From the IMG/VR virus record IMGVR_UViG_3300037780_000016, positions 27,688 through 91,687 of that record: DNA of 64,000 nt; one strand, written 5' to 3'. Positions 1 through 64,000 of this stretch are shown here, in pieces. The DNA comes from a virus. Under the pieces are notes generated by a model. That model searched no databases. It was given only the letters and a program-made list of their open reading frames with translations, and had not been told where the DNA came from. Within the stretch, counting starts at the first letter, position 1; each line of letters starts with the position of its first letter. A program made the position numbers and the translations under genes.

Positions 1-328
1 AGGTGAGCTGTTCAACAAGGGCTCCCTGCAAGAAGGTCTCTTGGAGCTGGTCTCCTACCTGAGCCAGACCTCCGAGGAAGACGTCTTCCGTGTCTTGGCT
101 GAACAACCCAGCGTCTACATGCCCGAGCTGGTCATGCACTGGAACCAGCGCATCGTGTTCCCTGATGGCAGGAGCTACCTCTACCACAACTCGGTGACCG
201 GCGACCTGACCATCCAGAGCCGGGACAACGAGATCATCAAGCGCTGGAACGATCTGGAACCTGACAGCATGGCGACCATGGGTCAGATGTTCCTTGCGTA
301 TGTCACTCCGTTCAACGGGTATCACTAG
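1..328 (+). CDS. Hypothetical protein, 5'-truncated
   Basis: The frame of the 41..328 ORF is open from position 2; it ends just before the dut RBS. Confidence 0.6.
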   Translation, partial: GELFNKGSLQEGLLELVSYLSQTSEEDVFRVLAEQPSVYMPELVMHWNQRIVFPDGRSYLYHNSVTGDLTIQSRDNEIIKRWNDLEPDSMATMGQMFLAYVTPFNGYH

Positions 329-340
329 AAAGGAAACCCC

Positions 341-781
341 ATGAAGGTCCAAGTCAAACGCCTCACCCCGACGGCGGTCATTCCCGCGTACCAATCCGAA
401 GGTGCCGCCGGGTTCGACTTCCACGCCGATCTGGGCAAAGACCCCGCCGTCTTGATCAACCCCGGGCAGACAGTGCTGGTCGCCACCGGCCTCGCGTTCG
501 CGGTTCCGAAGGGTTACGAGATGCAAGTCCGTGCCCGTTCGAGTATGGCGCTCAAGAAGGGCCTCACGGTCCAGAACTCCCCGGGCACCGTGGACAGCGA
601 CTATCGCGGCGAAGTTCACGTGATGCTGCACAACAACTCCGGCAAACTGCAAATGGTCAACCATGGTGACCGCATCGGTCAGGGCCTGATCAAGGAAGTC
701 CCTCCGGTCGAATTCGAGGAAGTCGATACGCTGGACGAAACGGCTCGCGGTTCCGGCGGCTATGGGTCCACCGGCCAATGA
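341..781 (+). CDS. dut: Trimeric dUTPase
   Basis: Motifs AGFDF, RSS, GTVDSDYRGE, RIGQ and RGSGGYGSTG; AAGGA RBS. Confidence 0.97.
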   Translation: MKVQVKRLTPTAVIPAYQSEGAAGFDFHADLGKDPAVLINPGQTVLVATGLAFAVPKGYEMQVRARSSMALKKGLTVQNSPGTVDSDYRGEVHVMLHNNSGKLQMVNHGDRIGQGLIKEVPPVEFEEVDTLDETARGSGGYGSTGQ

Positions 782-1581
782 TCGGGGCAGAAGAGCAGTA
801 TCTGGCCCTCCTGCGGACCATCTTCCACACAGGGGACAAGGTCGAGGAGCGAACCGGCGTGGGCACGCGCTCTATTCTGGGCGCACAGCTCCGCTATGAC
901 ATCTCCGAACGCTTCCCCCTCCTGACCACCAAGAAGGTCTACTGGAAGGGCGTCGCTGAGGAGCTGTTCTGGTTCCTGCGCGGGGCGACCAACGTGCGGC
1001 CCCTACAAGCGAAGGGCGTCCATATCTGGGACGCATGGGCCGACGAGAACGGTGATCTCGGCCCGGTCTACGGGGCGCAGTGGCGTAACTGGCGCAGCGG
1101 CGGGCTCCGGTATGATCAGGTGACACACCTGATGGACCAGCTCGAAGTGAACCCGGGTTCACGACGCCATATCCTGACGGCGTGGAATGTGGCCGACCTG
1201 AGCAACATGGCACTTCCGCCCTGTCACCTTCTGACCCAATTCCATGTCCGGGATGGCAAGCTCTCGGCTCATCTGTATCAGCGGTCGGCTGACATGTTCT
1301 TGGGCGTGCCCTTCAACATCGCCAGCTACTCGCTTCTGGTGTACCTCATGGCGTACAAGCTGGGGCTTCAGCCGGGTGAGCTGATCCACACGTTCGGCGA
1401 CGTTCACATCTATGAGAACCACATGGAACAGGTGAACGAGCAGTTGACCCGCGATCCTCGGCCTCTGCCGACCCTTGAGGTCTCCGGCGAGTTCGATGAC
1501 CTCTGTGAGGCGACCATGGACAATCTCACCCTGACTGGCTACGATCCGCACCCGGCGATCAAAGCTCCGGTCGCAGTATAA
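778..1581 (+). CDS. thyA: Thymidylate synthase
   Basis: RTGVGT, LGPVYGAQWR, catalytic LPPCH, QRSADMFLGVPFN, GDVHIY. Confidence 0.97.
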   Translation: MIGAEEQYLALLRTIFHTGDKVEERTGVGTRSILGAQLRYDISERFPLLTTKKVYWKGVAEELFWFLRGATNVRPLQAKGVHIWDAWADENGDLGPVYGAQWRNWRSGGLRYDQVTHLMDQLEVNPGSRRHILTAWNVADLSNMALPPCHLLTQFHVRDGKLSAHLYQRSADMFLGVPFNIASYSLLVYLMAYKLGLQPGELIHTFGDVHIYENHMEQVNEQLTRDPRPLPTLEVSGEFDDLCEATMDNLTLTGYDPHPAIKAPVAV

Positions 1582-1597
1582 ACGAGGAGGTGACATC

Positions 1598-1915
1598 ATG
1601 GGCATCAAAACCCCTGTCACTGTTGATGGCGTGAACGTCATTGACGCCGAAGGCAAGCGCATCGCTCTGTGCGGTAAGGACGACGGCATCGCCCGTACCG
1701 GTCCGGGTATCGCCAAAGAGATCGCTGCCGCCCTGAATGGCGAAGAGGCTCCGGCCCCTGAAGCCGAAGAAGCCCCTGTCGAGGAAGCCCCGGCAGAGGA
1801 CAGCTCTGACAAAGAGCTGGTGACCCGCCCCGACGAGGCTGCGGACGAGGCTGCGGACGAGGCTGAAGAAGCCGAAGCTCCGAAGTCGCGTCGTCGCAGT
1901 CGCAAGGGCTCGTAA
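1598..1915 (+). CDS. Hypothetical acidic protein with basic C-terminal tail
   Basis: GGAGG RBS; tail KSRRRSRKGS; contains about 3 copies of GACGAGGCTGCG (1832-1865). Confidence 0.75.
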   Translation: MGIKTPVTVDGVNVIDAEGKRIALCGKDDGIARTGPGIAKEIAAALNGEEAPAPEAEEAPVEEAPAEDSSDKELVTRPDEAADEAADEAEEAEAPKSRRRSRKGS

Positions 1916-1935
1916 CCTAGAAGGAACTTCTCGCC

Positions 1936-2172
1936 ATGCCCGAGAACAAATTCGCTCTTCGCTCCAAGACCATCTGGGGCGCGATCCTCGCCTTCATCGG
2001 CTTCGTCGGTCCGGCTCTGTTCGGCGTCGAGATCGATCCGGCGGAGATCGAAAACGCCAACGAGATGTTCGCGGCTGCTGCCACGGGTATCTCTGGTGTC
2101 GTCGGCTTCGTGCTGACGATCTGGGGCCGGTTCACTGCCAAAGGCAATGTGACCGCAACCCCGAACTCGTAA
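1936..2172 (+). CDS. Small 2-TM membrane protein, holin-like
   Basis: AAGGA RBS; SKTIWG start, two hydrophobic segments, IWGR end. Confidence 0.6.
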   Translation: MPENKFALRSKTIWGAILAFIGFVGPALFGVEIDPAEIENANEMFAAAATGISGVVGFVLTIWGRFTAKGNVTATPNS

Positions 2173-2180
2173 ACGGGAGT

Positions 2181-2196
2181 GGGGGCTTCGGCCCCC
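2181..2196 (+). terminator. GC hairpin with TTCG loop
   Basis: GGGGGC-TTCG-GCCCCC just after the stop; U-tract weak. Confidence 0.45.
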
Positions 2197-2243
2197 CTTC
2201 CACCTGACATCCTGTCACCAACCCCGCGTAGGAGACGGTTCAT

Positions 2244-2723
2244 ATGACCGCAAAACCCACCAAGCGTTCGCGTCCGGCTGCCAAGAAGCCTGCTGCGAAA
2301 CCCAACAGTGTCGCTCCCAAGGCCGACCCGAAAGCGGACACCGCTATGTCGTCCGGCACTGTCCCCGCCCCTGCCGCTCAGGCTGAAGGCCCCATGCGCT
2401 TCGACAACCCGGAAGCTCTGGAAGAGTACCGCAAGGACAATCCGGACGTCGGCCTGAAGTATTTCGTCGTCGTCGAGAGCGTCGATGGCGTTTCCGAGCA
2501 CGCCGCGATCATGACCGTCCATGGGGACATGTTCCTCCTGATGGCGGACTATAAGGACCACGGCATTCAGGACTACATCTGTGCGGCTATGAACAAGGCC
2601 ATGGTTCGCGGCCACAAGCTGGGCTTCATGGATTGCCGCCAGACGCTCGCCGCCACGCTTGGCTTCGGCCAAGACAAGGAAGGGAACACCGTCTTCGACC
2701 CGACGGTCGGTCTCAAGGGGTAA
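2244..2723 (+). CDS. Hypothetical protein
   Basis: AGGAG RBS; codon usage matches neighbouring genes. Confidence 0.75.
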   Translation: MTAKPTKRSRPAAKKPAAKPNSVAPKADPKADTAMSSGTVPAPAAQAEGPMRFDNPEALEEYRKDNPDVGLKYFVVVESVDGVSEHAAIMTVHGDMFLLMADYKDHGIQDYICAAMNKAMVRGHKLGFMDCRQTLAATLGFGQDKEGNTVFDPTVGLKG

Positions 2724-2726
2724 CCC

Positions 2727-3248
2727 ATGAACCGTAGGGAGGGGTGGTATCTCGCGGGAACGCCTTCGCAGCCGAACGCACCCGGGCTGCAAGAGGGCTC
2801 CGTATCCGACGTGGAAGTCTACATCAACCCGCACACCAACCAGTGTGTGGTCGATTACGCCGCCGTCAATGAGTACGGCGTCGAGGTGACCCGGACGATA
2901 CGGTCCCGTGGATGGACCCCTCCCCCCGCCTCTGTCAGCTCTGCCCATATGCAGATCGAGCAGAATATGGACACCCGCCAACGCCGAGTGACGATTGTCG
3001 CCCATGTCGATATGGACGAGGATTGCCTGATCAGTCAGTTGGAGCACTACGCCCCGGAACGCGTTCAGCAGCAAATGCAGGCTGCCATGAGCCGGGTGTT
3101 CGAAGAACTATTCCCCACCCCTGCGTATGCGCAGCCTGCGACCATGGTTCCCGAGCCTGACCTCCCTGAAGATGCACCTGTGAACCCGGGTTCACCCACG
3201 CCGGATGCCCCCGCTCCGAGCCGGATGATCGACTTCGACGGGGATTGA
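2727..3248 (+). CDS. Hypothetical protein (C-terminus RMIDFDGD)
   Basis: Closely follows the upstream gene; its stop overlaps the -35 box of P1. Confidence 0.7.
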   Translation: MNRREGWYLAGTPSQPNAPGLQEGSVSDVEVYINPHTNQCVVDYAAVNEYGVEVTRTIRSRGWTPPPASVSSAHMQIEQNMDTRQRRVTIVAHVDMDEDCLISQLEHYAPERVQQQMQAAMSRVFEELFPTPAYAQPATMVPEPDLPEDAPVNPGSPTPDAPAPSRMIDFDGD

Positions 3249-3273
3249 CATACATTCTGGGATAGGGTATTGT
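3245..3273 (+). promoter_or_regulatory. sigma70-type promoter P1 with conserved spacer
   Basis: TTGACA-TACATTCTGGGATAGGG(17 bp)-TATTGT. Confidence 0.85.
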
Positions 3274-3306
3274 TCTTAAAGTAAGGCAATAACCCGGGGA
3301 TACAGA

Positions 3307-5031
3307 ATGTTCATAGGCATCAAGGTCGGCCAGCGCTCCGACTACTATTCCAGAAATGCAAAGACCCAAGGCTTCAGCGCCCCCTACTGGGCGTATAAGA
3401 ACTGGGTCTATATCGACTTCGACATGGACGACATCATCGGCACGTTTCGTGCTCCTCAAGTGGGGACGATGATGCCGCTGTTCCGCCATGAGAAGGCCCA
3501 AGAGATCATCGAACTGATCGAGGGGTATGGCTGGCATGTGGACGGTGACCGGTTCTGGCCGGTGGTCGAGGCGGTGGCCATGCGCCAATATCTCGGTAAC
3601 CGGGACAGCTCGCACAAGCAGCGCATAGCGACCCACAAAGAGCGCCCCGGTGAAGGCCGTCGCTTGGTCGGCGATAGCGCCCTCTCGGAGCGGTGGGACA
3701 GCGACATTTGCGTCATCTGCATGTCGGACGAAGAGGCCAAGAGCTTCCCGGCGTGGATGACCTACACACATTGGCGCGGCTATGAAGCGATTATTGTTCA
3801 GGCGCAGAGAGACCTGCCCAAGGCCACGACGATGCACCCGTCCATGGACAGCAACACCCGAATGCGGTCTCGCACAGGGTGGAGCGACATGGGCCTCGAC
3901 GCGGGACATCTGGCCGAATGGTTCGAGCGCCCTCTGGAACGTCGGCATGTCACGCTCTGGGATATGTACAAGCGTGCACGGGAGATCGCGGCGTTCGAGA
4001 TCGACAAGGGACCGTCGTCTGACGTGGAGGCCGGTTGCCGCCAATTGGCCAGCCGACCGCTCGCCCGGGAGGCCGTGAAGCAGACCAAACTGTCCGAGGA
4101 AGAGTGGGAGCGTAAGAAAGCCCACACGGTACGGGCAACCACCCGGAAGCGGGGCTTCGACTTCGAGGAGTTGGACAGCCTGCGTGAGGTGACCAGTTCG
4201 GCGACCCTGCCCGAAGGCTACGGCATGGGGTTCCCCGACCGGGTGCTGAACAACTGGAAGACGGTCGCCTATCTGCCTGTGGCTCACGACTTGTCCGGGT
4301 TCACCGATAAGACCCGCATGCACGAGAAGCGCTACATGGTGGGCAACGGTGGTTACGCCTACCAGAACATCACGCTCCCGGTCAGAACCAAGTCGTTTCC
4401 GGCGGACCCTGAGATCATCAATCTCAGGAATGTTCAGCGTCATGTGAGCAGCGACAAGGGCAGAGGCCGGGTGATCGCCCGCTTGCAACCGTTCGTCCTG
4501 ATCGGGCAGGGCCGGGGCACGAACGAGCCCATCGCTATGATCGGCTACGCGTTCCCCGTGGGTGGTGGCCCGGAAGAGCCGCGCAAGGATTACGTCTATG
4601 CGTTGAAAATCATCGAACTGGGGAACCTTCCCTCGACCCCGGCCACGGTGAACGTGTACGACCGTCAAGTCCGCCGAGCGTTCACCCGTGCACCGAGGCT
4701 GGCGCATGCAGCGAACATCTGCCTGAACTACCTGCGCGGTCTGGCGAAATCTGTGGAACCTCTTCGGGAGCCCGGTGCCAAGCTGGACAATCCGAGCTGG
4801 TCCCGCCGGGGTATCCAGTTTGCGGCCCCGCACTTGGGCATGTTCAAGTGGACCCGCCGACGGTACGGCTCCCGGCGTGGGAACGAGCCCTTGAACACTC
4901 GTGAGTGCATCCAGACTTTCGCCAAGGAAGTGTGCGGTCACGGCCTCTTTCGGGAGGTGGAGCGGGAAGAGGAGACCGTGAACCCGGGTGCAAATGTTCC
5001 GGTGCGACGGTTCGAACTCGACAATGACTGA
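3307..5031 (+). CDS. Hypothetical 574-aa protein (not a terminase)
   Basis: Long ORF after P1; no Walker or terminase motifs; C-terminus RRFELDND. Confidence 0.75.
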   Translation: MFIGIKVGQRSDYYSRNAKTQGFSAPYWAYKNWVYIDFDMDDIIGTFRAPQVGTMMPLFRHEKAQEIIELIEGYGWHVDGDRFWPVVEAVAMRQYLGNRDSSHKQRIATHKERPGEGRRLVGDSALSERWDSDICVICMSDEEAKSFPAWMTYTHWRGYEAIIVQAQRDLPKATTMHPSMDSNTRMRSRTGWSDMGLDAGHLAEWFERPLERRHVTLWDMYKRAREIAAFEIDKGPSSDVEAGCRQLASRPLAREAVKQTKLSEEEWERKKAHTVRATTRKRGFDFEELDSLREVTSSATLPEGYGMGFPDRVLNNWKTVAYLPVAHDLSGFTDKTRMHEKRYMVGNGGYAYQNITLPVRTKSFPADPEIINLRNVQRHVSSDKGRGRVIARLQPFVLIGQGRGTNEPIAMIGYAFPVGGGPEEPRKDYVYALKIIELGNLPSTPATVNVYDRQVRRAFTRAPRLAHAANICLNYLRGLAKSVEPLREPGAKLDNPSWSRRGIQFAAPHLGMFKWTRRRYGSRRGNEPLNTRECIQTFAKEVCGHGLFREVEREEETVNPGANVPVRRFELDND

Positions 5032-5083
5032 GACGTGAGTTAGTTTCGGCCCGAGATTTACCAGCTTAGGCCGAGGCTGCCCC

Positions 5084-6889
5084 ATGTCCGATACCACCGA
5101 GCAGAAGAAAAAGAACACGAAAGCCAAGAACGATCTGTTCAAGGCTGCCGCCAAAGAGCCGATGATCATTCAGGCTTTCCGCGATGCCGAAGGCAGTCAG
5201 CAGGTGGACGACGTGTTCGCGGCCAAGCAAGGTCGGTATGGCGGACAGGTCGGCGAGATGCAGGTCATCAAGCCGCCCTACAACCCGTCCTTCTTGCAGC
5301 GCCTGCCTATCGAAAGCTCGATCCTGCGCCAGTGCATCGACGCCACTGTCACCAACACTGAGGCCCACGGCTATATGCTGGACTTCGATGAGGAGTATTA
5401 CATCGAGACCGAGGATGGTGAGAGCACCATCCCCGAGGCGGCTGAGCAGGAAAAGAAGCGCATCGAACAGCTCATGGATTACCCGAACGAGGATTACACG
5501 GGACAGGAGCTGCGTGAACGCCTCCGCCGTGACCTTGAGAACACGGGCAACGCCTACATCGAAGTGGTGCGCAACAAGAAGGGCGAGGTGGACCGGTTCT
5601 ACCATCTGCCTTCTGCCACGACCCGTCTGACCTCCAAGGAGAAGACGGCGGTCGAGGTGGACGTATTCCTGCCCCGTTCGGACGGCGACACCAAAAAGGT
5701 GCCGAAGAAGTTCAAGCGGTTCGTGCAGCAGATCGGCACCAAGAAAATCTGGTTCAAGGAGTTCGGCGATCCCCGCAAGGTGAGCTGGGAGAACGGCAAA
5801 GCCGCCGAGACCCTGAAGCCCGAGGACGAGGCGACTGAGATCATCCACGTCCGCCTGTATGACAGCGACACGCCGTACGGCCTGCCCCGGTGGATCAACC
5901 AGCTCCCGAACATTCTGGGTCTTCGCCAGTCCGAGCTGACGAACCTCGACTTCTTCAAGGACAACGCCATCCCGGCGCTGGCCGTTCTTGTGTCTGGTGG
6001 CTCCCTGACCGAGCGCGGTATGCGTGCTCTGGAAGAAACCCTGACGCAGGTCCGTGGACGTGACGCGGTGAACCGGGTGCTCCTGCTGGAAAGCACCTTC
6101 GACGAGGAAGCCCAGACTGACACGGGCGCGGCCCCTGTCCCGCGTCTGGACATCAAGCCCCTCGCTGGCGAGCGCCAGTCGGACGCGATGTTCCAAGAGT
6201 ACGAGAACCGCATCGCCGACAAAATCCGGTCCAGCTTCCGTCTGGCTCCGCTCTTCATCGGCCTGACCACGGACTACACGTACGCAACCGCCAAGACGTC
6301 GTTCGAGGTGACCGAGAGCCAGCTCTTCGAGCCGGAGCGCCGACGCTTTGACGACATCGTGAACTTCAAGCTCCTGCCGACGCTGGGGGTGAAGTATTGG
6401 ACCTTCAAGTCCAAGTCTCCGACCCTGACCGACCCGCAGGACATCGTCTCGGCTCTGAACACTCTGGCGACGACCGGTGCCATGACGCCGAACCAAGCCA
6501 TCGCCATCGCCAACGAGCACTTCAACCTTGAGATCGACCTGATCGCCCATGCGTGGGGCAACTACCCGATGGAAATCGTCCGGATGCTGGCCAACAAGGT
6601 CACCCTGTCCGGCTCCGAGGAAGTCGGCGAGGCTCTGGACAACGCGGTGGAAGACCTCAACGACGAAAGTGAAGAGGGCGCGGAGACCGACGAGACCGCC
6701 GTCGAGGAAGGCGAAGAGGCGGAAGCCGTCGAGCCTGACCCGAACGCGGAGCCCGAAGAGGAAGACGCGAACAAGGTCATGCGCAAAGCGCTTCAGGCTA
6801 TCGCTGACACCGTGCGCACCAAGGCAGAGTTCGACGTGCGGACCAACATGACCGTTCGCAAGCGGACCCGCCCCGATGTGCAGCAGTAA
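5084..6889 (+). CDS. Portal protein (PBSX type)
   Basis: DLENTGNAYIEVVRN, YGLPRW, FFKDNAIP; first gene of the head module. Confidence 0.92.
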   Translation: MSDTTEQKKKNTKAKNDLFKAAAKEPMIIQAFRDAEGSQQVDDVFAAKQGRYGGQVGEMQVIKPPYNPSFLQRLPIESSILRQCIDATVTNTEAHGYMLDFDEEYYIETEDGESTIPEAAEQEKKRIEQLMDYPNEDYTGQELRERLRRDLENTGNAYIEVVRNKKGEVDRFYHLPSATTRLTSKEKTAVEVDVFLPRSDGDTKKVPKKFKRFVQQIGTKKIWFKEFGDPRKVSWENGKAAETLKPEDEATEIIHVRLYDSDTPYGLPRWINQLPNILGLRQSELTNLDFFKDNAIPALAVLVSGGSLTERGMRALEETLTQVRGRDAVNRVLLLESTFDEEAQTDTGAAPVPRLDIKPLAGERQSDAMFQEYENRIADKIRSSFRLAPLFIGLTTDYTYATAKTSFEVTESQLFEPERRRFDDIVNFKLLPTLGVKYWTFKSKSPTLTDPQDIVSALNTLATTGAMTPNQAIAIANEHFNLEIDLIAHAWGNYPMEIVRMLANKVTLSGSEEVGEALDNAVEDLNDESEEGAETDETAVEEGEEAEAVEPDPNAEPEEEDANKVMRKALQAIADTVRTKAEFDVRTNMTVRKRTRPDVQQ

Positions 6890-7823
6890 TTTCGACGACG
6901 CCTATGTGGCTCAAACGGAGGAGGAGTACCACGAGCACTATGTGTCTCGCATGGACCTCCTCCTGACGAACTGGCTCGATAACGACGAACGCCGGAAACT
7001 TGACCCCGGGTTCACTGGCGGTCTGGAATTCTCCCCGGAAGAGGCGGCTATCGCGGCCAGCCTGACCCAAGCCACCGAAGACGAAGCGGCTCTGGCCCTC
7101 TCTCGCTGGGATGTGGTTGAGCGCCAAGGCATCACCATCGCACGAATGAATGATTTCATCGCTGCGACCAACCGCTCCTTCGAGGACCGAGCCAAGACAC
7201 TGGAAGACGAGATGGAAGCCCTCGCCATGGGCTCCTTTGTTCTGGGCTCCGCGACGCGGACCCGGGCGGTGAAGTTCAGCCTGACCGACCTGCCGATTGT
7301 CGGCTCTGTCGTGAAGGCGTTCTCGTCTCTGGCGACGTGGGCCTTCTCCCGGTTCTTCAACCAGTTCGTGGCCCCCTCCCTCGAAGCGGAAATCCTGAAG
7401 GCCATCAACACGGCTGGTCTGGACAGTCCGGACTTCTCTGAGATCAGGGCTCTTCTGACCAAGCGGTTCCGGTCGTCTCCGTACTGGTTCACCGTGGCCA
7501 ACAACATCGCCAGCCGGGCGTATCACTATGGCTATGTGAAGAGCGCCGAAGCTCTGGGCTTCCGGACTGTCACGTACCGGGCGACCATCGACGAGGTCAC
7601 CTCTGAAATCTGCCAGTATCTGGACGGCATGGTGTTCCAAGTCGCGACTGTGATCCGGATCGCAGAACGCGCTGCGAACTCCTCCCCCGAAGAGATTATG
7701 GAACAGGCCCCCTTCCGGCCCGCCGAAGACATTGTCGGCAAGACCAACGCTGAGCTGGAACGCATGGGCGTCGTCGTACCTCCCCAACATTTCAACTGCC
7801 GGTCCACTCTCGAAGTGAATTGA
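6876..7823 (+). CDS. Head morphogenesis protein (SPP1 gp7 / Mu F like)
   Basis: ATIDEVTSEICQYLDG and PPQHFNCRS motifs; follows the portal. Confidence 0.88.
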   Translation: MCSSNFDDAYVAQTEEEYHEHYVSRMDLLLTNWLDNDERRKLDPGFTGGLEFSPEEAAIAASLTQATEDEAALALSRWDVVERQGITIARMNDFIAATNRSFEDRAKTLEDEMEALAMGSFVLGSATRTRAVKFSLTDLPIVGSVVKAFSSLATWAFSRFFNQFVAPSLEAEILKAINTAGLDSPDFSEIRALLTKRFRSSPYWFTVANNIASRAYHYGYVKSAEALGFRTVTYRATIDEVTSEICQYLDGMVFQVATVIRIAERAANSSPEEIMEQAPFRPAEDIVGKTNAELERMGVVVPPQHFNCRSTLEVN

Positions 7824-7837
7824 ACCCGGGTTCACTG

Positions 7838-7866
7838 TTGACCCTCGCGCGGGCGTGGAGTAGTTT
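7838..7866 (+). promoter_or_regulatory. sigma70-type promoter for the protease/capsid genes
   Basis: TTGACC-17 bp-TAGTTT, 3 bp after palindrome 7821-7834. Confidence 0.55.
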
Positions 7867-7896
7867 GCGCTTCATGTTTACGCATCGGGCACGGAC

Positions 7897-8475
7897 ATGA
7901 CCGAGAAAAAGACCACATTTGTACGCATCGCGAATATCGACCACGAGCGTCGCATGGTCTACGGCGTGGTCTACGAGCCCTATGTGCTGGACACCTACGG
8001 CGAGATCATGCTGCCGGAAGACATCGAGAAGATGGCTCACCGGTTCATGCAGCTCCCGGAGCTTCATCGCACCATCGACGTGAACCACGACAATGAGGCG
8101 ATCAAGGCGCACCCCATCGAAAGCTGGATCGTTCGCGAGACTGGCGGAGACTACCCCGTCGGCAGTTGGGTACTGGGTGTGAAGATCGACGACCCCTTCA
8201 TCTGGGAGAAGATCAAGTCCGGCGAACTGAATGGTTTCTCGTTCGAAGCCCTTGTCAAAGCCGTCGAAGTTGATATTGAATACGACATCGTCCGCGATCA
8301 CGTGGGGCAGACCGAAGAGAACGATGACCATACGCACCTGTTTTTCGTCCAACTGGACGACATCGGACGCGTAGCACGAGGATGGACCTCGGTGGTCAAC
8401 GGGCACTCCCATAAAATTCGTCACGGTACGGCGACCGAAAAGACCGATGGTCATGGTCACCGGCTGTTTTTGTAG
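7897..8475 (+). CDS. XkdF-like prohead serine protease core with His-rich C-terminus
   Basis: VYGVVYEP, IEKMAHRF, IDVNH, GSWVLGVK, IKSGELNGFS; HxH repeats at the end. Confidence 0.88.
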   Translation: MTEKKTTFVRIANIDHERRMVYGVVYEPYVLDTYGEIMLPEDIEKMAHRFMQLPELHRTIDVNHDNEAIKAHPIESWIVRETGGDYPVGSWVLGVKIDDPFIWEKIKSGELNGFSFEALVKAVEVDIEYDIVRDHVGQTEENDDHTHLFFVQLDDIGRVARGWTSVVNGHSHKIRHGTATEKTDGHGHRLFL

Positions 8476-8490
8476 GAGAGGCTTAGGCCA

Positions 8491-9855
8491 ATGAAGCGCA
8501 ACGCTATCACCACACGGGCTCGGGTACGGGCTCTCACCGATCCGGAACCGAAGTTCGTGTCGATTGTGAAGGCTGGCGCGAACCAAGTCCCGTTCCTGAC
8601 TGTCAAGCTGGACCCCAGCGCCCTCAAGGAGAACGACATCATGTCCCTGAAAACCGCTCTGGCCGCTAAGGGCCATGACATCGCCGTCCTGAATTTCTCT
8701 TCCGACAAGTTTGACAGCGAAGCCGCTGTTCAGAAGTGGCTGGAAGAAGGCGGCTACACCGACGTCACGGTCGAAAAGACCGACGCCGGTTTCACCGTGG
8801 TCAACAAGACCACCGAGTTCGACGGCGAGCCGGAAGAGATCGACACCGATTTCGCTGGCGTCTCCGTTCTGGTCGGCAAGGTCGCTGGCGCTGAAGTCGA
8901 AGCTGACGACGAAGACACCGAGACGGAAGTTGACGGTGGCTCCGCAGTGAAGACCGTCGATGACGAACCCGCTGTCGTCCGCAAGGGCGAAGAAGACGGC
9001 GAGGAAGTCCCGGCTGAAGAGACCATCGTCGAAGACGAAACGGCGGAAGACGCCGCCAAGTCCGAAGACGAGCCGGAAGCCGAAGAGGCTACCGCCGAAG
9101 ACGAGACCGCCGAGAAGTCCGACGAGCCGGAAGCGGAAGACACCCCGGAAGTCACGGACGAAGACGTCGAGGTCGCCAAGTCCATCATCGCTGAGACGTC
9201 CCGCAAGGGCCTGTACGACGTGATGAACCTCGCCGAACTGGTCGCGCACTGCCGCTGGGTGGTCGCTGACTTCGAATACTCCGGTATGCCGGAAGACGTG
9301 ATGGCCGCTCTCAAGGGCGCTGGTCAGAACCTTCTGGACGTCATGGCTTCTGCCATGGAGATGACGGTCGAAGAGCTGACGGAAGTCTTCCGCAAGGCTC
9401 GCGACACCGCTGAAAAAGGTCAGGGCATCGTGTCCGTGACCGACGTTGAGACCGAAGTGATCTCGACCAGCGACGAAGACAAGGTCGAGGCTGAAGCCGA
9501 GACCACCGAGAAAGCTGACGCGGAGGCCGATGCCGACGCTGATGCTGAAAAGACCCAACCCGCCGACGACGAAGTCGCCGCGCTGAAAGCTCAGGTCGAA
9601 GCCCTTACGGCCAAGATCGACGAGCTGACCGCCGCCGACGACGCCGACGATGGCGAGGGCGACGCCAGCACCACCGCCGAGAAGGCAGAGGAGCAGGATG
9701 ACGGTCGGGAAGACATTGCTCGTTCCCGGAATGGTGCAGACATCGACGAAGATGATGAAGGCAGTGAAGAGGAAGCGAAACGTGCTGAAGCTCGCAAGTC
9801 GAGCGATGAGCTGCGTATTCGCGGTTTCCTCGGACGGTCGAAGCCTCTTCGTTAA
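8491..9855 (+). CDS. Acidic scaffold-like protein; probable internal start at 8641
   Basis: Lies between protease and capsid genes; very D/E-rich, with a coiled coil; N-terminal FVSIVKAGAN; AAGGAG before ATG 8641. Confidence 0.75.
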   Translation: MKRNAITTRARVRALTDPEPKFVSIVKAGANQVPFLTVKLDPSALKENDIMSLKTALAAKGHDIAVLNFSSDKFDSEAAVQKWLEEGGYTDVTVEKTDAGFTVVNKTTEFDGEPEEIDTDFAGVSVLVGKVAGAEVEADDEDTETEVDGGSAVKTVDDEPAVVRKGEEDGEEVPAEETIVEDETAEDAAKSEDEPEAEEATAEDETAEKSDEPEAEDTPEVTDEDVEVAKSIIAETSRKGLYDVMNLAELVAHCRWVVADFEYSGMPEDVMAALKGAGQNLLDVMASAMEMTVEELTEVFRKARDTAEKGQGIVSVTDVETEVISTSDEDKVEAEAETTEKADAEADADADAEKTQPADDEVAALKAQVEALTAKIDELTAADDADDGEGDASTTAEKAEEQDDGREDIARSRNGADIDEDDEGSEEEAKRAEARKSSDELRIRGFLGRSKPLR

Positions 9856-9904
9856 GCGGCAGCACCCCACCTCAACTTTCGACGACTAGGAAAGGAACAC
9901 CACA

Positions 9905-10846
9905 ATGTCGAAGGAACTCTCCCAACGCGCCGACCTCGCCCTGTCCAACCTGACGGCGGACGGTGGCCTTCTGGATGCGGAACAGAACGACACGTTCATC
10001 CGCAAGCTCATCGACCAGCCGACCCTGCTGAACGCGGTTCGTACGGTTCCGATGAACACCCCGGATGCGAAGATCAACAAGATCGGCTTCGGCTCTCGTA
10101 TCCTGAAAGCGGCTTCGCAGGGCTCGTCTCCGTTCGCGGCTGACGACGGCACCAACGACCGTTATCTGGCCGCTGCTGATCGCAGCAAGCCGACGACCGA
10201 GCAGCTCTCCATGAGCACGCAGGAAGTCATCGCGGAAATTCGTATCCCGTACGAAGTCTTCGAGGACAACATCGAGCGTGACAATCTGGAAGACACCATC
10301 CTCGCGCTCATCGCTGAGCGTGCGGCTCTGGACCTCGAAGAGCTGTTCATCCTCGGTGACACCGCTTCCGGCGACGCCTACCTCGCCCTGCACGACGGTA
10401 TCCTGAAGCGTATCACGACCAACGTCGTTGACGCCGCTTCCGGCACCATCGACGCTCCGAAGTTCAACGCCCTGCGCAAGGCTGTTCCGACCCGCTATCG
10501 CCGGAACATCAACGCGTACCGTTACTTCTCGCACCCGGACATCGAGAGCGATTACCGCCTCGCCGTGTCCCAGCGTGGCACCGACCTCGGTGATGCTGTC
10601 CTGACGGGCAACCAGCCGCTGCCGGTTCTGGGCTCCCGCCTCGAAGGTGTGGCTCTGATGCCGTCTGCGAACCTCGTGTTCACGGACCCGCAGAACCTGA
10701 TCTTCGGCGTTCAGCGCAACGTGCGCATCGAACAGGACCGCGACATCCGTTCGCGTGAGGTCATCATCGTCCTCACCGCTCGCGTGGCGATCCAGATCGA
10801 AGAAGAAGCGGCTTGCTCCAAGCTGATCAATCTGACTTCTGCTTAA
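9905..10846 (+). CDS. Major capsid protein (PBSX XkdG-like, HK97 fold)
   Basis: GGLLDAEQ..FI, EDNIER, LEELFILGD; highly biased codons; synteny. Confidence 0.93.
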   Translation: MSKELSQRADLALSNLTADGGLLDAEQNDTFIRKLIDQPTLLNAVRTVPMNTPDAKINKIGFGSRILKAASQGSSPFAADDGTNDRYLAAADRSKPTTEQLSMSTQEVIAEIRIPYEVFEDNIERDNLEDTILALIAERAALDLEELFILGDTASGDAYLALHDGILKRITTNVVDAASGTIDAPKFNALRKAVPTRYRRNINAYRYFSHPDIESDYRLAVSQRGTDLGDAVLTGNQPLPVLGSRLEGVALMPSANLVFTDPQNLIFGVQRNVRIEQDRDIRSREVIIVLTARVAIQIEEEAACSKLINLTSA

Positions 10847-10861
10847 TCGAACTCCGGTGAT

Positions 10862-10883
10862 GGGGGAGCCTAACGGCTCCTCC
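10862..10883 (+). terminator. Hairpin after the major capsid gene
   Basis: GGGGGAGCC-TAAC-GGCTCCTCC, followed directly by palindrome 10884-10897. Confidence 0.5.
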
Positions 10884-10928
10884 TGAACCCGGGTTCAAAC
10901 TGGGAACTTCGAGAGAAGGATAAGGACC

Positions 10929-11633
10929 ATGAAAAATGTGAAGCTCACCGCTTCTCCGGTGCACAGCGCTGTCAAGCAAGGCACGACTGAGGACGTTCTC
11001 GTCGCTCTCGCTCGTTCCCACGCTCGCGTGCAGGCTGCCGGTGTTGCGGACCTGACCAACAGCTCCGGTGGTTCCGGCACTGCGGTCAACCTCGTCGAAA
11101 CGGCCTTCGCGAACGAAGCCGCTTCTGGCTCCTCTCTGGCTGGTGAAGCTACGGTCGAAGCGGCCAACGCCAAGCTCGCCAACGCTGTTGCCACTCTGGC
11201 TGCCAAGGCGAATGCAGCGGCTGCTGCGATTGGCGTCTCTGCTCTGACCGACAACTCCGGCGGCACGTCTGGTGGCGATACGCTGGCTGCGGTTGATCAG
11301 TCTGTCACGGGTGCCGCTACCGGCGCTCAGGCCACTCAGGCGAACGTCACGCGTCTGGCTGTCAACAACGCCCTCTATGAGGTCGCTGTGAAGGTCAACG
11401 AACTGGCTGTCGCTACCGGTCATGACGTGCTGGTCGTGGACAACTCCGACGGCTACGCTGCCGACGGCACCATCGCTGTCATCGCTACCGATGCTGGCAC
11501 GGTTGCTGACCCGGGCGTGGGCAAGGCTGAGTTCGACGCCGCTCTGGTCATCTGGGCCAACACCATCGACGCCATTGCTGACAAGCTGGCAACCATCGTT
11601 TCTACGTCGGCCCCGCTGGTCGTCGTCGAATAA
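10929..11633 (+). CDS. Ala-rich virion protein with 3 internal repeats (head fibre or decoration candidate)
   Basis: Repeats LTNSSGG, LTDNSGG and VDNSDG, each followed by an A.K.N-like helix; follows the capsid gene. Confidence 0.6.
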   Translation: MKNVKLTASPVHSAVKQGTTEDVLVALARSHARVQAAGVADLTNSSGGSGTAVNLVETAFANEAASGSSLAGEATVEAANAKLANAVATLAAKANAAAAAIGVSALTDNSGGTSGGDTLAAVDQSVTGAATGAQATQANVTRLAVNNALYEVAVKVNELAVATGHDVLVVDNSDGYAADGTIAVIATDAGTVADPGVGKAEFDAALVIWANTIDAIADKLATIVSTSAPLVVVE

Positions 11634-11669
11634 TCAACACTCACATCACAGGCAGTTTAGGAACAACCC

Positions 11670-12098
11670 ATGACTGACAAGCAGCCTCAAGAAACGAAGC
11701 AAGAAGAAGCTCTCTACGCGGTCCTGAACCGTGGTCGCGTTTACAGCTTTCTCGGTGAGCCGCGTATGGACTTCTTCTTCCTTCAGCCGGTGAAAGTCAC
11801 CGACGACACCGCCGACTATCTCGACGAGCACGCCACCGACGTCGTCACTGTCGGCAATGAAGAAGACGGCGTCTCTGAGACCCGGGCCAAGTTCGAGTTC
11901 TTCACGTCCCTCAAGGCCGCGAATGACTTCTGTGCCCAGCGTCTTCGCAAACTGAAACTTCGCCCTGAAGACTTCATGGGCGTTGAGACCGAAGAGAGTG
12001 ATGCTCCGGCGAAGGGTACGGCACGTGCCCGGGCTCGCTCTGATACTGGCAAGACCGCCGCTCGCGCACGTCCTCGCGGTCGCGCACGGGCTCGCTAA
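11670..12098 (+). CDS. Hypothetical protein with (RA)n tail
   Basis: AGGA RBS; tail ARARARS...ARARPRGRARAR. Confidence 0.75.
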   Translation: MTDKQPQETKQEEALYAVLNRGRVYSFLGEPRMDFFFLQPVKVTDDTADYLDEHATDVVTVGNEEDGVSETRAKFEFFTSLKAANDFCAQRLRKLKLRPEDFMGVETEESDAPAKGTARARARSDTGKTAARARPRGRARAR

Positions 12099-12122
12099 TT
12101 CCACCGGATGGTGGTAGGAAGG

Positions 12123-12154
12123 GGCACGGTCCATACCCGGGCCGTGCCTTTTTT
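12123..12154 (+). terminator. Rho-independent terminator
   Basis: GGCACGGTCC / GGGCCGTGCC stem followed by T6. Confidence 0.85.
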
Positions 12155-12165
12155 CTTAGGAGGAC

Positions 12166-12876
12166 GTGATGACTGCTCTGATCAATCTTGACACGGCCAA
12201 GGCTCTCATGCCGATCCGTGCCAACGACAATTCGCAGGACGACCTGCTGAAGTCCCTGATCGAAATCGCGTCCAACCAGTTGGAGCGGTACTGCCGCCGC
12301 TCGTTCGCCTCCCAAGAATACACCGAGCTGTTCCACACGCAGGACACTCGCACGACGCGCTACAACGTCGCTGGAAGCGTTGGCTATCAGGCCGCGACCC
12401 GGGTGGAAGGGCAAGCACGCTCATTCTTCCTGAAGGGCTGGCCGGTTGCCACTTCCCCGGCGATCACGGTCAATTACGACCCCCGCCGAGATTTCAACGC
12501 CCAGACCCTGCTGAACGTGGCGGACAAGGGCTACTACCTCGAAGCTGACGACGGCATCCTGAACCTGTATATCGCGACCGCAAAGGGCGCGGACTTCCTG
12601 AAGGTGGTCTACACGGCGGGCTTTGCCTCTCAGGACGACAGTGGCTTCACGAACCTGAACGACGCAGTGGTCGCCAGCGCTCCGGCTCTGGCTGAAGCCT
12701 GTGCCCGTCAGGTCGCCTTCCTGTACAAGACCCGGGCCATCGAGAATATCGGCACCGGTCAAGATCGCACCTCCAAGGGTGAGGACAATGCCGTCGATCT
12801 GATGGGCACCGATCTCGCCAACGAAGCCGCCGCGATGGTCCGCCATCTGGTTCGGCCCCTGCACGGAAAGGGCTAA
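12166..12876 (+). CDS. Head-tail adaptor
   Basis: DDLLKSLI..AS..LERYCRRSF and VVYTAGF motifs; synteny. Confidence 0.8.
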   Translation: MMTALINLDTAKALMPIRANDNSQDDLLKSLIEIASNQLERYCRRSFASQEYTELFHTQDTRTTRYNVAGSVGYQAATRVEGQARSFFLKGWPVATSPAITVNYDPRRDFNAQTLLNVADKGYYLEADDGILNLYIATAKGADFLKVVYTAGFASQDDSGFTNLNDAVVASAPALAEACARQVAFLYKTRAIENIGTGQDRTSKGEDNAVDLMGTDLANEAAAMVRHLVRPLHGKG

Positions 12877-13583
12877 TGTCGAACCGTCCTGACTATATCA
12901 AGGTCCGGGCATTCGGACGCGACTTCGAGGATATCTTCTCCGCAATGGCCTATTGGGTCACGTGGATGTTCGGATACCAGAAGCGCTACATGAAGGAGTA
13001 TGAGCGCGGGGCCAAAAAGGCGATGAACACCGTCTACAAGGAGATGCGCAACCTGCACAGCTCCAAGTGGAACGGCCAGACCGTCAACCCGACCGACCGC
13101 CTTCAGAAACGTTCCGGCAAGGGCCTGAAGTCTATCGGCGACAGCCGGTATTTCGCGTACACCTCTGGCAAGGGCGCGACAGGGCGGAACTACGGCCAGA
13201 ACCAATTCACCGAGTTTGGCATGTCCACGGGGACCATGAGCATCCACGAGACTGGCGGAGTGATCACCCCCCGCCGGTCGAAGTATTTGACGGTGCCCCT
13301 CCCCGCCGCCCTGAACCGGGACGGCACCCCGAAGAAAAAGTCCGCCCGCAAGTGGAAGAATACGTTCGTGATCAAGTCCAAGAAGGGCAACCTGATCATC
13401 ATGCAAAACCGGGGACGCGGTAAGAAGCCGGTCCCGCTGTACGTCCTGAAGCCGTCGGTCCGCATTCGTCCCCGTCTGGGTATGAACAACGCGTGGGACC
13501 GGCATGTTGGCCTGTTCCTCTCCAAGTGGGGAAAGAAGGTCGCCGACACTATTGAGAGAGGCCCGTCGGGTTCCTCCGCGTGA
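12876..13583 (+). CDS. Neck / tail-completion protein (basic)
   Basis: RSGKGLKSI, IHETGG, PSVRIRPR; synteny. Confidence 0.7.
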   Translation: MSNRPDYIKVRAFGRDFEDIFSAMAYWVTWMFGYQKRYMKEYERGAKKAMNTVYKEMRNLHSSKWNGQTVNPTDRLQKRSGKGLKSIGDSRYFAYTSGKGATGRNYGQNQFTEFGMSTGTMSIHETGGVITPRRSKYLTVPLPAALNRDGTPKKKSARKWKNTFVIKSKKGNLIIMQNRGRGKKPVPLYVLKPSVRIRPRLGMNNAWDRHVGLFLSKWGKKVADTIERGPSGSSA

Positions 13584-13601
13584 ACCCGGGTGCAATAAGC
13601 C

Positions 13602-14066
13602 ATGCCGATCCAAGATGAGACAGTACGCCAAGCCATCGTTCAGAACCTGATCGACCGCTTCGAGGCGTATCAGGTGGACAGTACGACGTACTGGAACCAC
13701 GTCACCAACGACGATATCGAAGATCACGCCCTCTCGCAGCGGGATACCCGTGCGGTGGCGATCATCGACGTGGGCGAGCAGAAGGACTTGGAAGTCCAGC
13801 ACTATCGCTCGAACCTCCGGGTGGACATCGAGTTCGAAGCCCGGGCGTACACGGGTGAACCCATCCGTGAACAGTGCCGCGATATCCTCAAACACGTCCA
13901 GTTCCTGATTGCTCAGGACGTGTATTGCGGTGGAAACAGTTTGAATGTTATAGAGGTCGGGAACGAGTTTGACGTGGAGACGTCGGACGACGTGATTATT
14001 CGTGGCATCGTGCAGTACGTAGTCACCTATCGCCATCAAGTTTCCGATCCCACTCGGATCAACTAA
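13602..14066 (+). CDS. Tail terminator-like protein
   Basis: Size and position directly before the tail tube gene. Confidence 0.65.
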   Translation: MPIQDETVRQAIVQNLIDRFEAYQVDSTTYWNHVTNDDIEDHALSQRDTRAVAIIDVGEQKDLEVQHYRSNLRVDIEFEARAYTGEPIREQCRDILKHVQFLIAQDVYCGGNSLNVIEVGNEFDVETSDDVIIRGIVQYVVTYRHQVSDPTRIN

Positions 14067-14082
14067 GTAGGAGACCGCCAAA

Positions 14083-15300
14083 ATGAGCCTCATGACCTCG
14101 AAGGCCGTTCTGCTCGCCAAGCACGAAGTGACCCCCGGCACGGCGGTCGCTCTGGATGCCGCCGCAGACGCCGCCCTTGTGGGAGAACCGGAATACTCCG
14201 TGGACCCGCAAGTTCTGGAACGCAACTTTTCCCGGGACACCTTCTCCCCGCTGGAACACAAGATGGGTCGCATCCTCGGTTCCATGTCTTTCCAGCATGA
14301 AATCCGGGGCAACTCGCCGATGCTTCGCCGCCTGCTCGCGGCCTGTGGCATGGTCGAGACGACCCTGACCGGCAACGACATGGTTCGTGCCGTCAACCCG
14401 GGTCCGGACAACGTCAACTCTATCACGTGGGCGAAAGGTGGCACCGCCGCCGTTTCCAGCCCGGTCCTGTACACTCTGACGGTGACTGACACTGACGAGC
14501 TGACGATCACGAACAACAACCCGACCGAAGATGATCTGTCCACACCGCAGGTCACCGGTTCCATCGTGTCTGGTACGACCGCTGTCGCCCTCGGCGGCTC
14601 CGGCGCTACCCTGACCCCGACCGGCACCTTCAACACCGGGGACAGCTTCACCGTTCTGGTGGTCCCGGCTAACACGAAGGGCTTCGCTCCGACGTCTGTT
14701 CTGGCCAACATGAAGACCATGACCATGGCTCTGAACCGTGATGGCCTGAAGTTCGGTCTGGTCAACGCTCAGGGCACCGTGTCGATCACGGGTGAGGCCG
14801 GTGGTTACGCCATCGCCAACTTCACCTTCACTGGTCAGCACCAGACGGTCGTCGATCAGGCGTTCCCGAATGCGACCTATGAGCAGGGCCTCCCGCCGTG
14901 CGTCGAGCAGTCGCTCCTGACGTGGGGTTCCAGCACCAGCCTGATCGCGGCTGGCTTCGAACTGGACCTCGCCAACTCCATCGCACCGCGCCCGGACGTC
15001 AACTCCGCTCAGGGCTACAACGGTGTTCGCATCAACGGTCGCACGCCGACCGGCTCCTTCTCTCCGGAAGCGACGCTGGAAGGCACCAACCCGTTCTGGG
15101 GTGACTTCGAGGCTGCCAAGTCTCGCAGCTTCTTCAGTCGTGTCGGTACGTCGGCGGGCAACATGGTGGCGTTCTACGCTCCCAAGGCCCAGTCCTCCGG
15201 CCTCACTCCGGGTGACCGCGACAACATCATGACCTACGACGTGGCGTTCGGCCTGAAGGGCTTCAACGGTGACGACGAGGTCGAAATCCTCTTCATGTAA
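14083..15300 (+). CDS. Major tail (tube) protein with inserted beta-rich domain
   Basis: Synteny; LLAKHE.TPG start; T/S/G-rich central insert; GDRDNI near the end. Confidence 0.8.
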   Translation: MSLMTSKAVLLAKHEVTPGTAVALDAAADAALVGEPEYSVDPQVLERNFSRDTFSPLEHKMGRILGSMSFQHEIRGNSPMLRRLLAACGMVETTLTGNDMVRAVNPGPDNVNSITWAKGGTAAVSSPVLYTLTVTDTDELTITNNNPTEDDLSTPQVTGSIVSGTTAVALGGSGATLTPTGTFNTGDSFTVLVVPANTKGFAPTSVLANMKTMTMALNRDGLKFGLVNAQGTVSITGEAGGYAIANFTFTGQHQTVVDQAFPNATYEQGLPPCVEQSLLTWGSSTSLIAAGFELDLANSIAPRPDVNSAQGYNGVRINGRTPTGSFSPEATLEGTNPFWGDFEAAKSRSFFSRVGTSAGNMVAFYAPKAQSSGLTPGDRDNIMTYDVAFGLKGFNGDDEVEILFM

Positions 15301-15310
15301 GGAACTCAAC

Positions 15311-15493
15311 ATGTCGAGCAGTAAGAAGAGCATGACCGTGAAGACATATGTGGTCTTGCAGCGCGACAACATTCGGGGCACTGAGAGCGTCATCGCGGTC
15401 AAACTGACCGCAGACGCCGCCCAGAAGATTGTTGACAAGACCCCGGGAACGCGTGTGCAGAAGTTTATCGCCGATAAGCTCCCCCACGCGTGA
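15311..15493 (+). CDS. Small hypothetical protein (60 aa)
   Basis: AAGGA RBS; its stop is the TGA of palindrome 15491-15504. Confidence 0.6.
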   Translation: MSSSKKSMTVKTYVVLQRDNIRGTESVIAVKLTADAAQKIVDKTPGTRVQKFIADKLPHA

Positions 15494-15536
15494 ACCCGGG
15501 TTCACCCTTAGAGCCAGCAGCAGGAGAAAAGCAGTT

Positions 15537-15983
15537 ATGGCCATTCGTACCCTCAGCCTCAAAGCTATCGAGAAGTTCACCCCGTCGAGCGACCCGGACA
15601 AGGGCAAGCCCGGCGCTACGGTGTTTCACCTTCGCACCCTCCCGAGCCGTGTCTTCGGCGCTATTGTGGACGGCTCCATGACGTTCACCGTGGACACCTC
15701 CGGACAGGCGGATGAGAACGCTGAAGCGTCCTCCCAGATGAACATGAAGCAGGCCAACTACGAGCTGGCCGCGTTCGCCATGGTCGGCTTCGACAACCTC
15801 CCGGACCCGGAAGCGGACGAGGGTTCTCTGACCTTCAAGGACATCGGTTCCAACGTCGGCGGCAAGTCGTATCGCCGTTGCCGTTCGGAAATCATGGACG
15901 TGATCCCGGCTGACGTGATCGACGAGATCGCCGCGAAAGTCCGTGAGATGAATGGGGTCAGCGAGGAAGAAGAAAAAAACTAA
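15537..15983 (+). CDS. Tail assembly chaperone (gpG-like)
   Basis: GGAG RBS; ends EEEEKN at a slippery site; lies before the tape measure gene. Confidence 0.85.
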   Translation: MAIRTLSLKAIEKFTPSSDPDKGKPGATVFHLRTLPSRVFGAIVDGSMTFTVDTSGQADENAEASSQMNMKQANYELAAFAMVGFDNLPDPEADEGSLTFKDIGSNVGGKSYRRCRSEIMDVIPADVIDEIAAKVREMNGVSEEEEKN

Positions 15984-16348
15984 TCCTCTGGGTTCTCGGT
16001 CTCGAACTCCTCCCGGATAGAGACTGCGCTACGTGCACCTCCGCTAAGCAGAAAAAGTGGGGGTGCCACGAGCCCATCGAGAACCCAACGGATGGCTTCA
16101 CAATTCCGGGCGGAAAGCGTATACCGGTATCGCGGTGCCCGCTCCGTCCGAATTATGAAGACCCGGAGAAGGCCGAGGAGCTATTCTGGCTCTACGCGCA
16201 GTTCGAGAAAGGCAACCTACCTGAAGACGGTGGACTTTCCGAGCAGCCTGCAAAGCTCATGAAGGTGTTTCGCGTGATCGCACGAGCGAGATCGTGGGCA
16301 GCGGAAGAGAAGAAAAAGCGGGAAGATCGGAAACGGAAGCGACAGTAG
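15974..16348 (+). CDS. -1 frameshift extension of the chaperone (gpGT-like)
   Basis: A AAA AAC at 15974-15980; the -1 frame (LILWVLG...LPEDGGLSEQP...) is open to TAG 16346-16348. Missing from the ORF track. Confidence 0.85.
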   Translation, partial: KKLILWVLGLELLPDRDCATCTSAKQKKWGCHEPIENPTDGFTIPGGKRIPVSRCPLRPNYEDPEKAEELFWLYAQFEKGNLPEDGGLSEQPAKLMKVFRVIARARSWAAEEKKKREDRKRKRQ

Positions 16349-16352
16349 GGCC

Positions 16353-19300
16353 ATGAAGAACCGCGAAATCACCTTCATCGTCAAGATGCGCAACGAAGCC
16401 TCCAAGGCTTTGAAGCAGATGCGCGAAGAGGCCAAGTCGGGTGCCCGGGCTGCCAAAGAGCAGGCTCGGGCTCTTCGCGAGAGCGGTGTATCTCAGGACA
16501 AACTGAAGAACGACACCAAGGCCGCGACTGCTGCGACCCGGGAAAACAAGAACGCTCTCAATCAGCAGAAGCGGGCCGCGAAGGAAAACACCGACGCGAT
16601 CAACCGCAACAGCAATTCCAAGCGCCGGGGGGTTCGGGACACCCGTATCTTCAAGGGCGCTTCGGATCAGCTCGCCAGTTCCATGCGCCGGACGGCCACG
16701 ACCATCGCGATCCTTGACGGTCCGCTGGGTGGTATCGCGTCCCGCTTCTCGGCACTGGGCACCCTCCTGTCGAATACCGGCATCCTGTTCGGTGCTCTGG
16801 CTCTGGCGGTCTCAGGTGCCATTGCGACGTTCGGGCAGTTCGCGCGTACAGGTGCCAATTTCGAACGACAGATGCTCCGCATGCAGTCCCTGCTCCGGGC
16901 GACCGGCAATGTCACGAATACGTCCGTGGCGGAGCTTGAGGAGTTGGCGGTTAGTGTGGGGCGTTCCACGCTGGCTTCCACTCAGGAGGTCCGTGACGCC
17001 ATCGGCATCATGCTGACCTTCCGGGGTGTGGGCCGCGACGCCTTCGAGCCGTCGATCCGTCTGGCCCAAGACCTTGCCGAAGTGATGGGCACGGACATCC
17101 GTTCTGCCGCTCAGCAGCTTGGCCGTGCGCTGGAAGACCCGGTGCGTGGTATGACCGCCCTCCGTCGCTCTGGTGTGTCCTTCACGGATAGCCAGAAAGA
17201 AATGGTCGAGGCGATGGTCCGGGCCGGTGATACCGCCGGGGCTCAGCAGTACATCCTCGAACGCCTCGAACAACAGTTTGGTGGTGCCGGTGAGGCTGCC
17301 GCTCAGGGTCTGGCCGGTGGACTGGACACTTTCCGAGAGAACTTCGTCAATTTCTTCGAGCTGTTCTCCGTCATGTCCGGGTCTGTGTATAGTTTGGCTC
17401 AACTCTTCCACACCAATCTGAACGTGGCTCTTGAGTTTCTGATCAACAACATGGAACAGGTGGTCGCTGGCTTCCACCGCTTCATGGACGTGCTTCGTGG
17501 TGTGGTCGCGGCCATGATCACCTATCGCGTGACGATCCTCGCTGCCCGCACCGCGACGATGCTCTGGACCCGTACGACCCAGATCGCGGCGATCACATCT
17601 GCGGCGTTCGGTACGGCTATGGGCACGACCACGACCCGGGTCAACGCATTCACCCGCATGCTGGTGGTGGCACGTCGTGGCGTCCGCCTGTTCACGGCGG
17701 CTCTGGCTGCCAACCCGCTCGGTGCGGTCGCAGTGGCAATCTCGCTTCTGGTCGGCTGGCTGGTGACCCTGCGCAACGAAACGTTCCAGCTCAATGGAGA
17801 GATGGTCTCCCTGAACGGCATCGTGCAGGAAGCATGGTCTCGCATCTGGGATTACATCACTCGGGCGGTCGGCGCGATCCGTGACGCACTGCAAGGTCTC
17901 TGGCAGGGCATCCAAGACGTCGCTACCCAGTTCGGCATCTCCGGCGACAACATGATCCAGACGGTGCTCGCCTTCGTAAACGTGACGGCTGGACTGATGG
18001 TCAATCTGCCTCAGCTCTGGACTGGTGCTTTCCGGCTGATCACCGAGACCGTCGTGGATGCACTGACGGCTATGGTGACCAAGGTCCGTCAGTTCGGTGA
18101 CGTGTTCTCCAATCTCCTGTCTGGTGACTTCGGTGCCGCTCGTGAGGCTGCCGAGAGCTTCCTGTCTGCTGACGGACTGGACTTCTCTGACACGTCCGAG
18201 GCGGCTGCGGCTCTGGCGTCAACCTTCGACGACGCTTTGTCCACGGAGCTGGTCGCTTATTCCCGCGAGAACGGCCTTACTGTGGCTGGTGAGTGGGCTG
18301 ACGGCTTCAGAGACGGCGCTGCTGCCCGCACGTCGGCTATCCAAGCAGCAGCACGTCAACAACGTGCGGCTATCGACGCTATGCTCAACCCGGAAGCGCC
18401 CTTCAGCGTGACCGGTGGTGCTGGCGACACGGAAGGCCCGGACTTCGATCACTACCGCTCTCTGATCCAAGGCATCGCCGGGGAATACGACCCCCTGCTT
18501 GTTCGCCAGATGACCCTGAACCAGCAGATGGATGAATTCGGTGAACTCCTCGCGGCTGTTCAAGGCGAACGCGGCACTGCAATCATGGAAGAGCTGGGCC
18601 TCACCATGGAACAGGTGCTCACGATCCAGCAGGAGATGATCGAAGCACAGGAGCGATTGAACCTTGAGTTGGGCGTCCGGAACAACGACGTCATGGCCGG
18701 TCTGCGTCTGGGCATCGTCAACTTCATGGAAGACGCCAAGAACATGGCGGAGATCGTGCAGGAGAGCGTGGGCGGCGTCCTGAACAAGATGAGCGATGCT
18801 TTCGCCGAGTTCGTGACCACGGGTAAGCTGAATTTCAAAGAGCTGGCCCGGTCCATCATCGCAGACCTCGCACGTATTGCTGCACAGCAGGCGTTCTTCG
18901 CAGTCCTGAACATGGTCCTGCCGGGTTCGGGTTCCTTCCTGAATATGGCGTCTCAGGGTGGCAAGGTTTTCCACACTGGTGGTCTCGTCGGTGCGGGTGG
19001 TGCTGGTCAGCGCCAGCTCTCCCAAGGCGCTCAGATGGCCTTCTCCATGGCACCCCGGTTCCACTCCGGCGGCGGCTTCTTCAAGCCGGGTGAAGTCCCG
19101 GCGATCCTTCAGACTGGCGAGCGTGTCCTGAACCGTCGGGAGACGGCACGCTACCACTCGACCATGGCCCGTGGCGCGATGACCATGGCACCGAACGTCT
19201 CGGTATCCGTAAACGGCAACTTCGGAGGAGGTGGCGGTCTGGGCGGCGGCGATGACGGTCAAGACGAGATGATGTCCAAGATCGGTGACCTGCTCGGAGA

Positions 19301-19385
19301 GGAAGTCCAGAAGACCGTGCACCAAGTCCTGCAAGACGAGGCTCGCCCGGGTGGCATGCTCGACGTCTCTCAGATGAGGAACTAA
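16353..19385 (+). CDS. Tape measure protein
   Basis: 1010 aa, Ala-rich and helical; AQQLGRALEDPVRGMTALRRSGVSFT; GKLNFKELARSII. Confidence 0.95.
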   Translation: MKNREITFIVKMRNEASKALKQMREEAKSGARAAKEQARALRESGVSQDKLKNDTKAATAATRENKNALNQQKRAAKENTDAINRNSNSKRRGVRDTRIFKGASDQLASSMRRTATTIAILDGPLGGIASRFSALGTLLSNTGILFGALALAVSGAIATFGQFARTGANFERQMLRMQSLLRATGNVTNTSVAELEELAVSVGRSTLASTQEVRDAIGIMLTFRGVGRDAFEPSIRLAQDLAEVMGTDIRSAAQQLGRALEDPVRGMTALRRSGVSFTDSQKEMVEAMVRAGDTAGAQQYILERLEQQFGGAGEAAAQGLAGGLDTFRENFVNFFELFSVMSGSVYSLAQLFHTNLNVALEFLINNMEQVVAGFHRFMDVLRGVVAAMITYRVTILAARTATMLWTRTTQIAAITSAAFGTAMGTTTTRVNAFTRMLVVARRGVRLFTAALAANPLGAVAVAISLLVGWLVTLRNETFQLNGEMVSLNGIVQEAWSRIWDYITRAVGAIRDALQGLWQGIQDVATQFGISGDNMIQTVLAFVNVTAGLMVNLPQLWTGAFRLITETVVDALTAMVTKVRQFGDVFSNLLSGDFGAAREAAESFLSADGLDFSDTSEAAAALASTFDDALSTELVAYSRENGLTVAGEWADGFRDGAAARTSAIQAAARQQRAAIDAMLNPEAPFSVTGGAGDTEGPDFDHYRSLIQGIAGEYDPLLVRQMTLNQQMDEFGELLAAVQGERGTAIMEELGLTMEQVLTIQQEMIEAQERLNLELGVRNNDVMAGLRLGIVNFMEDAKNMAEIVQESVGGVLNKMSDAFAEFVTTGKLNFKELARSIIADLARIAAQQAFFAVLNMVLPGSGSFLNMASQGGKVFHTGGLVGAGGAGQRQLSQGAQMAFSMAPRFHSGGGFFKPGEVPAILQTGERVLNRRETARYHSTMARGAMTMAPNVSVSVNGNFGGGGGLGGGDDGQDEMMSKIGDLLGEEVQKTVHQVLQDEARPGGMLDVSQMRN

Positions 19386-19388
19386 CCC

Positions 19389-19736
19389 ATGCCGACTTTC
19401 TCCCCTCCCCGGAACCCGACGTACGGGTACAACCGTAAACGGAAGCCCAAGATGCTCATGGCCGAGTTCGGCGATGGGTACGCTCAGCGTGCAGGCGACG
19501 GCATCAACAACAACCCCCGCACTCTGAGCCTGAATTGGGGCATGCTCTCCAAGACGGAGATGGAAGCGATCATCGCGTTCTTCGACACCCGGTCGGAGGA
19601 TGCGAGTTCGTTTGACTACACCCTGCCGGATGAGGCATCTTCGAAGAAGTACATCGTCACGGAATACGAAGACGTCCATGACGAGTTCGACAATTACGAA
19701 GTCAAGGCCAAGTTCCAAGAGGTGTTCGAGCCGTGA
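19389..19736 (+). CDS. Minor tail protein (lambda gpM-like)
   Basis: EFGDGYAQRAGDGINN...FQEVFEP. Confidence 0.9.
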   Translation: MPTFSPPRNPTYGYNRKRKPKMLMAEFGDGYAQRAGDGINNNPRTLSLNWGMLSKTEMEAIIAFFDTRSEDASSFDYTLPDEASSKKYIVTEYEDVHDEFDNYEVKAKFQEVFEP

Positions 19737-20488
19737 GTACACTAGCAGACGTCCGCAAGTATTCGCTGGGTCAGACCGTCACGCTCTTCCAGATCGTGGC
19801 GACGTCTGCCGGTGCACCTGCGAACTATCACTTCACGAACACGGTTTTCGAGGAAGGGTTCGCCATCAAGTTCGGTGGCAACACCTATCAGCATCTGGCC
19901 TGCCAGCTCACGGGTGTATCGGCCCGGGGTGACGGCAAGCCTGCCAATCCGTCCTTCAAGATCGCGACCGGCGGTGGCCCTGTCACCTCGATCCTCCAAC
20001 AGTACAACGACCTGAAGGGCGTCTGGCTGTGGCGCTATGAGACGCTGGCCAAATATCTGGACGAGCGCCCTGACGGCAACGGTGACCCCGAGGTGAACCC
20101 GGGTGCAGATAGCAGCGCGATCATTCGCCGTGAGCTGTACGTGATCGACCAGAAGGTCGCCTCCGACAACGTCTTCGCCGAGTTCAAGCTGGTTCCGCCG
20201 ACCGACATTGCCGGGGCGAAGCTCCCGGGCCGGATCGCGGTCAAGAACTACTGCGACAAGCTGTACCGGTACTGGAACGGTTCGAGCTTCGAGAATTACG
20301 ACCCCGAGACCGAGAACGGTTGCCCGTACAACGGCTCCGACTATTACGACGATCAGGACCAGACTGTGGTCGGAGCGGCCAACGACGTCCCGTCCAAATC
20401 TCTGGATTGCTGCATCGCCCGGTTCGGGTATGGCGTCGATCTGCCCTTCGGCGGCACCCCGGGCATCAAACGAGCAGGCACTGCATAA
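19733..20488 (+). CDS. Minor tail protein (lambda gpL-like)
   Basis: LPGR...C...C.Y.G...C..RFG...PFGGTPG. Confidence 0.88.
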   Translation: MSTLADVRKYSLGQTVTLFQIVATSAGAPANYHFTNTVFEEGFAIKFGGNTYQHLACQLTGVSARGDGKPANPSFKIATGGGPVTSILQQYNDLKGVWLWRYETLAKYLDERPDGNGDPEVNPGADSSAIIRRELYVIDQKVASDNVFAEFKLVPPTDIAGAKLPGRIAVKNYCDKLYRYWNGSSFENYDPETENGCPYNGSDYYDDQDQTVVGAANDVPSKSLDCCIARFGYGVDLPFGGTPGIKRAGTA

Positions 20489-21243
20489 TGACGTACACAG
20501 CGAGGCACCCGGACCCGTATCCGGGAAGCGTCCTGAAGGACATCCGAGATCACGCCCGTTTACGCTTCCCCTTCGAGAGTTGCGGCGTCGTGATCAACGG
20601 CACCTACGTCCCCTGCGAGAACGTCCACGAGAAGCCGTGGGAAGCCTTCCGTATTGACCCCGGGTTCATCTCCAAGCACTGGGATGATATCGAGGCGATC
20701 ATCCATTCCCACCCGAACGGGAACGGATACCCGAGCAAAGCCGACATGCGGTCCGCGATCCCCTCTGGAAAAATCTGGGGCCTGATCCCGGTCCAAGATG
20801 GGTTCCCCATGGAGATCACATGGTGGGGCGACCCGCTCCCGATCCCGCCCCTGACCCGGCGGTCATTCATCTGGAATGTGTTCCATTGCCTTCAGCTCTA
20901 TCGGGACTGGTGGCGGATGGAGCGGGGCATCAACATCCCCAATTTCCCTGTTGCCAAGCTGGACTTCTGGCGGCGTGATGTCTTCGGAGAGCATTGCTTG
21001 GAAAGTGGGCACATCGACCTCGGCAAGCCTAAGTCTCCTGTGGACCTCGAAATTGGCGACATGCTTCTGACGAAGATCAATTGCAGAAACCCGAACCATT
21101 GTGCTATCTACGTCGGTGACGACGTTTTCATACACCACCCGGCAGACGCTCTTTCCCAACGAGGCAGTGTCATTCGAGAGTGGGACAGACTTGATCGGGT
21201 GTTCCGCTATGACCTTCGCAACACAGGAAGCTCCTCTCCGTAA
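20488..21243 (+). CDS. Tail tip assembly protein (lambda gpK-like, JAB + NlpC)
   Basis: ESCG, HSHP...PSKAD, HC.IY.G...HH; start set to ATG 20488, which overlaps the gpL stop. Confidence 0.88.
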   Translation: MTYTARHPDPYPGSVLKDIRDHARLRFPFESCGVVINGTYVPCENVHEKPWEAFRIDPGFISKHWDDIEAIIHSHPNGNGYPSKADMRSAIPSGKIWGLIPVQDGFPMEITWWGDPLPIPPLTRRSFIWNVFHCLQLYRDWWRMERGINIPNFPVAKLDFWRRDVFGEHCLESGHIDLGKPKSPVDLEIGDMLLTKINCRNPNHCAIYVGDDVFIHHPADALSQRGSVIREWDRLDRVFRYDLRNTGSSSP

Positions 21244-21946
21244 CCTGCACATTCACGGCCCTCTGGGTGACCGTTACGGGAAGACGCACCGGGTTGCAGC
21301 GGCCACGGTTCCTGACGCTCTCCGCATCATCGCCTGCAATGTGGACCGTGCTTTCGAGCGCGATATGTCCCGGGGCGACTGGCATGTGACGCTGGGCGAA
21401 GAAGAGCTGATGGCCGAAGAGCTGAACTTTCCTCGCTCCAAGGCCGACGACTTCCACCTGTATCCGGCCATCGAAGGCCAAGGCGGTGGCGGTGGTCGCG
21501 GCAAAGCGATCCTGTCCATCGTGATCGGTGGCGTCCTGCTCTTCACGGGTGTCGGTGGTGCTCTCGGCGCTCAGATCGCGGGCAAGGGTCTGGCGTCCGG
21601 CTTCGCCGCATCGGCTGCGAGCTTCGGTGGCCTGTCCATTTCGTATTCCACGGTGACCCTTCTGGGTGCCGCGTTCGCCCTCGGGGGTCTGGCTCGCCTT
21701 ATGGCACCGGGCGTCCCGCAAGACACGGGTAAGAACGATCCGACCAATTTCACTTTCTCCGGGGCTCCGACCACTGATAAGGAAGGCTCCCCTATCCCGA
21801 TTTGCTACGGTCTCGTGTGGACCGGCGGATTGCTGGCAGCAGCAGGTATCGAAGTTACCGGCGGCGGCTATGGAGGAGGCTACGGCTCCGGCGGTGTCGG
21901 CGGTGGCGGTGGCGTCTTCGATAACCTGTTCAACCAGCTCCTGTAA
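21209..21946 (+). CDS. Tail assembly protein (lambda gpI-like)
   Basis: HGPLGDRYG, Gly-rich hydrophobic segment, EGSPIPICYG. Confidence 0.85.
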   Translation: MTFATQEAPLRNLHIHGPLGDRYGKTHRVAAATVPDALRIIACNVDRAFERDMSRGDWHVTLGEEELMAEELNFPRSKADDFHLYPAIEGQGGGGGRGKAILSIVIGGVLLFTGVGGALGAQIAGKGLASGFAASAASFGGLSISYSTVTLLGAAFALGGLARLMAPGVPQDTGKNDPTNFTFSGAPTTDKEGSPIPICYGLVWTGGLLAAAGIEVTGGGYGGGYGSGGVGGGGGVFDNLFNQLL

Positions 21947-21955
21947 GGTAGACCT

Positions 21956-24900
21956 ATGAAGTCGGAAATCGATCTCTCTGTAGAGTTCCACAAACCCGTA
22001 GCTATCGAAGGCGCTGGCGGTAAGGGCGGCGGTGGCGGAGGCAAGGAAGCCCCCGACAGCCTGCGCTCGAACTCGTCTGGCAAGCTGCAACACATCCTGT
22101 CCGAAGGTCCGTGCGGCGGCATCGAAGGCGGTCTTGAAGGCGTCCATTACAACGAGACGCCGCTGATGGTGGGCTCCCAGAAAAACTTCAAGGGCGTCCT
22201 GATGTACGAGAACTTTGGCCGGGGCGATCAAGCGTCCATGCCGGGGTTCGACGCAGTCACGAACGTCGTACAGGTTCAGCAGGCCGTGACGCAGGCATCC
22301 GGCGGTTACGCCGTGGCCTTCACGGACGCTCAGGTCACCGCTGTCAAAGTCACGATCTCCACGTCCAGCTTCTTCGAGGCTGACGACAAGGGCAATGTGA
22401 ACGGCTCCTCCGTCACCTTCGCTATCGACCTGTCTCTGGGCGGTGGTGCGTTCAATCAGGTTGCCACGGGCACCATCACGGGTAAGACGCGCACGAAGTA
22501 CGAGCGCGACATCCGTATCCCGATTGACAGCCCCGGTCAGGTCTCCGTACGCCTTCGCCGCGTCACGGCTGACAGCTCGTCCCTGAAGATCGAAAACACG
22601 ATCAGCTTCGAGCGCTATACGCGTGTGATCGAGCATCGCCTGAACTACCCGTTCCTCGCGACGGCTGGCCACATCTTCGACGCCAAGCAGTTCGGCAACC
22701 GCATCCCGCAGGTCCAGTACCGCTTCAAGGGTCGGAAGGTGAAAGTCTTCTCGAACATGGACGGTGCAGCCCGGACGTTCTCCGGCAACTGGGATGGCAC
22801 GTTCAAGGTGGCTGAAGAGTGGACCACGTGTCCCGTCCTGATCTTCCGCGATCTGGTCCTGAACAAGCGCTATGGTCTGGGCAAGCATGTCCCGGAAAGC
22901 CTGCTCGATGGGCCGACCCTCTATCAGCTCTCGCAGTTCTGTGCCGAGCTGGTCCCCGATGGTAGCGGTGGGCAGGAACACCGTTTCAGCACCAACGTCG
23001 TCCTGAACCGCCGCTCTGAGGCGTTCAACCTGCTGCAACAGCTCACCGCTGCCTTCCGTTCCATGCTCTTCTGGATGGACGCCAAGCTGTGGCTCCTGTC
23101 CGACCAAGATCGCGACCCGGTCAAGGTGGTGACCAACGCCAATGTGATCGGCGGCAAGTTCACCTATGCGGGCGAGAGCAACAAGCAACGCTACTCCGTC
23201 GTCAACGTCTCCTACACCCGGGATGACGATTACTTCCGCAAGGGCGTGGAAGTGGTCGAGGACCGTGAGTTGATCAAGGAGCTGGGCTGGAAACCGACCG
23301 ACCTCGGCACGCTGGGCGTCTCCTCGCGCGGTCAGGCCCGCCGTCTCGGCCTCTACCTGCTGAACGATCAGGAGCGTGAAGGCGAACTGGTCACCTATCA
23401 GGCGTCCTTCGATCACCTGCAAGTCGCGGCTGGCGATGGCCCCTCTGGCGTTGCACCCGGTTCACGCATCCTGATCGCGGACAAAGAACGCGGCAACGCT
23501 CTGGTGCAAGGCCGGGCGACCGGCGTGTCTGGCTCTGACATCACGCTGGACCGCGACACGGGCGAGACGGGCACCGGCAACGGCACTCTCTACATGGAGA
23601 CCGACGAAGGTGTCATGGAGAGCGTGGCGTGTACCTACACCGGCTCTGTGGTCACCGCGACCGAAGCGTTTACCGGCACCCCGGCGTCGGGCAACCTGTT
23701 TATCCTTGTGACCGGTGTTTCGGTCGCGGAGGAGTTCACGGTCGTCAACGTCACCGAGAAGGACAAGAACACCATTGAGGTGGTCGCCAAGAAGTTCGAC
23801 AGCACGAAGTGGGCGCGTATCGACAACGATACCCCGACCGTCGGCCCGGACATCATGCAGCGCCCCTCCCCTGAGTATGTCGAGGCCCCGACGGCTTTCG
23901 ACGCTCAGATCAACTGGGTGACGCACACCGACCACCTCGAAAAGAAACTGGACATCGACTGGACCGACAGCACCGATGAGTTGCTGGACAACTACATGGT
24001 CCTGTACCAGCACAACAACGGGAACTGGAAGGTTCTCGAAGCGTCCACGTCCACCTCCAACATCATCTTGGAGAAGGCGGAGACGGGCACCTACAATTTC
24101 CAGATTTACGCGGTGAACAGCGCTGGTCGCCAGTCTCTGCCTCTGGAAGGTTCCATCGTGGTCCCGGCGGTCCCGCCGACCGTGGACAACGCCGTGGGCA
24201 CCGTCTCCAATCTGGCTCTGGACGAAGGCGGCACCGAGTTCACCGGCCATTCCGCCAAGTTCAACTGGAACGTCAATTCCCCGACCGGCGTGGCAATCCA
24301 AGACGAGATCGGTGGAACGCAGAACACGGGCGCTATCGACCCGAATTTCCGCGACTGTCTGGTCACGGTGAAGCGCACCGACGATACGGTTCTGCGCACC
24401 GAGAGCGTCGTGGGTAACCACTACGTTTATACTTCTGAGAAGAACACCGAAGACAATTTCGAGCTGGACGCCTCGGCCCCGGTCCGTAATTTCAAGGTCG
24501 AGGTCCAGTACCGCGACAAGTTCAACCGGGTATCCACGGCGGAGGTGATCACCGTCAGCAACCCGGCTCCGGCTGCTCCGACCCTGTCCACCGAGACGGT
24601 CCCGCGTGGCGTCATGCTGACCGCGACGTCCCCGACCGATCTGGACTGGGCGGGTGCTCGCGTCTGGACGAAGGACACGGCCAGCATCAACCCGGCCTCC
24701 GACCCGTACACCGACTATGGCCGGGTCAACGCCTTCTTCATCCCCGTGAACCCGGGTGCAACGAAATACTTCCGCGTGGCCTTCTTCGACGAGTTCGGCA
24801 AGACCACGGGCGAACTGAACGTCTCCGCTGAAGGTTCGGCGTCTGTCCCGCTTGTCGGCAATACCGACATCGGCGCTGGCGTCATCGCCATCGACCGGCT

Positions 24901-27900
24901 GGTGCAGACGGCTCAGGACCGTATCAACGCGATCCCGAATATCGAAAGCGATATCTCCACGCTGCAATCCGATCTGGGCACGGCTCAGTCTGATCTGGAC
25001 GCAGCGGAACGTCTGCTCGATGCGACGAACTGGGGCGCTATCGTCGCCAACATGGAACCGATCCACCCGGACCTGCAATGGTCTGGCGGCACGGAGTTGT
25101 CCGCTGTCCTGACGTCCGGGGGGAGCCGGGCTACTGAGAGCACGGTGAACGGTGATCTGCAACTGGTTACGAACGCGACCGGCTCGCAGTACCTGTACCT
25201 CGACAATCTCGTCGCTAATGGCCTGCCTGCCGAGGTGGCTGGTGACCTGTCGTATGCTGACGCTCGTTATCTGGTGTTGGAGTTCACGCCGACGGTCGAT
25301 GCCGGTAACGACTTCACGACGCACCTCCGGGCGGCGTTCCGTACGAATAGCGCGGACAGTGCGAACTGGTTTGACCCGGTCACGGGAACGTCCAACGACC
25401 AGCTCGTGGTTGGTCGTCGCTACACGGTTGTCTGGGACTTGTTCGGCAAGACTGCCACGTCTGGTCAGGTGTGGGGCTCCGCCGCCCCGGATCGCATCTG
25501 GTTCGAGTGGCAGGACGGTAACGCCATTGGCAACACGGCGATCATCCATAAGGTCGCCCTGATGTCCTCCGGCGATGTCATGACGGCGTATAGCCGCGCT
25601 CGTATCACGGACAATGAAACGCTGACCGCTGACCACGCTTCCCGTATCAATACGCTGGAAGCGTCGGACGGAACGAACACGTCCGCGATCAGTTCGCTTC
25701 AGAGTGTGCAGTCGGACCACGCGACCCGCATCAACAATATCGAGACGACGCAAGGCACCTACGGTTCTCGCATCACGACGGTCGAGAACACGACGGCCTC
25801 GCAGGCGACGGCGATCACGAACCTCGAAACCACGTCGGCGTGGGTAGCTGGCGGGACGATCCCGCCGGGGCACGGCCATGTCGGTATGACGGGCGACCTG
25901 ACGTTCGAAGCCAATATGCTGACCACCGGGGCGAATGACGGTGAGATCAAGGTCACGGGCACGTACTACGAGCACCCGACCGCTGGTCGCCGCTCGACGA
26001 GCGCCGCGTTCGATATCAACACGCCGTATGAAGGAAACACGTCTGGCTTCCAGACCCGGGCGTACCTGATCTGCTCGAATGTCGCCTGTCCGACCCGTTT
26101 CTCTGGCTGGGACGGTGTGTCCTCGAACGGTGCGGAACACTTCTTCCTCGCTGTGTACTACGAGAGCAGTGGCTCTTGGACGGCCTTCGGCAACACGACC
26201 TCGCATCCGTACACGCCTCTTGATAGCGATGTCGTCGTCGCGGTCCTGACCAAGCCGAACACTGCCTCCGGCGGTATCGATACTCTGACGTCTCTGGTCA
26301 CCCAGACCGGTAATCTGGACGGTCGCGTAGGCTCCGCCGAGAGTTCCATCACGATCCTGAACACTACGACGGGCAATCAGGCGACGGCAATCAGCAACCT
26401 TGAGACCGCAGTCGGCACCCCGTCTGGCGGTGACCTGTTCTCCCGCATCGCAACGGTAGAAACGACGTCTGTCGGTAACGCGAGCCGCCTGTCTCTGGTG
26501 GAGGTCGGCCAGTACGAGCAATATCGCACCGGCCTGTCCATGAACGCAGTGGACCAGCGGATCGTCATGGACGATTACGCCATCGTGGACATTGTGGCGA
26601 TGGAAGACAACGTCACGGTCTACCAGAACGGCTCTGTGCTCACGACCCTGACGAACCGTGGTGACGTTTACTCGCTGTCGGTCGGCAACCAGACCAAGGG
26701 CGATATCCTGACGTCTGACAAGCCGACAGCGATGTATGATCGTGGTGGTTACCCGCTCCCGCATCTGGGCTTCAAAGGACGCCAATTCATCGCCAAGCAG
26801 ACCCGTGCGGCGAACATCGAGCTGAACATCTACTCGGAAGAAGACGCTTTCGCTCTGATCTACGTCCGGAACAACACCAACTCCGAAGCACACCCGAACC
26901 CTGCCCGCGTCCCGACCCCGACGGCGGACCTGTCTGCTGGCTTGTCTGGTGGTGCCGTGACGACGATCACGCTGGATGCGGCCACGTATGGGTTTGTCGA
27001 TGGCGACAACGTCTCCGTTTACATTCAAGCCTCGACCGACGTCGTCGTTATGTGCCGGGATGGAGACAGCGCCGACGACCACAGCATCGTCCCGCCGGTC
27101 TCCCGCCGCGTCCTGAACGCTCGGGCCAACGAGTTCAATACGTTTGACAGCGTCGCGACGTGGACGACCAACTCGTCTAGCGCTACGGCAAACGGCGACA
27201 TCTACTATTTCTACGACAGCGACGTACCGGGCTCCACGTTTGAAGCAGGTGACGGCTCTGGCACCGCCAACGCTCACGGCCTTCCGTACGAGGCTCTGGG
27301 TGACACGTACATCATCCCGGCAAACACGGCGCTGGAAGTGACCGTTGTCGCGGTTGAGCCGTGTATCGTGGACGTCACGAATGTCGGCAACACGATCCAG
27401 CAGTCGCTGGATTTCACGGCAGCCTCCTTTACGAACCCTGTTGCGATCAGCATCGAAGAGCAAACCACCGGGACTTATCCGTGGTCCGGACAGGCTGTCA
27501 CCCTGAAGTCCCGGGACGGCACCCCGTTCGGTGTCCGCATCGACGACAATGACGCTGACGAGATGTGGCTGCTCGGGTATCGCGAGAGCCTTCAGCAGAA
27601 CTTCGTCGGTGGTCGCGTCGGCGTGGTCGAGAAGGTCACGAAAGATAACGCCTCTCGCCTGACCACGGTCGAGACCACGGCGGGCAACAACAGCTCCGCT
27701 ATCTCGACGCTTCAGACGACGACTGGTAACAACGCCACAGCTATCAGTGCGATCCAGACGTCTATCGGCACCGACGACGCTCAGGGCAACTTGTTCAGTC
27801 GTATCGCGACGGTCGAGAGCACCAGCGCGGCCAACGCGTCCCGGATCACCACGACGGAAATCCAGATCAACGGTGCTCTGCCTCTGCTCCCCCAAGGTGG

Positions 27901-30900
27901 CAATCTGGCTCAGGACGCCTCGCACTGGTACATGCCGACGACGAATGACAGCTCGGGAACGTTCACGGGCGCTGACCTCGACGCCCACGCGAACATGACG
28001 GCAGCGACGGTCGGTACGGCGACGGCGGGCTCGGATACCGGCACCGGTCTCCAAGGATACGACGGTCGCTGGATGTTTACCCGTTACGCGATCCCTGTGG
28101 ACACGAGCCGTCGCTACCGCATGCGGGTGAAGGTTCTGTTCCCGACGGGTGTTGGCGGCAACTTCTATGCCGGTCTGGCGACGCTGGACGGCAGCTACAA
28201 CGCCATCACGGGCGGAGCTGGTACGCACCGCTATTTCGTCGGTTCGTTCTCGCAGTCCAGCAACGCCGGGACGATTGCCACGTTCGAAGGCGAAATCACG
28301 GGCGAAGGCGATCTGGCGACCCAGTTCCGGGCTGGTACGCAGTACGTCCGCCCGATGATCATCACGTCCTACAACACGACGGCAACTCCGCAGCCCATCG
28401 TCCTGTCTATCGACTTCGACGATGTGACTGAGGAAGTGAACCTCGGTTCACGGACGGCGATTGTCGAGGAAGCACTTTGGGACGGCTCTGAGACGCGGGC
28501 TCGTATCATGTTCCTCGCGGACGCCGGTACGGGTGCAGTGGCTGCTGGGTGGCTGACCAGTTCGGCTAACCCTAACGGCGTGGTGCAGTCCGAAGTCGGC
28601 TGGGCCGCTGACAAGTTCCTCGTCTACAACTCGCAGACCACGAACAACGACCCGGTCTTCGCTATTGACACGCAGGCCAACAAGGTCCGCATTCTAGGCG
28701 ACCTGATTGCAGACGGCTCCATTGAGGGTACGTCCATCAAGGCTGGCTCGATTGTACAGGTCGGTACGGGTGACCTGATCTCTGGCACGTCGATCTACGA
28801 CCGTGCTTCCATGGCGGGCCACAACAACGGCGACTACCGCTTCTGGGCCGGTGGCCTGTCCGGCGCTGGTGCGAACTTCTCGGTTGACCGGGAAGGCGCT
28901 ATCACCGCTCGCAAGATCACGATCCTGTCCGAAGACGGTACGACTGTCTGGTTCGACAGCGTCAACGGCTTCTCTGCGGTGGCCATCGCTCAGATCAATG
29001 CGAACACTGCGACCCGGGTCTCGTCCGTTGTTGGCACCCCGGCGAACAACACGACGCACACGGACTTCTCTCTGACGGATGACCCGGCCTCGACCAATGT
29101 CCGCATGAACGCGTCTGTGAACACGACGGGTATGTCCCTCACGCAGACGTGGCTCTGGGGCAATTCGGAACCGTCTGAAATCTTCCCGTCCTCCCTGACC
29201 ATCGTGATCAAGTATCGCGACAAGGACGTGGGTGGCGCGTATACGACCGGGGTCACCAAGACCCTGACGAAGATCACGTCCGGCACTCCGACGTCCAACC
29301 AGTTCCGCGTCACCATCACGACGCAGGCTCCGTATTACGAGCCGGACCTCGAACTGGGAGGGCAGCCGATCAACATCCCGGGCTGGAAGACGGAAACGAT
29401 CACCGACCCGTCGGCGCTGGTCGCGGAGTTCACCCAGTCTCTGGCGGGTGACAGCGATGGCCGCACGTGGGAGGTTCTGGTCGAACTGACCCCGACCGGC
29501 GGTGACCTCGCCTTCGATACCAAGACGCGTACCCTGACCGTTGACACGACCGACGGCGGCAAGCCGTTCGTGATCCTCGACAACGGTGCGGTCCCGGGTG
29601 ACGGTAACGCGGACACGCTGGACGGCTTCAACAGCTCTGACTTCGGTCGTCTTGCGTCTGCTCAGACGTGGACGCAGGAGAACACGTTCAACGCCAAGGC
29701 GTACTTTGGTGACGGCATCATTGTGTCGGGTCCGGGTTCGTACAGCAGCACCAATGACACCCGCACGGATGTCGGTATCGTCCTCCCGTCTGGTGCAGCG
29801 ATCCATGGTGACAGCGGCACGGGCTACCTGCGCTACCTGTTCGAGTGGAACAACAACGACAAGATTGTCATTGGCCAGACCGGCACGTCCTTGATCACTG
29901 GCGTTTCGCTGCAAGGCGGTTCTGCTGGCGGCGTAGATATGTATCACGCCGGTATTAAGCAGTGGGAGACGATCACGAACGGTTTCCAGTTCGGTGACGT
30001 GTCCACACGCACGTCGATCACGTCCTCCGGCGGCGGGTTCATCCTGAACCACGCTGACAACTCGGACCTGCACTTCCGGACGCAGGGTAATGACCGCCTG
30101 ATCTATGACCACAGCGCGAACTATTGGCAGATCGCGAACAACGGCGGTCTGCGGTTCTCCACGAACAGCTCCCGGGTGAAGGTCAGCCTGTACAGCACCA
30201 CGTCCACGTACGGCATCGGTATGCAGTCGGGCATGACCTACGGGCACCTGAACGACTGGGCGATGACGTTCTGCTTCAACAACGAGAGCGACCGTGGCTT
30301 CTGGTGGGGCCACGAGAGCCACCTGAACTCTGAAGGCGCGATGTCCCTGACGACGGACGGCCAGCTCTGGCTCCACAACACCCTGACTGTGTCTGGTGCG
30401 TGGAACTCGACGAGCAACCTCACGGTCGCCAAATTCCGCCCGTCGAACTACGCCGTCGGAAACCCTGAGCTGAACATCAAGAAAGCGGGCACCGCCAATC
30501 AGTGGAATATCGAACTCTGGGACGGCTCTTCTCAGGGTGGCGTGATCAACTTCGGTTCGACGTCGTTGCAGCACCAAGGCAACGAGATCGCAACGCAGAG
30601 CTGGGTGAACTCCCAGATCGGGGGCAGCGCAACCCTCGCCGGAACGAACACGTGGACGGGCAGTAATACGTTTGACGCAGGTATTCTGATCGGAAACTTG
30701 GGTACGGGTATCGATCACCGTTTCGTGAGCTACAACGATGGGGGAGCGGGCACGCTGATCATGGCGTGGTCGAACTCTGATTGGTCGAACAGTTTCCGCC
30801 TCACTGCGTCGATTGCTCAGGTTTATGCCGGAAATCAGGCGTACAACTTTAGCAGCTCGGCCTTTGATCTGAACAACAAGAACGTCGTTGACGTGAACCG

Positions 30901-33076
30901 TCTTCAGGTCGGTAACGGTGCAGGCGATGTCCACGCCAATTATTGGACCTATGTGTATGGTCGGGAGAACCAGAACGAAGACGCCCACAAGTACGGCATT
31001 TACACTCGCCTCGATATTGAAGGGGAAGTCTCTAACTTCACGCAGGATCGGACCCGCGCGGCTATTTACGGCTATGCACTGCTGGAAGACAATTCGACCA
31101 CGGCAGACACACACGTCTCCTCCCCCGTAGGTGTTTACGGCTACGCTCTGGGGTCCAAAGGCCATGCCGACACCATGTATGGTGTGTACGGCTTTGCCAA
31201 CAACAATGGCGGGGCCGACACCGATGTGAACACGATCTACGGCGGCTATTTTGAAAGCCGCGTAGACAACGCGGGTTCGACGGCGGGCACGCTTTACGGT
31301 ATCCGGGCCGTGACGCGACTGACGAACGAGGTTGACGGCAGCGTGGTGGCCAATGCGGTCCACGGCCTGTTGAACGTGGACGGCGGCACCATGTCCACCG
31401 CCCGCATGCTGTACGGCACGGCAGACGTCGAGGTAGGTGCTACGGTAACGACCCTGTACGGCCTGCACCTCGACATGCAGAACAGAATGGACGGTACGGT
31501 CACGAACCGTCGGGGTATCTGGCTCGAAGGAAACACGACGTACCTGACCAACTCGATTGGCGGTCGGACGTACTTCGGCAACGCTGAAGGCTACGTCAAC
31601 CCGGACAGCCCCTACGTCGCGCACTTCGAGAATGAAGCCAACGTCCTCGTGACCCTGATCCAAGGTCCGTCCGACGGATCTGGTGTTTATACCCGGTATA
31701 GCCGAGGCACGGCGTATTCGTGGGATGTCGGCTTCGACAGCACGTCGGACTTCTTGTTCCGCCCGAACGGCACATCGACTGCGATGAAGTTCGACTACGA
31801 CATGCTGCCGATTTCGTTCAACACCGTCGGTCTGGTGATGGACGGGAAGCAGGCGCTCAGTGGCACCGATAGCTGGCTGCGCCTTAACAGCGGTGGCCAG
31901 TTCACGTCCGGCATCTACTGTGCCAGCTCTCAGGTCCGCACGGACAACGAGTTCCGGGTCCGGGGCCTCGGTGCCACGTATTTCCGTGGACACGAGCTGA
32001 CGATCCAATCTGACAGCGGGGTCTTGAACCGCATCCGGGTCCGTGGCCAAGGCACCGGTTACACGACCGCCAACGTCCTTCTCGAAGATGATAGCGGCTC
32101 GACCGTTCGCGGTATGGGCATGTTCATGTACAACCGGGCCTCGGGCAAGGAGTGGTACTTCGGACAGCCGTATAACGGCGACGAGACGTACTCCGGCGTC
32201 TACTACTCGTATCAGTCCAACGGCTCTGAGGGTGCGGAGACTTCCGACGTTTCGAACTATATCGTCGAGTTCCACAACAATGGTCAGGTGCGGTTCCAGA
32301 ACGGCACGTCCAGCCTTCCGTCCATCGCGTTCCATGACAATCCGGACTGCGGCTTCCGCCTGTCTTCCAATGAAATCATCGTCGGCTCGGACGGCAACAA
32401 CGTCATGGGCTGGAAGCCGGGTCGGATTGAGGTCTACAACAACTCGATCATCGACTTCAATTCGCACACCGGCTCCCGCACGATGATGGAGCTTGAAGGC
32501 CGGGCGATCATGAACCAGATGTCGGATCGGGGTGCACTGCTGCTTCGCTCTGCTGATGACAGCTTGAACCTGTACGCAGGTGACAGCCACGCAAACATGA
32601 CGGACAACGTCGGTCTGACCGGTGAAGACATTCACATGGGCGCTGAAGGTCAGTTCGAGTTGTACACGAACCTTCAGAACGGCTGGGCGAACCGGGAGAG
32701 CCTGACGTTCTCGGCAGCCGGTGTTCTGACGTCGTCCGGTACGGTGGTTCAGCAATCGGACCAGCGCCTGAAGCATTCTATCCGGGACTGGGACTTCGAT
32801 GTCTCCGCGATCATCGACGGTATCCGCCCCCGCCGGTATGGCTGGAACAACGCGTTCAAGTCTCAGGATGATTTCGGTCTGATCGCTCAGGAACTTCAAG
32901 AAGTGTTCCCCAGCGCGGTCCAAGAAGACGAAGACGGCACCCTGTCCGTGGATTACAGCCGCCTCTCTGTGGTCGCCATCGCGGCGATCAAGGAGGAGCG
33001 AACCCGGGTTCAAAAGCTGGAAGACAAGGTCGCTGAGCTGGCAGAGGTGGTCGCGAAGCTGGTGGAGGCCGCGTAA
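21956..33076 (+). CDS. Giant central tail fibre / host-specificity protein J (3706 aa) with C-terminal intramolecular chaperone
   Basis: Lambda J-like N-terminus (KEAPDSLRS, LSEGP..G, FSGNWDGTFK); FN3-like domains and coiled coils; C-terminal SDQRLK...GLIAQEL...VDYSRL (peptidase S74-like). Confidence 0.92.
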   Translation: MKSEIDLSVEFHKPVAIEGAGGKGGGGGGKEAPDSLRSNSSGKLQHILSEGPCGGIEGGLEGVHYNETPLMVGSQKNFKGVLMYENFGRGDQASMPGFDAVTNVVQVQQAVTQASGGYAVAFTDAQVTAVKVTISTSSFFEADDKGNVNGSSVTFAIDLSLGGGAFNQVATGTITGKTRTKYERDIRIPIDSPGQVSVRLRRVTADSSSLKIENTISFERYTRVIEHRLNYPFLATAGHIFDAKQFGNRIPQVQYRFKGRKVKVFSNMDGAARTFSGNWDGTFKVAEEWTTCPVLIFRDLVLNKRYGLGKHVPESLLDGPTLYQLSQFCAELVPDGSGGQEHRFSTNVVLNRRSEAFNLLQQLTAAFRSMLFWMDAKLWLLSDQDRDPVKVVTNANVIGGKFTYAGESNKQRYSVVNVSYTRDDDYFRKGVEVVEDRELIKELGWKPTDLGTLGVSSRGQARRLGLYLLNDQEREGELVTYQASFDHLQVAAGDGPSGVAPGSRILIADKERGNALVQGRATGVSGSDITLDRDTGETGTGNGTLYMETDEGVMESVACTYTGSVVTATEAFTGTPASGNLFILVTGVSVAEEFTVVNVTEKDKNTIEVVAKKFDSTKWARIDNDTPTVGPDIMQRPSPEYVEAPTAFDAQINWVTHTDHLEKKLDIDWTDSTDELLDNYMVLYQHNNGNWKVLEASTSTSNIILEKAETGTYNFQIYAVNSAGRQSLPLEGSIVVPAVPPTVDNAVGTVSNLALDEGGTEFTGHSAKFNWNVNSPTGVAIQDEIGGTQNTGAIDPNFRDCLVTVKRTDDTVLRTESVVGNHYVYTSEKNTEDNFELDASAPVRNFKVEVQYRDKFNRVSTAEVITVSNPAPAAPTLSTETVPRGVMLTATSPTDLDWAGARVWTKDTASINPASDPYTDYGRVNAFFIPVNPGATKYFRVAFFDEFGKTTGELNVSAEGSASVPLVGNTDIGAGVIAIDRLVQTAQDRINAIPNIESDISTLQSDLGTAQSDLDAAERLLDATNWGAIVANMEPIHPDLQWSGGTELSAVLTSGGSRATESTVNGDLQLVTNATGSQYLYLDNLVANGLPAEVAGDLSYADARYLVLEFTPTVDAGNDFTTHLRAAFRTNSADSANWFDPVTGTSNDQLVVGRRYTVVWDLFGKTATSGQVWGSAAPDRIWFEWQDGNAIGNTAIIHKVALMSSGDVMTAYSRARITDNETLTADHASRINTLEASDGTNTSAISSLQSVQSDHATRINNIETTQGTYGSRITTVENTTASQATAITNLETTSAWVAGGTIPPGHGHVGMTGDLTFEANMLTTGANDGEIKVTGTYYEHPTAGRRSTSAAFDINTPYEGNTSGFQTRAYLICSNVACPTRFSGWDGVSSNGAEHFFLAVYYESSGSWTAFGNTTSHPYTPLDSDVVVAVLTKPNTASGGIDTLTSLVTQTGNLDGRVGSAESSITILNTTTGNQATAISNLETAVGTPSGGDLFSRIATVETTSVGNASRLSLVEVGQYEQYRTGLSMNAVDQRIVMDDYAIVDIVAMEDNVTVYQNGSVLTTLTNRGDVYSLSVGNQTKGDILTSDKPTAMYDRGGYPLPHLGFKGRQFIAKQTRAANIELNIYSEEDAFALIYVRNNTNSEAHPNPARVPTPTADLSAGLSGGAVTTITLDAATYGFVDGDNVSVYIQASTDVVVMCRDGDSADDHSIVPPVSRRVLNARANEFNTFDSVATWTTNSSSATANGDIYYFYDSDVPGSTFEAGDGSGTANAHGLPYEALGDTYIIPANTALEVTVVAVEPCIVDVTNVGNTIQQSLDFTAASFTNPVAISIEEQTTGTYPWSGQAVTLKSRDGTPFGVRIDDNDADEMWLLGYRESLQQNFVGGRVGVVEKVTKDNASRLTTVETTAGNNSSAISTLQTTTGNNATAISAIQTSIGTDDAQGNLFSRIATVESTSAANASRITTTEIQINGALPLLPQGGNLAQDASHWYMPTTNDSSGTFTGADLDAHANMTAATVGTATAGSDTGTGLQGYDGRWMFTRYAIPVDTSRRYRMRVKVLFPTGVGGNFYAGLATLDGSYNAITGGAGTHRYFVGSFSQSSNAGTIATFEGEITGEGDLATQFRAGTQYVRPMIITSYNTTATPQPIVLSIDFDDVTEEVNLGSRTAIVEEALWDGSETRARIMFLADAGTGAVAAGWLTSSANPNGVVQSEVGWAADKFLVYNSQTTNNDPVFAIDTQANKVRILGDLIADGSIEGTSIKAGSIVQVGTGDLISGTSIYDRASMAGHNNGDYRFWAGGLSGAGANFSVDREGAITARKITILSEDGTTVWFDSVNGFSAVAIAQINANTATRVSSVVGTPANNTTHTDFSLTDDPASTNVRMNASVNTTGMSLTQTWLWGNSEPSEIFPSSLTIVIKYRDKDVGGAYTTGVTKTLTKITSGTPTSNQFRVTITTQAPYYEPDLELGGQPINIPGWKTETITDPSALVAEFTQSLAGDSDGRTWEVLVELTPTGGDLAFDTKTRTLTVDTTDGGKPFVILDNGAVPGDGNADTLDGFNSSDFGRLASAQTWTQENTFNAKAYFGDGIIVSGPGSYSSTNDTRTDVGIVLPSGAAIHGDSGTGYLRYLFEWNNNDKIVIGQTGTSLITGVSLQGGSAGGVDMYHAGIKQWETITNGFQFGDVSTRTSITSSGGGFILNHADNSDLHFRTQGNDRLIYDHSANYWQIANNGGLRFSTNSSRVKVSLYSTTSTYGIGMQSGMTYGHLNDWAMTFCFNNESDRGFWWGHESHLNSEGAMSLTTDGQLWLHNTLTVSGAWNSTSNLTVAKFRPSNYAVGNPELNIKKAGTANQWNIELWDGSSQGGVINFGSTSLQHQGNEIATQSWVNSQIGGSATLAGTNTWTGSNTFDAGILIGNLGTGIDHRFVSYNDGGAGTLIMAWSNSDWSNSFRLTASIAQVYAGNQAYNFSSSAFDLNNKNVVDVNRLQVGNGAGDVHANYWTYVYGRENQNEDAHKYGIYTRLDIEGEVSNFTQDRTRAAIYGYALLEDNSTTADTHVSSPVGVYGYALGSKGHADTMYGVYGFANNNGGADTDVNTIYGGYFESRVDNAGSTAGTLYGIRAVTRLTNEVDGSVVANAVHGLLNVDGGTMSTARMLYGTADVEVGATVTTLYGLHLDMQNRMDGTVTNRRGIWLEGNTTYLTNSIGGRTYFGNAEGYVNPDSPYVAHFENEANVLVTLIQGPSDGSGVYTRYSRGTAYSWDVGFDSTSDFLFRPNGTSTAMKFDYDMLPISFNTVGLVMDGKQALSGTDSWLRLNSGGQFTSGIYCASSQVRTDNEFRVRGLGATYFRGHELTIQSDSGVLNRIRVRGQGTGYTTANVLLEDDSGSTVRGMGMFMYNRASGKEWYFGQPYNGDETYSGVYYSYQSNGSEGAETSDVSNYIVEFHNNGQVRFQNGTSSLPSIAFHDNPDCGFRLSSNEIIVGSDGNNVMGWKPGRIEVYNNSIIDFNSHTGSRTMMELEGRAIMNQMSDRGALLLRSADDSLNLYAGDSHANMTDNVGLTGEDIHMGAEGQFELYTNLQNGWANRESLTFSAAGVLTSSGTVVQQSDQRLKHSIRDWDFDVSAIIDGIRPRRYGWNNAFKSQDDFGLIAQELQEVFPSAVQEDEDGTLSVDYSRLSVVAIAAIKEERTRVQKLEDKVAELAEVVAKLVEAA

Positions 33077-34251
33077 TGTCCGCCCCTACCGGCGTCACAG
33101 TCGGCACGATCTCCGGAAGCACAGTTCCCCTCAGTTGGACGAATGGCTCTGTCACCTCGTCCTCTGACGGGGCCTGTACGGCTGCATTCCGACAGGAGAA
33201 CCGCATCGAGCGGAGCCTCGACGGCTCAACGAACTGGATCAGCAACGGTGTTGTGGGTCCAACGGTCACCAGCACCAACGCGAATGTTCCCGACGGGAAC
33301 TGGTATTTCCGCGTCGTGGCGGTCGAGCACTGGTACGTCGATCTGGGCGGCGGTTGTAACCTGATCGTCTCGGATTGGGGAAGTTCGGTTGTCGGGCCTC
33401 ACCTGATCGGGGACGACACCTATCCCGACGCGTTCGATTTCACGGATGTCGCAAACCAAGAGAAAAGCGCTGTTGTAACGTCGAACACGATCACTGTGAC
33501 CGGCATCACCGCAGCCACCCCGATCTCGATCTCCGGAGGCATTTCCCCTGAATACCGGATCAACGGAGGGTCATGGACCAGCGCTGCCGGTAACGTGAAC
33601 AACAACGACACTGTTCAGATCAGGGCGACGAGTGCCAGTACGTTTTCTACGACGACTACCACGACGCTGGATATCGGCACGCGCACAGACGACTGGGCTA
33701 TCACCACTCAGAACCTCGGAGGCTCAGTAACCGCCCCAGCGTCCGGGACGATCAGTTACGACGACATCCGAGCATGTTGGGGGCCGAGCACGGCGACCGA
33801 TGTGGACATGAACGATTGGCGGAAGAATGGCCCGTACTGGCAGGACTTGCCGGAGAACGCGTCAGTCCCTACCGGCAACCCCTTCGACCTGTCCGACTTC
33901 TATGGCATCAAGGGCATCTGGCAGTTGTCCACCCCTGCCCCGGTGGTTATGTCGGGCGCCTCCGGAACGGGGCAAACTGCTAGTGCCAGCTACCTACCGA
34001 CGACCGCAGGTGTGGTGCCTCTGGAATTCAAGATCAGCGTCGTGTCTGGCTCGACGGCGGGATGCACGTTCAACTTGACCAACCCGTTGGACACATGGCG
34101 GGCGTTCACGACGTGGCAAATCAGCTACACTGACACCGAAGATAGCAGTATCGGGGCGACACTCCGACTGCACATTCGCCCTGTCGGTTCGACGACTGAG
34201 GTCACGCAAGACATCACCCTGAGCCTCGTTATCGGTCTCGGCGGTCCGTAA
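33076..34251 (+). CDS. Beta-rich tail-associated protein (FN3/Ig-like)
   Basis: Start overlaps the J stop; WYFRVVAV; T/S-rich. Confidence 0.65.
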   Translation: MSAPTGVTVGTISGSTVPLSWTNGSVTSSSDGACTAAFRQENRIERSLDGSTNWISNGVVGPTVTSTNANVPDGNWYFRVVAVEHWYVDLGGGCNLIVSDWGSSVVGPHLIGDDTYPDAFDFTDVANQEKSAVVTSNTITVTGITAATPISISGGISPEYRINGGSWTSAAGNVNNNDTVQIRATSASTFSTTTTTTLDIGTRTDDWAITTQNLGGSVTAPASGTISYDDIRACWGPSTATDVDMNDWRKNGPYWQDLPENASVPTGNPFDLSDFYGIKGIWQLSTPAPVVMSGASGTGQTASASYLPTTAGVVPLEFKISVVSGSTAGCTFNLTNPLDTWRAFTTWQISYTDTEDSSIGATLRLHIRPVGSTTEVTQDITLSLVIGLGGP

Positions 34252-34327
34252 AGGGCTTGAACCCGGGTGCAATCTCGCCTAGTGTCGGTCCCCATCTGGA
34301 AGCCGCAAGGCAACCCGGGCTTAACCC

Positions 34328-34606
34328 TTGGCGAACAATGGCGAACAGATGGACCCCACGAGCTACTTCCTTGACAACCCCAACCTGCTGGTCGGGATGG
34401 TGATTGTCATTGTGACGCTGACAGGTTCGGTCGGCTTCCTGTTCCGTTCTCTCCTGAAGTCCAAGGACGACCGGCTGTCTGACGAGCAGGAGAGAAGTCG
34501 TGAAGTCATTGAAGCCCTCAACCGGAACACTATCGCCCTCGACAACCTACGGGTTGCTATCTCCTCCTTGCGTGCTGCCTCGAACGGAGGTAACAATGTG
34601 GGATAA
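34328..34606 (+). CDS. Single-TM membrane protein with coiled coil (holin/antiholin candidate)
   Basis: Hydrophobic LLVGMVIVIVTLTGSVGFLF; start uncertain. Confidence 0.55.
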   Translation: MANNGEQMDPTSYFLDNPNLLVGMVIVIVTLTGSVGFLFRSLLKSKDDRLSDEQERSREVIEALNRNTIALDNLRVAISSLRAASNGGNNVG

Positions 34607-34781
34607 ATTCTGGGCATCCATCAAAGACCTGTTCGCGTATAAGCACCCCGCAGCCTGCAAAGACTGCGAGGTTTATCGCACAGAACAACGGCAGGCAGTC
34701 CAAGCGAACCGCGAAGCAAGCCGCCTCCTTGAAGAGGCCATTGCACAAATGGAACCTGTTGGAGGCCCTGTGGCGAAATGA
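34596..34781 (+). CDS. Small hypothetical protein
   Basis: GGAGG RBS before ATG 34596; CxxC motif. Confidence 0.55.
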   Translation: MWDKFWASIKDLFAYKHPAACKDCEVYRTEQRQAVQANREASRLLEEAIAQMEPVGGPVAK

Positions 34782-35329
34782 ACTGGAAGACTGTAGCCCT
34801 TCGAACGGCAGCCGCATTCGGCCTGCTGGTCCTGTTTGCCCATATCGCGACGCAAATCGTCGAGGGTATGTCGGGCACGCTGGCGAACCTCTTTGGTGTC
34901 AATCTCATTCAGGCAACCGCTGGCGCGTATGCTGTCGAGGCTTTGGCGACGTGGTCTGCCGCGATCCTGTTCGCGTTGAAGTTGGTCACGTCCAGTTACC
35001 ATCTGCCGAACTGGCGCTCTCGTCTGGATTTTCTTCGTCACTCCGCCACGCAATTCGGCGTCCTCTGGGTCGCGATCCTCTGGCTGGTGTTCTCGAACCG
35101 TATGTTCTGGCTGTTCGCGATCTATGACGACCCAAGCCTGTACGCCCAGTTTACTGACTACGAAGCCGCCGCCCGGTCGAACGTCCACGGTCTTATCGGT
35201 CTGTGGCTCAGCTTCCTGACGCAGTACATGGAGACCCATAATTTTCGACGAGCCGCGTGCGTGACCTTTGGCCTTACGGTTATGGTCGTGATCGCATTCT
35301 GGGCAGCCGCCCTCACCATCCCAGTATGA
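34778..35329 (+). CDS. Multi-pass membrane protein
   Basis: 4-5 hydrophobic segments; ATGA overlap with the previous stop. Confidence 0.7.
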   Translation: MNWKTVALRTAAAFGLLVLFAHIATQIVEGMSGTLANLFGVNLIQATAGAYAVEALATWSAAILFALKLVTSSYHLPNWRSRLDFLRHSATQFGVLWVAILWLVFSNRMFWLFAIYDDPSLYAQFTDYEAAARSNVHGLIGLWLSFLTQYMETHNFRRAACVTFGLTVMVVIAFWAAALTIPV

Positions 35330-35333
35330 CTTG

Positions 35334-35362
35334 ACCCCGGGTTCACCGCCCGGGGTTTTCTC
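35334..35362 (+). terminator. Terminator built partly from a palindrome copy
   Basis: ACCCCGGG-TTCACCG-CCCGGGGT followed by TTTCTC. Confidence 0.55.
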
Positions 35363-35429
35363 TAACCTGCTTTGGTAGAAGCCCCTTGGACCGGGCATCG
35401 GTTAAAGCGCCCCACGTAGGAGCGCCAAC

Positions 35430-36761
35430 ATGGCTGAAGACAATACCCCTGAGAATGAAACGCCGGAAGCAACGCCGGAACATATCGCAATGTTGCAAGA
35501 GGCCGTGGACCTCGACTACTCCATGCCCAGCGCGGCCACCGCTGCTGCTGGTCTGGGTGTGACCCCTTCCACCTTCAAGGCCCTGCTCAAGGAAGCCAAA
35601 GAGCTGAACCTGACGCACAGCCCGGGCCTGCACCAATTCTCCATCCTGCATGAAGACCCAAGCAAGCAGACGTATGAGGCGAGCGCCGCCGACGTGATCG
35701 CTGACCTCCGCCGGGTGCAGGAACAGAACCCTGAACGGTACATCTCCCGAAATTACTATCGGGCCGTCGGTCGCTTCGCCGAGAGCGTATGGACCCGTTA
35801 TTACGGCACCTTCAACGAGTTCCGGGCTCAGGCTGGCATCGTCACGAGCCGCCACGTCAAGAAGCTGGAACGGGACATCGCCAAGCACGCCAGCGTGTCG
35901 AACTATCGCCACCTGACGCAGCTCAAGGGCGACTATGAAGGAAAGTTCCTGAAACCGTCCACGAGCCTGATCAAGACGTTGGTCGCCTGCTCTGACCTCC
36001 ACGACAAGCGCTGCGACCCGTTCATGCGCCGGGTGTTCATCGACCACGTTCGCCGCGTCCAGCCGGACGTCATCTGTCTGGCCGGTGACATCTTCGACCT
36101 GTACGAGTTCGGCAAGTACACCCAAGACCCCCGCGAGTGCGACATCATGGGTTCGATCCAGTGGGTCCATGCCTTCCTCGCCGATCTGCGCGACGTCGCC
36201 CCCAACGCGGAAATCTGGTTCATCGAAGGCAACCACGAATTCCGTCTGCTCCGGCACCTGTCCGAAGCGACCCCGTTCATGAAGATCATCCTGTCCGAAC
36301 TGCATGACATGACGATCCCTCAGCTCCTCGGCCTCGACCGGTTCGAAGTGAACTTCGTCGCCAAGGCCGACCTCGGCACCTTCAAAGAGAGCGACATCAC
36401 CAAGGAGATCAGCCGGAACTGGCACGTCTTCTGGGACAGCATCTGCGTCGATCACTTCCCCAACGGGAAGAAGCGAGGCATGCCCGGGTTCAACGGACAC
36501 CACCACAAGCACATCTGCACGCCGCAGCATAACCTCATGTTCGGTGCGTACGAGTGGCACCAGCTTGGCGGCGGTCATATCCGCAACGCTTCCTACTGTG
36601 ACGCGGAGAGCTGGACCAACGGCTTCCTGACGGCCCACGTGAACACCGACAGCAGGCAGACGATCTTCGATTACACCGACGTCCGGGACTTCGCCTGCGC
36701 TGGCGGGAAGTTCTATGAGCGTGCCCCGGAGGAGTATGTTGCGCTGACGAACTTTGCGTGA
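35430..36761 (+). CDS. Calcineurin-like metallophosphoesterase with N-terminal putative DNA-binding region
   Basis: SDLH, GDIFD, GNHE, GHHH; N-terminal HTH-like segment and YYGTFNEFRAQAGI. Confidence 0.85.
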   Translation: MAEDNTPENETPEATPEHIAMLQEAVDLDYSMPSAATAAAGLGVTPSTFKALLKEAKELNLTHSPGLHQFSILHEDPSKQTYEASAADVIADLRRVQEQNPERYISRNYYRAVGRFAESVWTRYYGTFNEFRAQAGIVTSRHVKKLERDIAKHASVSNYRHLTQLKGDYEGKFLKPSTSLIKTLVACSDLHDKRCDPFMRRVFIDHVRRVQPDVICLAGDIFDLYEFGKYTQDPRECDIMGSIQWVHAFLADLRDVAPNAEIWFIEGNHEFRLLRHLSEATPFMKIILSELHDMTIPQLLGLDRFEVNFVAKADLGTFKESDITKEISRNWHVFWDSICVDHFPNGKKRGMPGFNGHHHKHICTPQHNLMFGAYEWHQLGGGHIRNASYCDAESWTNGFLTAHVNTDSRQTIFDYTDVRDFACAGGKFYERAPEEYVALTNFA

Positions 36762-36795
36762 TAGCTTGTCGCAGATTTGGAGTAAGGAGCCCCCT

Positions 36796-37965
36796 GTGAA
36801 GATCATTGGTATCATGGGAGCACTTTCCAGCGGCAAGACTACAGCCGCTCAGGTGCTCGTTGACGACTACGGCTTTGTCCGCCTTCGGATGGCCGACATC
36901 CTGAAGGACATGCTTCGCACCCTCGGCCTGACGGACGAAGAGGTGGACGGCAGCCTGAAGGAGGAACCGAGCGGCCTTCTTTGTGACCAGACGCCCCGTC
37001 ACGCCATGCAGACGCTGGGGACCGAATGGGGCCGCCAACTGATCGGTGATCGGGTCTGGGTGAACGCCACGGTCAAGAAGATCGCCACGATCCAAGTCAT
37101 GAACCCGGGTGCAAACATCGTCATCGACGACATCCGGTTCATGAACGAAGTCCAGATGGTCCAGAACTTTGAGCACATCGACGGCTTCGACCCACAACTT
37201 TGGCTGATCCGCCGCCCCGAAGTGGAGCCGGTCGATCACGCCTCCCTGCCCTTCCTGAAGCGCCAGCTCCTCCGCTGGAACGGCGAGTACAAGGAAGAGC
37301 ATCCGTCGGAGCGCCTGTGGCGTGACGGTTCCCAATTCGCTCGCCACACCATCCACAACCTCGAAAGCGAGACCACCTTCATGTCGAAGGTTCAGAAGAT
37401 CGCTGAGGCATACGTTGGCCTGACCAAGGTCCAGCCTGTCGAGGATCAACCCAAGGAACCTGACATGAAACTCGAAGACGCCAAGCCGCCGCTCACCGCT
37501 GCGTACCCGCCGAAACCGACCCCGGACACGCGCTACCCCCGGGGCATTCGCAATTGCAACCCGGGCAACATCGAAGCCGGTGCCGACTGGAAGGGCCTGT
37601 CCAAGACCCACTCCGGTCAGGACGACCGCTTCGCCGTGTTTTCCAACCCGAAGTGGGGCATCCGTGCGATCATGCGGACGCTGACCACCTACCGGAACAA
37701 GCACGGCCTGAATGACGTGTACGGCATCATCAAGCGCTGGGCTCCGGCGTTTGAGAACAACACCGTGGCCTACGCCACCCGCGTCGCCAAGGCTCTGGGT
37801 GTCGGCGTCAACGAGCCGCTGGGCCTCGACGGAAAGATCGTCAAGGAGCTGGCGAAGGTCATCGTGCACCACGAGAACGGCCAGCAGCCGTATCCGGACG
37901 AACTGTTCGACAAGGCGTACACCGCCGAGGGCAAATCGTGGGAGAAGGGGGTTCCTGCGGAATGA
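36796..37965 (+). CDS. dNMP kinase fused in frame to a putative cell-wall hydrolase (endolysin)
   Basis: GTG 36796 after AAGGAG. Kinase: GALSSGKTT, MQTLGTEWGR, DDIRFMNE, HPSE. Hydrolase: RGIRNCNPGNI, RWAP..EN.T.AY, HENG. In-frame internal ATG at 37465. Confidence 0.8.
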   Translation: MKIIGIMGALSSGKTTAAQVLVDDYGFVRLRMADILKDMLRTLGLTDEEVDGSLKEEPSGLLCDQTPRHAMQTLGTEWGRQLIGDRVWVNATVKKIATIQVMNPGANIVIDDIRFMNEVQMVQNFEHIDGFDPQLWLIRRPEVEPVDHASLPFLKRQLLRWNGEYKEEHPSERLWRDGSQFARHTIHNLESETTFMSKVQKIAEAYVGLTKVQPVEDQPKEPDMKLEDAKPPLTAAYPPKPTPDTRYPRGIRNCNPGNIEAGADWKGLSKTHSGQDDRFAVFSNPKWGIRAIMRTLTTYRNKHGLNDVYGIIKRWAPAFENNTVAYATRVAKALGVGVNEPLGLDGKIVKELAKVIVHHENGQQPYPDELFDKAYTAEGKSWEKGVPAE

Positions 37966-38204
37966 CCCTTTCCGGCATCCTGTCGGCGGTCACCGAGTTC
38001 TTCAAGGGGCTCGGCAAGATCGCCGACTATTTCAAGCAGCGTGACCTGATCGACACTGCTCAGGACGCCGAACGTGGACGCAACGCAGTTGAAGAGCTGC
38101 AAAACCTTGAGGAGGCCAAGTCCGATGCTGAAGAAGCTCGTGATGCTCTCGATGATGACGCTGAGCGTGACAGCCTGCGCGACCGTTTCACCCGTCCCGA
38201 GTGA
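37962..38204 (+). CDS. i-spanin (Rz-like) candidate
   Basis: N-terminal hydrophobic/amphipathic segment plus coiled coil; follows the endolysin domain. Confidence 0.6.
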   Translation: MTLSGILSAVTEFFKGLGKIADYFKQRDLIDTAQDAERGRNAVEELQNLEEAKSDAEEARDALDDDAERDSLRDRFTRPE

Positions 38205-38346
38205 TCCTGTCATCGACAGCTACTGTGAACTGTACACCCCTCCCCGCCTCACCGAAGCGGAATGGGAAAGCCTCTCCGCCGAAAGCGAGCGGATGATCCT
38301 CGACAACATCGCGGTCTACGTGGCCCGGTGTGAAGAAAGTTCTTGA
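38125..38346 (+). CDS. o-spanin (Rz1-like) lipoprotein
   Basis: GAGGAGG RBS; signal peptide MLKKLVML...VTAC with lipobox; overlaps the Rz-like gene. Confidence 0.7.
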   Translation: MLKKLVMLSMMTLSVTACATVSPVPSDPVIDSYCELYTPPRLTEAEWESLSAESERMILDNIAVYVARCEESS

Positions 38347-38363
38347 ACCCGGGTTCACGGGGG

Positions 38364-38392
38364 TTGCACCCCGATCCGGTATGAACTATAAA
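38364..38392 (+). promoter_or_regulatory. sigma70-type promoter (possibly for a small RNA)
   Basis: TTGCAC-17 bp-TATAAA, 6 bp after palindrome 38344-38357. Confidence 0.5.
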
Positions 38393-38398
38393 CGGCTC

Positions 38399-38473
38399 AG
38401 GTGTTCGCCAAGCACCTATCCGGTCCAAGGGTTCCGGCCTCGGGTTTCGCCGCCCGGGGCCGTTCCTTTTTTT
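38399..38473 (+). ncRNA. Candidate small RNA, about 75 nt
   Basis: Promoter; 5' hairpin AGGTGTT-CGCCA-AGCACCT; terminator; no ORF. Confidence 0.4.
38435..38473 (+). terminator. Rho-independent terminator
   Basis: CGGCCTCGGG / CCCGGGGCCG stem followed by TTCC and T7. Confidence 0.8.
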
Positions 38474-38484
38474 CAGGACACCGC

Positions 38485-38513
38485 TTGACTTACATTCTGG
38501 GATAGGCTAGTTT
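38485..38513 (+). promoter_or_regulatory. Promoter P2 with conserved spacer
   Basis: TTGACT-TACATTCTGGGATAGGC-TAGTTT. Confidence 0.85.
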
Positions 38514-38551
38514 CTTCTTACTGGGCAACATCAGTAACGAAGGGATTTGCT

Positions 38552-40204
38552 ATGACCTCCAAACTTTCGGCGGAACAGCTCACCGTCAAGAACGCGGATG
38601 AATTCCGCAAGAAGCTGCGCATCCTCGACAGCGCCTTTGTGGGCGTCGTCTTGTGTCGCACCCGGGAGCCGTATCGGGCTCAGGAAGCCATGAAGCTCTA
38701 CGCCATGGCCCGGGAGAACATGACGTTCAACTACTGGTCCATCCTCAACGGCTGGACGCAGATCGAACCTGAGAACTCCAACCGCGAGCCTCAGTCCGAC
38801 AATCTCGTGGACATCACACAGGCGCTGCGCAAGGTCGGCGAAAGCCAGTCTCGCGACGGCATCTACTGCATGCACTACCCGCACAAGGTCGGCCTCGACG
38901 GTCGCATCCTTCCGGTGATCCAGTGGGTGAAGGAGTACGCTCACACGCTGACCGTCCACCGCAAGCGCCTGATCCTGATCGTCCCGCCGTCTTTCCAGCT
39001 CCCGGAAGAGCTTCAGGAAGATGTGACGATCCTCGACTTCGAGCCGCCGTCGTACGCAGAACTGAACGACCGCCTGACGGAACTCCTGAAGATTGCCAAC
39101 GACAGCCTGCCTGCCAACAAGCAGGTGAGCCTGAGCGACCAGCAGCGGGAGCAGCTTCTGTCCGCCGCCGCTGGTATGACCGAGGCCGAGTTCTCGAACG
39201 CCTTCAGCCGGTCGCTGATCGAACACAAGAAGAAGTTCGGCACCGACGACCTCCCGCCCGCTGTCCAGCTCTCCGTCATGGAAGCGAAGACGGAAGTCGT
39301 GAAGCGGTCGGCCTGTCTGGAAGTGATGGACCCGATCCCGATTGAAGAGATCGGCGGGCTCGAAACCCTGAAGTCGTGGATCACCAAGCGATCCGTCTGC
39401 TTCTCGGACGAGGCCAAGCAATTCGGCATCGAGCCGCCCAAGGGCATCGCCTTGATCGGTCCGCCGGGTACTGGTAAGTCTGCCAGTGCCAAGGCCATCG
39501 CCTCGGTGCTCCGCATTCCCCTGATCAAGTTCGACGTGTCCCGCGTCTTCGCGTCCCTCGTGGGCGACAGTGAGAAGAACGTCCGGGCCGCTCTCGATAT
39601 GGTCACTCACATGGCTCCCTGTGTCCTGATGGTGGACGAGGTGGACAAGGTCTTCCAGACCGGCTCAGGAGGCGACAGTGGCGTCTCTCAGCGTGTCCTC
39701 GGCGCTATCCTTACGTGGATGCAGGAGAGCAACGATAACGGCGTGTTCGTGGTCGTCACGGCCAACCGGGTGAACAACCTGCCGTCTGAATTTCTCCGGC
39801 GCGGTCGGATGAACGAGATTTTCTCCGTGAGCCTTCCCCAAGAGGAAGAGCGCAAGGCGATCCTCGACATTCATCTGGCGAAGCGGGGGAAAGACCCCTC
39901 CAAGGTGCCCGGCTTGGAGGATGCCGTCGAGAAGTCCGAAGGGTACGTCCCTGCGGAGATCGAAGAGGCCGTCAAAGATGCACTCGTGGAAGCATACACG
40001 GGAGATATCGAACTGACGGGTGAATTGATTGGCAACCAGCTTGCCGTCATGAAGCCGCTCGCCGAAGCGTTCGCTGAGGACTTCGCGTTCATGCGCCAAT
40101 GGGCAGAAAACAATGCCCGTCCTGCCTCGGCTATCAAGCCCAAGGCCCGGACCCGGTCGCGTGGACCGTCGCCTCAAGATCGCGAAATCGATCTCGGCGG
40201 CTAG
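38552..40204 (+). CDS. Ycf46-like AAA+ ATPase
   Basis: IGGLETLKSW, GPPGTGKS, LMVDEVDK, TANR...LPSEFLRRGR; degenerate N-terminal AAA domain. Confidence 0.9.
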   Translation: MTSKLSAEQLTVKNADEFRKKLRILDSAFVGVVLCRTREPYRAQEAMKLYAMARENMTFNYWSILNGWTQIEPENSNREPQSDNLVDITQALRKVGESQSRDGIYCMHYPHKVGLDGRILPVIQWVKEYAHTLTVHRKRLILIVPPSFQLPEELQEDVTILDFEPPSYAELNDRLTELLKIANDSLPANKQVSLSDQQREQLLSAAAGMTEAEFSNAFSRSLIEHKKKFGTDDLPPAVQLSVMEAKTEVVKRSACLEVMDPIPIEEIGGLETLKSWITKRSVCFSDEAKQFGIEPPKGIALIGPPGTGKSASAKAIASVLRIPLIKFDVSRVFASLVGDSEKNVRAALDMVTHMAPCVLMVDEVDKVFQTGSGGDSGVSQRVLGAILTWMQESNDNGVFVVVTANRVNNLPSEFLRRGRMNEIFSVSLPQEEERKAILDIHLAKRGKDPSKVPGLEDAVEKSEGYVPAEIEEAVKDALVEAYTGDIELTGELIGNQLAVMKPLAEAFAEDFAFMRQWAENNARPASAIKPKARTRSRGPSPQDREIDLGG

Positions 40205-40210
40205 TGGAGC

Positions 40211-40244
40211 GGGGGAGCTGGGTGATCCCTTCCCCGGCTCCCCC
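40211..40244 (+). terminator. Intergenic hairpin, no U-tract
   Basis: GGGGGAGCTGGG / CCCGGCTCCCCC. Confidence 0.45.
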
Positions 40245-40264
40245 AATCCTGATGGGAGACAACA

Positions 40265-40903
40265 ATGTCTGATGAACTGATCCTTTCCACCTTCGCTGGC
40301 AGCGAGACTTTTGACGGGGCCATGGCGAAGTGTATGACCTTCATGACGGGGCGACCCCTCGACAAAGACAAGCCGCTCTTCGTGGCGGCAAAGGAAGGCT
40401 TCTGCCGAAGGGTGGGGGCGTTCCAGAAACTGAACGCGGGCAACCACGCCAACGTCAACGCGGATTGCGGGCACTGGATACAGACGTCCTACGCCATCCC
40501 GGACGGACGGGTGATCAAGCTCTTCGCCATGCGTTCGATCTTCGGGGCGGAGAAGCGTACAGCCAACATCGTGATCCGTATGCGGGACGGTGCTGGTCTG
40601 AAGCGGATCACTGTGCCCCTGACACAGCATCCCCGGGCCAACATCCAGCACGCGGTCTATGAGGGCCGGTTCGATGTCCTGACGCCCGCAGAGGCCACTG
40701 AGTATGGTGTGCCTATCCCTGACCAGTTCCGGCGCTTCTATGAGGCCGGAGCCCGGGAAGGGTTCATCCGGATCGAGCATCTGGACAACGACAGCTCCGC
40801 CCGGCCCATGCACGTGGTCAGGGAGGTGCAGACCGAAGAAGGCGAGACCCAGCAGGTCAAGGACACTGTAAAACCTCGTGGCTTCGACTTCGGAGACGAT
40901 TGA
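40265..40903 (+). CDS. Hypothetical protein (C-terminus RGFDFGDD)
   Basis: GGGAG RBS; its stop overlaps the -35 box of P3. Confidence 0.75.
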   Translation: MSDELILSTFAGSETFDGAMAKCMTFMTGRPLDKDKPLFVAAKEGFCRRVGAFQKLNAGNHANVNADCGHWIQTSYAIPDGRVIKLFAMRSIFGAEKRTANIVIRMRDGAGLKRITVPLTQHPRANIQHAVYEGRFDVLTPAEATEYGVPIPDQFRRFYEAGAREGFIRIEHLDNDSSARPMHVVREVQTEEGETQQVKDTVKPRGFDFGDD

Positions 40904-40928
40904 CATACATTCTGGGATATGCCATTAT
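40900..40928 (+). promoter_or_regulatory. Promoter P3 with conserved spacer
   Basis: TTGACA-TACATTCTGGGATATGC-CATTAT. Confidence 0.8.
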
Positions 40929-40959
40929 CACAGAGTAGACAGCAGATAGGGAGTGACAC

Positions 40960-41424
40960 ATGTCGCACACTACGACCATCAAGGGGGTTCCGCTCAAGAG
41001 CGTTTCCGCCATCCGCAGCGCGGTGAACAACCTCGCAGCCAAGGGGATCAACATCGGTCTCGCCGAGAACGCGGTTCCCCGTATGTATTACAGCGACCAG
41101 TTCAAGCGTGACACGGGCAAGTCCCGGGCTGAGCTGGTCCTGCAACTGCCGGGCTCCAAGTACGACGTGGGCCTGAGCCTGCAAGAGGACGGCACCTACC
41201 AGCCGGTTCTCGACACGTGGGCGGGTTCGGTCTCTGGCCAGATCGGCGCGACCTGCCCGGTCCCGAGTTCTCCGGAAGGCCGTGCCCAGCACGCCATCGG
41301 GCAGTTCATGCAAGAGTACGCCAAGGAAGCTGCTATCGAGGCGGCGGTCATGGCAGGCCATACGGTGGAGAGCTGCACCGTGGACGCCGAAGGTAACGTC
41401 CAGCTCAAGATCGCCGTAGCGTAG
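40960..41424 (+). CDS. DUF1257 / Ycf35-like protein
   Basis: MSHTTTIK start, YDVGL...DGTY, QEYA, GNVQL; lies next to the Ycf46-like gene. Confidence 0.75.
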   Translation: MSHTTTIKGVPLKSVSAIRSAVNNLAAKGINIGLAENAVPRMYYSDQFKRDTGKSRAELVLQLPGSKYDVGLSLQEDGTYQPVLDTWAGSVSGQIGATCPVPSSPEGRAQHAIGQFMQEYAKEAAIEAAVMAGHTVESCTVDAEGNVQLKIAVA

Positions 41425-41433
41425 GAGGTCTCC

Positions 41434-41640
41434 ATGGCTGGAACCATCAACATCACCATCGATCCCCTCGGCAATGCCAACGTCGAGGTGGACGGAATGA
41501 CCGGAGCCTCCTGTAAGGATGCGACCCGGGCCGTCGAACAGGCTCTCGCGGGTGGTCAGGTTGGCGTGGACACCGTCTACAAGGGCGAGTTCTACGCGGC
41601 TGACACCGACGAAGAGCAGAACGAACACGTGCAGTTCTGA
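41434..41640 (+). CDS. DUF2997-like protein
   Basis: I.IDP.G...VEV.G..G.SC...T..VEQAL...EFY. Confidence 0.8.
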   Translation: MAGTINITIDPLGNANVEVDGMTGASCKDATRAVEQALAGGQVGVDTVYKGEFYAADTDEEQNEHVQF

Positions 41641-41987
41641 TGAATATGCAGGTGCTCACCATCAGCCCGACGGGCGAAGTCTCTGGCCTTCAGCGCAAGC
41701 CGGGTCAGGGCTTCGACCTTCGGAAGCTCGGCAAAGCTCAGATCGAGCGGGTCTCCGAGATCGTCTGGGACGAGGAAAACCAAAACTGGTTCATCTCCAT
41801 CCTCCGTGGCTTCTTCGCCGACCGTCTGGTGTCCAGTGTTCTCTGGGCCGCGTATGTCAGCGAAACTCTCCCGGGTGCCGGGTGCACTATCCGGGATGAC
41901 GGCGTCCTGCTCTTCGAGGACTATGATCAGGCAGTGAAAGCCGAAGTCGAGTTCTTGGACAGAGCAAGATTGGCGGGACACTTCTAG
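41640..41987 (+). CDS. Hypothetical protein of the AAA module
   Basis: Start overlaps the previous stop; LRKLG...IERVSEI; AVKAEVEFL. Confidence 0.7.
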   Translation: MNMQVLTISPTGEVSGLQRKPGQGFDLRKLGKAQIERVSEIVWDEENQNWFISILRGFFADRLVSSVLWAAYVSETLPGAGCTIRDDGVLLFEDYDQAVKAEVEFLDRARLAGHF

Positions 41988-42044
41988 TCCTGCTGTCTAC
42001 AGGGAGGCGTGTATTCCAATGAACCGGGGTGCACGTCTTTCCTG

Positions 42045-42073
42045 TTGACCGTCCTAGATTGTAGGTATACGGT
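42045..42073 (+). promoter_or_regulatory. sigma70-type promoter of the replication operon
   Basis: TTGACC-17 bp-TACGGT; preceded by palindrome variant 42020-42033 and followed by an inverted repeat at 42081-42117. Confidence 0.5.
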
Positions 42074-42149
42074 CAAAAAATTGACCCCGCGCAGTCGGCA
42101 AACTCACGCGAGGTCAAATAGTCCAAACTTGAATGGGAGCAGACTATAC

Positions 42150-43325
42150 ATGTCTGACGAACTAGGCAACCCTATTAAACAGATTGAAGCCTACCGGTCA
42201 CTGTTCCGGGTTCAGCGCGACATCTCCCCCGCAGCATTCAAAGTCCTCGGCTACATCGTGGATCGCTCCATCGGTTGGAGCACCCCGTCTGTTGCGCTAT
42301 CCTATGCCGACTTCCTTGAGGGCGACTTCGCATATCCGCCCATCGGTATGTCCGACCGGACGCTCCGCAATGCCCTGACCGAACTTGTGGATGGGGGCTT
42401 TGTGTCCGTAGCCAGCCGGGACAGCCGGAAGCGTAAGGCGGTGTACACGCCGCTCGTTTTGGAGAAAGACATCATGACCAGCCTCCGACCCAGCAAGAAA
42501 CGGAAGCCTCAGAGTGGTAAAAACTACCACACGGGTATGGTAGAAACTACCACAGACGGAGTGGTAGGAATTACCACTTATAAAAGAACCAATAAGAACC
42601 ACCGGAAAGGACCACCGAATAGCGCTCCCTCCGGTCCCGCTGCCACCGGGTCGATTGACGACCTTCTCCCTGAAGCCATGGACCGGTCGAAGAAGCGCCA
42701 AGCCTCCAAGGCTTCGGCTGCACGCTCGAAGAAAACCGTGGCATCCCTCTGGACGACTTGGTCGGCTGCTTGGGCAAACGCTTACGCGGATGAACCCGGG
42801 TTCACGGCGCCGATGGCGTGGAGCAAAATCGAGCGAGGCTCCATGGCGAACGTCGCCCGCAAGTTCACCGGCACGACGGAAGAGCTGCACACCCTGATCG
42901 AGTTCGTCGTGAGCCGTTGGGGCTACTGCATGCGGGAGGGCTTCGCCACGTGGAAGCAGGCCCCGTCTCATCCGGCCCCGCAGGTGCTCGTGAAGTTCCT
43001 CCCGAAGTTCGTGGCGATCCAGTCCTCTTATCTGGTTGAGCAGCGCGACAAGCGTGCCGCCATGACCGACTGGGAGGCCGCTATGTTCGACCGTCTGGTC
43101 AAGGAGGGATCGACCCACGAGGCCGCTCAGGAGGCCGTAGCCGAGGAGCGTGGACGCCGTTCGGTAGCGAAGACCGCCCCGGCGAAAGTCAAGGAGGGGG
43201 GTGTTGCGAAAACCCCTACCATACCCTCCCGGGGACAACGGGTAGAAGTGCGCAAGGGTCCGCTCATGGAGACGGACGAGGAATTGAACTTTGACAGCGG
43301 CGATCTGCCGGAATGGGGAGAGTGA
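42150..43325 (+). CDS. Replication initiator (N-terminal winged HTH)
   Basis: GMSDRTLRNALTELVDGGFV; internal iterons; precedes the loader and DnaB genes; ATG 42150 after GGGAG. Confidence 0.7.
   Translation: MSDELGNPIKQIEAYRSLFRVQRDISPAAFKVLGYIVDRSIGWSTPSVALSYADFLEGDFAYPPIGMSDRTLRNALTELVDGGFVSVASRDSRKRKAVYTPLVLEKDIMTSLRPSKKRKPQSGKNYHTGMVETTTDGVVGITTYKRTNKNHRKGPPNSAPSGPAATGSIDDLLPEAMDRSKKRQASKASAARSKKTVASLWTTWSAAWANAYADEPGFTAPMAWSKIERGSMANVARKFTGTTEELHTLIEFVVSRWGYCMREGFATWKQAPSHPAPQVLVKFLPKFVAIQSSYLVEQRDKRAAMTDWEAAMFDRLVKEGSTHEAAQEAVAEERGRRSVAKTAPAKVKEGGVAKTPTIPSRGQRVEVRKGPLMETDEELNFDSGDLPEWGE
42514..42600. repeat. Putative replication origin: 3 palindromic iterons plus AT-rich tract
   Basis: GTGGTAAAAACTACCAC (42514), ATGGTAGAAACTACCAC (42537), GTGGTAGGAATTACCAC (42561), then TTATAAAAGAACCAATAAGAACC. 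Confidence 0.75.
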
Positions 43326-43326
43326 T

Positions 43327-43887
43327 ATGACCAGCTTGATCGACAAGGGCGAGCCGACCAACGCGGAGCTGAAGCAACAGTCCGCCGAGGCGTCGATGAA
43401 AGACGCAGGCATCCCGAAGTCTTACTGGGCGAAGGGGCTGGCACAGGCGGGCACCGAGAAGTCCGAGGCCGTTCTGGCTTGGCTCAAGGCTCGGGGCCGG
43501 GCTGATATCCGGGACGGAGTTGGCGTCACATTCTGTGATCGCAAGGACCGGGAAGTGTTCCTGCTGACCGCCCGGGCTCTGCTCCTCCTGAATACGAACG
43601 TCGTGGTCATGGACCCCATCACGTATTTCACCGGCAAGGGACGCCGCTTCGAGATGGTGAGGGACGCCCGGGCCATCTTCTGGGAAGACCTGTACAACCC
43701 GATCAACAGCGACCATAATCCGTACACCGACCGCGAGCGTGCGATCATGACCCGGACGATCCAGCTCTTCCATGAGGAAGGCAAAGCGCAGTTCGCGCTT
43801 CTGGACCGTGACCCCCGGGGCGCAAAGCCGCAGTGGTGGGGCGATGCAGCACTGGACGTACTGTTCGACAATAACCACGTTCGCTGA
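43327..43887 (+). CDS. Degenerate DnaC/IstB-like helicase loader
   Basis: AGIPKSY start; Walker A degenerate; Walker-B-like IFWEDL; lies between initiator and DnaB. Confidence 0.5.
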   Translation: MTSLIDKGEPTNAELKQQSAEASMKDAGIPKSYWAKGLAQAGTEKSEAVLAWLKARGRADIRDGVGVTFCDRKDREVFLLTARALLLLNTNVVVMDPITYFTGKGRRFEMVRDARAIFWEDLYNPINSDHNPYTDRERAIMTRTIQLFHEEGKAQFALLDRDPRGAKPQWWGDAALDVLFDNNHVR

Positions 43888-43895
43888 GGGGCAGC

Positions 43896-45158
43896 ATGAC
43901 ACCGGGCATCAACCTTATCTCCGCGCTGATCGGAACACGGTCGCGCACGGCATTCCGGGAGGTCGTACCTGACCTGTTCGGTAGCGCCGAAGAGCTGGCC
44001 GCGTGGGCTGTGCTGAGTGAGCACGTCCGCCGGTACGGCGACTTCCCCACGGTGGAGCATCTGGCTTCCCGGGGCATCCAACTGGCACCGGTCACGCAGC
44101 CGGTGCAGTTCTACATCGACGAGTGTGTCCGCCGCCGGAAGTACCAAGCGATCCGGGGCGACTGGCAAGACCTCCAAGAGGCGGTCCGCAACCAAGACCC
44201 TGACGCCGCCCTCCGGCTCATGTCCGGCATCATCGCCGACGCCCGCCTGTCCTCGACCCGGGCCGACACCCTGAACATCACGGACGCGATCCAACTGGTG
44301 ATCGAAGACCACGACGAAGCCCGCATGATCTCGGGCCTCCGTGGCATCCCGTTCGGCTGGGAGACCTTGGACACCGCGACTGACGGCATGCAGGCAGGAG
44401 ACCTGATCACGCTGGTCGCCCGCCCCGGCATGGGTAAGTCATGGCTCATGGCCTACAGCGCACTCCACGCATGGTCTCAGGGGCACTCCGTCCTGTTCGC
44501 GACCATGGAGATGACGGTGCTGGGCATCGTCCGGCGTATGCTGGCCTACCTGACCCAGACGAACTTCCGTGACCTCCGAGCTGGCGAGCTGTCCAACTGG
44601 GGCCGGGACTTGATGATCCAGCGGCTGGCCGACCTCGAAGGCCGGGCTCCGTTCACCGTACTGGCCGGGAACCTGCACAAGAGCACAGGACAGATCGACA
44701 GCGTCGTGCAGGAGCTGGAACCTGATCTGGTCGCGGTGGACGCGGCCTACCTGCTCTACCCGGAGAAGAAGGTCCGGTCGAACGGCTCCAAGTGGGAGAC
44801 CCTTGAGGCGGTCAATACCGAGCTGAAGGACGTGGCCTTGAACCGGAACCGGCCTGTGCTTCAGTCCGTCCAGTTCAACCGGAGCCAGAAACGAGACGAG
44901 GAAGGCGACCTCGACAACATCGGCGGAACCGATGCCATCGGTCAGCTCTCCTCTGTGATCATCGCCCCCCGTGAAGGCAATGGGGCAGCCAAGCGAACAC
45001 AGCGCCGCATGAACACCGCCAAGGTGCGTGACGGCTCCCCTGTGGAATTCACGACCAACTTCCTCTTCAACCCGCTCAATTTCGACGAGATCGAAGTGAA
45101 CGAGCTGGAACATGCTGAAGGGTTCGACGCCGTGGAAGAAGAAGGACTGGCACTATGA
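43896..45158 (+). CDS. dnaB: Replicative helicase (DnaB family)
   Basis: ARPGMGKS, TMEM, VAVDAAYL, QFNR, KVRDG. Confidence 0.93.
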   Translation: MTPGINLISALIGTRSRTAFREVVPDLFGSAEELAAWAVLSEHVRRYGDFPTVEHLASRGIQLAPVTQPVQFYIDECVRRRKYQAIRGDWQDLQEAVRNQDPDAALRLMSGIIADARLSSTRADTLNITDAIQLVIEDHDEARMISGLRGIPFGWETLDTATDGMQAGDLITLVARPGMGKSWLMAYSALHAWSQGHSVLFATMEMTVLGIVRRMLAYLTQTNFRDLRAGELSNWGRDLMIQRLADLEGRAPFTVLAGNLHKSTGQIDSVVQELEPDLVAVDAAYLLYPEKKVRSNGSKWETLEAVNTELKDVALNRNRPVLQSVQFNRSQKRDEEGDLDNIGGTDAIGQLSSVIIAPREGNGAAKRTQRRMNTAKVRDGSPVEFTTNFLFNPLNFDEIEVNELEHAEGFDAVEEEGLAL

Positions 45159-47899
45159 GCCATTGGCAGCGCATGCAGAACTATCAGGCCCCCCATCCGG
45201 AGCACTGGGCTCGCCCGGTTCGCGGCTACAACGGGGAACAGGCCGAGGTTCTGGTCATCACCGACAACCAGAATATCGACGCCTACGACAGCCAGCAGGT
45301 GATGAGCAATCTGGAACTGAACACCATTGGCCGGGCACTGGGCGAAGCCGGGTACGAAAAGGGCAGCATCGTGACGGTGTGTCTGGCTCCGACCATCCCG
45401 CTCGACAACACCGGCTCCGAAGGCAAGAAGTGGGAGCACACCTCCCAGTATCTGGACGGGCTCGACGAATGGATTGAACGGGTCAACCCCCGCATGATCG
45501 TGCCTCTGGGCAACCTCGCCGCCCGAGCGGTGTTGGGCCGGGCCGTCAAGATCACCAAGGTCCGTGGACAGGTGCAGGAAAAAACCTACGAGGACGGCAC
45601 CAAGCGGTATGTCTTCCCGATGCTTGCACCCGGGTTCATTCTGCGCATCCCGGAACACCGCACCACATTCCTCGCCGACTGCGCGACGCTGGGCGTGATG
45701 CGGAAGAGCGACTACGACATCACACTCCTCGAACACGACACGAGCGGGTATGAATGGCGGAAGGACATCTCTGACCTGCTGGGAGAGAACGCCCCGCCCA
45801 TCGCCGCAGTCGATACCGAGACCACCGGCCTCGACGTGATCGACCCCCAGACCAAGCCGATCTGCGTGCAGATTACGGTCAGGCCGGGTCACGGCGTTGC
45901 GGTCCCGCTCATGTGGGAATACTGGCAGCGGGTCTTCCCGGGCAGATCGACAGATGAGTTCCACGCCGCCCGGACACAGGTGCGGGAGTTCATGGCTGAT
46001 CCGCGTATCCGGAAGGTCGGTCATAACCTGAAATTCGACCTGCACGTCCTGACCCGTGACGGCTTCCCGGTCGCGAACTTCTATCACGACACCCAGATGA
46101 TGGCATGGTGCGTGGACGAGAACCTGATGTCGAAGGCTCTGGCCGACCTGATCAAGATTTTCGTGCCGTCCATGGCCGGGTACTCGGATGAGTTCGACCT
46201 GAACACCGACAAGTCCAACATGATCGACGTCCACCCGGACGACATGCTGGACTACGGCTGCGGGGATACCGACGCCACCTTCCGGCTCATGCAGGTGCTG
46301 GACGCACAGATGCGGAAGGACTTGGGCCAGTACAACATCTATCGGCGTATCCAGCTCCCGGCTCTGGCAGCCTTCGCGGCGACCCTTGAGAACAATGGGG
46401 TGATGGTGAACCAAGACGCCCTTCGCCAGCTCCAAGGTGAGATCGAAGAGTTCTACGAGACCGAGCGCCGCTGGCTGATCCGCAACGCCCCGCGCAAGGT
46501 CCGGCTCAAGCACATGGACGCGGGCCTCTCCTTCACCCGTGATGCGTTCACCCGGGACATCCTGTTCTCGAAGGACGGCTTCAACCTGACCCCGGTCGTC
46601 TTCACCGACAGCACGAAGCGGATGCGTGACCCGGCGAAGCGTGTCCCCAGCGCCAGTGCCAAGACCCATATGCCGTATTTCGTCACGCACCCTGAGCACG
46701 GCGAATACATCCAGCGTCTCATCGGCCTGAAGAAGGCACACAAGATGATGACGACGTATGTCGGCAAGGAGAGCGAGGGCACCGGGTTCTGGAAGTACAT
46801 CCGCCCGGACAGCACGATCCACCCGCTCTATAATCTGCACGTCACCGACACAGGCCGGACGTCGTCTCAGAACCCGAACGGGCAGAACATCCCGAAGCGT
46901 GATCCCCGCTGGGCGAAACCGTATCGCCGGATGTTCTCGGCCCGCCCGGGGAAAGCGTTCGTGTCCTGTGACCTCTCGCAGGCCGAGCTGCGGATGGCCG
47001 CGTGGATGGCGATGGAGCCAGCCATGCTGAAGATTTACGCCGAGGGTGGTGACATTCACGCAGCGACCGCCGCTGCTGTAGCCCAAATCCCGGAAGAGGT
47101 GTTCAAGTCCTACAAGGGCAACGACACGGTCCTGATGGACGTGGCGAACCAAGTCCGAGGCTCAGGCGACTTCCTCCGAAAGCTCTCCCCCGGGAAGCGT
47201 CGGACAGCGACGCTGGGAGACTTCTTCAAGACCAACCGTCAGAACGCCAAGGCGGTGAACTTCGGGTTCATCTACGGCGCTATGGCCCCGACCTTCCAGC
47301 AGGTGGCGAAGATCGACTACGGCGTGGATTACACGCTGGAAGAAGCCGAGCAGGTCCGTGAACTGTATTTCCGCACCTACCCCAAGCTCCTCGACTGGCA
47401 CGAACAGATGAGAGCCATGGTGCACCGGGAAGGCGTGGTGAAGTCCATGATCGGTGGCACCCGTCATATGCAGTCGATCTACTCCAACGACCGGGGCATC
47501 GTCATGGCGGCGGAACGTCAGGCGATCAACTCCCCGATCCAGCGCATCGGCTCCGAGCTGGGTGTCATGGGTATCGTCCGGTACACGGCTCAGCTTGAGA
47601 TGCGTGGCCCGGGTCTCGGCTTCGCCTGCCCGACCATGTTCATTCACGATGACATCGTGACCGAGTGCGCCGAGGAAGACGCTGAGACCGTAGCGGGTCA
47701 GGTGAAGTGGGTTCTGGAAAACCCGCCGCTCCTGCAATGGTTCAACGCCCAATGCCCGATCCCTATCGCGTCTGACCCGGAGATCGGCCTGAACCTCGCC
47801 GACATGGAAGAGCGCGAGGATATCCAGCCGACCAAGCCGGAATGGTGGGACGACAACGAGCAGGAGGTTGTCACGGAGTGGCTGCAACAAGCCCGTTGA
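45155..47899 (+). CDS. polA: Family A DNA polymerase with N-terminal UDG-like domain and 3'-5' exonuclease
   Basis: Exonuclease DTETTG, HNLKFD, YGCGD. Polymerase DLSQAELR, KAVNFGFIYG, IHDD. UDG-like PRMIVPLGNLA..ITKVRG. Confidence 0.93.
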   Translation: MSHWQRMQNYQAPHPEHWARPVRGYNGEQAEVLVITDNQNIDAYDSQQVMSNLELNTIGRALGEAGYEKGSIVTVCLAPTIPLDNTGSEGKKWEHTSQYLDGLDEWIERVNPRMIVPLGNLAARAVLGRAVKITKVRGQVQEKTYEDGTKRYVFPMLAPGFILRIPEHRTTFLADCATLGVMRKSDYDITLLEHDTSGYEWRKDISDLLGENAPPIAAVDTETTGLDVIDPQTKPICVQITVRPGHGVAVPLMWEYWQRVFPGRSTDEFHAARTQVREFMADPRIRKVGHNLKFDLHVLTRDGFPVANFYHDTQMMAWCVDENLMSKALADLIKIFVPSMAGYSDEFDLNTDKSNMIDVHPDDMLDYGCGDTDATFRLMQVLDAQMRKDLGQYNIYRRIQLPALAAFAATLENNGVMVNQDALRQLQGEIEEFYETERRWLIRNAPRKVRLKHMDAGLSFTRDAFTRDILFSKDGFNLTPVVFTDSTKRMRDPAKRVPSASAKTHMPYFVTHPEHGEYIQRLIGLKKAHKMMTTYVGKESEGTGFWKYIRPDSTIHPLYNLHVTDTGRTSSQNPNGQNIPKRDPRWAKPYRRMFSARPGKAFVSCDLSQAELRMAAWMAMEPAMLKIYAEGGDIHAATAAAVAQIPEEVFKSYKGNDTVLMDVANQVRGSGDFLRKLSPGKRRTATLGDFFKTNRQNAKAVNFGFIYGAMAPTFQQVAKIDYGVDYTLEEAEQVRELYFRTYPKLLDWHEQMRAMVHREGVVKSMIGGTRHMQSIYSNDRGIVMAAERQAINSPIQRIGSELGVMGIVRYTAQLEMRGPGLGFACPTMFIHDDIVTECAEEDAETVAGQVKWVLENPPLLQWFNAQCPIPIASDPEIGLNLADMEEREDIQPTKPEWWDDNEQEVVTEWLQQAR

Positions 47900-47924
47900 C
47901 ATACATTCTGGGATAGTCTATATA
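47896..47924 (+). promoter_or_regulatory. Promoter P4 with conserved spacer
   Basis: TTGACA-TACATTCTGGGATAGTC-TATATA. Confidence 0.85.
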
Positions 47925-47966
47925 TAGGGCATCATTCATTAGGGCACTCAATGAAGGGAGACCACT

Positions 47967-48452
47967 ATGTCCGACGCAGTACGAGCAACGCCTCGCCCCC
48001 GCACCCGGCCTACCCGGGGACTGGACCTTGGCGAGCAGACCACGAGCAACACCACGCAGGGTGCGGCTGAGGCGGTCAACACCGAGACGGGCGCACCGAC
48101 GCCTGACGCCATCGAGCAGGCCAAGAATTGGGTTCGCGCCAACAACGACAAGAATGCCAAGGCCCGCGAAGAGAAGGCGGCTGAGAAGGCTCTGACGGCT
48201 GAGATCGTCGAGCATCAGATCGCCGATTTCGTCGTGGACGTGGACGGCACCAACTACCGGGTCGGCACTGACAATGTGCAGTCCGTGTCCATCGACATGG
48301 TCGAGCTGCGCAAGATCACCAACGACGAGCAGTTCATGCAGATCGTCGGTGCGACCCAAGCGAACGTGAAAGCCGTTCTCGGCGAAGCCGGTCTTCAGCG
48401 TGTGCTGAAGCGCGGTGCGGTCACCACCAAGGTCACGAAGAAGAAGCTGTAG
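47967..48452 (+). CDS. Hypothetical protein (N-terminal RPRTRPTRGLDLGE)
   Basis: GGGAG RBS after P4. Confidence 0.75.
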   Translation: MSDAVRATPRPRTRPTRGLDLGEQTTSNTTQGAAEAVNTETGAPTPDAIEQAKNWVRANNDKNAKAREEKAAEKALTAEIVEHQIADFVVDVDGTNYRVGTDNVQSVSIDMVELRKITNDEQFMQIVGATQANVKAVLGEAGLQRVLKRGAVTTKVTKKKL

Positions 48453-48461
48453 GGGGCGCTC

Positions 48462-48989
48462 ATGACGACAGGTAGCGATGATGATGTTGTCGTCCGTGGC
48501 GTTTTCGCCACCGACGGCAATGAACCCGGGTTCAAAGTTGACAGCGCCCTCGACAATCTCCGCGTGGTCAGCCCCAAGGAGACCGACAGTCTGGAACTCC
48601 CGGCAGTCGGCTCCAACGAGAAGGTGGTCGCTCAGCTCACCGACGAAGAGTGGGAAGACTTCCGCCGCCTGATGGCCATGCGTGACAAGGTCGTCGAGAA
48701 GGGCCGGATGATGGACGCAGAGATGATGCGCATTCAGGCCGACATGATCGCCAGCGGTGAGAAGGGCAAAATCCAGAACACCCCGTTCGGGACGGCTATC
48801 TTCCCGGGCGACGAAGAACTGGACCGTCTCCGCGACACCGGCTTCCACCGTGCGAACCAGATGTTCAAGGCGTTCCAGTCCCTGTTCTGGTATCAGATCG
48901 CCGAGAAGCACAACATCCACCACTTCACCATGAACGTCCGCCTTGGACGCAAACTGGTCACCACGGGGCTTCGGCAACAGAATGGATGA
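48462..48989 (+). CDS. Hypothetical protein
   Basis: Operon ORF with matching codon usage. Confidence 0.7.
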   Translation: MTTGSDDDVVVRGVFATDGNEPGFKVDSALDNLRVVSPKETDSLELPAVGSNEKVVAQLTDEEWEDFRRLMAMRDKVVEKGRMMDAEMMRIQADMIASGEKGKIQNTPFGTAIFPGDEELDRLRDTGFHRANQMFKAFQSLFWYQIAEKHNIHHFTMNVRLGRKLVTTGLRQQNG

Positions 48990-50049
48990 AGGCGGCATCA
49001 GACAGGTACTCCAACGCATCGGAGTTCCCGATCTTCGGATCACCCATGACGGTTGGCTCAATGGCTCCTGCCCGCTCGCTCGCTGGACCCACCAGCGGGG
49101 CAGGGACCGCCGCCCGTCGTTTGGGGTGAAGGTGGAGACCGACGGCGTTTCCGGCTACAAGTGTCAAGCCTGTGGCCATAAGGGAACGCTCGTCGGTCTC
49201 CTCTCGAAGATCAAGATGTATTCCGGTGCCGACACCGAGCCCCTGATCGAATGGGTCAAGTCCCGGGAAGCCCGGGGCGAAGAGCTTCCCCCGTACGGCG
49301 TCCGGACCCAGTCCGAGGACATGACCCCACCGGAACCGGTAATGGAAGAGGCGTATGAAGACCTGTTCCCTCCGGCAACCGAGATCGACGCAGCAGTCCA
49401 GTATCTGGCCTCCCGGGGCATCTCCCCTGAGACTGCCGACAAGCTGGGCCTCCTGTACGACGACGAGCCCCATGGTGAGCGTACGACCCCGGAGAACCGC
49501 ATCCTGTTCCCCGTCCGTGACGGAGCCGGGAGCCTGTACGGTTTCACGGGCCGGACCATCGACCCGAACGTCCAGCCGAAGATCAGGGACTACGCCGGTC
49601 TACCGAAGCGTAAACTGCTCCTCGGAGAACATCTGTGGACAAACGAGCAACCGCCGCTTCTGGTCGAAGGCCTGTTCGGGTACGCCCACCTCCACGAGAT
49701 CGGAGCGGACAGGTATTTCGACATCGCTGCGACGCTGGGGGCAGAGCTTCACCCTATGCAGCGAGCACGCGTTCTGGCCCACCCGTCGGCCCGGGCGTAC
49801 CTGATGTTCGACTTCGACGAAGCTGGCGACAAGGCTCTATTCGGCCCGGTGATCCCGGAACCGAATTCCTACACCGGGGAACCTGCCCGGGAATGGAGCA
49901 AGGGGGCTATCGGACAGCTCATTGATCATATAATGGTATTCGTCCCGGATTGGCCTGCCGGGAAGGATGATCCGGACCAACTCACTATCGAGGAAGTCCG
50001 GCATATCAAGGCCACACTCGCGCCCTATATGGGCAGACTTGGCGCTTGA
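48982..50049 (+). CDS. DNA primase (Zn finger + TOPRIM)
   Basis: CP...H..D..PSF..CQACG, YLASRGI, FTGR, VEGLF, FDFDEAG, KDDP. Confidence 0.88.
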   Translation: MDEGGIRQVLQRIGVPDLRITHDGWLNGSCPLARWTHQRGRDRRPSFGVKVETDGVSGYKCQACGHKGTLVGLLSKIKMYSGADTEPLIEWVKSREARGEELPPYGVRTQSEDMTPPEPVMEEAYEDLFPPATEIDAAVQYLASRGISPETADKLGLLYDDEPHGERTTPENRILFPVRDGAGSLYGFTGRTIDPNVQPKIRDYAGLPKRKLLLGEHLWTNEQPPLLVEGLFGYAHLHEIGADRYFDIAATLGAELHPMQRARVLAHPSARAYLMFDFDEAGDKALFGPVIPEPNSYTGEPAREWSKGAIGQLIDHIMVFVPDWPAGKDDPDQLTIEEVRHIKATLAPYMGRLGA

Positions 50050-50132
50050 CTTTGGGACCGGAGCCCTTACAAACAGGGTGACCCTAGAGGTCAGGAGAAA
50101 CGAGCCATTGGCTCAAACAAGGAGAACACTCA

Positions 50133-51257
50133 ATGAGTGATCAACCGCCGCAGGCTCGGACGCGTCAACGTCCGGGTGCCGCACCCGCCGCTACCCCCGC
50201 TGCCAATCAGGGAGGTGGATGGTTCCAGCAAGGAACCGACGGCTTCAACACCGCCGCACAGGAACAAGCCCGTGCTGCGGAAGAGCGTGAACGGGGCTAT
50301 ATGCCCATGCGCTACTGGTTGGCACAGCCGAAAGCCGGTCAAGCCACCGAAGGCCACATCATCATTCTGGATGACAAGCCGAGCATGTTCTTCCATGAAC
50401 ACCAGTGGAAGAACCCGCAGACCGGCAAATGGGATATGCTCGAAGCCTGCCCGGCGGACTTCGACTACTGCCCGCTCTGCGCACAAGAGAAGATTTACGG
50501 CAAGCGCTACTATCAGCTCATGCTGTCGATCCTCGACCTGCGTGGATACACGGACCGCAATGGCAATCAGGTGCCGTACACCCGGAAACTCCTGCCGATC
50601 AAAGCGAACATGCTTGACCCGTTCAAGCGTCGCTTCGAGCAGCACGGTACGCTCCGTGGCCTGTGCTTCACGATGGTCCGCTCGCCCAGCGAGAAGAACT
50701 CCCCGCGCATCGGTCGCCCGGAGTTTTACGCCCAGTACACCGACGAACAGCTTCTGGAATGGTATTCGCACCCGGCGAAGCAGAAGGAAGACGGTACGGT
50801 GTATCTGCAAGCGAACGAAATGCTTCAGCCGTTCGACTACATGAACCTCTTCCCGCAACCGTCTGGTGACGCTCTGGTCGCCAAGTACGGCGGCAATCGT
50901 CCGGTCGGCAACACCAATGTCCCGGCGAACGAAGCAGGTGAATGGGGTCCGCCCCCGGCTGCAACGCAAGGTGCTGGCACGCCTCCGGGCGCTCCGGCAG
51001 GTGCACCTCCGGGTGCGCCCCCTGCGGCTCCCCCGGCCCAGACTGCCGCTCCGGCAGGAAGTGCGGCTGGCGGAGCTGCCTCCCCGCCCCCGGCTGGCGC
51101 TCAGCCTCCGGCGGCACCCCCGCCGTCCCGTTCTACTGAACTGGATGACGAAATCCCTTTTGATCAACAGGGGGCGGCACAGCCCCCGGCTGCGGCTCCG
51201 GCTGCATCCGGACCGCCCCCTTCGGTCTCCGGTCTTCCTGACGACTTCCCGGTCTAA
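50133..51257 (+). CDS. Single-stranded DNA-binding protein-like, with Pro/Ala-rich acidic tail
   Basis: CP...CPLC; DDEIPF and terminal LPDDFPV; replication context. Confidence 0.65.
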   Translation: MSDQPPQARTRQRPGAAPAATPAANQGGGWFQQGTDGFNTAAQEQARAAEERERGYMPMRYWLAQPKAGQATEGHIIILDDKPSMFFHEHQWKNPQTGKWDMLEACPADFDYCPLCAQEKIYGKRYYQLMLSILDLRGYTDRNGNQVPYTRKLLPIKANMLDPFKRRFEQHGTLRGLCFTMVRSPSEKNSPRIGRPEFYAQYTDEQLLEWYSHPAKQKEDGTVYLQANEMLQPFDYMNLFPQPSGDALVAKYGGNRPVGNTNVPANEAGEWGPPPAATQGAGTPPGAPAGAPPGAPPAAPPAQTAAPAGSAAGGAASPPPAGAQPPAAPPPSRSTELDDEIPFDQQGAAQPPAAAPAASGPPPSVSGLPDDFPV

Positions 51258-51266
51258 GGAGACCCC

Positions 51267-52697
51267 ATGACCGCGATCAACGCGGGTTGGTTGTGGGTCA
51301 GGGTCGATCAGTTCGAGAGCATCGAACATCTCAAGTCGGCCCTGACCTACATTCCGCTCTACGACGAAGAACAGAAACCGGTTCGGCTGTACAACACGTC
51401 ACGGCTCAATCGCGGCTATCTGGGCATCCCCCGGGCGTACGGCCTCGGACTGGCACACCAGATGAACATGCCGGTGAACCACGACCGGCTGACCGACGGC
51501 GACGGGAAGATGATCTACCGCCGCCTCCCGGACCCCAATCACCCCAGCGTCCAAGACCCCGCCGCTCAGAAGCTGTTCATGGAGAACATGCTAATCGCGG
51601 CACAGCAGACGCAGAACTTCATCGCTCAGGCACCGACTGGCTCCGGTAAGACCGTGGTCGCGCTCAGGACAGCCGCCCTGCTCGGACGCCGTACCATGGT
51701 GCTCTGTCACCTCGAACGGATCATGGACCAGTGGGTGGACACCGCTAAGGGCGTCCTTGGCCTGACCGACGACGAGATCGGCATCGCCCAGCAAGACCGC
51801 TTCGACCACGACAAGCCGCTGACGGTGGGCATGCTCCACTCTGTCGCGCAGCGTGATTATGGACCGGACTTCTACCGGGCATTCGGCACCCTGATCGTGG
51901 ACGAGGTTCACAAGATCGGATCAGGGCATTTCGCTCAGGCAGTGCCTCGCTTCCCGGCCCGGATCAGGTTCGGCCTGTCCGCCACTCCCAAGCGTAAGGA
52001 CGGGGGTGACCGCGTATTCTTCTGGCACCTTGGCCCGATCACGGTCAGTTCGACCGCTGAGGCCATGCCGTGCAATCTGTATGTCCTGCCGTACGCAACG
52101 CAGCGTCCGCTCTGGGGCAAGGCTGCCCAGTCCCGGGTGAAGTGCCTGTCTCTGGATCGGGCTCGCAATGAAATCCTCGTCTCCGCCATCAAGCGGATGC
52201 ACGATCAAGGTCGGGTTGTTCTGGCCGTTTCCCACAGCGTTACGCATGTTCAGGAGATGATTAGACTTGCCATACAAAGAGGCATACCCCATAATGTAAT
52301 CGGACAATACACAGGAGAGCGCCACGTGAAGGTCGAAGACGGCCAGAACGCGGATGGCTCGACGAAGTACAAGATCAAGAAAGTCAAGGTCAAAAAGGAA
52401 GAGTTCGAACGTATCAAAGCAAGCTCCCAGATCATCTTCGCCACATACGGCATGATGACAGAGGGAGTGGACATCCAGCGCCTCGACGCTGGCATAGACC
52501 TCACACCCCGGGGACAGGCGACGCAACTCATCGGGCGAATTCGCCGCCCGCTCCCGGACAAGCCGACACCGCTTTGGATCACTCCGCTGGACATCCATTG
52601 CCAGTTTTCCAAGCGGTGGTTTAAGGGACGGCTCACGGACTATGAAGATACGGGCGTCAACATCCTGAACCGTGAAGCGATAAGGAGCTATCTTTGA
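51267..52697 (+). CDS. Superfamily 2 helicase
   Basis: APTGSGKT, DEVH, SAT, EGVDI, QLIGRIRR. Confidence 0.92.
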   Translation: MTAINAGWLWVRVDQFESIEHLKSALTYIPLYDEEQKPVRLYNTSRLNRGYLGIPRAYGLGLAHQMNMPVNHDRLTDGDGKMIYRRLPDPNHPSVQDPAAQKLFMENMLIAAQQTQNFIAQAPTGSGKTVVALRTAALLGRRTMVLCHLERIMDQWVDTAKGVLGLTDDEIGIAQQDRFDHDKPLTVGMLHSVAQRDYGPDFYRAFGTLIVDEVHKIGSGHFAQAVPRFPARIRFGLSATPKRKDGGDRVFFWHLGPITVSSTAEAMPCNLYVLPYATQRPLWGKAAQSRVKCLSLDRARNEILVSAIKRMHDQGRVVLAVSHSVTHVQEMIRLAIQRGIPHNVIGQYTGERHVKVEDGQNADGSTKYKIKKVKVKKEEFERIKASSQIIFATYGMMTEGVDIQRLDAGIDLTPRGQATQLIGRIRRPLPDKPTPLWITPLDIHCQFSKRWFKGRLTDYEDTGVNILNREAIRSYL

Positions 52698-53164
52698 CTA
52701 GCAAAACGCCCGCCCGCAGTAAGCGCAAAGTCGATGCGGAGAAAAATCGCCAATGGCGTCGCGCCTCCTACCGGAAGCACAACGATGTCAAGATGACGGA
52801 TTGCCGTCGTGGCATGAAGGCCCGTCTTCAGAAGACGCCCACTGTCACAATGGTCTGTGACGGACGTCGGACGTCGTCTGTCCCTCACAACATCGTGGCG
52901 CTGGCCAAGGTACTGCAACGGGGGAACAAGATCATTTATCGCTGGATCGCCGAAGGCCGGTTCCCGCCGCCCCGCTGGACGATCATCGCCGACGACGCTG
53001 AGAAGCACAAAAGCGAGATGAACCCGAAGGGCAAATACTACACCGTGGCAGAGGTCGAAGTTCTGGCCCGGGTCATGGGCAAGCACCAAACCAAGTTCGC
53101 CTATTATCAGGCGCACCACACTGAAACGCAGGAAGAACTGTTCGAGGAGTTCAGCAAGGTATGA
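52694..53164 (+). CDS. Basic MerR/excisionase-like HTH protein
   Basis: LAKVLQR...IYRWIAEGRFPPP; YYT..EV. Confidence 0.6.
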   Translation: MTSKTPARSKRKVDAEKNRQWRRASYRKHNDVKMTDCRRGMKARLQKTPTVTMVCDGRRTSSVPHNIVALAKVLQRGNKIIYRWIAEGRFPPPRWTIIADDAEKHKSEMNPKGKYYTVAEVEVLARVMGKHQTKFAYYQAHHTETQEELFEEFSKV

Positions 53165-53496
53165 GCGCACGTCAGCGACAGCGTCCCGGGGTATCGGTGG
53201 AAGAGGGCACGATCACGGTCACCCGTGCGGCCTACCACCGGGGGCAGGAAATCCATTCCGAGGAAGAGCGCGAGCGGATCGAAGTTCCGGTCTTCCACAC
53301 CGAGCCCGCCCGGGTCACGGTGAACGGCAATGTCAAGAAGAACATGGGGAACTACGAGAGCCTTGGCGTCTCTGTGACGATCAGCCTACCGTGCTACCCG
53401 GAAATGTCTGAGGTCAACCGTGTCTACGGGATCGCTTCGGGATGGGTGGACGAGATGCTGCCCGAGCAACTGAAGAAGGGTATCCAAGGTGGCTAA
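53161..53496 (+). CDS. Hypothetical protein
   Basis: NMGNYESL.V.V; overlaps both neighbours. Confidence 0.7.
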   Translation: MSARQRQRPGVSVEEGTITVTRAAYHRGQEIHSEEERERIEVPVFHTEPARVTVNGNVKKNMGNYESLGVSVTISLPCYPEMSEVNRVYGIASGWVDEMLPEQLKKGIQGG

Positions 53497-54634
53497 GCGT
53501 AAAAGACCTGAAGTGAACCCGGGTGCAAACAAGCGTGCATCCGACAAGCTCGCCGAGGACATCAACAAAGCCTTCGGCAGTCAGACAATCGTGAACGCGA
53601 GCAAGCTGCCGGACTTCCGGCATGTCCGCACCGGCATCTTCACGTTGGACGTCGCTCTGCTGGGCGGCATCCCGGAAGGGCTCGCCACATGCTTCTACGG
53701 CTGGCCTTCTGCCGGTAAGACCACGGCGGCGATCAAAGCCATCGCGGGCTTCCAGAAGAAGTACCCGAAGAAGCGCGTCCTGTTCGTGGACGTGGAAGGC
53801 ACCTTCGACCCTGTCTGGGCCGAGAAGTTCGGCGTGGATGTGGACGCTCTCATGATGGCGTACCCGGGGTCTGGCGAACAGGCCATCGATATCGTCGAGG
53901 CGGCTCTCCGTGCGAACGACATTTCGCTGGTGGTTCTGGACAGCATCGCCATGATGACGGCGACCAAGGAGATCGAGCAGTCCGCCGAAGACAAGACGAT
54001 GGGCACCCAAGGGGCGCTCCTGTCTCTGGCCTTCCGCAAGTGGACCAACACGATGACCACGCTCAAGCAGCAGGGCGTCACATCCCCGACCTTCATCTGT
54101 ATCAACCAGTTCCGGGAGAAGATGGTCCTGATGGGCGACAGCCGCACCCTCCCCGGCGGTCACGCTCAGCACTTCATGTACGCCGTCAAGGTGGAACTGA
54201 AGAACAAGGAAACCCTTGGCGAGACCGGTCAGGACGTGAAGGTGGTGGACTACAACGACCACTCCTTCAAGGTCACGAAGAACAAGACCGGCAATTCGAT
54301 CCGGGAAGGCGAGTATCTGATGTACCGCAATCCGGATGGGAGCCTTCCGGAAGGGTTCATCGACAGCGGCCAGACGGTGGTCAACTTCGCCCGCAAGTAC
54401 GGTCTGGTCACTGGGGACGGCGGCTCTGCGAAGCGGCTCATGCCGTACGCCGGGGGTCCGGACATTCCCAAGGACGGTCTGGTCTTCAAGCGGTTCCAAG
54501 ACATCGTGGACTGGCTGTATGAGGACTATGACGCCCGCATGGTGACACTGGAAGACGAGCTGATCTCCATCCATCGGGAGGCGATGAACCGCCCGAAGTA
54601 CGCGTGGAAGGATGCCGCCCCGGATGTTACGTAA
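53489..54634 (+). CDS. recA: RecA/UvsX-like recombinase
   Basis: LDVALLGGIP, GWPSAGKTT, DVEG, LDSIA, INQFR, PGG. Confidence 0.92.
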   Translation: MAKRKRPEVNPGANKRASDKLAEDINKAFGSQTIVNASKLPDFRHVRTGIFTLDVALLGGIPEGLATCFYGWPSAGKTTAAIKAIAGFQKKYPKKRVLFVDVEGTFDPVWAEKFGVDVDALMMAYPGSGEQAIDIVEAALRANDISLVVLDSIAMMTATKEIEQSAEDKTMGTQGALLSLAFRKWTNTMTTLKQQGVTSPTFICINQFREKMVLMGDSRTLPGGHAQHFMYAVKVELKNKETLGETGQDVKVVDYNDHSFKVTKNKTGNSIREGEYLMYRNPDGSLPEGFIDSGQTVVNFARKYGLVTGDGGSAKRLMPYAGGPDIPKDGLVFKRFQDIVDWLYEDYDARMVTLEDELISIHREAMNRPKYAWKDAAPDVT

Positions 54635-55007
54635 GTCGAAAAAGGACAAGCGCTACCAATCGCCCTCGCACCGCCGGGCTCCCAAGCAGGAGGCAGAAGC
54701 CGCCAAACGCTTCGGGGGCCGGGTGGTGGACGGCTCAGGGTCTGCGGCCATGAAGCGGGGGGACGTCCGGAAACGAGGCGTTCACCGTGTGGAGTGCAAA
54801 TGCACCAAGCACAAGAGCTTCAGCGTGACCCGCGAGATGGTGGACAAGATGGAGAAGTCCGTCTTCGGCACCACCGAGATCGCCTTCATGGAGATCGAAT
54901 TTCTGGACGAGGGGGGGTCTTGCGAGAACCGGGTATATATCTTGACCCGGGACGCCATGGACCACCTGATGGAGCTGAACAGCGATGCTGACCAATCTGC
55001 TGAATAG
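54612..55007 (+). CDS. PD-(D/E)XK nuclease, Holliday junction resolvase-like
   Basis: QE...GSGS..KRGDV..VECK. Confidence 0.7.
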   Translation: MPPRMLRKSKKDKRYQSPSHRRAPKQEAEAAKRFGGRVVDGSGSAAMKRGDVRKRGVHRVECKCTKHKSFSVTREMVDKMEKSVFGTTEIAFMEIEFLDEGGSCENRVYILTRDAMDHLMELNSDADQSAE

Positions 55008-55917
55008 CCTCGAAGGCCGAACCAATTCTGCCCGGGCCGGGGAACGCATCCCGGACGAGCCGACGGAGTTCATGCCTGAGCTGGACATCGACATCCTGAA
55101 GAACGCCCTCGACCGGCAGGACCGCGCACCGGAGCAGGCCCGGAAGACCCACGGTGAAGAGCACTGGCTGCACGCCTCGACGCTGATCCACGCTTGCACC
55201 CGGGAGCTGGCGCTCCACCGGGCGTATGGCGCGGTGCAGACGCACAACGAGGTGTACGGCCCTGACCGCATCGTCTGGGCCATGGGCCGGGCGGCTGAAG
55301 CCCACCTCCGAAAACAGTTCATCGCTGCCTGCAACTTCGAGCACATCTACGGGGACTGGCGCTGCAATTGCGAGAGCGAGCAGTTCGTCGGATACCACCC
55401 GGCGGATCGTTCCTGTCAGCGGTGCGGGTCCGGCCTCGACAACTATCACGAGATCAATCTGGCCAACCCGCAGTACAAGGTGACCGGGGCTCCGGACCTC
55501 CTGTACGACCACCACGGCTACATCGTCCCGATTGAAGTCAAGTCGATGAAGAAGCGGGCCGCACAGGGTAAGAATGACGGCTTCGACAATCTCATGGGGC
55601 CGAAGTCCGAGCACATCATGCAGGTGCTGACGTACCGCCGCCTGTTGGAGCTGGCTGGCTTCCGGGTCCATGACGAGGCGATCATCATCTACGTCTGCAA
55701 GGACTATTGCATCGGCTCCCCCTACAAGGAGTTCCACGTGGACGCGACCGACCCGGCCTACGGCCAGTACGCCGAGGAAATCCTGAACCGGGCACAGCAG
55801 GTCTACAACGCAACCCGTTCGGCTCTCCCGCCCCGCCTGTCGGCGTGTGGCGACATGGACAGTAGCCGGGCCAAGAAATGCCCGCTGGTCGCGCGGTGCT
55901 TTGGAGCAAGAGCATGA
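54985..55917 (+). CDS. Cas4/RecB-like exonuclease
   Basis: GAPD, IEVKS, QV..Y; N- and C-terminal Cys cluster; extra CxC/CxxC. Confidence 0.8.
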   Translation: MLTNLLNSLEGRTNSARAGERIPDEPTEFMPELDIDILKNALDRQDRAPEQARKTHGEEHWLHASTLIHACTRELALHRAYGAVQTHNEVYGPDRIVWAMGRAAEAHLRKQFIAACNFEHIYGDWRCNCESEQFVGYHPADRSCQRCGSGLDNYHEINLANPQYKVTGAPDLLYDHHGYIVPIEVKSMKKRAAQGKNDGFDNLMGPKSEHIMQVLTYRRLLELAGFRVHDEAIIIYVCKDYCIGSPYKEFHVDATDPAYGQYAEEILNRAQQVYNATRSALPPRLSACGDMDSSRAKKCPLVARCFGARA

Positions 55918-56522
55918 CTGATATGATTGTGAAGAAGATCGTCGAGCAGGAGCTGCCCTTCAAATGTGAAGTGCCGGTGCTCGGGCTTGACCCGTCCCTG
56001 AACGCGTTCGGGGTGTGTGAAATTCACCGCAACAAGATGACGACCTACGTCCTGTCCCCGACCGCCAAAGGCCCGGAACGTCTCCTGATGTTCGGGGAGT
56101 GGTTTAACGCGGAGTTCCAGTCGAAATGGGGCGCGGTCGCGTTCGAGGACTATGCGTTCAGCCGGGCGAACCAAGCTCACCAGCTCGGAGAGTTAGGGGG
56201 GGTCTTGCGAACCCAGTTATACATATCTTCCGTCCCGGCGGTGTATGTGGTCGGACCCGGGCAGTTGAAGAAGTTCGCCACCGGCAAGGGCTCAGGCCCT
56301 AAGACCGGGGTGATGTTGGCGTTGCTGAAGCGCTGGGGTGTTGAGGTGCAGGACGATAACCAAGCAGACGCCACGGCCCTCGCCCTGATCGCCGCCCAGA
56401 AGCTCGGCTTCGGTATTGACCTCCCCAAGGCACATATGGAAGTATTCGAGGGTAAGACACCCATCAAGCAGTTCGCCCAACGTCCGGCCCCCGAGGCACG
56501 GAAGCGAACCCGTCCCCGTTGA
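55914..56522 (+). CDS. RuvC-like resolvase
   Basis: LGLDPSL, FEDY, LKKFATGKG, DNQADA. Confidence 0.85.
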   Translation: MTDMIVKKIVEQELPFKCEVPVLGLDPSLNAFGVCEIHRNKMTTYVLSPTAKGPERLLMFGEWFNAEFQSKWGAVAFEDYAFSRANQAHQLGELGGVLRTQLYISSVPAVYVVGPGQLKKFATGKGSGPKTGVMLALLKRWGVEVQDDNQADATALALIAAQKLGFGIDLPKAHMEVFEGKTPIKQFAQRPAPEARKRTRPR

Positions 56523-56541
56523 ACCCGGGTGCAAAAGGTGG

Positions 56542-56570
56542 TTGACTTACGATCTGGGATAGCCTAGATT
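56542..56570 (+). promoter_or_regulatory. Promoter P5 with conserved spacer
   Basis: TTGACT-TACGATCTGGGATAGCC-TAGATT, 8 bp after palindrome 56520-56533. Confidence 0.85.
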
Positions 56571-56603
56571 AGTGATGCTTACGGGAAACGTCACAGCAGC
56601 AGC

Positions 56604-57944
56604 ATGAAAGGAAGCAGCATGAGCGATACCCAAATTCCGCAGCAGGGTGACAAGGTCACCTTCAAAGCCTACGGCGACGACAGCGTGGAAGCGCTCCTCA
56701 CCGCAGGTTCTGAGTACGAGGTCCACACGTCCAGCCCGGACGGCGACGGCTTCGTCCTTGAGGTCTTCGTGACCGACGACAAAGGCCAGCGTCGCCTAGA
56801 CGGTGACGGTCAGCCGATGCTGGACACGGTGTTCGACACTGAGATCGAACCGTGGACCCCGCCGGTCGCCGAGGAGACCGAAACCGAGACCGAGACCGAG
56901 ACCGAGGCGGAAGCCGAAGTCGATATCTCGAAGATGAAGAAGGCCGAGCTGGTGGAACACGCCAAGTCTCTGGGCCTGAAGTTCGACAGCAAGATCACCG
57001 TGAAGGCTCTTCGCGAACTGATCACCAACCCGCCCTCCGCCGAGGAAGCCGACGAGGCCGAAGAGGCTGAAGCCGCTGCCCCTGTGGAAGACGAGACCCC
57101 GGCTGAAACGGACGACGCTGATGTCGAACCGGAAGCCGAAGCTGAAGCGGCTGAGACCGCCGAAGCGGCCCCGCCCCCGGCCACCCCGGGTGTGCGCAAC
57201 ACCGACACCGAAGCAGTCCGTGACCTTGTCACCAAGGGCGACCTTCTGGCTTCCGCTCAGGAACTGGTGAACAAGTCCAACGAGACGGACTTCACTCTGG
57301 GCGGCGTTCTGGCTCACATCTACAATCAGCGTGTCTACGTGACGCTGGGTGACCAGTACGAGGGCAAGTCCGGCTTCGAAGCGTACTGCGAGCAGGAACT
57401 CGGCGTCCGTTACCGGAAGGCGATGTACCTGAAGCAGATGTACGAGTTCTTCACCGCCGCTGGCACGGACGAGAAGCGTCTGTCCAAGATCGGCTGGACG
57501 AAGGCGCGTGAGATCATGACCGGCAACGTCAATGACGTGGACGCCATGCTCGACTTCGCCGAGAAGAACACCCGTGATGCCCTGATCGCCGAGATCGGCA
57601 AGACCAAGCAGTCTCTGGACGGTTCGTCCGGCGACACGGTCGAGAAGCGCAAGTTCACCTTCACCCTGACCGGCATGGCCGGGGCGAACGCTGAGACGGC
57701 GCTGAACACGGCGAAGCAGCTCACGGGGTCCGACGACAACAACGTGGCCTTCGAGCACATCATGACCGAGTGGGCGACCACGTCCGAGGTCGAGCTTCCG
57801 CTGGAAGACGTGCTCGCTTCTATCGAGGCCCGTTACAAGGTGTCCCTCCGCCAGATGACCGAAGAGGAAATCGCGGCTGTGGAACAGAACGCCGATGCCG
57901 AGGACGACCAGTCCGAAGCGGAAGCGGAACAGGCTGCGGCCTGA
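56604..57944 (+). CDS. Acidic multidomain putative DNA-binding protein (Rho-N/SAP-like + DUF3102-like helical domain)
   Basis: ISKMKKAELVEHAKSLGL...KALRELI; LGGVL...FEAYCEQELGVRYRKAMYL; (ET)n repeat at 56874-56903. Confidence 0.65.
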   Translation: MKGSSMSDTQIPQQGDKVTFKAYGDDSVEALLTAGSEYEVHTSSPDGDGFVLEVFVTDDKGQRRLDGDGQPMLDTVFDTEIEPWTPPVAEETETETETETEAEAEVDISKMKKAELVEHAKSLGLKFDSKITVKALRELITNPPSAEEADEAEEAEAAAPVEDETPAETDDADVEPEAEAEAAETAEAAPPPATPGVRNTDTEAVRDLVTKGDLLASAQELVNKSNETDFTLGGVLAHIYNQRVYVTLGDQYEGKSGFEAYCEQELGVRYRKAMYLKQMYEFFTAAGTDEKRLSKIGWTKAREIMTGNVNDVDAMLDFAEKNTRDALIAEIGKTKQSLDGSSGDTVEKRKFTFTLTGMAGANAETALNTAKQLTGSDDNNVAFEHIMTEWATTSEVELPLEDVLASIEARYKVSLRQMTEEEIAAVEQNADAEDDQSEAEAEQAAA

Positions 57945-57960
57945 CCTACCCGTGGCGAAA

Positions 57961-57984
57961 GGGGTGCCTGAAATATGGCACCCC
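57961..57984 (+). terminator. Hairpin after the 446-aa gene
   Basis: GGGGTGCC-8 nt-GGCACCCC. Confidence 0.45.
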
Positions 57985-58015
57985 GGACGTCATTATAGGG
58001 TAGACCGAGGGGGGA

Positions 58016-58063
58016 CCACGATATATAGTCCGTGCCCTTGGCGATAACACCTACATATGGACC
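58016..58063. promoter_or_regulatory. Tandem NrdR-box-like sites
   Basis: CCACGATATATAGTCC (58016-58031) and CACCTACATATGGACC (58048-58063), offset 32 bp, directly upstream of nrdA. Confidence 0.65.
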
Positions 58064-58068
58064 GGACT

Positions 58069-59928
58069 ATGGCGAACTTCCAGTATCATTGCGCCTCCCT
58101 TGGGCGCGAAGCATCTATCGAGATCGATCACCAGCGCGACGATAATCTGACCGACTTCGGTCGCGCCACTCTTGAGGATCGGTATCTCCTGCCGGGCGAG
58201 ACCCCGCAAACTCTTTTCGGTCGTGTGGCCTGCTACTTCGCACAGGACGAAGACCACGCCCAACGGCTCTACGATTACATCTCCAACCTGTGGTTCATGC
58301 CCGCGACGCCCATCCTCTCGAATGGCGGTACGGCGCGGGGGATGCCGATCTCGTGCTTCCTGAACCAAGTCGGAGACAGTCTCCAAGACATCGCGGACAC
58401 GTGGAACGAGAATATCTGGCTGGCCTCCCGGGGCGGCGGCATTGGCACCCACTGGGGCGGCGTCCGCTCAATCGGTGAGCCGGTCGGGATGAACGGCAAG
58501 TCCTCCGGCGTGGTTCCGTTCATGAAGGTCATGGACAGCATGACCCTCGCCATCTCGCAGGGCTCTCTGCGTCGCGGCTCAGCCGCCGTCTACCTCGACA
58601 TCGACCACCCGGAAATCGTCGAGTTCATCAACATCCGGAAGCCGGAAGGCGACGTGAACCGCCAGTGCCTGAATGTGCACAACGGCGTCGTCGTATCGGA
58701 CAGCTTCATGGAAGCCGTGAAGGCCGGGGAAGACTATGACCTGATCAGCCCGAAGACCGGCGAGGCAGTCGGCACAGCGAACGCCCGCGAGGTCTGGCAA
58801 CGTCTGCTGGAAGCCCGGGTCCAGACTGGCGAGCCTTACATCCTGTTCAAGGACACCGTGAACGCTCAGCGCCCGGACGTTTATCAGCACCACGGTCTGG
58901 ACGTGAAGCAATCCAACCTCTGCTCTGAGATCATGCTGCACACTGGCCCGGACCAGCGCAACCATGAGCGCACCGCCGTCTGTTGCCTGTCCAGCCTCAA
59001 TGCGGCCACGGCCCGGGAGTGGTTCGGTAACGAGGAGTTCATCGCCGACGTGATGCGGTTCCTCGACAATGTCATGACCGACTTCATCACCAGAGCGTCT
59101 GATGAACCCGGGTTCAAGAACGCGGTCTACTCCGCCACCCGGGAACGCTCCATCGGTCTGGGCATGATGGGCTGGCACTCCTACCTTCAGCAGAACAACA
59201 TCGCTTTCGAGACGCCCATGGCGAAGTCGCTGAACCTCCGTATGTGGAAGTGGTTACGTACGGCAGCCGACGACGCGAACCGCAATCTGGCCGAAGAGCT
59301 GGGTCCGTGCCCGGACGCCGAAGACGCAGGCATGATGAAGCGCTTCAGCCACGTCTTCGCCATCGCTCCGACCGCGTCCATCAGCATCATCTGCGGCGGC
59401 ACCTCCGCCGGTATCGAACCCCTCCCCGCCAACGCCTACAACCACAAGACCCTGTCCGGCTCCTTCATGGTGAAGAACCCGGAACTGGACAAGGTGCTCC
59501 GGAAGTACGCCAAAGAGCGCGGGGTCAATGGCCGCTGGACGGCTGCGCAGTGGCGCTCGATTGTCGCCCACGAGGGATCGGTCCAGCATCTGGATTATCT
59601 GACCGACGACGAGAAGTTCCTGTTCCGGACCTTCCGCGAGATCGACCAGCGCTGGGTCGTCGAGCATGCCGGTGATCGCCAGCCGTACATCTGTCAGGGC
59701 CAGTCCGTGAACATCTCCCTGCCCGGGGACGTCCACAAGGCCGAGCTTCACGCCCTGCATTGGCGGGCATGGGAGCACAAACTCAAGGCGCTCTACTACG
59801 TCCGCTCTACGTCCGTTCGCCGGGCCGACAGCGTCGCAGGCGAGATGCCGACCGAGGACGTCCGGTCCTCCACTGGCCTTGCACCGAGCGCGGTGTCCAT
59901 GGCCGATGAATGTCTTTCTTGCCAGTGA
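58069..59928 (+). CDS. nrdA: Ribonucleotide reductase class I alpha subunit (no ATP cone)
   Basis: PATP, ISCF, SNLCSEI, APTAS, QGQS, LYY, C-terminal CLSCQ; alternative start at 58057. Confidence 0.95.
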   Translation: MANFQYHCASLGREASIEIDHQRDDNLTDFGRATLEDRYLLPGETPQTLFGRVACYFAQDEDHAQRLYDYISNLWFMPATPILSNGGTARGMPISCFLNQVGDSLQDIADTWNENIWLASRGGGIGTHWGGVRSIGEPVGMNGKSSGVVPFMKVMDSMTLAISQGSLRRGSAAVYLDIDHPEIVEFINIRKPEGDVNRQCLNVHNGVVVSDSFMEAVKAGEDYDLISPKTGEAVGTANAREVWQRLLEARVQTGEPYILFKDTVNAQRPDVYQHHGLDVKQSNLCSEIMLHTGPDQRNHERTAVCCLSSLNAATAREWFGNEEFIADVMRFLDNVMTDFITRASDEPGFKNAVYSATRERSIGLGMMGWHSYLQQNNIAFETPMAKSLNLRMWKWLRTAADDANRNLAEELGPCPDAEDAGMMKRFSHVFAIAPTASISIICGGTSAGIEPLPANAYNHKTLSGSFMVKNPELDKVLRKYAKERGVNGRWTAAQWRSIVAHEGSVQHLDYLTDDEKFLFRTFREIDQRWVVEHAGDRQPYICQGQSVNISLPGDVHKAELHALHWRAWEHKLKALYYVRSTSVRRADSVAGEMPTEDVRSSTGLAPSAVSMADECLSCQ

Positions 59929-59942
59929 ATAGGGGAGCCATC

Positions 59943-60950
59943 ATGGCACTTGACCATCCGCAGAAATTTTACAAGCCCTTTCGGTATCCTTGGGCCTACG
60001 ACATGTGGAAACAGCAGCACCAAGTCCACTGGATGCCGGACGAGGTTCCGATGGCCGGGGACATCTCCGACTGGAAGGACAAACTCACGGACGCCGAGCG
60101 TGGCCTGCTGACGCAAATCTTCCGCTTCTTCACTCAGGCCGACGTCGAGGTGGGCGACTGCTACCACCGGCACTACCTGAACGTCTTCCAGCCGACCGAA
60201 GTGAAGATGATGCTGACCGCGTTCTCCGACATGGAGACGATCCACATGGCGGCGTACTCGCATCTGCTGGACAGCCTGAAGATGCCTGAAGACACCTATC
60301 GCCAGTTCCTCGACTATGAGGTGATGGTCGAGAAATACGACTACATGCAGGGCTTCCGTCACGACGATCCGCTCAGCGTGGCCGAGACCATGGCAGTCTT
60401 CGCCGGGTTCACCGAGGGCCTTCAGCTCTTCGCCAGTTTCGCGATCCTGCTGAACTTTCCGCGCCACAACAAGATGAAGGGCATGGGCCAGATCATCGCG
60501 TGGTCTGTGCGTGACGAGAGCCTGCACTGTGAGGGCGTATCCAAGCTCTTCCGGACGTGGGTCGAAGAGAAGCTGGACGCCCGGGACTGCGAACGCCTCA
60601 AGGCCCGCATCTATGAGCACCTTGAGCACATCATCCATATCGAGGACAAGTTCATCGACCTCGCCTTCTCCGGCGGAGAGATCGACGGGCTGACCCCGCA
60701 AGAGGTCAAGGACTATATCCGCTACATCGCGAACATGCGGTTGCAGCAGCTCAGCGTCCCGGGCCTCCTCCAACTGGAACCGGTGTACCCGGTGTTTGAG
60801 AACCCGATCCCGTGGATCGTGGAACAGCTCAATGGGTTGGAGTTCGTGAACTTCTTCGAGAACCGAGCCACGGACTACGCCAAGGGCGCGACCCGGGGCG
60901 AATGGCACGACGTCTGGGATGATGTCGATGGAGCCAAGGCGGCAGAATAG
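59943..60950 (+). CDS. nrdB: Ribonucleotide reductase class I beta subunit
   Basis: FFTQAD, METIH..AY, TEGLQLF, RDESLH, NFFE. Confidence 0.95.
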   Translation: MALDHPQKFYKPFRYPWAYDMWKQQHQVHWMPDEVPMAGDISDWKDKLTDAERGLLTQIFRFFTQADVEVGDCYHRHYLNVFQPTEVKMMLTAFSDMETIHMAAYSHLLDSLKMPEDTYRQFLDYEVMVEKYDYMQGFRHDDPLSVAETMAVFAGFTEGLQLFASFAILLNFPRHNKMKGMGQIIAWSVRDESLHCEGVSKLFRTWVEEKLDARDCERLKARIYEHLEHIIHIEDKFIDLAFSGGEIDGLTPQEVKDYIRYIANMRLQQLSVPGLLQLEPVYPVFENPIPWIVEQLNGLEFVNFFENRATDYAKGATRGEWHDVWDDVDGAKAAE

Positions 60951-60966
60951 CACACAGGAGAGCACC

Positions 60967-61653
60967 ATGATCGGAGCACTCGTAAAAGCATTTCGGCGGT
61001 ATGAGCACACGGTCCCGTACTGTGACGCGAACAACCGCTACCACCGTTCCCGCAAGCGGACGTTCATGGAGCGCCTGCTGCTCACGGTCACCGATGGTTT
61101 GCCTATGCGGATCATCGGTGACTACCCTGTCCCCCGCAGCGTGGACAGTTCGCACCCCTTCAAGCCGTACATGGAGCGGTATTCGATCTTCGAGCTGTTC
61201 GGCTGGAACATCTACCTGCACCGCTTCCTTCGCGGCGACCCGGACCGGTCGGTGCACGATCACCCTTTCGACGGCTTCAGCTTCATCCTGACTGAGGGGT
61301 ACACTGAGGAAGTCCCGATCCAGTACAAAGACGGCACGTACGCCATCGACAGGGACGGCTTGATCCTCGACCGGAAGAAGCGCCGATGGTTCAACTGGGT
61401 TCCGTCCAAGAAGTTCCACGTCGTGCGAATGAACCCGGGTTCACGACCGATCTGGACCCTGTTCATCCACGGCCCCCGGAAGAAGAGCTGGGGATTTTTG
61501 CAGGTGGACAAGGACGAGACCGTCTACGTCGAGACCTATCCCGGCTCCGAGGATTTGCACCGTCGGGACAACTGGCGCAAGTCCGAGCCGACCGGACGAA
61601 CCTACAACGACGACGCAGGGTACGGAGGGTATAATGCACGAGACTGCTTCTAA
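60967..61653 (+). CDS. Cupin-like protein
   Basis: YLHRF..D..RS.HDHPF...GY.EE...FH...WTLF..GP..SWGF. Confidence 0.7.
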   Translation: MIGALVKAFRRYEHTVPYCDANNRYHRSRKRTFMERLLLTVTDGLPMRIIGDYPVPRSVDSSHPFKPYMERYSIFELFGWNIYLHRFLRGDPDRSVHDHPFDGFSFILTEGYTEEVPIQYKDGTYAIDRDGLILDRKKRRWFNWVPSKKFHVVRMNPGSRPIWTLFIHGPRKKSWGFLQVDKDETVYVETYPGSEDLHRRDNWRKSEPTGRTYNDDAGYGGYNARDCF

Positions 61654-62875
61654 GCCGTTCAAAGGGACGTGGGTGCTCGGGTCGGGCGCAGACAAGCACT
61701 CGGTCACCGGTTCCGTGATCCATGGCTCTCCGGTGAGTTCCGGGCACGCCATGCACACCACCGTCGAGGCCACCCAACATTACATCCGCTTCAGCCGGGG
61801 CATGCCGAGCCCGGTCCCGCTTTACTTCCGCTTTGGCGTGAAGAAGGTGGTCTACAACGAGCACCGCGCCACATGCGAGTTTCTGGCCCGGTGTGATGGG
61901 CTCGACGGAAAGACCTACTCCGTAGACGCGGGGACGGAAATCACCCTGTTCCGGGGTCCGGGGCGGGGCCTGAAAATGAAGGGGGGGTCTTGCGATAACC
62001 CATACCATACCCCCAGTATCCGTGACCTGACCCCGGAACAGGCGGTCTCAGCGGTCAAGGAAGCGCTTCTGCAAGAGGTCCAGCACTGGGGCGGGTCCAG
62101 TGTCGGCGTGATGCTCTCCGGCGGCGTGGACAGCCTGTCCGTGCTCTGGGCTCTGAAGGAGAGCGGCTTCAACGTCCACGCGGTCGGGTTCGGCACCAAG
62201 GACGACGCCTACGACCCCTACTATGCCCGCAAGGCATGCGAGCACTTCGGTATCCCTTTCCACCGTGTCGAACCTCCGACCGACGAGACGGAGCTGAAGG
62301 CGTTCATGCGCAAGGCGATCATGATCTGCGAACAGGTGCAGGGTCCGAATGTCCGGATGGGAGCGAGCCTGCTGGCCTGTGCCCAGTACCTGAATGAGCG
62401 AGGCGTGACCCGCTCTTGGCAGGGCTTCGTGGCGGACCGGCTTCTGGGCAACAAGGGTCCGTGCGTCGGCCAGTTCCGCAGGCTCCCGGAAGACGAGCAG
62501 ACCTCCGAGGCGTGGCGTGACAAGCGCATCGAGTTCTCCGCGATCCAGTCCCCGAACACGGACATGATCAGCAAGATCATCCGGATCGGCGGCGGAGGCC
62601 ATGACTGGCGCTCCCCGTTCCATACCCCGCTCCTCTGGGACTTGCTTCTGTCCCTCCCCCTGTCTGTCGCCCCAGCGGCACAGGACAAGCGCGTCCTCCG
62701 CGACCTCATGGCTCAGCAGCTCCCGGAAGAGGCACGCGGCTGGGAAGTGAAGCGGAAGATGGCGTTCAATCAGGGGTCCGGCTTCAACGAGTTCGCCAAG
62801 GAGAATTACTGGGCGTCTGACGATGGGATCAAGGAGCTTTTCGCCGACGTGAGAGCCCACAACGCACTGAAGTAA
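61634..62875 (+). CDS. Asparagine-synthetase-like ATP pyrophosphatase
   Basis: PP-loop LSGGVDS; G..ADRLLG; RSPF; KRVLR; KMAF..GSG; no N-terminal Cys amidotransferase domain. Confidence 0.75.
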   Translation: MHETASKPFKGTWVLGSGADKHSVTGSVIHGSPVSSGHAMHTTVEATQHYIRFSRGMPSPVPLYFRFGVKKVVYNEHRATCEFLARCDGLDGKTYSVDAGTEITLFRGPGRGLKMKGGSCDNPYHTPSIRDLTPEQAVSAVKEALLQEVQHWGGSSVGVMLSGGVDSLSVLWALKESGFNVHAVGFGTKDDAYDPYYARKACEHFGIPFHRVEPPTDETELKAFMRKAIMICEQVQGPNVRMGASLLACAQYLNERGVTRSWQGFVADRLLGNKGPCVGQFRRLPEDEQTSEAWRDKRIEFSAIQSPNTDMISKIIRIGGGGHDWRSPFHTPLLWDLLLSLPLSVAPAAQDKRVLRDLMAQQLPEEARGWEVKRKMAFNQGSGFNEFAKENYWASDDGIKELFADVRAHNALK

Positions 62876-62888
62876 TTCAGCCTTTCGG

Positions 62889-62917
62889 TTGACTTACGAT
62901 CTGGGATAGGGTACTGT
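62889..62917 (+). promoter_or_regulatory. Promoter P6 with conserved spacer
   Basis: TTGACT-TACGATCTGGGATAGGG-TACTGT. Confidence 0.85.
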
Positions 62918-62950
62918 CAATAATAGGCAACTCAGACCGGGATCAACCAC

Positions 62951-64000
62951 ATGCAGCGTATTCAAGACGTCAGACTTTCGCAGCACTTCACGCTGTTCGA
63001 CGTCGTCCATAATCAAGACCACCACAACGAGCCGGGCCACCGCATCACGGTCGCCAACTACGGCCAGCCCGAGCGCATCGAAGAGGGTCAGGCACTGTTC
63101 CAGAACCTGATCGAACCTCTCGTCGCCGAACTGGGTCCGGCGTCCATCGCCAACGGCATCAAGGAACCGGGCCAGCGCCAGACCCCGCACTATTGGACCA
63201 GACAGCACGGGGCAGCCGTGGACATCGCGTTCCATGACTACCTCAATGAAGGCAACTCCCCGATCTCGATCATCAATGTGATCGCCCGTCTCGGGCTCCC
63301 CTTCGAGCGGTTCATCTCCTACGCGGGCTCCGAGTTCATCTGCCTGTCCCACCGCCGGTCCTTCAACCGTCACGCGGTCTACGAGAACGTTTTGCCGGGC
63401 AACCGCTCTGGGAACACGAAGCCGTTCTTCAGCACCCTGTCCAGCAAGAAGGCTGAATACGACGCCCTCTTCGCGGACTATGACCCGGCGGACGCCCATC
63501 TGGTCACCCGGGAGAAATGGCGGAGAGCCGCTGGCCAGCCTATCTACCACACCAAGCGCCAAGGCCGGGCTCAGCATATCCGCGTCGGCAGGTACTTCAC
63601 CCTCCTCGACTTCGCCCGCTGTGAGGCCGCAGCCCATGACGGAGCGCCGTGGTGCCCGCCGATCTATCTTGAGGCCCACGACCGTCTCGACGCCCATGGC
63701 GACACCCCGGGGCTGGCTGTGTGCCGTATGGCAGCCGAGATCATCGAGCCGGTCGTCTCGCAGCTTGGCCGCGTGTCTGTCACCCGGGGTTTCATGCCCA
63801 AGGCCCTCGCGATCCATGAAGTCCCCCGGGAACGTGCACCCCTGCACCTCTGGGGCACGCAGGATCGCTTCGCCGTCTCTTTCCTCCTCCCGCAGGGCAT
63901 CGCCCCGCAGATGGCCACACCGCTCATTGAGAGCCACCCCGCCGTCAAGAGCGTGACGTGGGAGCGCCACCCGTCATCGACCGCCGAGGTCACTGTCGAG
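62951..64000 (+). CDS. Tandem peptidase M15-like protein, 3'-truncated
   Basis: Read by hand as open for 350 codons. Domain 1: RLSQHFTLFD..LIEPL..PHYW..GAAVD. Domain 2: RVGRYFTLLDF..IIEPV..SVTRGF. Not in the ORF track. Confidence 0.7.
   Translation, partial: MQRIQDVRLSQHFTLFDVVHNQDHHNEPGHRITVANYGQPERIEEGQALFQNLIEPLVAELGPASIANGIKEPGQRQTPHYWTRQHGAAVDIAFHDYLNEGNSPISIINVIARLGLPFERFISYAGSEFICLSHRRSFNRHAVYENVLPGNRSGNTKPFFSTLSSKKAEYDALFADYDPADAHLVTREKWRRAAGQPIYHTKRQGRAQHIRVGRYFTLLDFARCEAAAHDGAPWCPPIYLEAHDRLDAHGDTPGLAVCRMAAEIIEPVVSQLGRVSVTRGFMPKALAIHEVPRERAPLHLWGTQDRFAVSFLLPQGIAPQMATPLIESHPAVKSVTWERHPSSTAEVTVE

Follow-up and report, generated by a model that had tools for sequence, protein, structure and literature searches.

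Arrays of a single DNA word dispersed over a whole genome are known in a few phages, for example, as stoperators and as the unexplained repeat of the Cluster O phages, and their logic is poorly understood. The phage genome studied here (G000; a record of 91,687 bp with a 127-bp terminal repeat) raises the question of why a phage would tile its chromosome with one 14-bp palindrome, TGAACCCGGGTKCA, and which protein would read it. A preliminary description of 64,000 nucleotides of this record (G000:C1:27688-91687, referred to as the window) had claimed a window-wide array of this word. We found 10 exact copies, against 0.00 expected, in line with the earlier estimate of far below one copy per 64 kb, and 25 copies with at most two mismatches, against 0.27 expected (Table 1). 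The initial count was 26, of which three were looser; the 10 exact copies and 13 copies with one mismatch were recovered along with two copies with two mismatches, all of them at the positions initially listed, but the 26th was not found at up to two mismatches. The gaps between copies range from 561 to 4993 bp, as initially read (about 0.6 to 5 kb). The entire 91.7-kb genome contains 16 exact copies and 45 copies with up to two mismatches, whereas approximately none are expected.

We then compared these counts with a synonymous-codon null (300 shuffles). Sites fully inside coding sequences numbered 8, 20, and 22 (with 0, ≤1, and ≤2 mismatches, respectively), against 0.09, 0.76, and 3.9 in the shuffles, so that the enrichment survives this null. 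Since the word also occurs in all three reading frames and between genes, selection acts on the DNA and not on the peptide, as had been proposed. The spacing of the sites in G000 is more regular than random placement (coefficient of variation [CV], 0.59 versus 0.97; P = 0.0002). The array is not explained by chance, a mobile element, or an assembly artifact, given the outcome of the shuffles and of the codon null and given that the flanks are not conserved. Nor did the word behave as an abundant host repeat on the present data: the bacterial genome matches listed were isolated, scattered copies, of which some fell in sequence resembling a tRNA T arm, and no genome among them was enriched, the one local cluster being located in a mobile island. 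In a Ruegeria genome, the word is confined to one island with 4 to 5 copies. Among the IMG/VR contig stretches, none besides G000 had more than one exact copy.

Table 1. Palindromic sites, the conserved promoter-like element, and the candidate reader gene in the window (window coordinates)
Feature	Position	Strand	Context
Site, exact	1148..1161	.	Inside thymidylate-synthase-like gene g57
Site, exact	3181..3194	.	Inside g61, near C-terminus
Site, TGCA variant	4979..4992	.	g62, aa 558/574
Site, 1 mismatch	7001..7014	.	g64 (MuF-like), aa 42
Site, exact	7821..7834	.	TGA stop of g64; TTGACC-17-TAGTTT promoter-like box begins 3 nt downstream
Site, exact	10884..10897	.	Intergenic, past capsid gene g67
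Site, TGCA variant	13581..13594	.	TGA stop of g71
Site, exact	15491..15504	.	TGA stop of g74
Site, TGCA variant	20094..20107	.	Within tail protein L-like gene g78
Site, 1 mismatch	20655..20668	.	Between g78 and g79
Site, TGCA variant	24747..24760	.	Within 3706-aa tail gene g80, aa 931
Site, 2 mismatches	28437..28450	.	g80, aa 2161
Site, 1 mismatch	32999..33012	.	g80, aa 3682/3706
Site, TGCA variant	34258..34271	.	Intergenic, g81/g82
Site, 1 mismatch	35332..35345	.	Intergenic, g83/g84; left portion pairs with CCCGGGGT further downstream, which precedes a T-run (terminator-like)
Site, TGCA variant	37100..37113	.	Within dNMP-kinase-like gene g85
Site, exact	38344..38357	.	Upstream of AAA+ gene g87; TTGCAC-17-TATAAA box begins 6 nt downstream
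Site, 2 mismatches	42020..42033	.	Upstream of initiator gene g92; TTGACC box begins 11 nt downstream
Site, exact	42791..42804	.	In O-like initiator gene g92; iteron-like repeats and an AT-rich stretch (candidate ori) lie 150-240 nt upstream of the site
Site, reverse TGCA variant	45625..45638	.	Within UDG-PolA gene g95
Site, exact	48521..48534	.	g97, aa 20
Site, TGCA variant	53514..53527	.	RecA gene g103, aa 9; L338C site at same position
Site, TGCA variant	56520..56533	.	TGA stop of RuvC-like g106; candidate operator of g107; best conserved site position of the clade
Promoter-like TTGACT-17-TAGATT	56542..56570	+	Begins 8 nt past site; same gap in L338C, DLP_3, and RcZahn
g107, candidate reader	56619..57941	+	Small N-terminal domain, low-complexity linker, conserved helical C-domain (YRKAMYL...IGWTKA), predicted homodimer
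Site, exact	59103..59116	.	Within ribonucleotide reductase large-subunit gene g108
Site, exact	61430..61443	.	Within g110

The placement of the sites is strongly biased. (i) Between 40 and 53% of the sites in G000, HJ05, and SM1 are located within 40 nt of a gene boundary (18 of 45 in G000), compared with 14% for random positions. Five copies had been said to supply the TGA stop of a gene, which holds for 7821, 13581, 15491, and 56520; the TGA at 38344 ends only an unselected 90-aa open reading frame. (ii) A TTGAC-like -35 box follows 3 to 11 nt downstream of 9 of the 45 sites in G000, against 5% at random, and none was found upstream. (iii) The TGCA variant, described as pointing the same way in 8 of 9 cases, is indeed polar in the window, with eight copies of TGAACCCGGGTGCA and one of TGAACCGGGGTGCA against a single TGCACCCGGGTTCA. 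Relative to the coding strand, hybrid sites with A opposite G exceed those with C opposite T by 19:4 in G000 and by 59:18 overall, and for this bias, a symmetric reader alone is an insufficient explanation. The boundary, promoter, and orientation biases add a regulatory or polar aspect that was not emphasized in the preliminary description.

That description did not recognize the motif from any described phage. None of nine motif spellings occurred in a phage context among the papers searched. The word is not unique to this phage and belongs to a family of related spellings shared by the clade, TG[AC]AA[YR]-N1-2-[YR]TT[GT]CA, present in 22 to 65 copies each in HJ05 (TGCAACYGGTTGCA, 25 sites), SM1 (TGCAARCGYTTGCA, 32 sites), L338C (TGCAAC-N1-2-GTTGCA, about 65 sites), DLP_3 (TGCAATYRATTGCA, 25 sites), and VspDsh_2 (GCAATTAATTGC, 22 sites). 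RcZahn has eight family palindromes, and others occur at about 25 IMG/VR loci, whereas none was found in the first 50 kb of Evaa or in the stretches of Molly_1 examined. Spacing is regular in six genomes (CV, 0.43 to 0.59 versus ~0.95 for random placement; P ≤ 0.005). The divergent half-site TGAACC occurs in G000 alone, and a LexA reading of the G000 word (GAAC-N4-GTTC) was dropped because relatives do not keep GAAC/GTTC. Sigma-54 and NtrC-like readings are a misfit in spacing. Dyad symmetry, regular tiling, and lineage-specific spellings fit a dimeric, phage-encoded, genome-wide reader, as suggested at the outset; the obvious ParB/Noc-type candidate, g49, failed the comparative analysis given below.

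In L338C, the arms are kept and the center is free in both sequence and length (1 to 2 nt, giving 13- and 14-bp forms), which is difficult to reconcile with a rigid dimer bound to double-stranded DNA and resembles a loop. The functional form may be a strand-specific hairpin in mRNA or single-stranded DNA, either an intercistronic RNA element bound by a phage factor or a lagging-strand priming or loading signal. All genes are on one strand, with many sites placed after a stop codon and ahead of the ribosome-binding site that follows, and the 59:18 bias points in the same direction. Moreover, a spacing of 2 to 4 kb is of the order of Okazaki fragments, and in three phages the candidate ori is closely followed by a copy, the layout seen at g92 being found also in HJ05 and SM1. 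However, the stem is only 5 to 6 bp long, an A-G or C-T mismatch is present within about half of the G000 sites, and in SM1 the A-C form (n = 11) is no rarer than the G-U form (n = 10). Several sites precede promoters, at a constant distance of 8 nt from the -35 box, and transcripts starting there would not include them; some terminator-like contexts in the early region of G000 need a second partial copy for a stable hairpin. We consider the hairpin unlikely.

Most family members fit TG-N-AA-N-CG-N-TT-N-CA, a consensus that we take to resemble the generic LacI/GalR-type operator TGNAANCGNTTNCA, and their central CG alternates with TG/CA, as expected of methylated CpG. A conserved host protein, be it a LacI/GalR-type repressor or a restriction, modification, or repair system, could be the reader. 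Against this, the spelling varies by phage lineage, positions 5 and 10 of the G000 word do not follow the LacI-type pattern, and the hosts span Alpha- and Gammaproteobacteria. The lack of enriched genomes among the bacterial matches listed and the conserved operator position at g107, which better fits a phage regulator, likewise make a host reader very unlikely. The scanned phage proteins gave no LacI-family Pfam hits.

The phage itself encodes RecA, a PD-(D/E)XK exonuclease, and RuvC-like and resolvase-like proteins, and one site adjoins the candidate ori. The sites may be recombination or replication hot spots, that is, targets of RuvC-like, EndoVII-like, or Cas4-like nucleases or secondary origins, which drive recombination-dependent replication or localized nicks. 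A length of 14 bp is, however, too short for cruciform extrusion, no nuclease is tied to the motif, the initiator has its own, different iterons, and the fixed promoter-proximal spacing is left unexplained. Although recombination between repeat copies has been inferred in Cluster O phages (PMC4351075), we regard such hot spots as quite improbable. The O-like initiator g92 is also unlikely as the reader, because its iterons differ from the motif in three phages, and the OmpR-type winged-helix protein g54 was undetected in HJ05 and SM1 at the thresholds used.

The obvious candidate is the ParB-like g49 (genome positions 21077-21886), perhaps together with the ParB-N fusion g50; the sites would then be parS- or NBS-like points at which a CTP-dependent clamp loads and slides. 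Residues 4 to 152 of the g49 model (pLDDT 82) align to ParB, Noc, and KorB (Z, 12; root mean square deviation, 2.5 to 3.2), and its sequence contains NPR and DNK boxes as well as a GxxRxxA motif (GHTRLEA). Family palindromes occur at every IMG/VR locus that encodes a full-length g49 homologue and not at N-domain-only loci, and the published Noc site TATTTCCC-GGGAAATA has the same CCCGGG center (PMC7383237). This protein is nevertheless ruled out as the common reader by four motif-bearing relatives lacking full-length g49 or g50: both are absent from DLP_3, VspDsh_2, and RcZahn, and L338C has only distant, apparently split N-domain g49-like proteins. Conversely, Evaa has g50, g51, and a distant g49, yet its 50 kb contained no palindrome. 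In addition, the g49 region aligned to the first helix of the helix-turn-helix is acidic, and the alignment ends there, with no recognition helix following; the C-terminal domain is without known fold (best Z, 3.6; no Foldseek match at E ≤ 0.001), and the residues of the conserved DCL...DCL helix show no code with the motif class. We hold this reading to be very improbable. A ParA partner was not detected either, with no CbiA/ParA Pfam hit in about 80 proteins, a set that included a minority of the small early genes (g1 to g47). A search for related loci with g50 alone found nothing. The closest relative of g49 shares 79% identity with it.

Comparison of the related phages, each with its own dispersed spelling, revealed another protein that co-occurs with the motif. 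Homologues of g107 are present in all seven motif-bearing genomes, and none was detected in the motif-free first 50 kb of Evaa or in Molly_1; additional homologues (P0122-P0140) were retrieved. In six of the seven, including RcZahn with its eight sites, a palindrome lies 77 to 144 nt upstream of the g107 start, the exception being VspDsh_2. In four genomes, 8 nt separate this palindrome from the -35 box. This co-occurrence is confounded by phylogeny, since other clade-core genes (capsid, portal, DnaB, helicase g100, g102, and RecA) share the distribution of g107. Modeled in two copies, the g107 C-domain gave a symmetric dimer with a score of 0.59, against 0.00 for the best of three controls; at least 82% of contacts agreed between runs, and partner pLDDT was at least 74. 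Of 30 proteins with structures solved as one-chain pairs, 20 attained this score, compared with 1 of 23 whose structures were of single chains, counts that apply only roughly to our self-made alignment. The YRKAMYL helix is mostly outside the predicted interface. The YLIxIY of relatives is replaced by YLKQMY only in G000, which is also the only genome with the divergent half-site, a coincidence that may hint at specificity. The linker is rich in Ala, Lys, and Pro and histone-H1-like in most orthologues, and acidic, not basic, in G000. Searches of g107 against Pfam, PDB sequences, and a family profile gave no match and no DNA-binding fold; the only hints were language-model leads to DUF3102 and Plasmid_parti_N (0.88 to 0.90).

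Taken together, the clade-wide arrays suggest a DNA-binding system that acts over the whole genome and has not been described before; its reader is most likely an uncharacterized phage protein and not the ParB-like one. With slightly less than even confidence, we propose that the palindromes are duplex docking sites for a clade-conserved, dimeric phage DNA-binding protein, putatively g107; we infer both its binding to the site and the effect of binding. The protein would bind an operator in front of its own promoter, with 8 nt between the end of the operator and the -35 box. This site may be the ancestral, best conserved copy, from which the word would have multiplied until no stretch above ~5 kb lacked one, with copies placed at gene boundaries where cheap and inside long genes where not. 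Bound dimers might block or tune transcription units over the whole chromosome or, alternatively, use the long low-complexity linker to seed a nucleoprotein coat. By analogy with stoperators or KorB-OB, the likely role would be that of a genome-wide operator, organizer, or silencer. Two relatives, DLP5 and DLP3, are temperate phages; the former was obtained as a phagemid, and the authors of the DLP3 study suggest likewise for DLP3. No integrase was found among the scanned G000 genes. It is conceivable, though doubtful, that the g107 family represents a new class of phage chromatin protein, a sequence-anchored dimer with an H1-like linker that nucleates at a lineage-specific palindrome every ~2 to 4 kb, silences or compacts the chromosome, and possibly underpins the plasmid-prophage state of DLP5, with sites perhaps copied by satellite-like islands, such as that of Ruegeria, listening to the same protein.

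Such tiling is found across a broad clade, in which the spelling varies naturally, six genomes show regular spacing, and the number of sites is graded from 8 to ~65. Among the members are cultivable phages of Pseudomonas aeruginosa, Stenotrophomonas, Rhizobium, Vibrio, Aeromonas, and Rhodobacter. The clade offers a concrete candidate reader with a conserved putative autoregulatory operator, and the question of why a phage tiles its genome therefore becomes testable. For dispersed palindrome arrays in general, a neighboring ParB-like gene is an unsafe default answer.

The proposed action of g107 would be functionally like that of stoperators, KorB-OB, or Noc-NBS, and the initial comparisons with stoperators and Noc are apt as analogies. 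(i) The stoperators of Cluster A mycobacteriophages are dozens of genome-wide copies of one 13- to 14-bp word, many in short intergenic gaps or over start or stop codons; they are asymmetric, strictly oriented, and read by the immunity repressor (gp71 in L5) of an integrating temperate phage. G000 shares with them a dispersed short word (45 copies), gene-boundary sites, an orientation related to transcription, and, as proposed here, a single phage protein with an effect on the entire genome. Its site, however, is not an asymmetric one-way element but a regularly spaced palindrome, of which only hybrid copies are biased (~3:1). (ii) On the IncP plasmid RK2, KorB, a dimeric ParB-family CTPase, exerts global control through 12 dispersed copies of a 13-bp palindrome (OB), of which some immediately precede -35 boxes and the rest are remote from promoters. 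The present arrays differ in having 25 to 65 sites and a ParB-like protein that fails the co-occurrence test. (iii) The plasmid-prophage N15 has four dispersed palindromic sopC centromere repeats and a SopA/SopB pair. The temperate relatives DLP5, a phagemid, and DLP3 recall N15, but the proteins scanned included no ParA-type ATPase. (iv) The NBS of Noc, a ParB paralogue that tethers to the membrane and functions in cell division, is a 14- to 16-bp palindrome scattered over the Bacillus chromosome that nucleates a spreading protein (PMC7383237, PMC8429893). The G000 palindrome is likewise scattered and has a CCCGGG center, while a Noc-type protein or function is without support here. (v) Cluster O mycobacteriophages contain more than 30 nearly invariant copies per genome of a 17-bp dyad repeat, TGTTCGG-N3-CCGAACA, located between genes, near starts, and inside genes, with a variable central spacer and a slight orientation preference; its authors proposed a dimeric protein and could not assign a function (PMC4351075). 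The G000 array differs from this 7-3-7 repeat in word, geometry, host phylum, and lineage and is thus an analogue, not a member. The Cluster O report did not present comparative support for a reader or for spellings specific to lineages (PMC4351075).

The preliminary description had claimed a window-wide array of a 14-bp palindrome that is selected as DNA and not as peptide, and the analysis bore out both points. The window contains 10 exact copies of TGAACCCGGGTTCA and a total of 25 when ≤2 mismatches are allowed, whereas dinucleotide shuffles give 0.00 and 0.27, respectively. In the whole IMG/VR virus record (G000; 91,687 bp with a 127-bp terminal repeat and a G+C content of 60.6%), of which the window is bases 27688-91687, the corresponding counts are 16 and 45. 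Gene calling resulted in 111 genes, all but one on the plus strand, plus one across the record end. Sites within coding sequences number 8, 20, and 22 at 0, ≤1, and ≤2 mismatches, as compared to means of 0.09, 0.76, and 3.9 in 300 shuffles that preserved every protein and the codon usage of each gene. The DNA word itself is thus under selection. Conservation is confined to the 14 bp, the site flanks being nearly information-free, and position 12 is T in 26 and G in 19 of the 45 copies. The hybrid form TGAACCCGGGTGCA has 17 exact occurrences and its mirror form has 3.

The sites are distributed nonrandomly with respect to both genes and each other. Of the 45 sites, 8 provide the TGA stop codon of a gene, approximately 15 are intergenic, and 22 are fully intragenic, as compared to 89% for random positions; 18 lie ≤40 nt from a gene boundary (14% at random). 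The preliminary description had also raised the question of regular spacing, and the array is indeed regular, with a CV of 0.59 versus 0.97 for random placement (P=0.0002) and a largest gap of ≤5 kb. Long genes contain sites as well: the 11-kb tail gene has three copies that are 3.7 to 4.6 kb apart. A TTGAC-like -35 box starts 3 to 11 nt downstream of 9 sites (random rate, 5%), in most cases with a -10-like hexamer 17 nt further, whereas no such box was found upstream of any G000 site. Site density rises to about 1 per 1.2 kb in the early region, which lies outside the window; there, some sites form terminator-like hairpins with a further, partial copy before a repeated early promoter cassette.

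These locations bear on the main rival explanation, namely, that the functional form is a strand-specific hairpin and not duplex DNA. A hairpin would fit the location of all genes on the same strand, the many sites between a stop codon and the following ribosome-binding site, the variation in sequence and length of the motif center in the Rhizobium phage L338C, and the 59:18 excess, on the coding strand, of hybrid sites with A opposite G over those with C opposite T. We nevertheless consider it improbable, since (i) the stem is only 5 to 6 bp long and mismatched in about half of the G000 copies, (ii) A-C is as frequent as G-U in the Pseudomonas phage SM1, (iii) sites tile the interior of long genes, and (iv) promoter-proximal copies are at a fixed distance 5' of -35 boxes.

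As to related phages, for which the preliminary description had left open whether they carry the same or a different palindrome, those that share the G000 genome architecture were each found to have their own dispersed version.

Dispersed palindromes in G000 and phages of the same genome architecture
Phage	Motif	Sites
G000 (studied genome)	TGAACCCGGGTKCA	45
Aeromonas HJ05	TGCAACYGGTTGCA	25
Pseudomonas SM1 (Samunavirus)	TGCAARCGYTTGCA	32
Rhizobium L338C	TGCAAC-N1-2-GTTGCA	about 65
Vibrio VspDsh_2	GCAATTAATTGC	22
Stenotrophomonas DLP_3	TGCAATYRATTGCA	25
Rhodobacter RcZahn	TGCAATYRATTGCA	8

TGAAAT-, TGCAAT-, or TGCAAC-type versions were also present at approximately 25 IMG/VR loci. Judged by these sequences, the G000 motif is one variant of a motif family found across the clade. 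Even spacing was also observed in HJ05, SM1, L338C, VspDsh_2, and DLP_3 (CV, 0.43 to 0.59; P≤0.005) and was not recovered with the 8 sites of RcZahn; the gene-boundary bias was repeated in HJ05 and SM1. Site positions turn over among genomes: several are common to G000 and its nearer relative L338C, and HJ05 and SM1 have few in common. Among the papers searched, none gave any of nine motif spellings in a phage context, and the palindromes are unmentioned in the DLP3 paper. In HJ05, DLP_3, and the IMG/VR loci L084 to L097, the central dinucleotide switches between CG and TG/CA with a strand bias (in DLP_3, CA 18, TG 6, and CG 1), an alternation that could reflect tolerance at the center or CpG decay.

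Among the matches listed, the exact word was not enriched in bacterial genome stretches, with the exception of a cluster in Ruegeria halocynthiae that comprises the sole copies in that 4.2-Mb genome. The cluster is located inside an island encoding a P4-type integrase, a reverse transcriptase, an HTH protein, and an HNH protein. This island may be a satellite-like (or defense) element that uses the same word, and the cluster provides a weak hint as to the host group.

We then considered which phage protein might read the palindrome. The N-terminal domain of g49 is ParB/Noc/KorB-like (phrog_620 match, 4e-44) and contains the GxxRxxA motif; its AlphaFold model (pLDDT 82) aligns with ParB/Noc/KorB over residues 4 to 152 (VIA-align Z 12). 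The structural alignment stops after an acidic helix and matches the first HTH helix alone, and fold searches with the C-terminal domain gave no known fold. All IMG/VR loci that encode a full-length homologue of g49 contain family palindromes. However, DLP_3, VspDsh_2, and RcZahn possess sites without g49 or the ParB-N fusion g50, and both proteins were rejected as readers. The only counterparts in L338C are distant N-domain proteins that appear to be split. The Gordonia phage Evaa encodes g50 and g51 together with a distant g49 and lacks the palindrome in the 50 kb examined. The co-occurrence at IMG/VR loci is therefore a property of one subclade.

Within the O-like initiator gene g92, iteron-like repeats and an AT-rich stretch precede an in-gene palindrome. 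This layout recurs in the initiator genes of HJ05 and SM1, where the iterons are clearer and clearly different. Since these initiators have their own, differing iterons, g92 is unlikely to read the palindrome. In all three phages, a palindrome copy adjoins the candidate origin. The OmpR-type protein g54 was also rejected, since searches at the chosen thresholds did not detect it in either HJ05 or SM1.

Coordinates of features in G000 and in retrieved sequence stretches
Feature	Positions	Description
Early promoter cassette, 7 copies	L047:1025-8079 (genome coordinates, upstream of the window)	TTGCGT-like -35, 17-nt spacer, (T)ATTCTAAGAAT, then GTAAGGCAA, common GGGAGAC ribosome-binding site; palindrome 8-31 nt 5' of the -35 box in 5/7
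g49-g51 operon	L048:7078-10232 (genome 21077-24234)	Upstream of terminase; g50, 530 aa (phrog_5475); g51, SAM-methyltransferase-like; operon common to HJ05, SM1, and the otherwise unrelated Evaa, not tied to the palindrome
g54	L048:13010-13291 (genome 27009-27293)	Stand-alone winged-helix protein of the OmpR/PhoB type, 94 aa; encoded directly after the large terminase; gene contains a palindrome copy
Tail protein gene	window 21956-33076	One gene, 3706 aa; L338C homologue, 1651 aa
g92	window 42150-43322	Initiator gene
Candidate ori in g92	window 42550-42620	Repeats AGAACCACCGGAA / AGGACCACCGAA beside AT-rich stretch
g107	window 56619-57941	
Hypermodification-like gene set	window 859-1578, 36796-37962, 45155-47896, 61634-62872; L047:15448-16023	Thymidylate-synthase homologue, dNMP-kinase-like, PolA with N-terminal UDG-like domain, asparagine-synthase-like, 2OG-Fe(II) oxygenase
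L338C gp086/gp087	L146:7100-7737	Adjacent annotated genes jointly matching the ParB-like N-terminal half (possible frameshift or split gene); adjoin a PAPS-reductase-like gene and two further ParB-like genes
Ruegeria halocynthiae cluster	L177:3060-5670 (NZ_FNNP01000001.1)	4-5 copies of TGHACCCGGGTTCA within 2.6 kb

The function-unknown gene g107 was detected in all 7 motif-bearing genomes but in neither the first 50 kb of Evaa nor the Maribacter phage Molly_1, and the motif is absent from the stretches examined of both phages. Within the clade, the best-conserved site position coincides with the end of a RuvC-like gene, 77 to 144 nt 5' of the g107 start, and is occupied in G000, HJ05, SM1, L338C, DLP_3, and RcZahn; the distance from site end to -35 box is exactly 8 nt in G000, L338C, DLP_3, and RcZahn. 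Because RcZahn keeps this candidate operator with only 8 sites in 101.6 kb, the pattern suggests that the g107 operator is ancestral and that the array spread through the genome later. The g107 orthologues of the cultured phages SM1, DLP_3, L338C, and RcZahn are gp050, DLP3_062, gp074, and gp66, respectively. Orthologues of g107 consist of a small N-terminal domain, a long low-complexity linker, and a conserved helical domain with the invariants YR.A...Y and GW.K. The linker is Ala/Lys/Pro-rich and histone-H1-like in HJ05, SM1, L338C, and VspDsh_2 and acidic in G000. YLKQMY is unique to G000 g107 (YLIxIY in the others), and the divergent half-site TGAACC is likewise unique to G000. Two copies of the C-terminal domain were modeled as a symmetric dimer with a score of 0.59 (best of 3 controls, 0.00), a value attained by 20 of 30 proteins with structures solved as same-chain pairs and by 1 of 23 solved as single chains, counts that are only roughly valid with the custom g107 alignment. 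Contact agreement among runs was ≥82% and partner pLDDT ≥74; the conserved helix lies mostly outside the modeled interface. Language-model searches provided DUF3102 and Plasmid_parti_N as leads only. Pfam and PDB searches with g107 gave no match. g107 is the best candidate for the palindrome reader, an assignment that we put forward tentatively, since other clade-core genes have the same genome distribution.

With respect to lifestyle, two related phages, DLP3 and DLP5, are temperate; the latter was isolated as a phagemid, and the authors of the DLP3 study suggest that DLP3 may lysogenize as DLP5 does. For this reason, whole-genome silencing or plasmid-type maintenance would be plausible roles in the clade. 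One set of G000 genes, listed above, recalls those of phages with DNA base hypermodification.

The preliminary description had likened the array to stoperators and Noc-type sites. The G000 array belongs to none of the systems compared, namely, stoperators, KorB-OB, Noc-NBS (the consensus of which was confirmed from a published source, PMC7383237), and the Cluster O 17-bp repeat, which is itself unexplained (PMC4351075), since its site is symmetric, unlike stoperators, the ParB route of KorB-OB and Noc-NBS fails co-occurrence in the clade, and the Cluster O repeat differs in sequence and geometry. The analogy holds at the level of arrangement, which would work in G000 as it does in all four systems.
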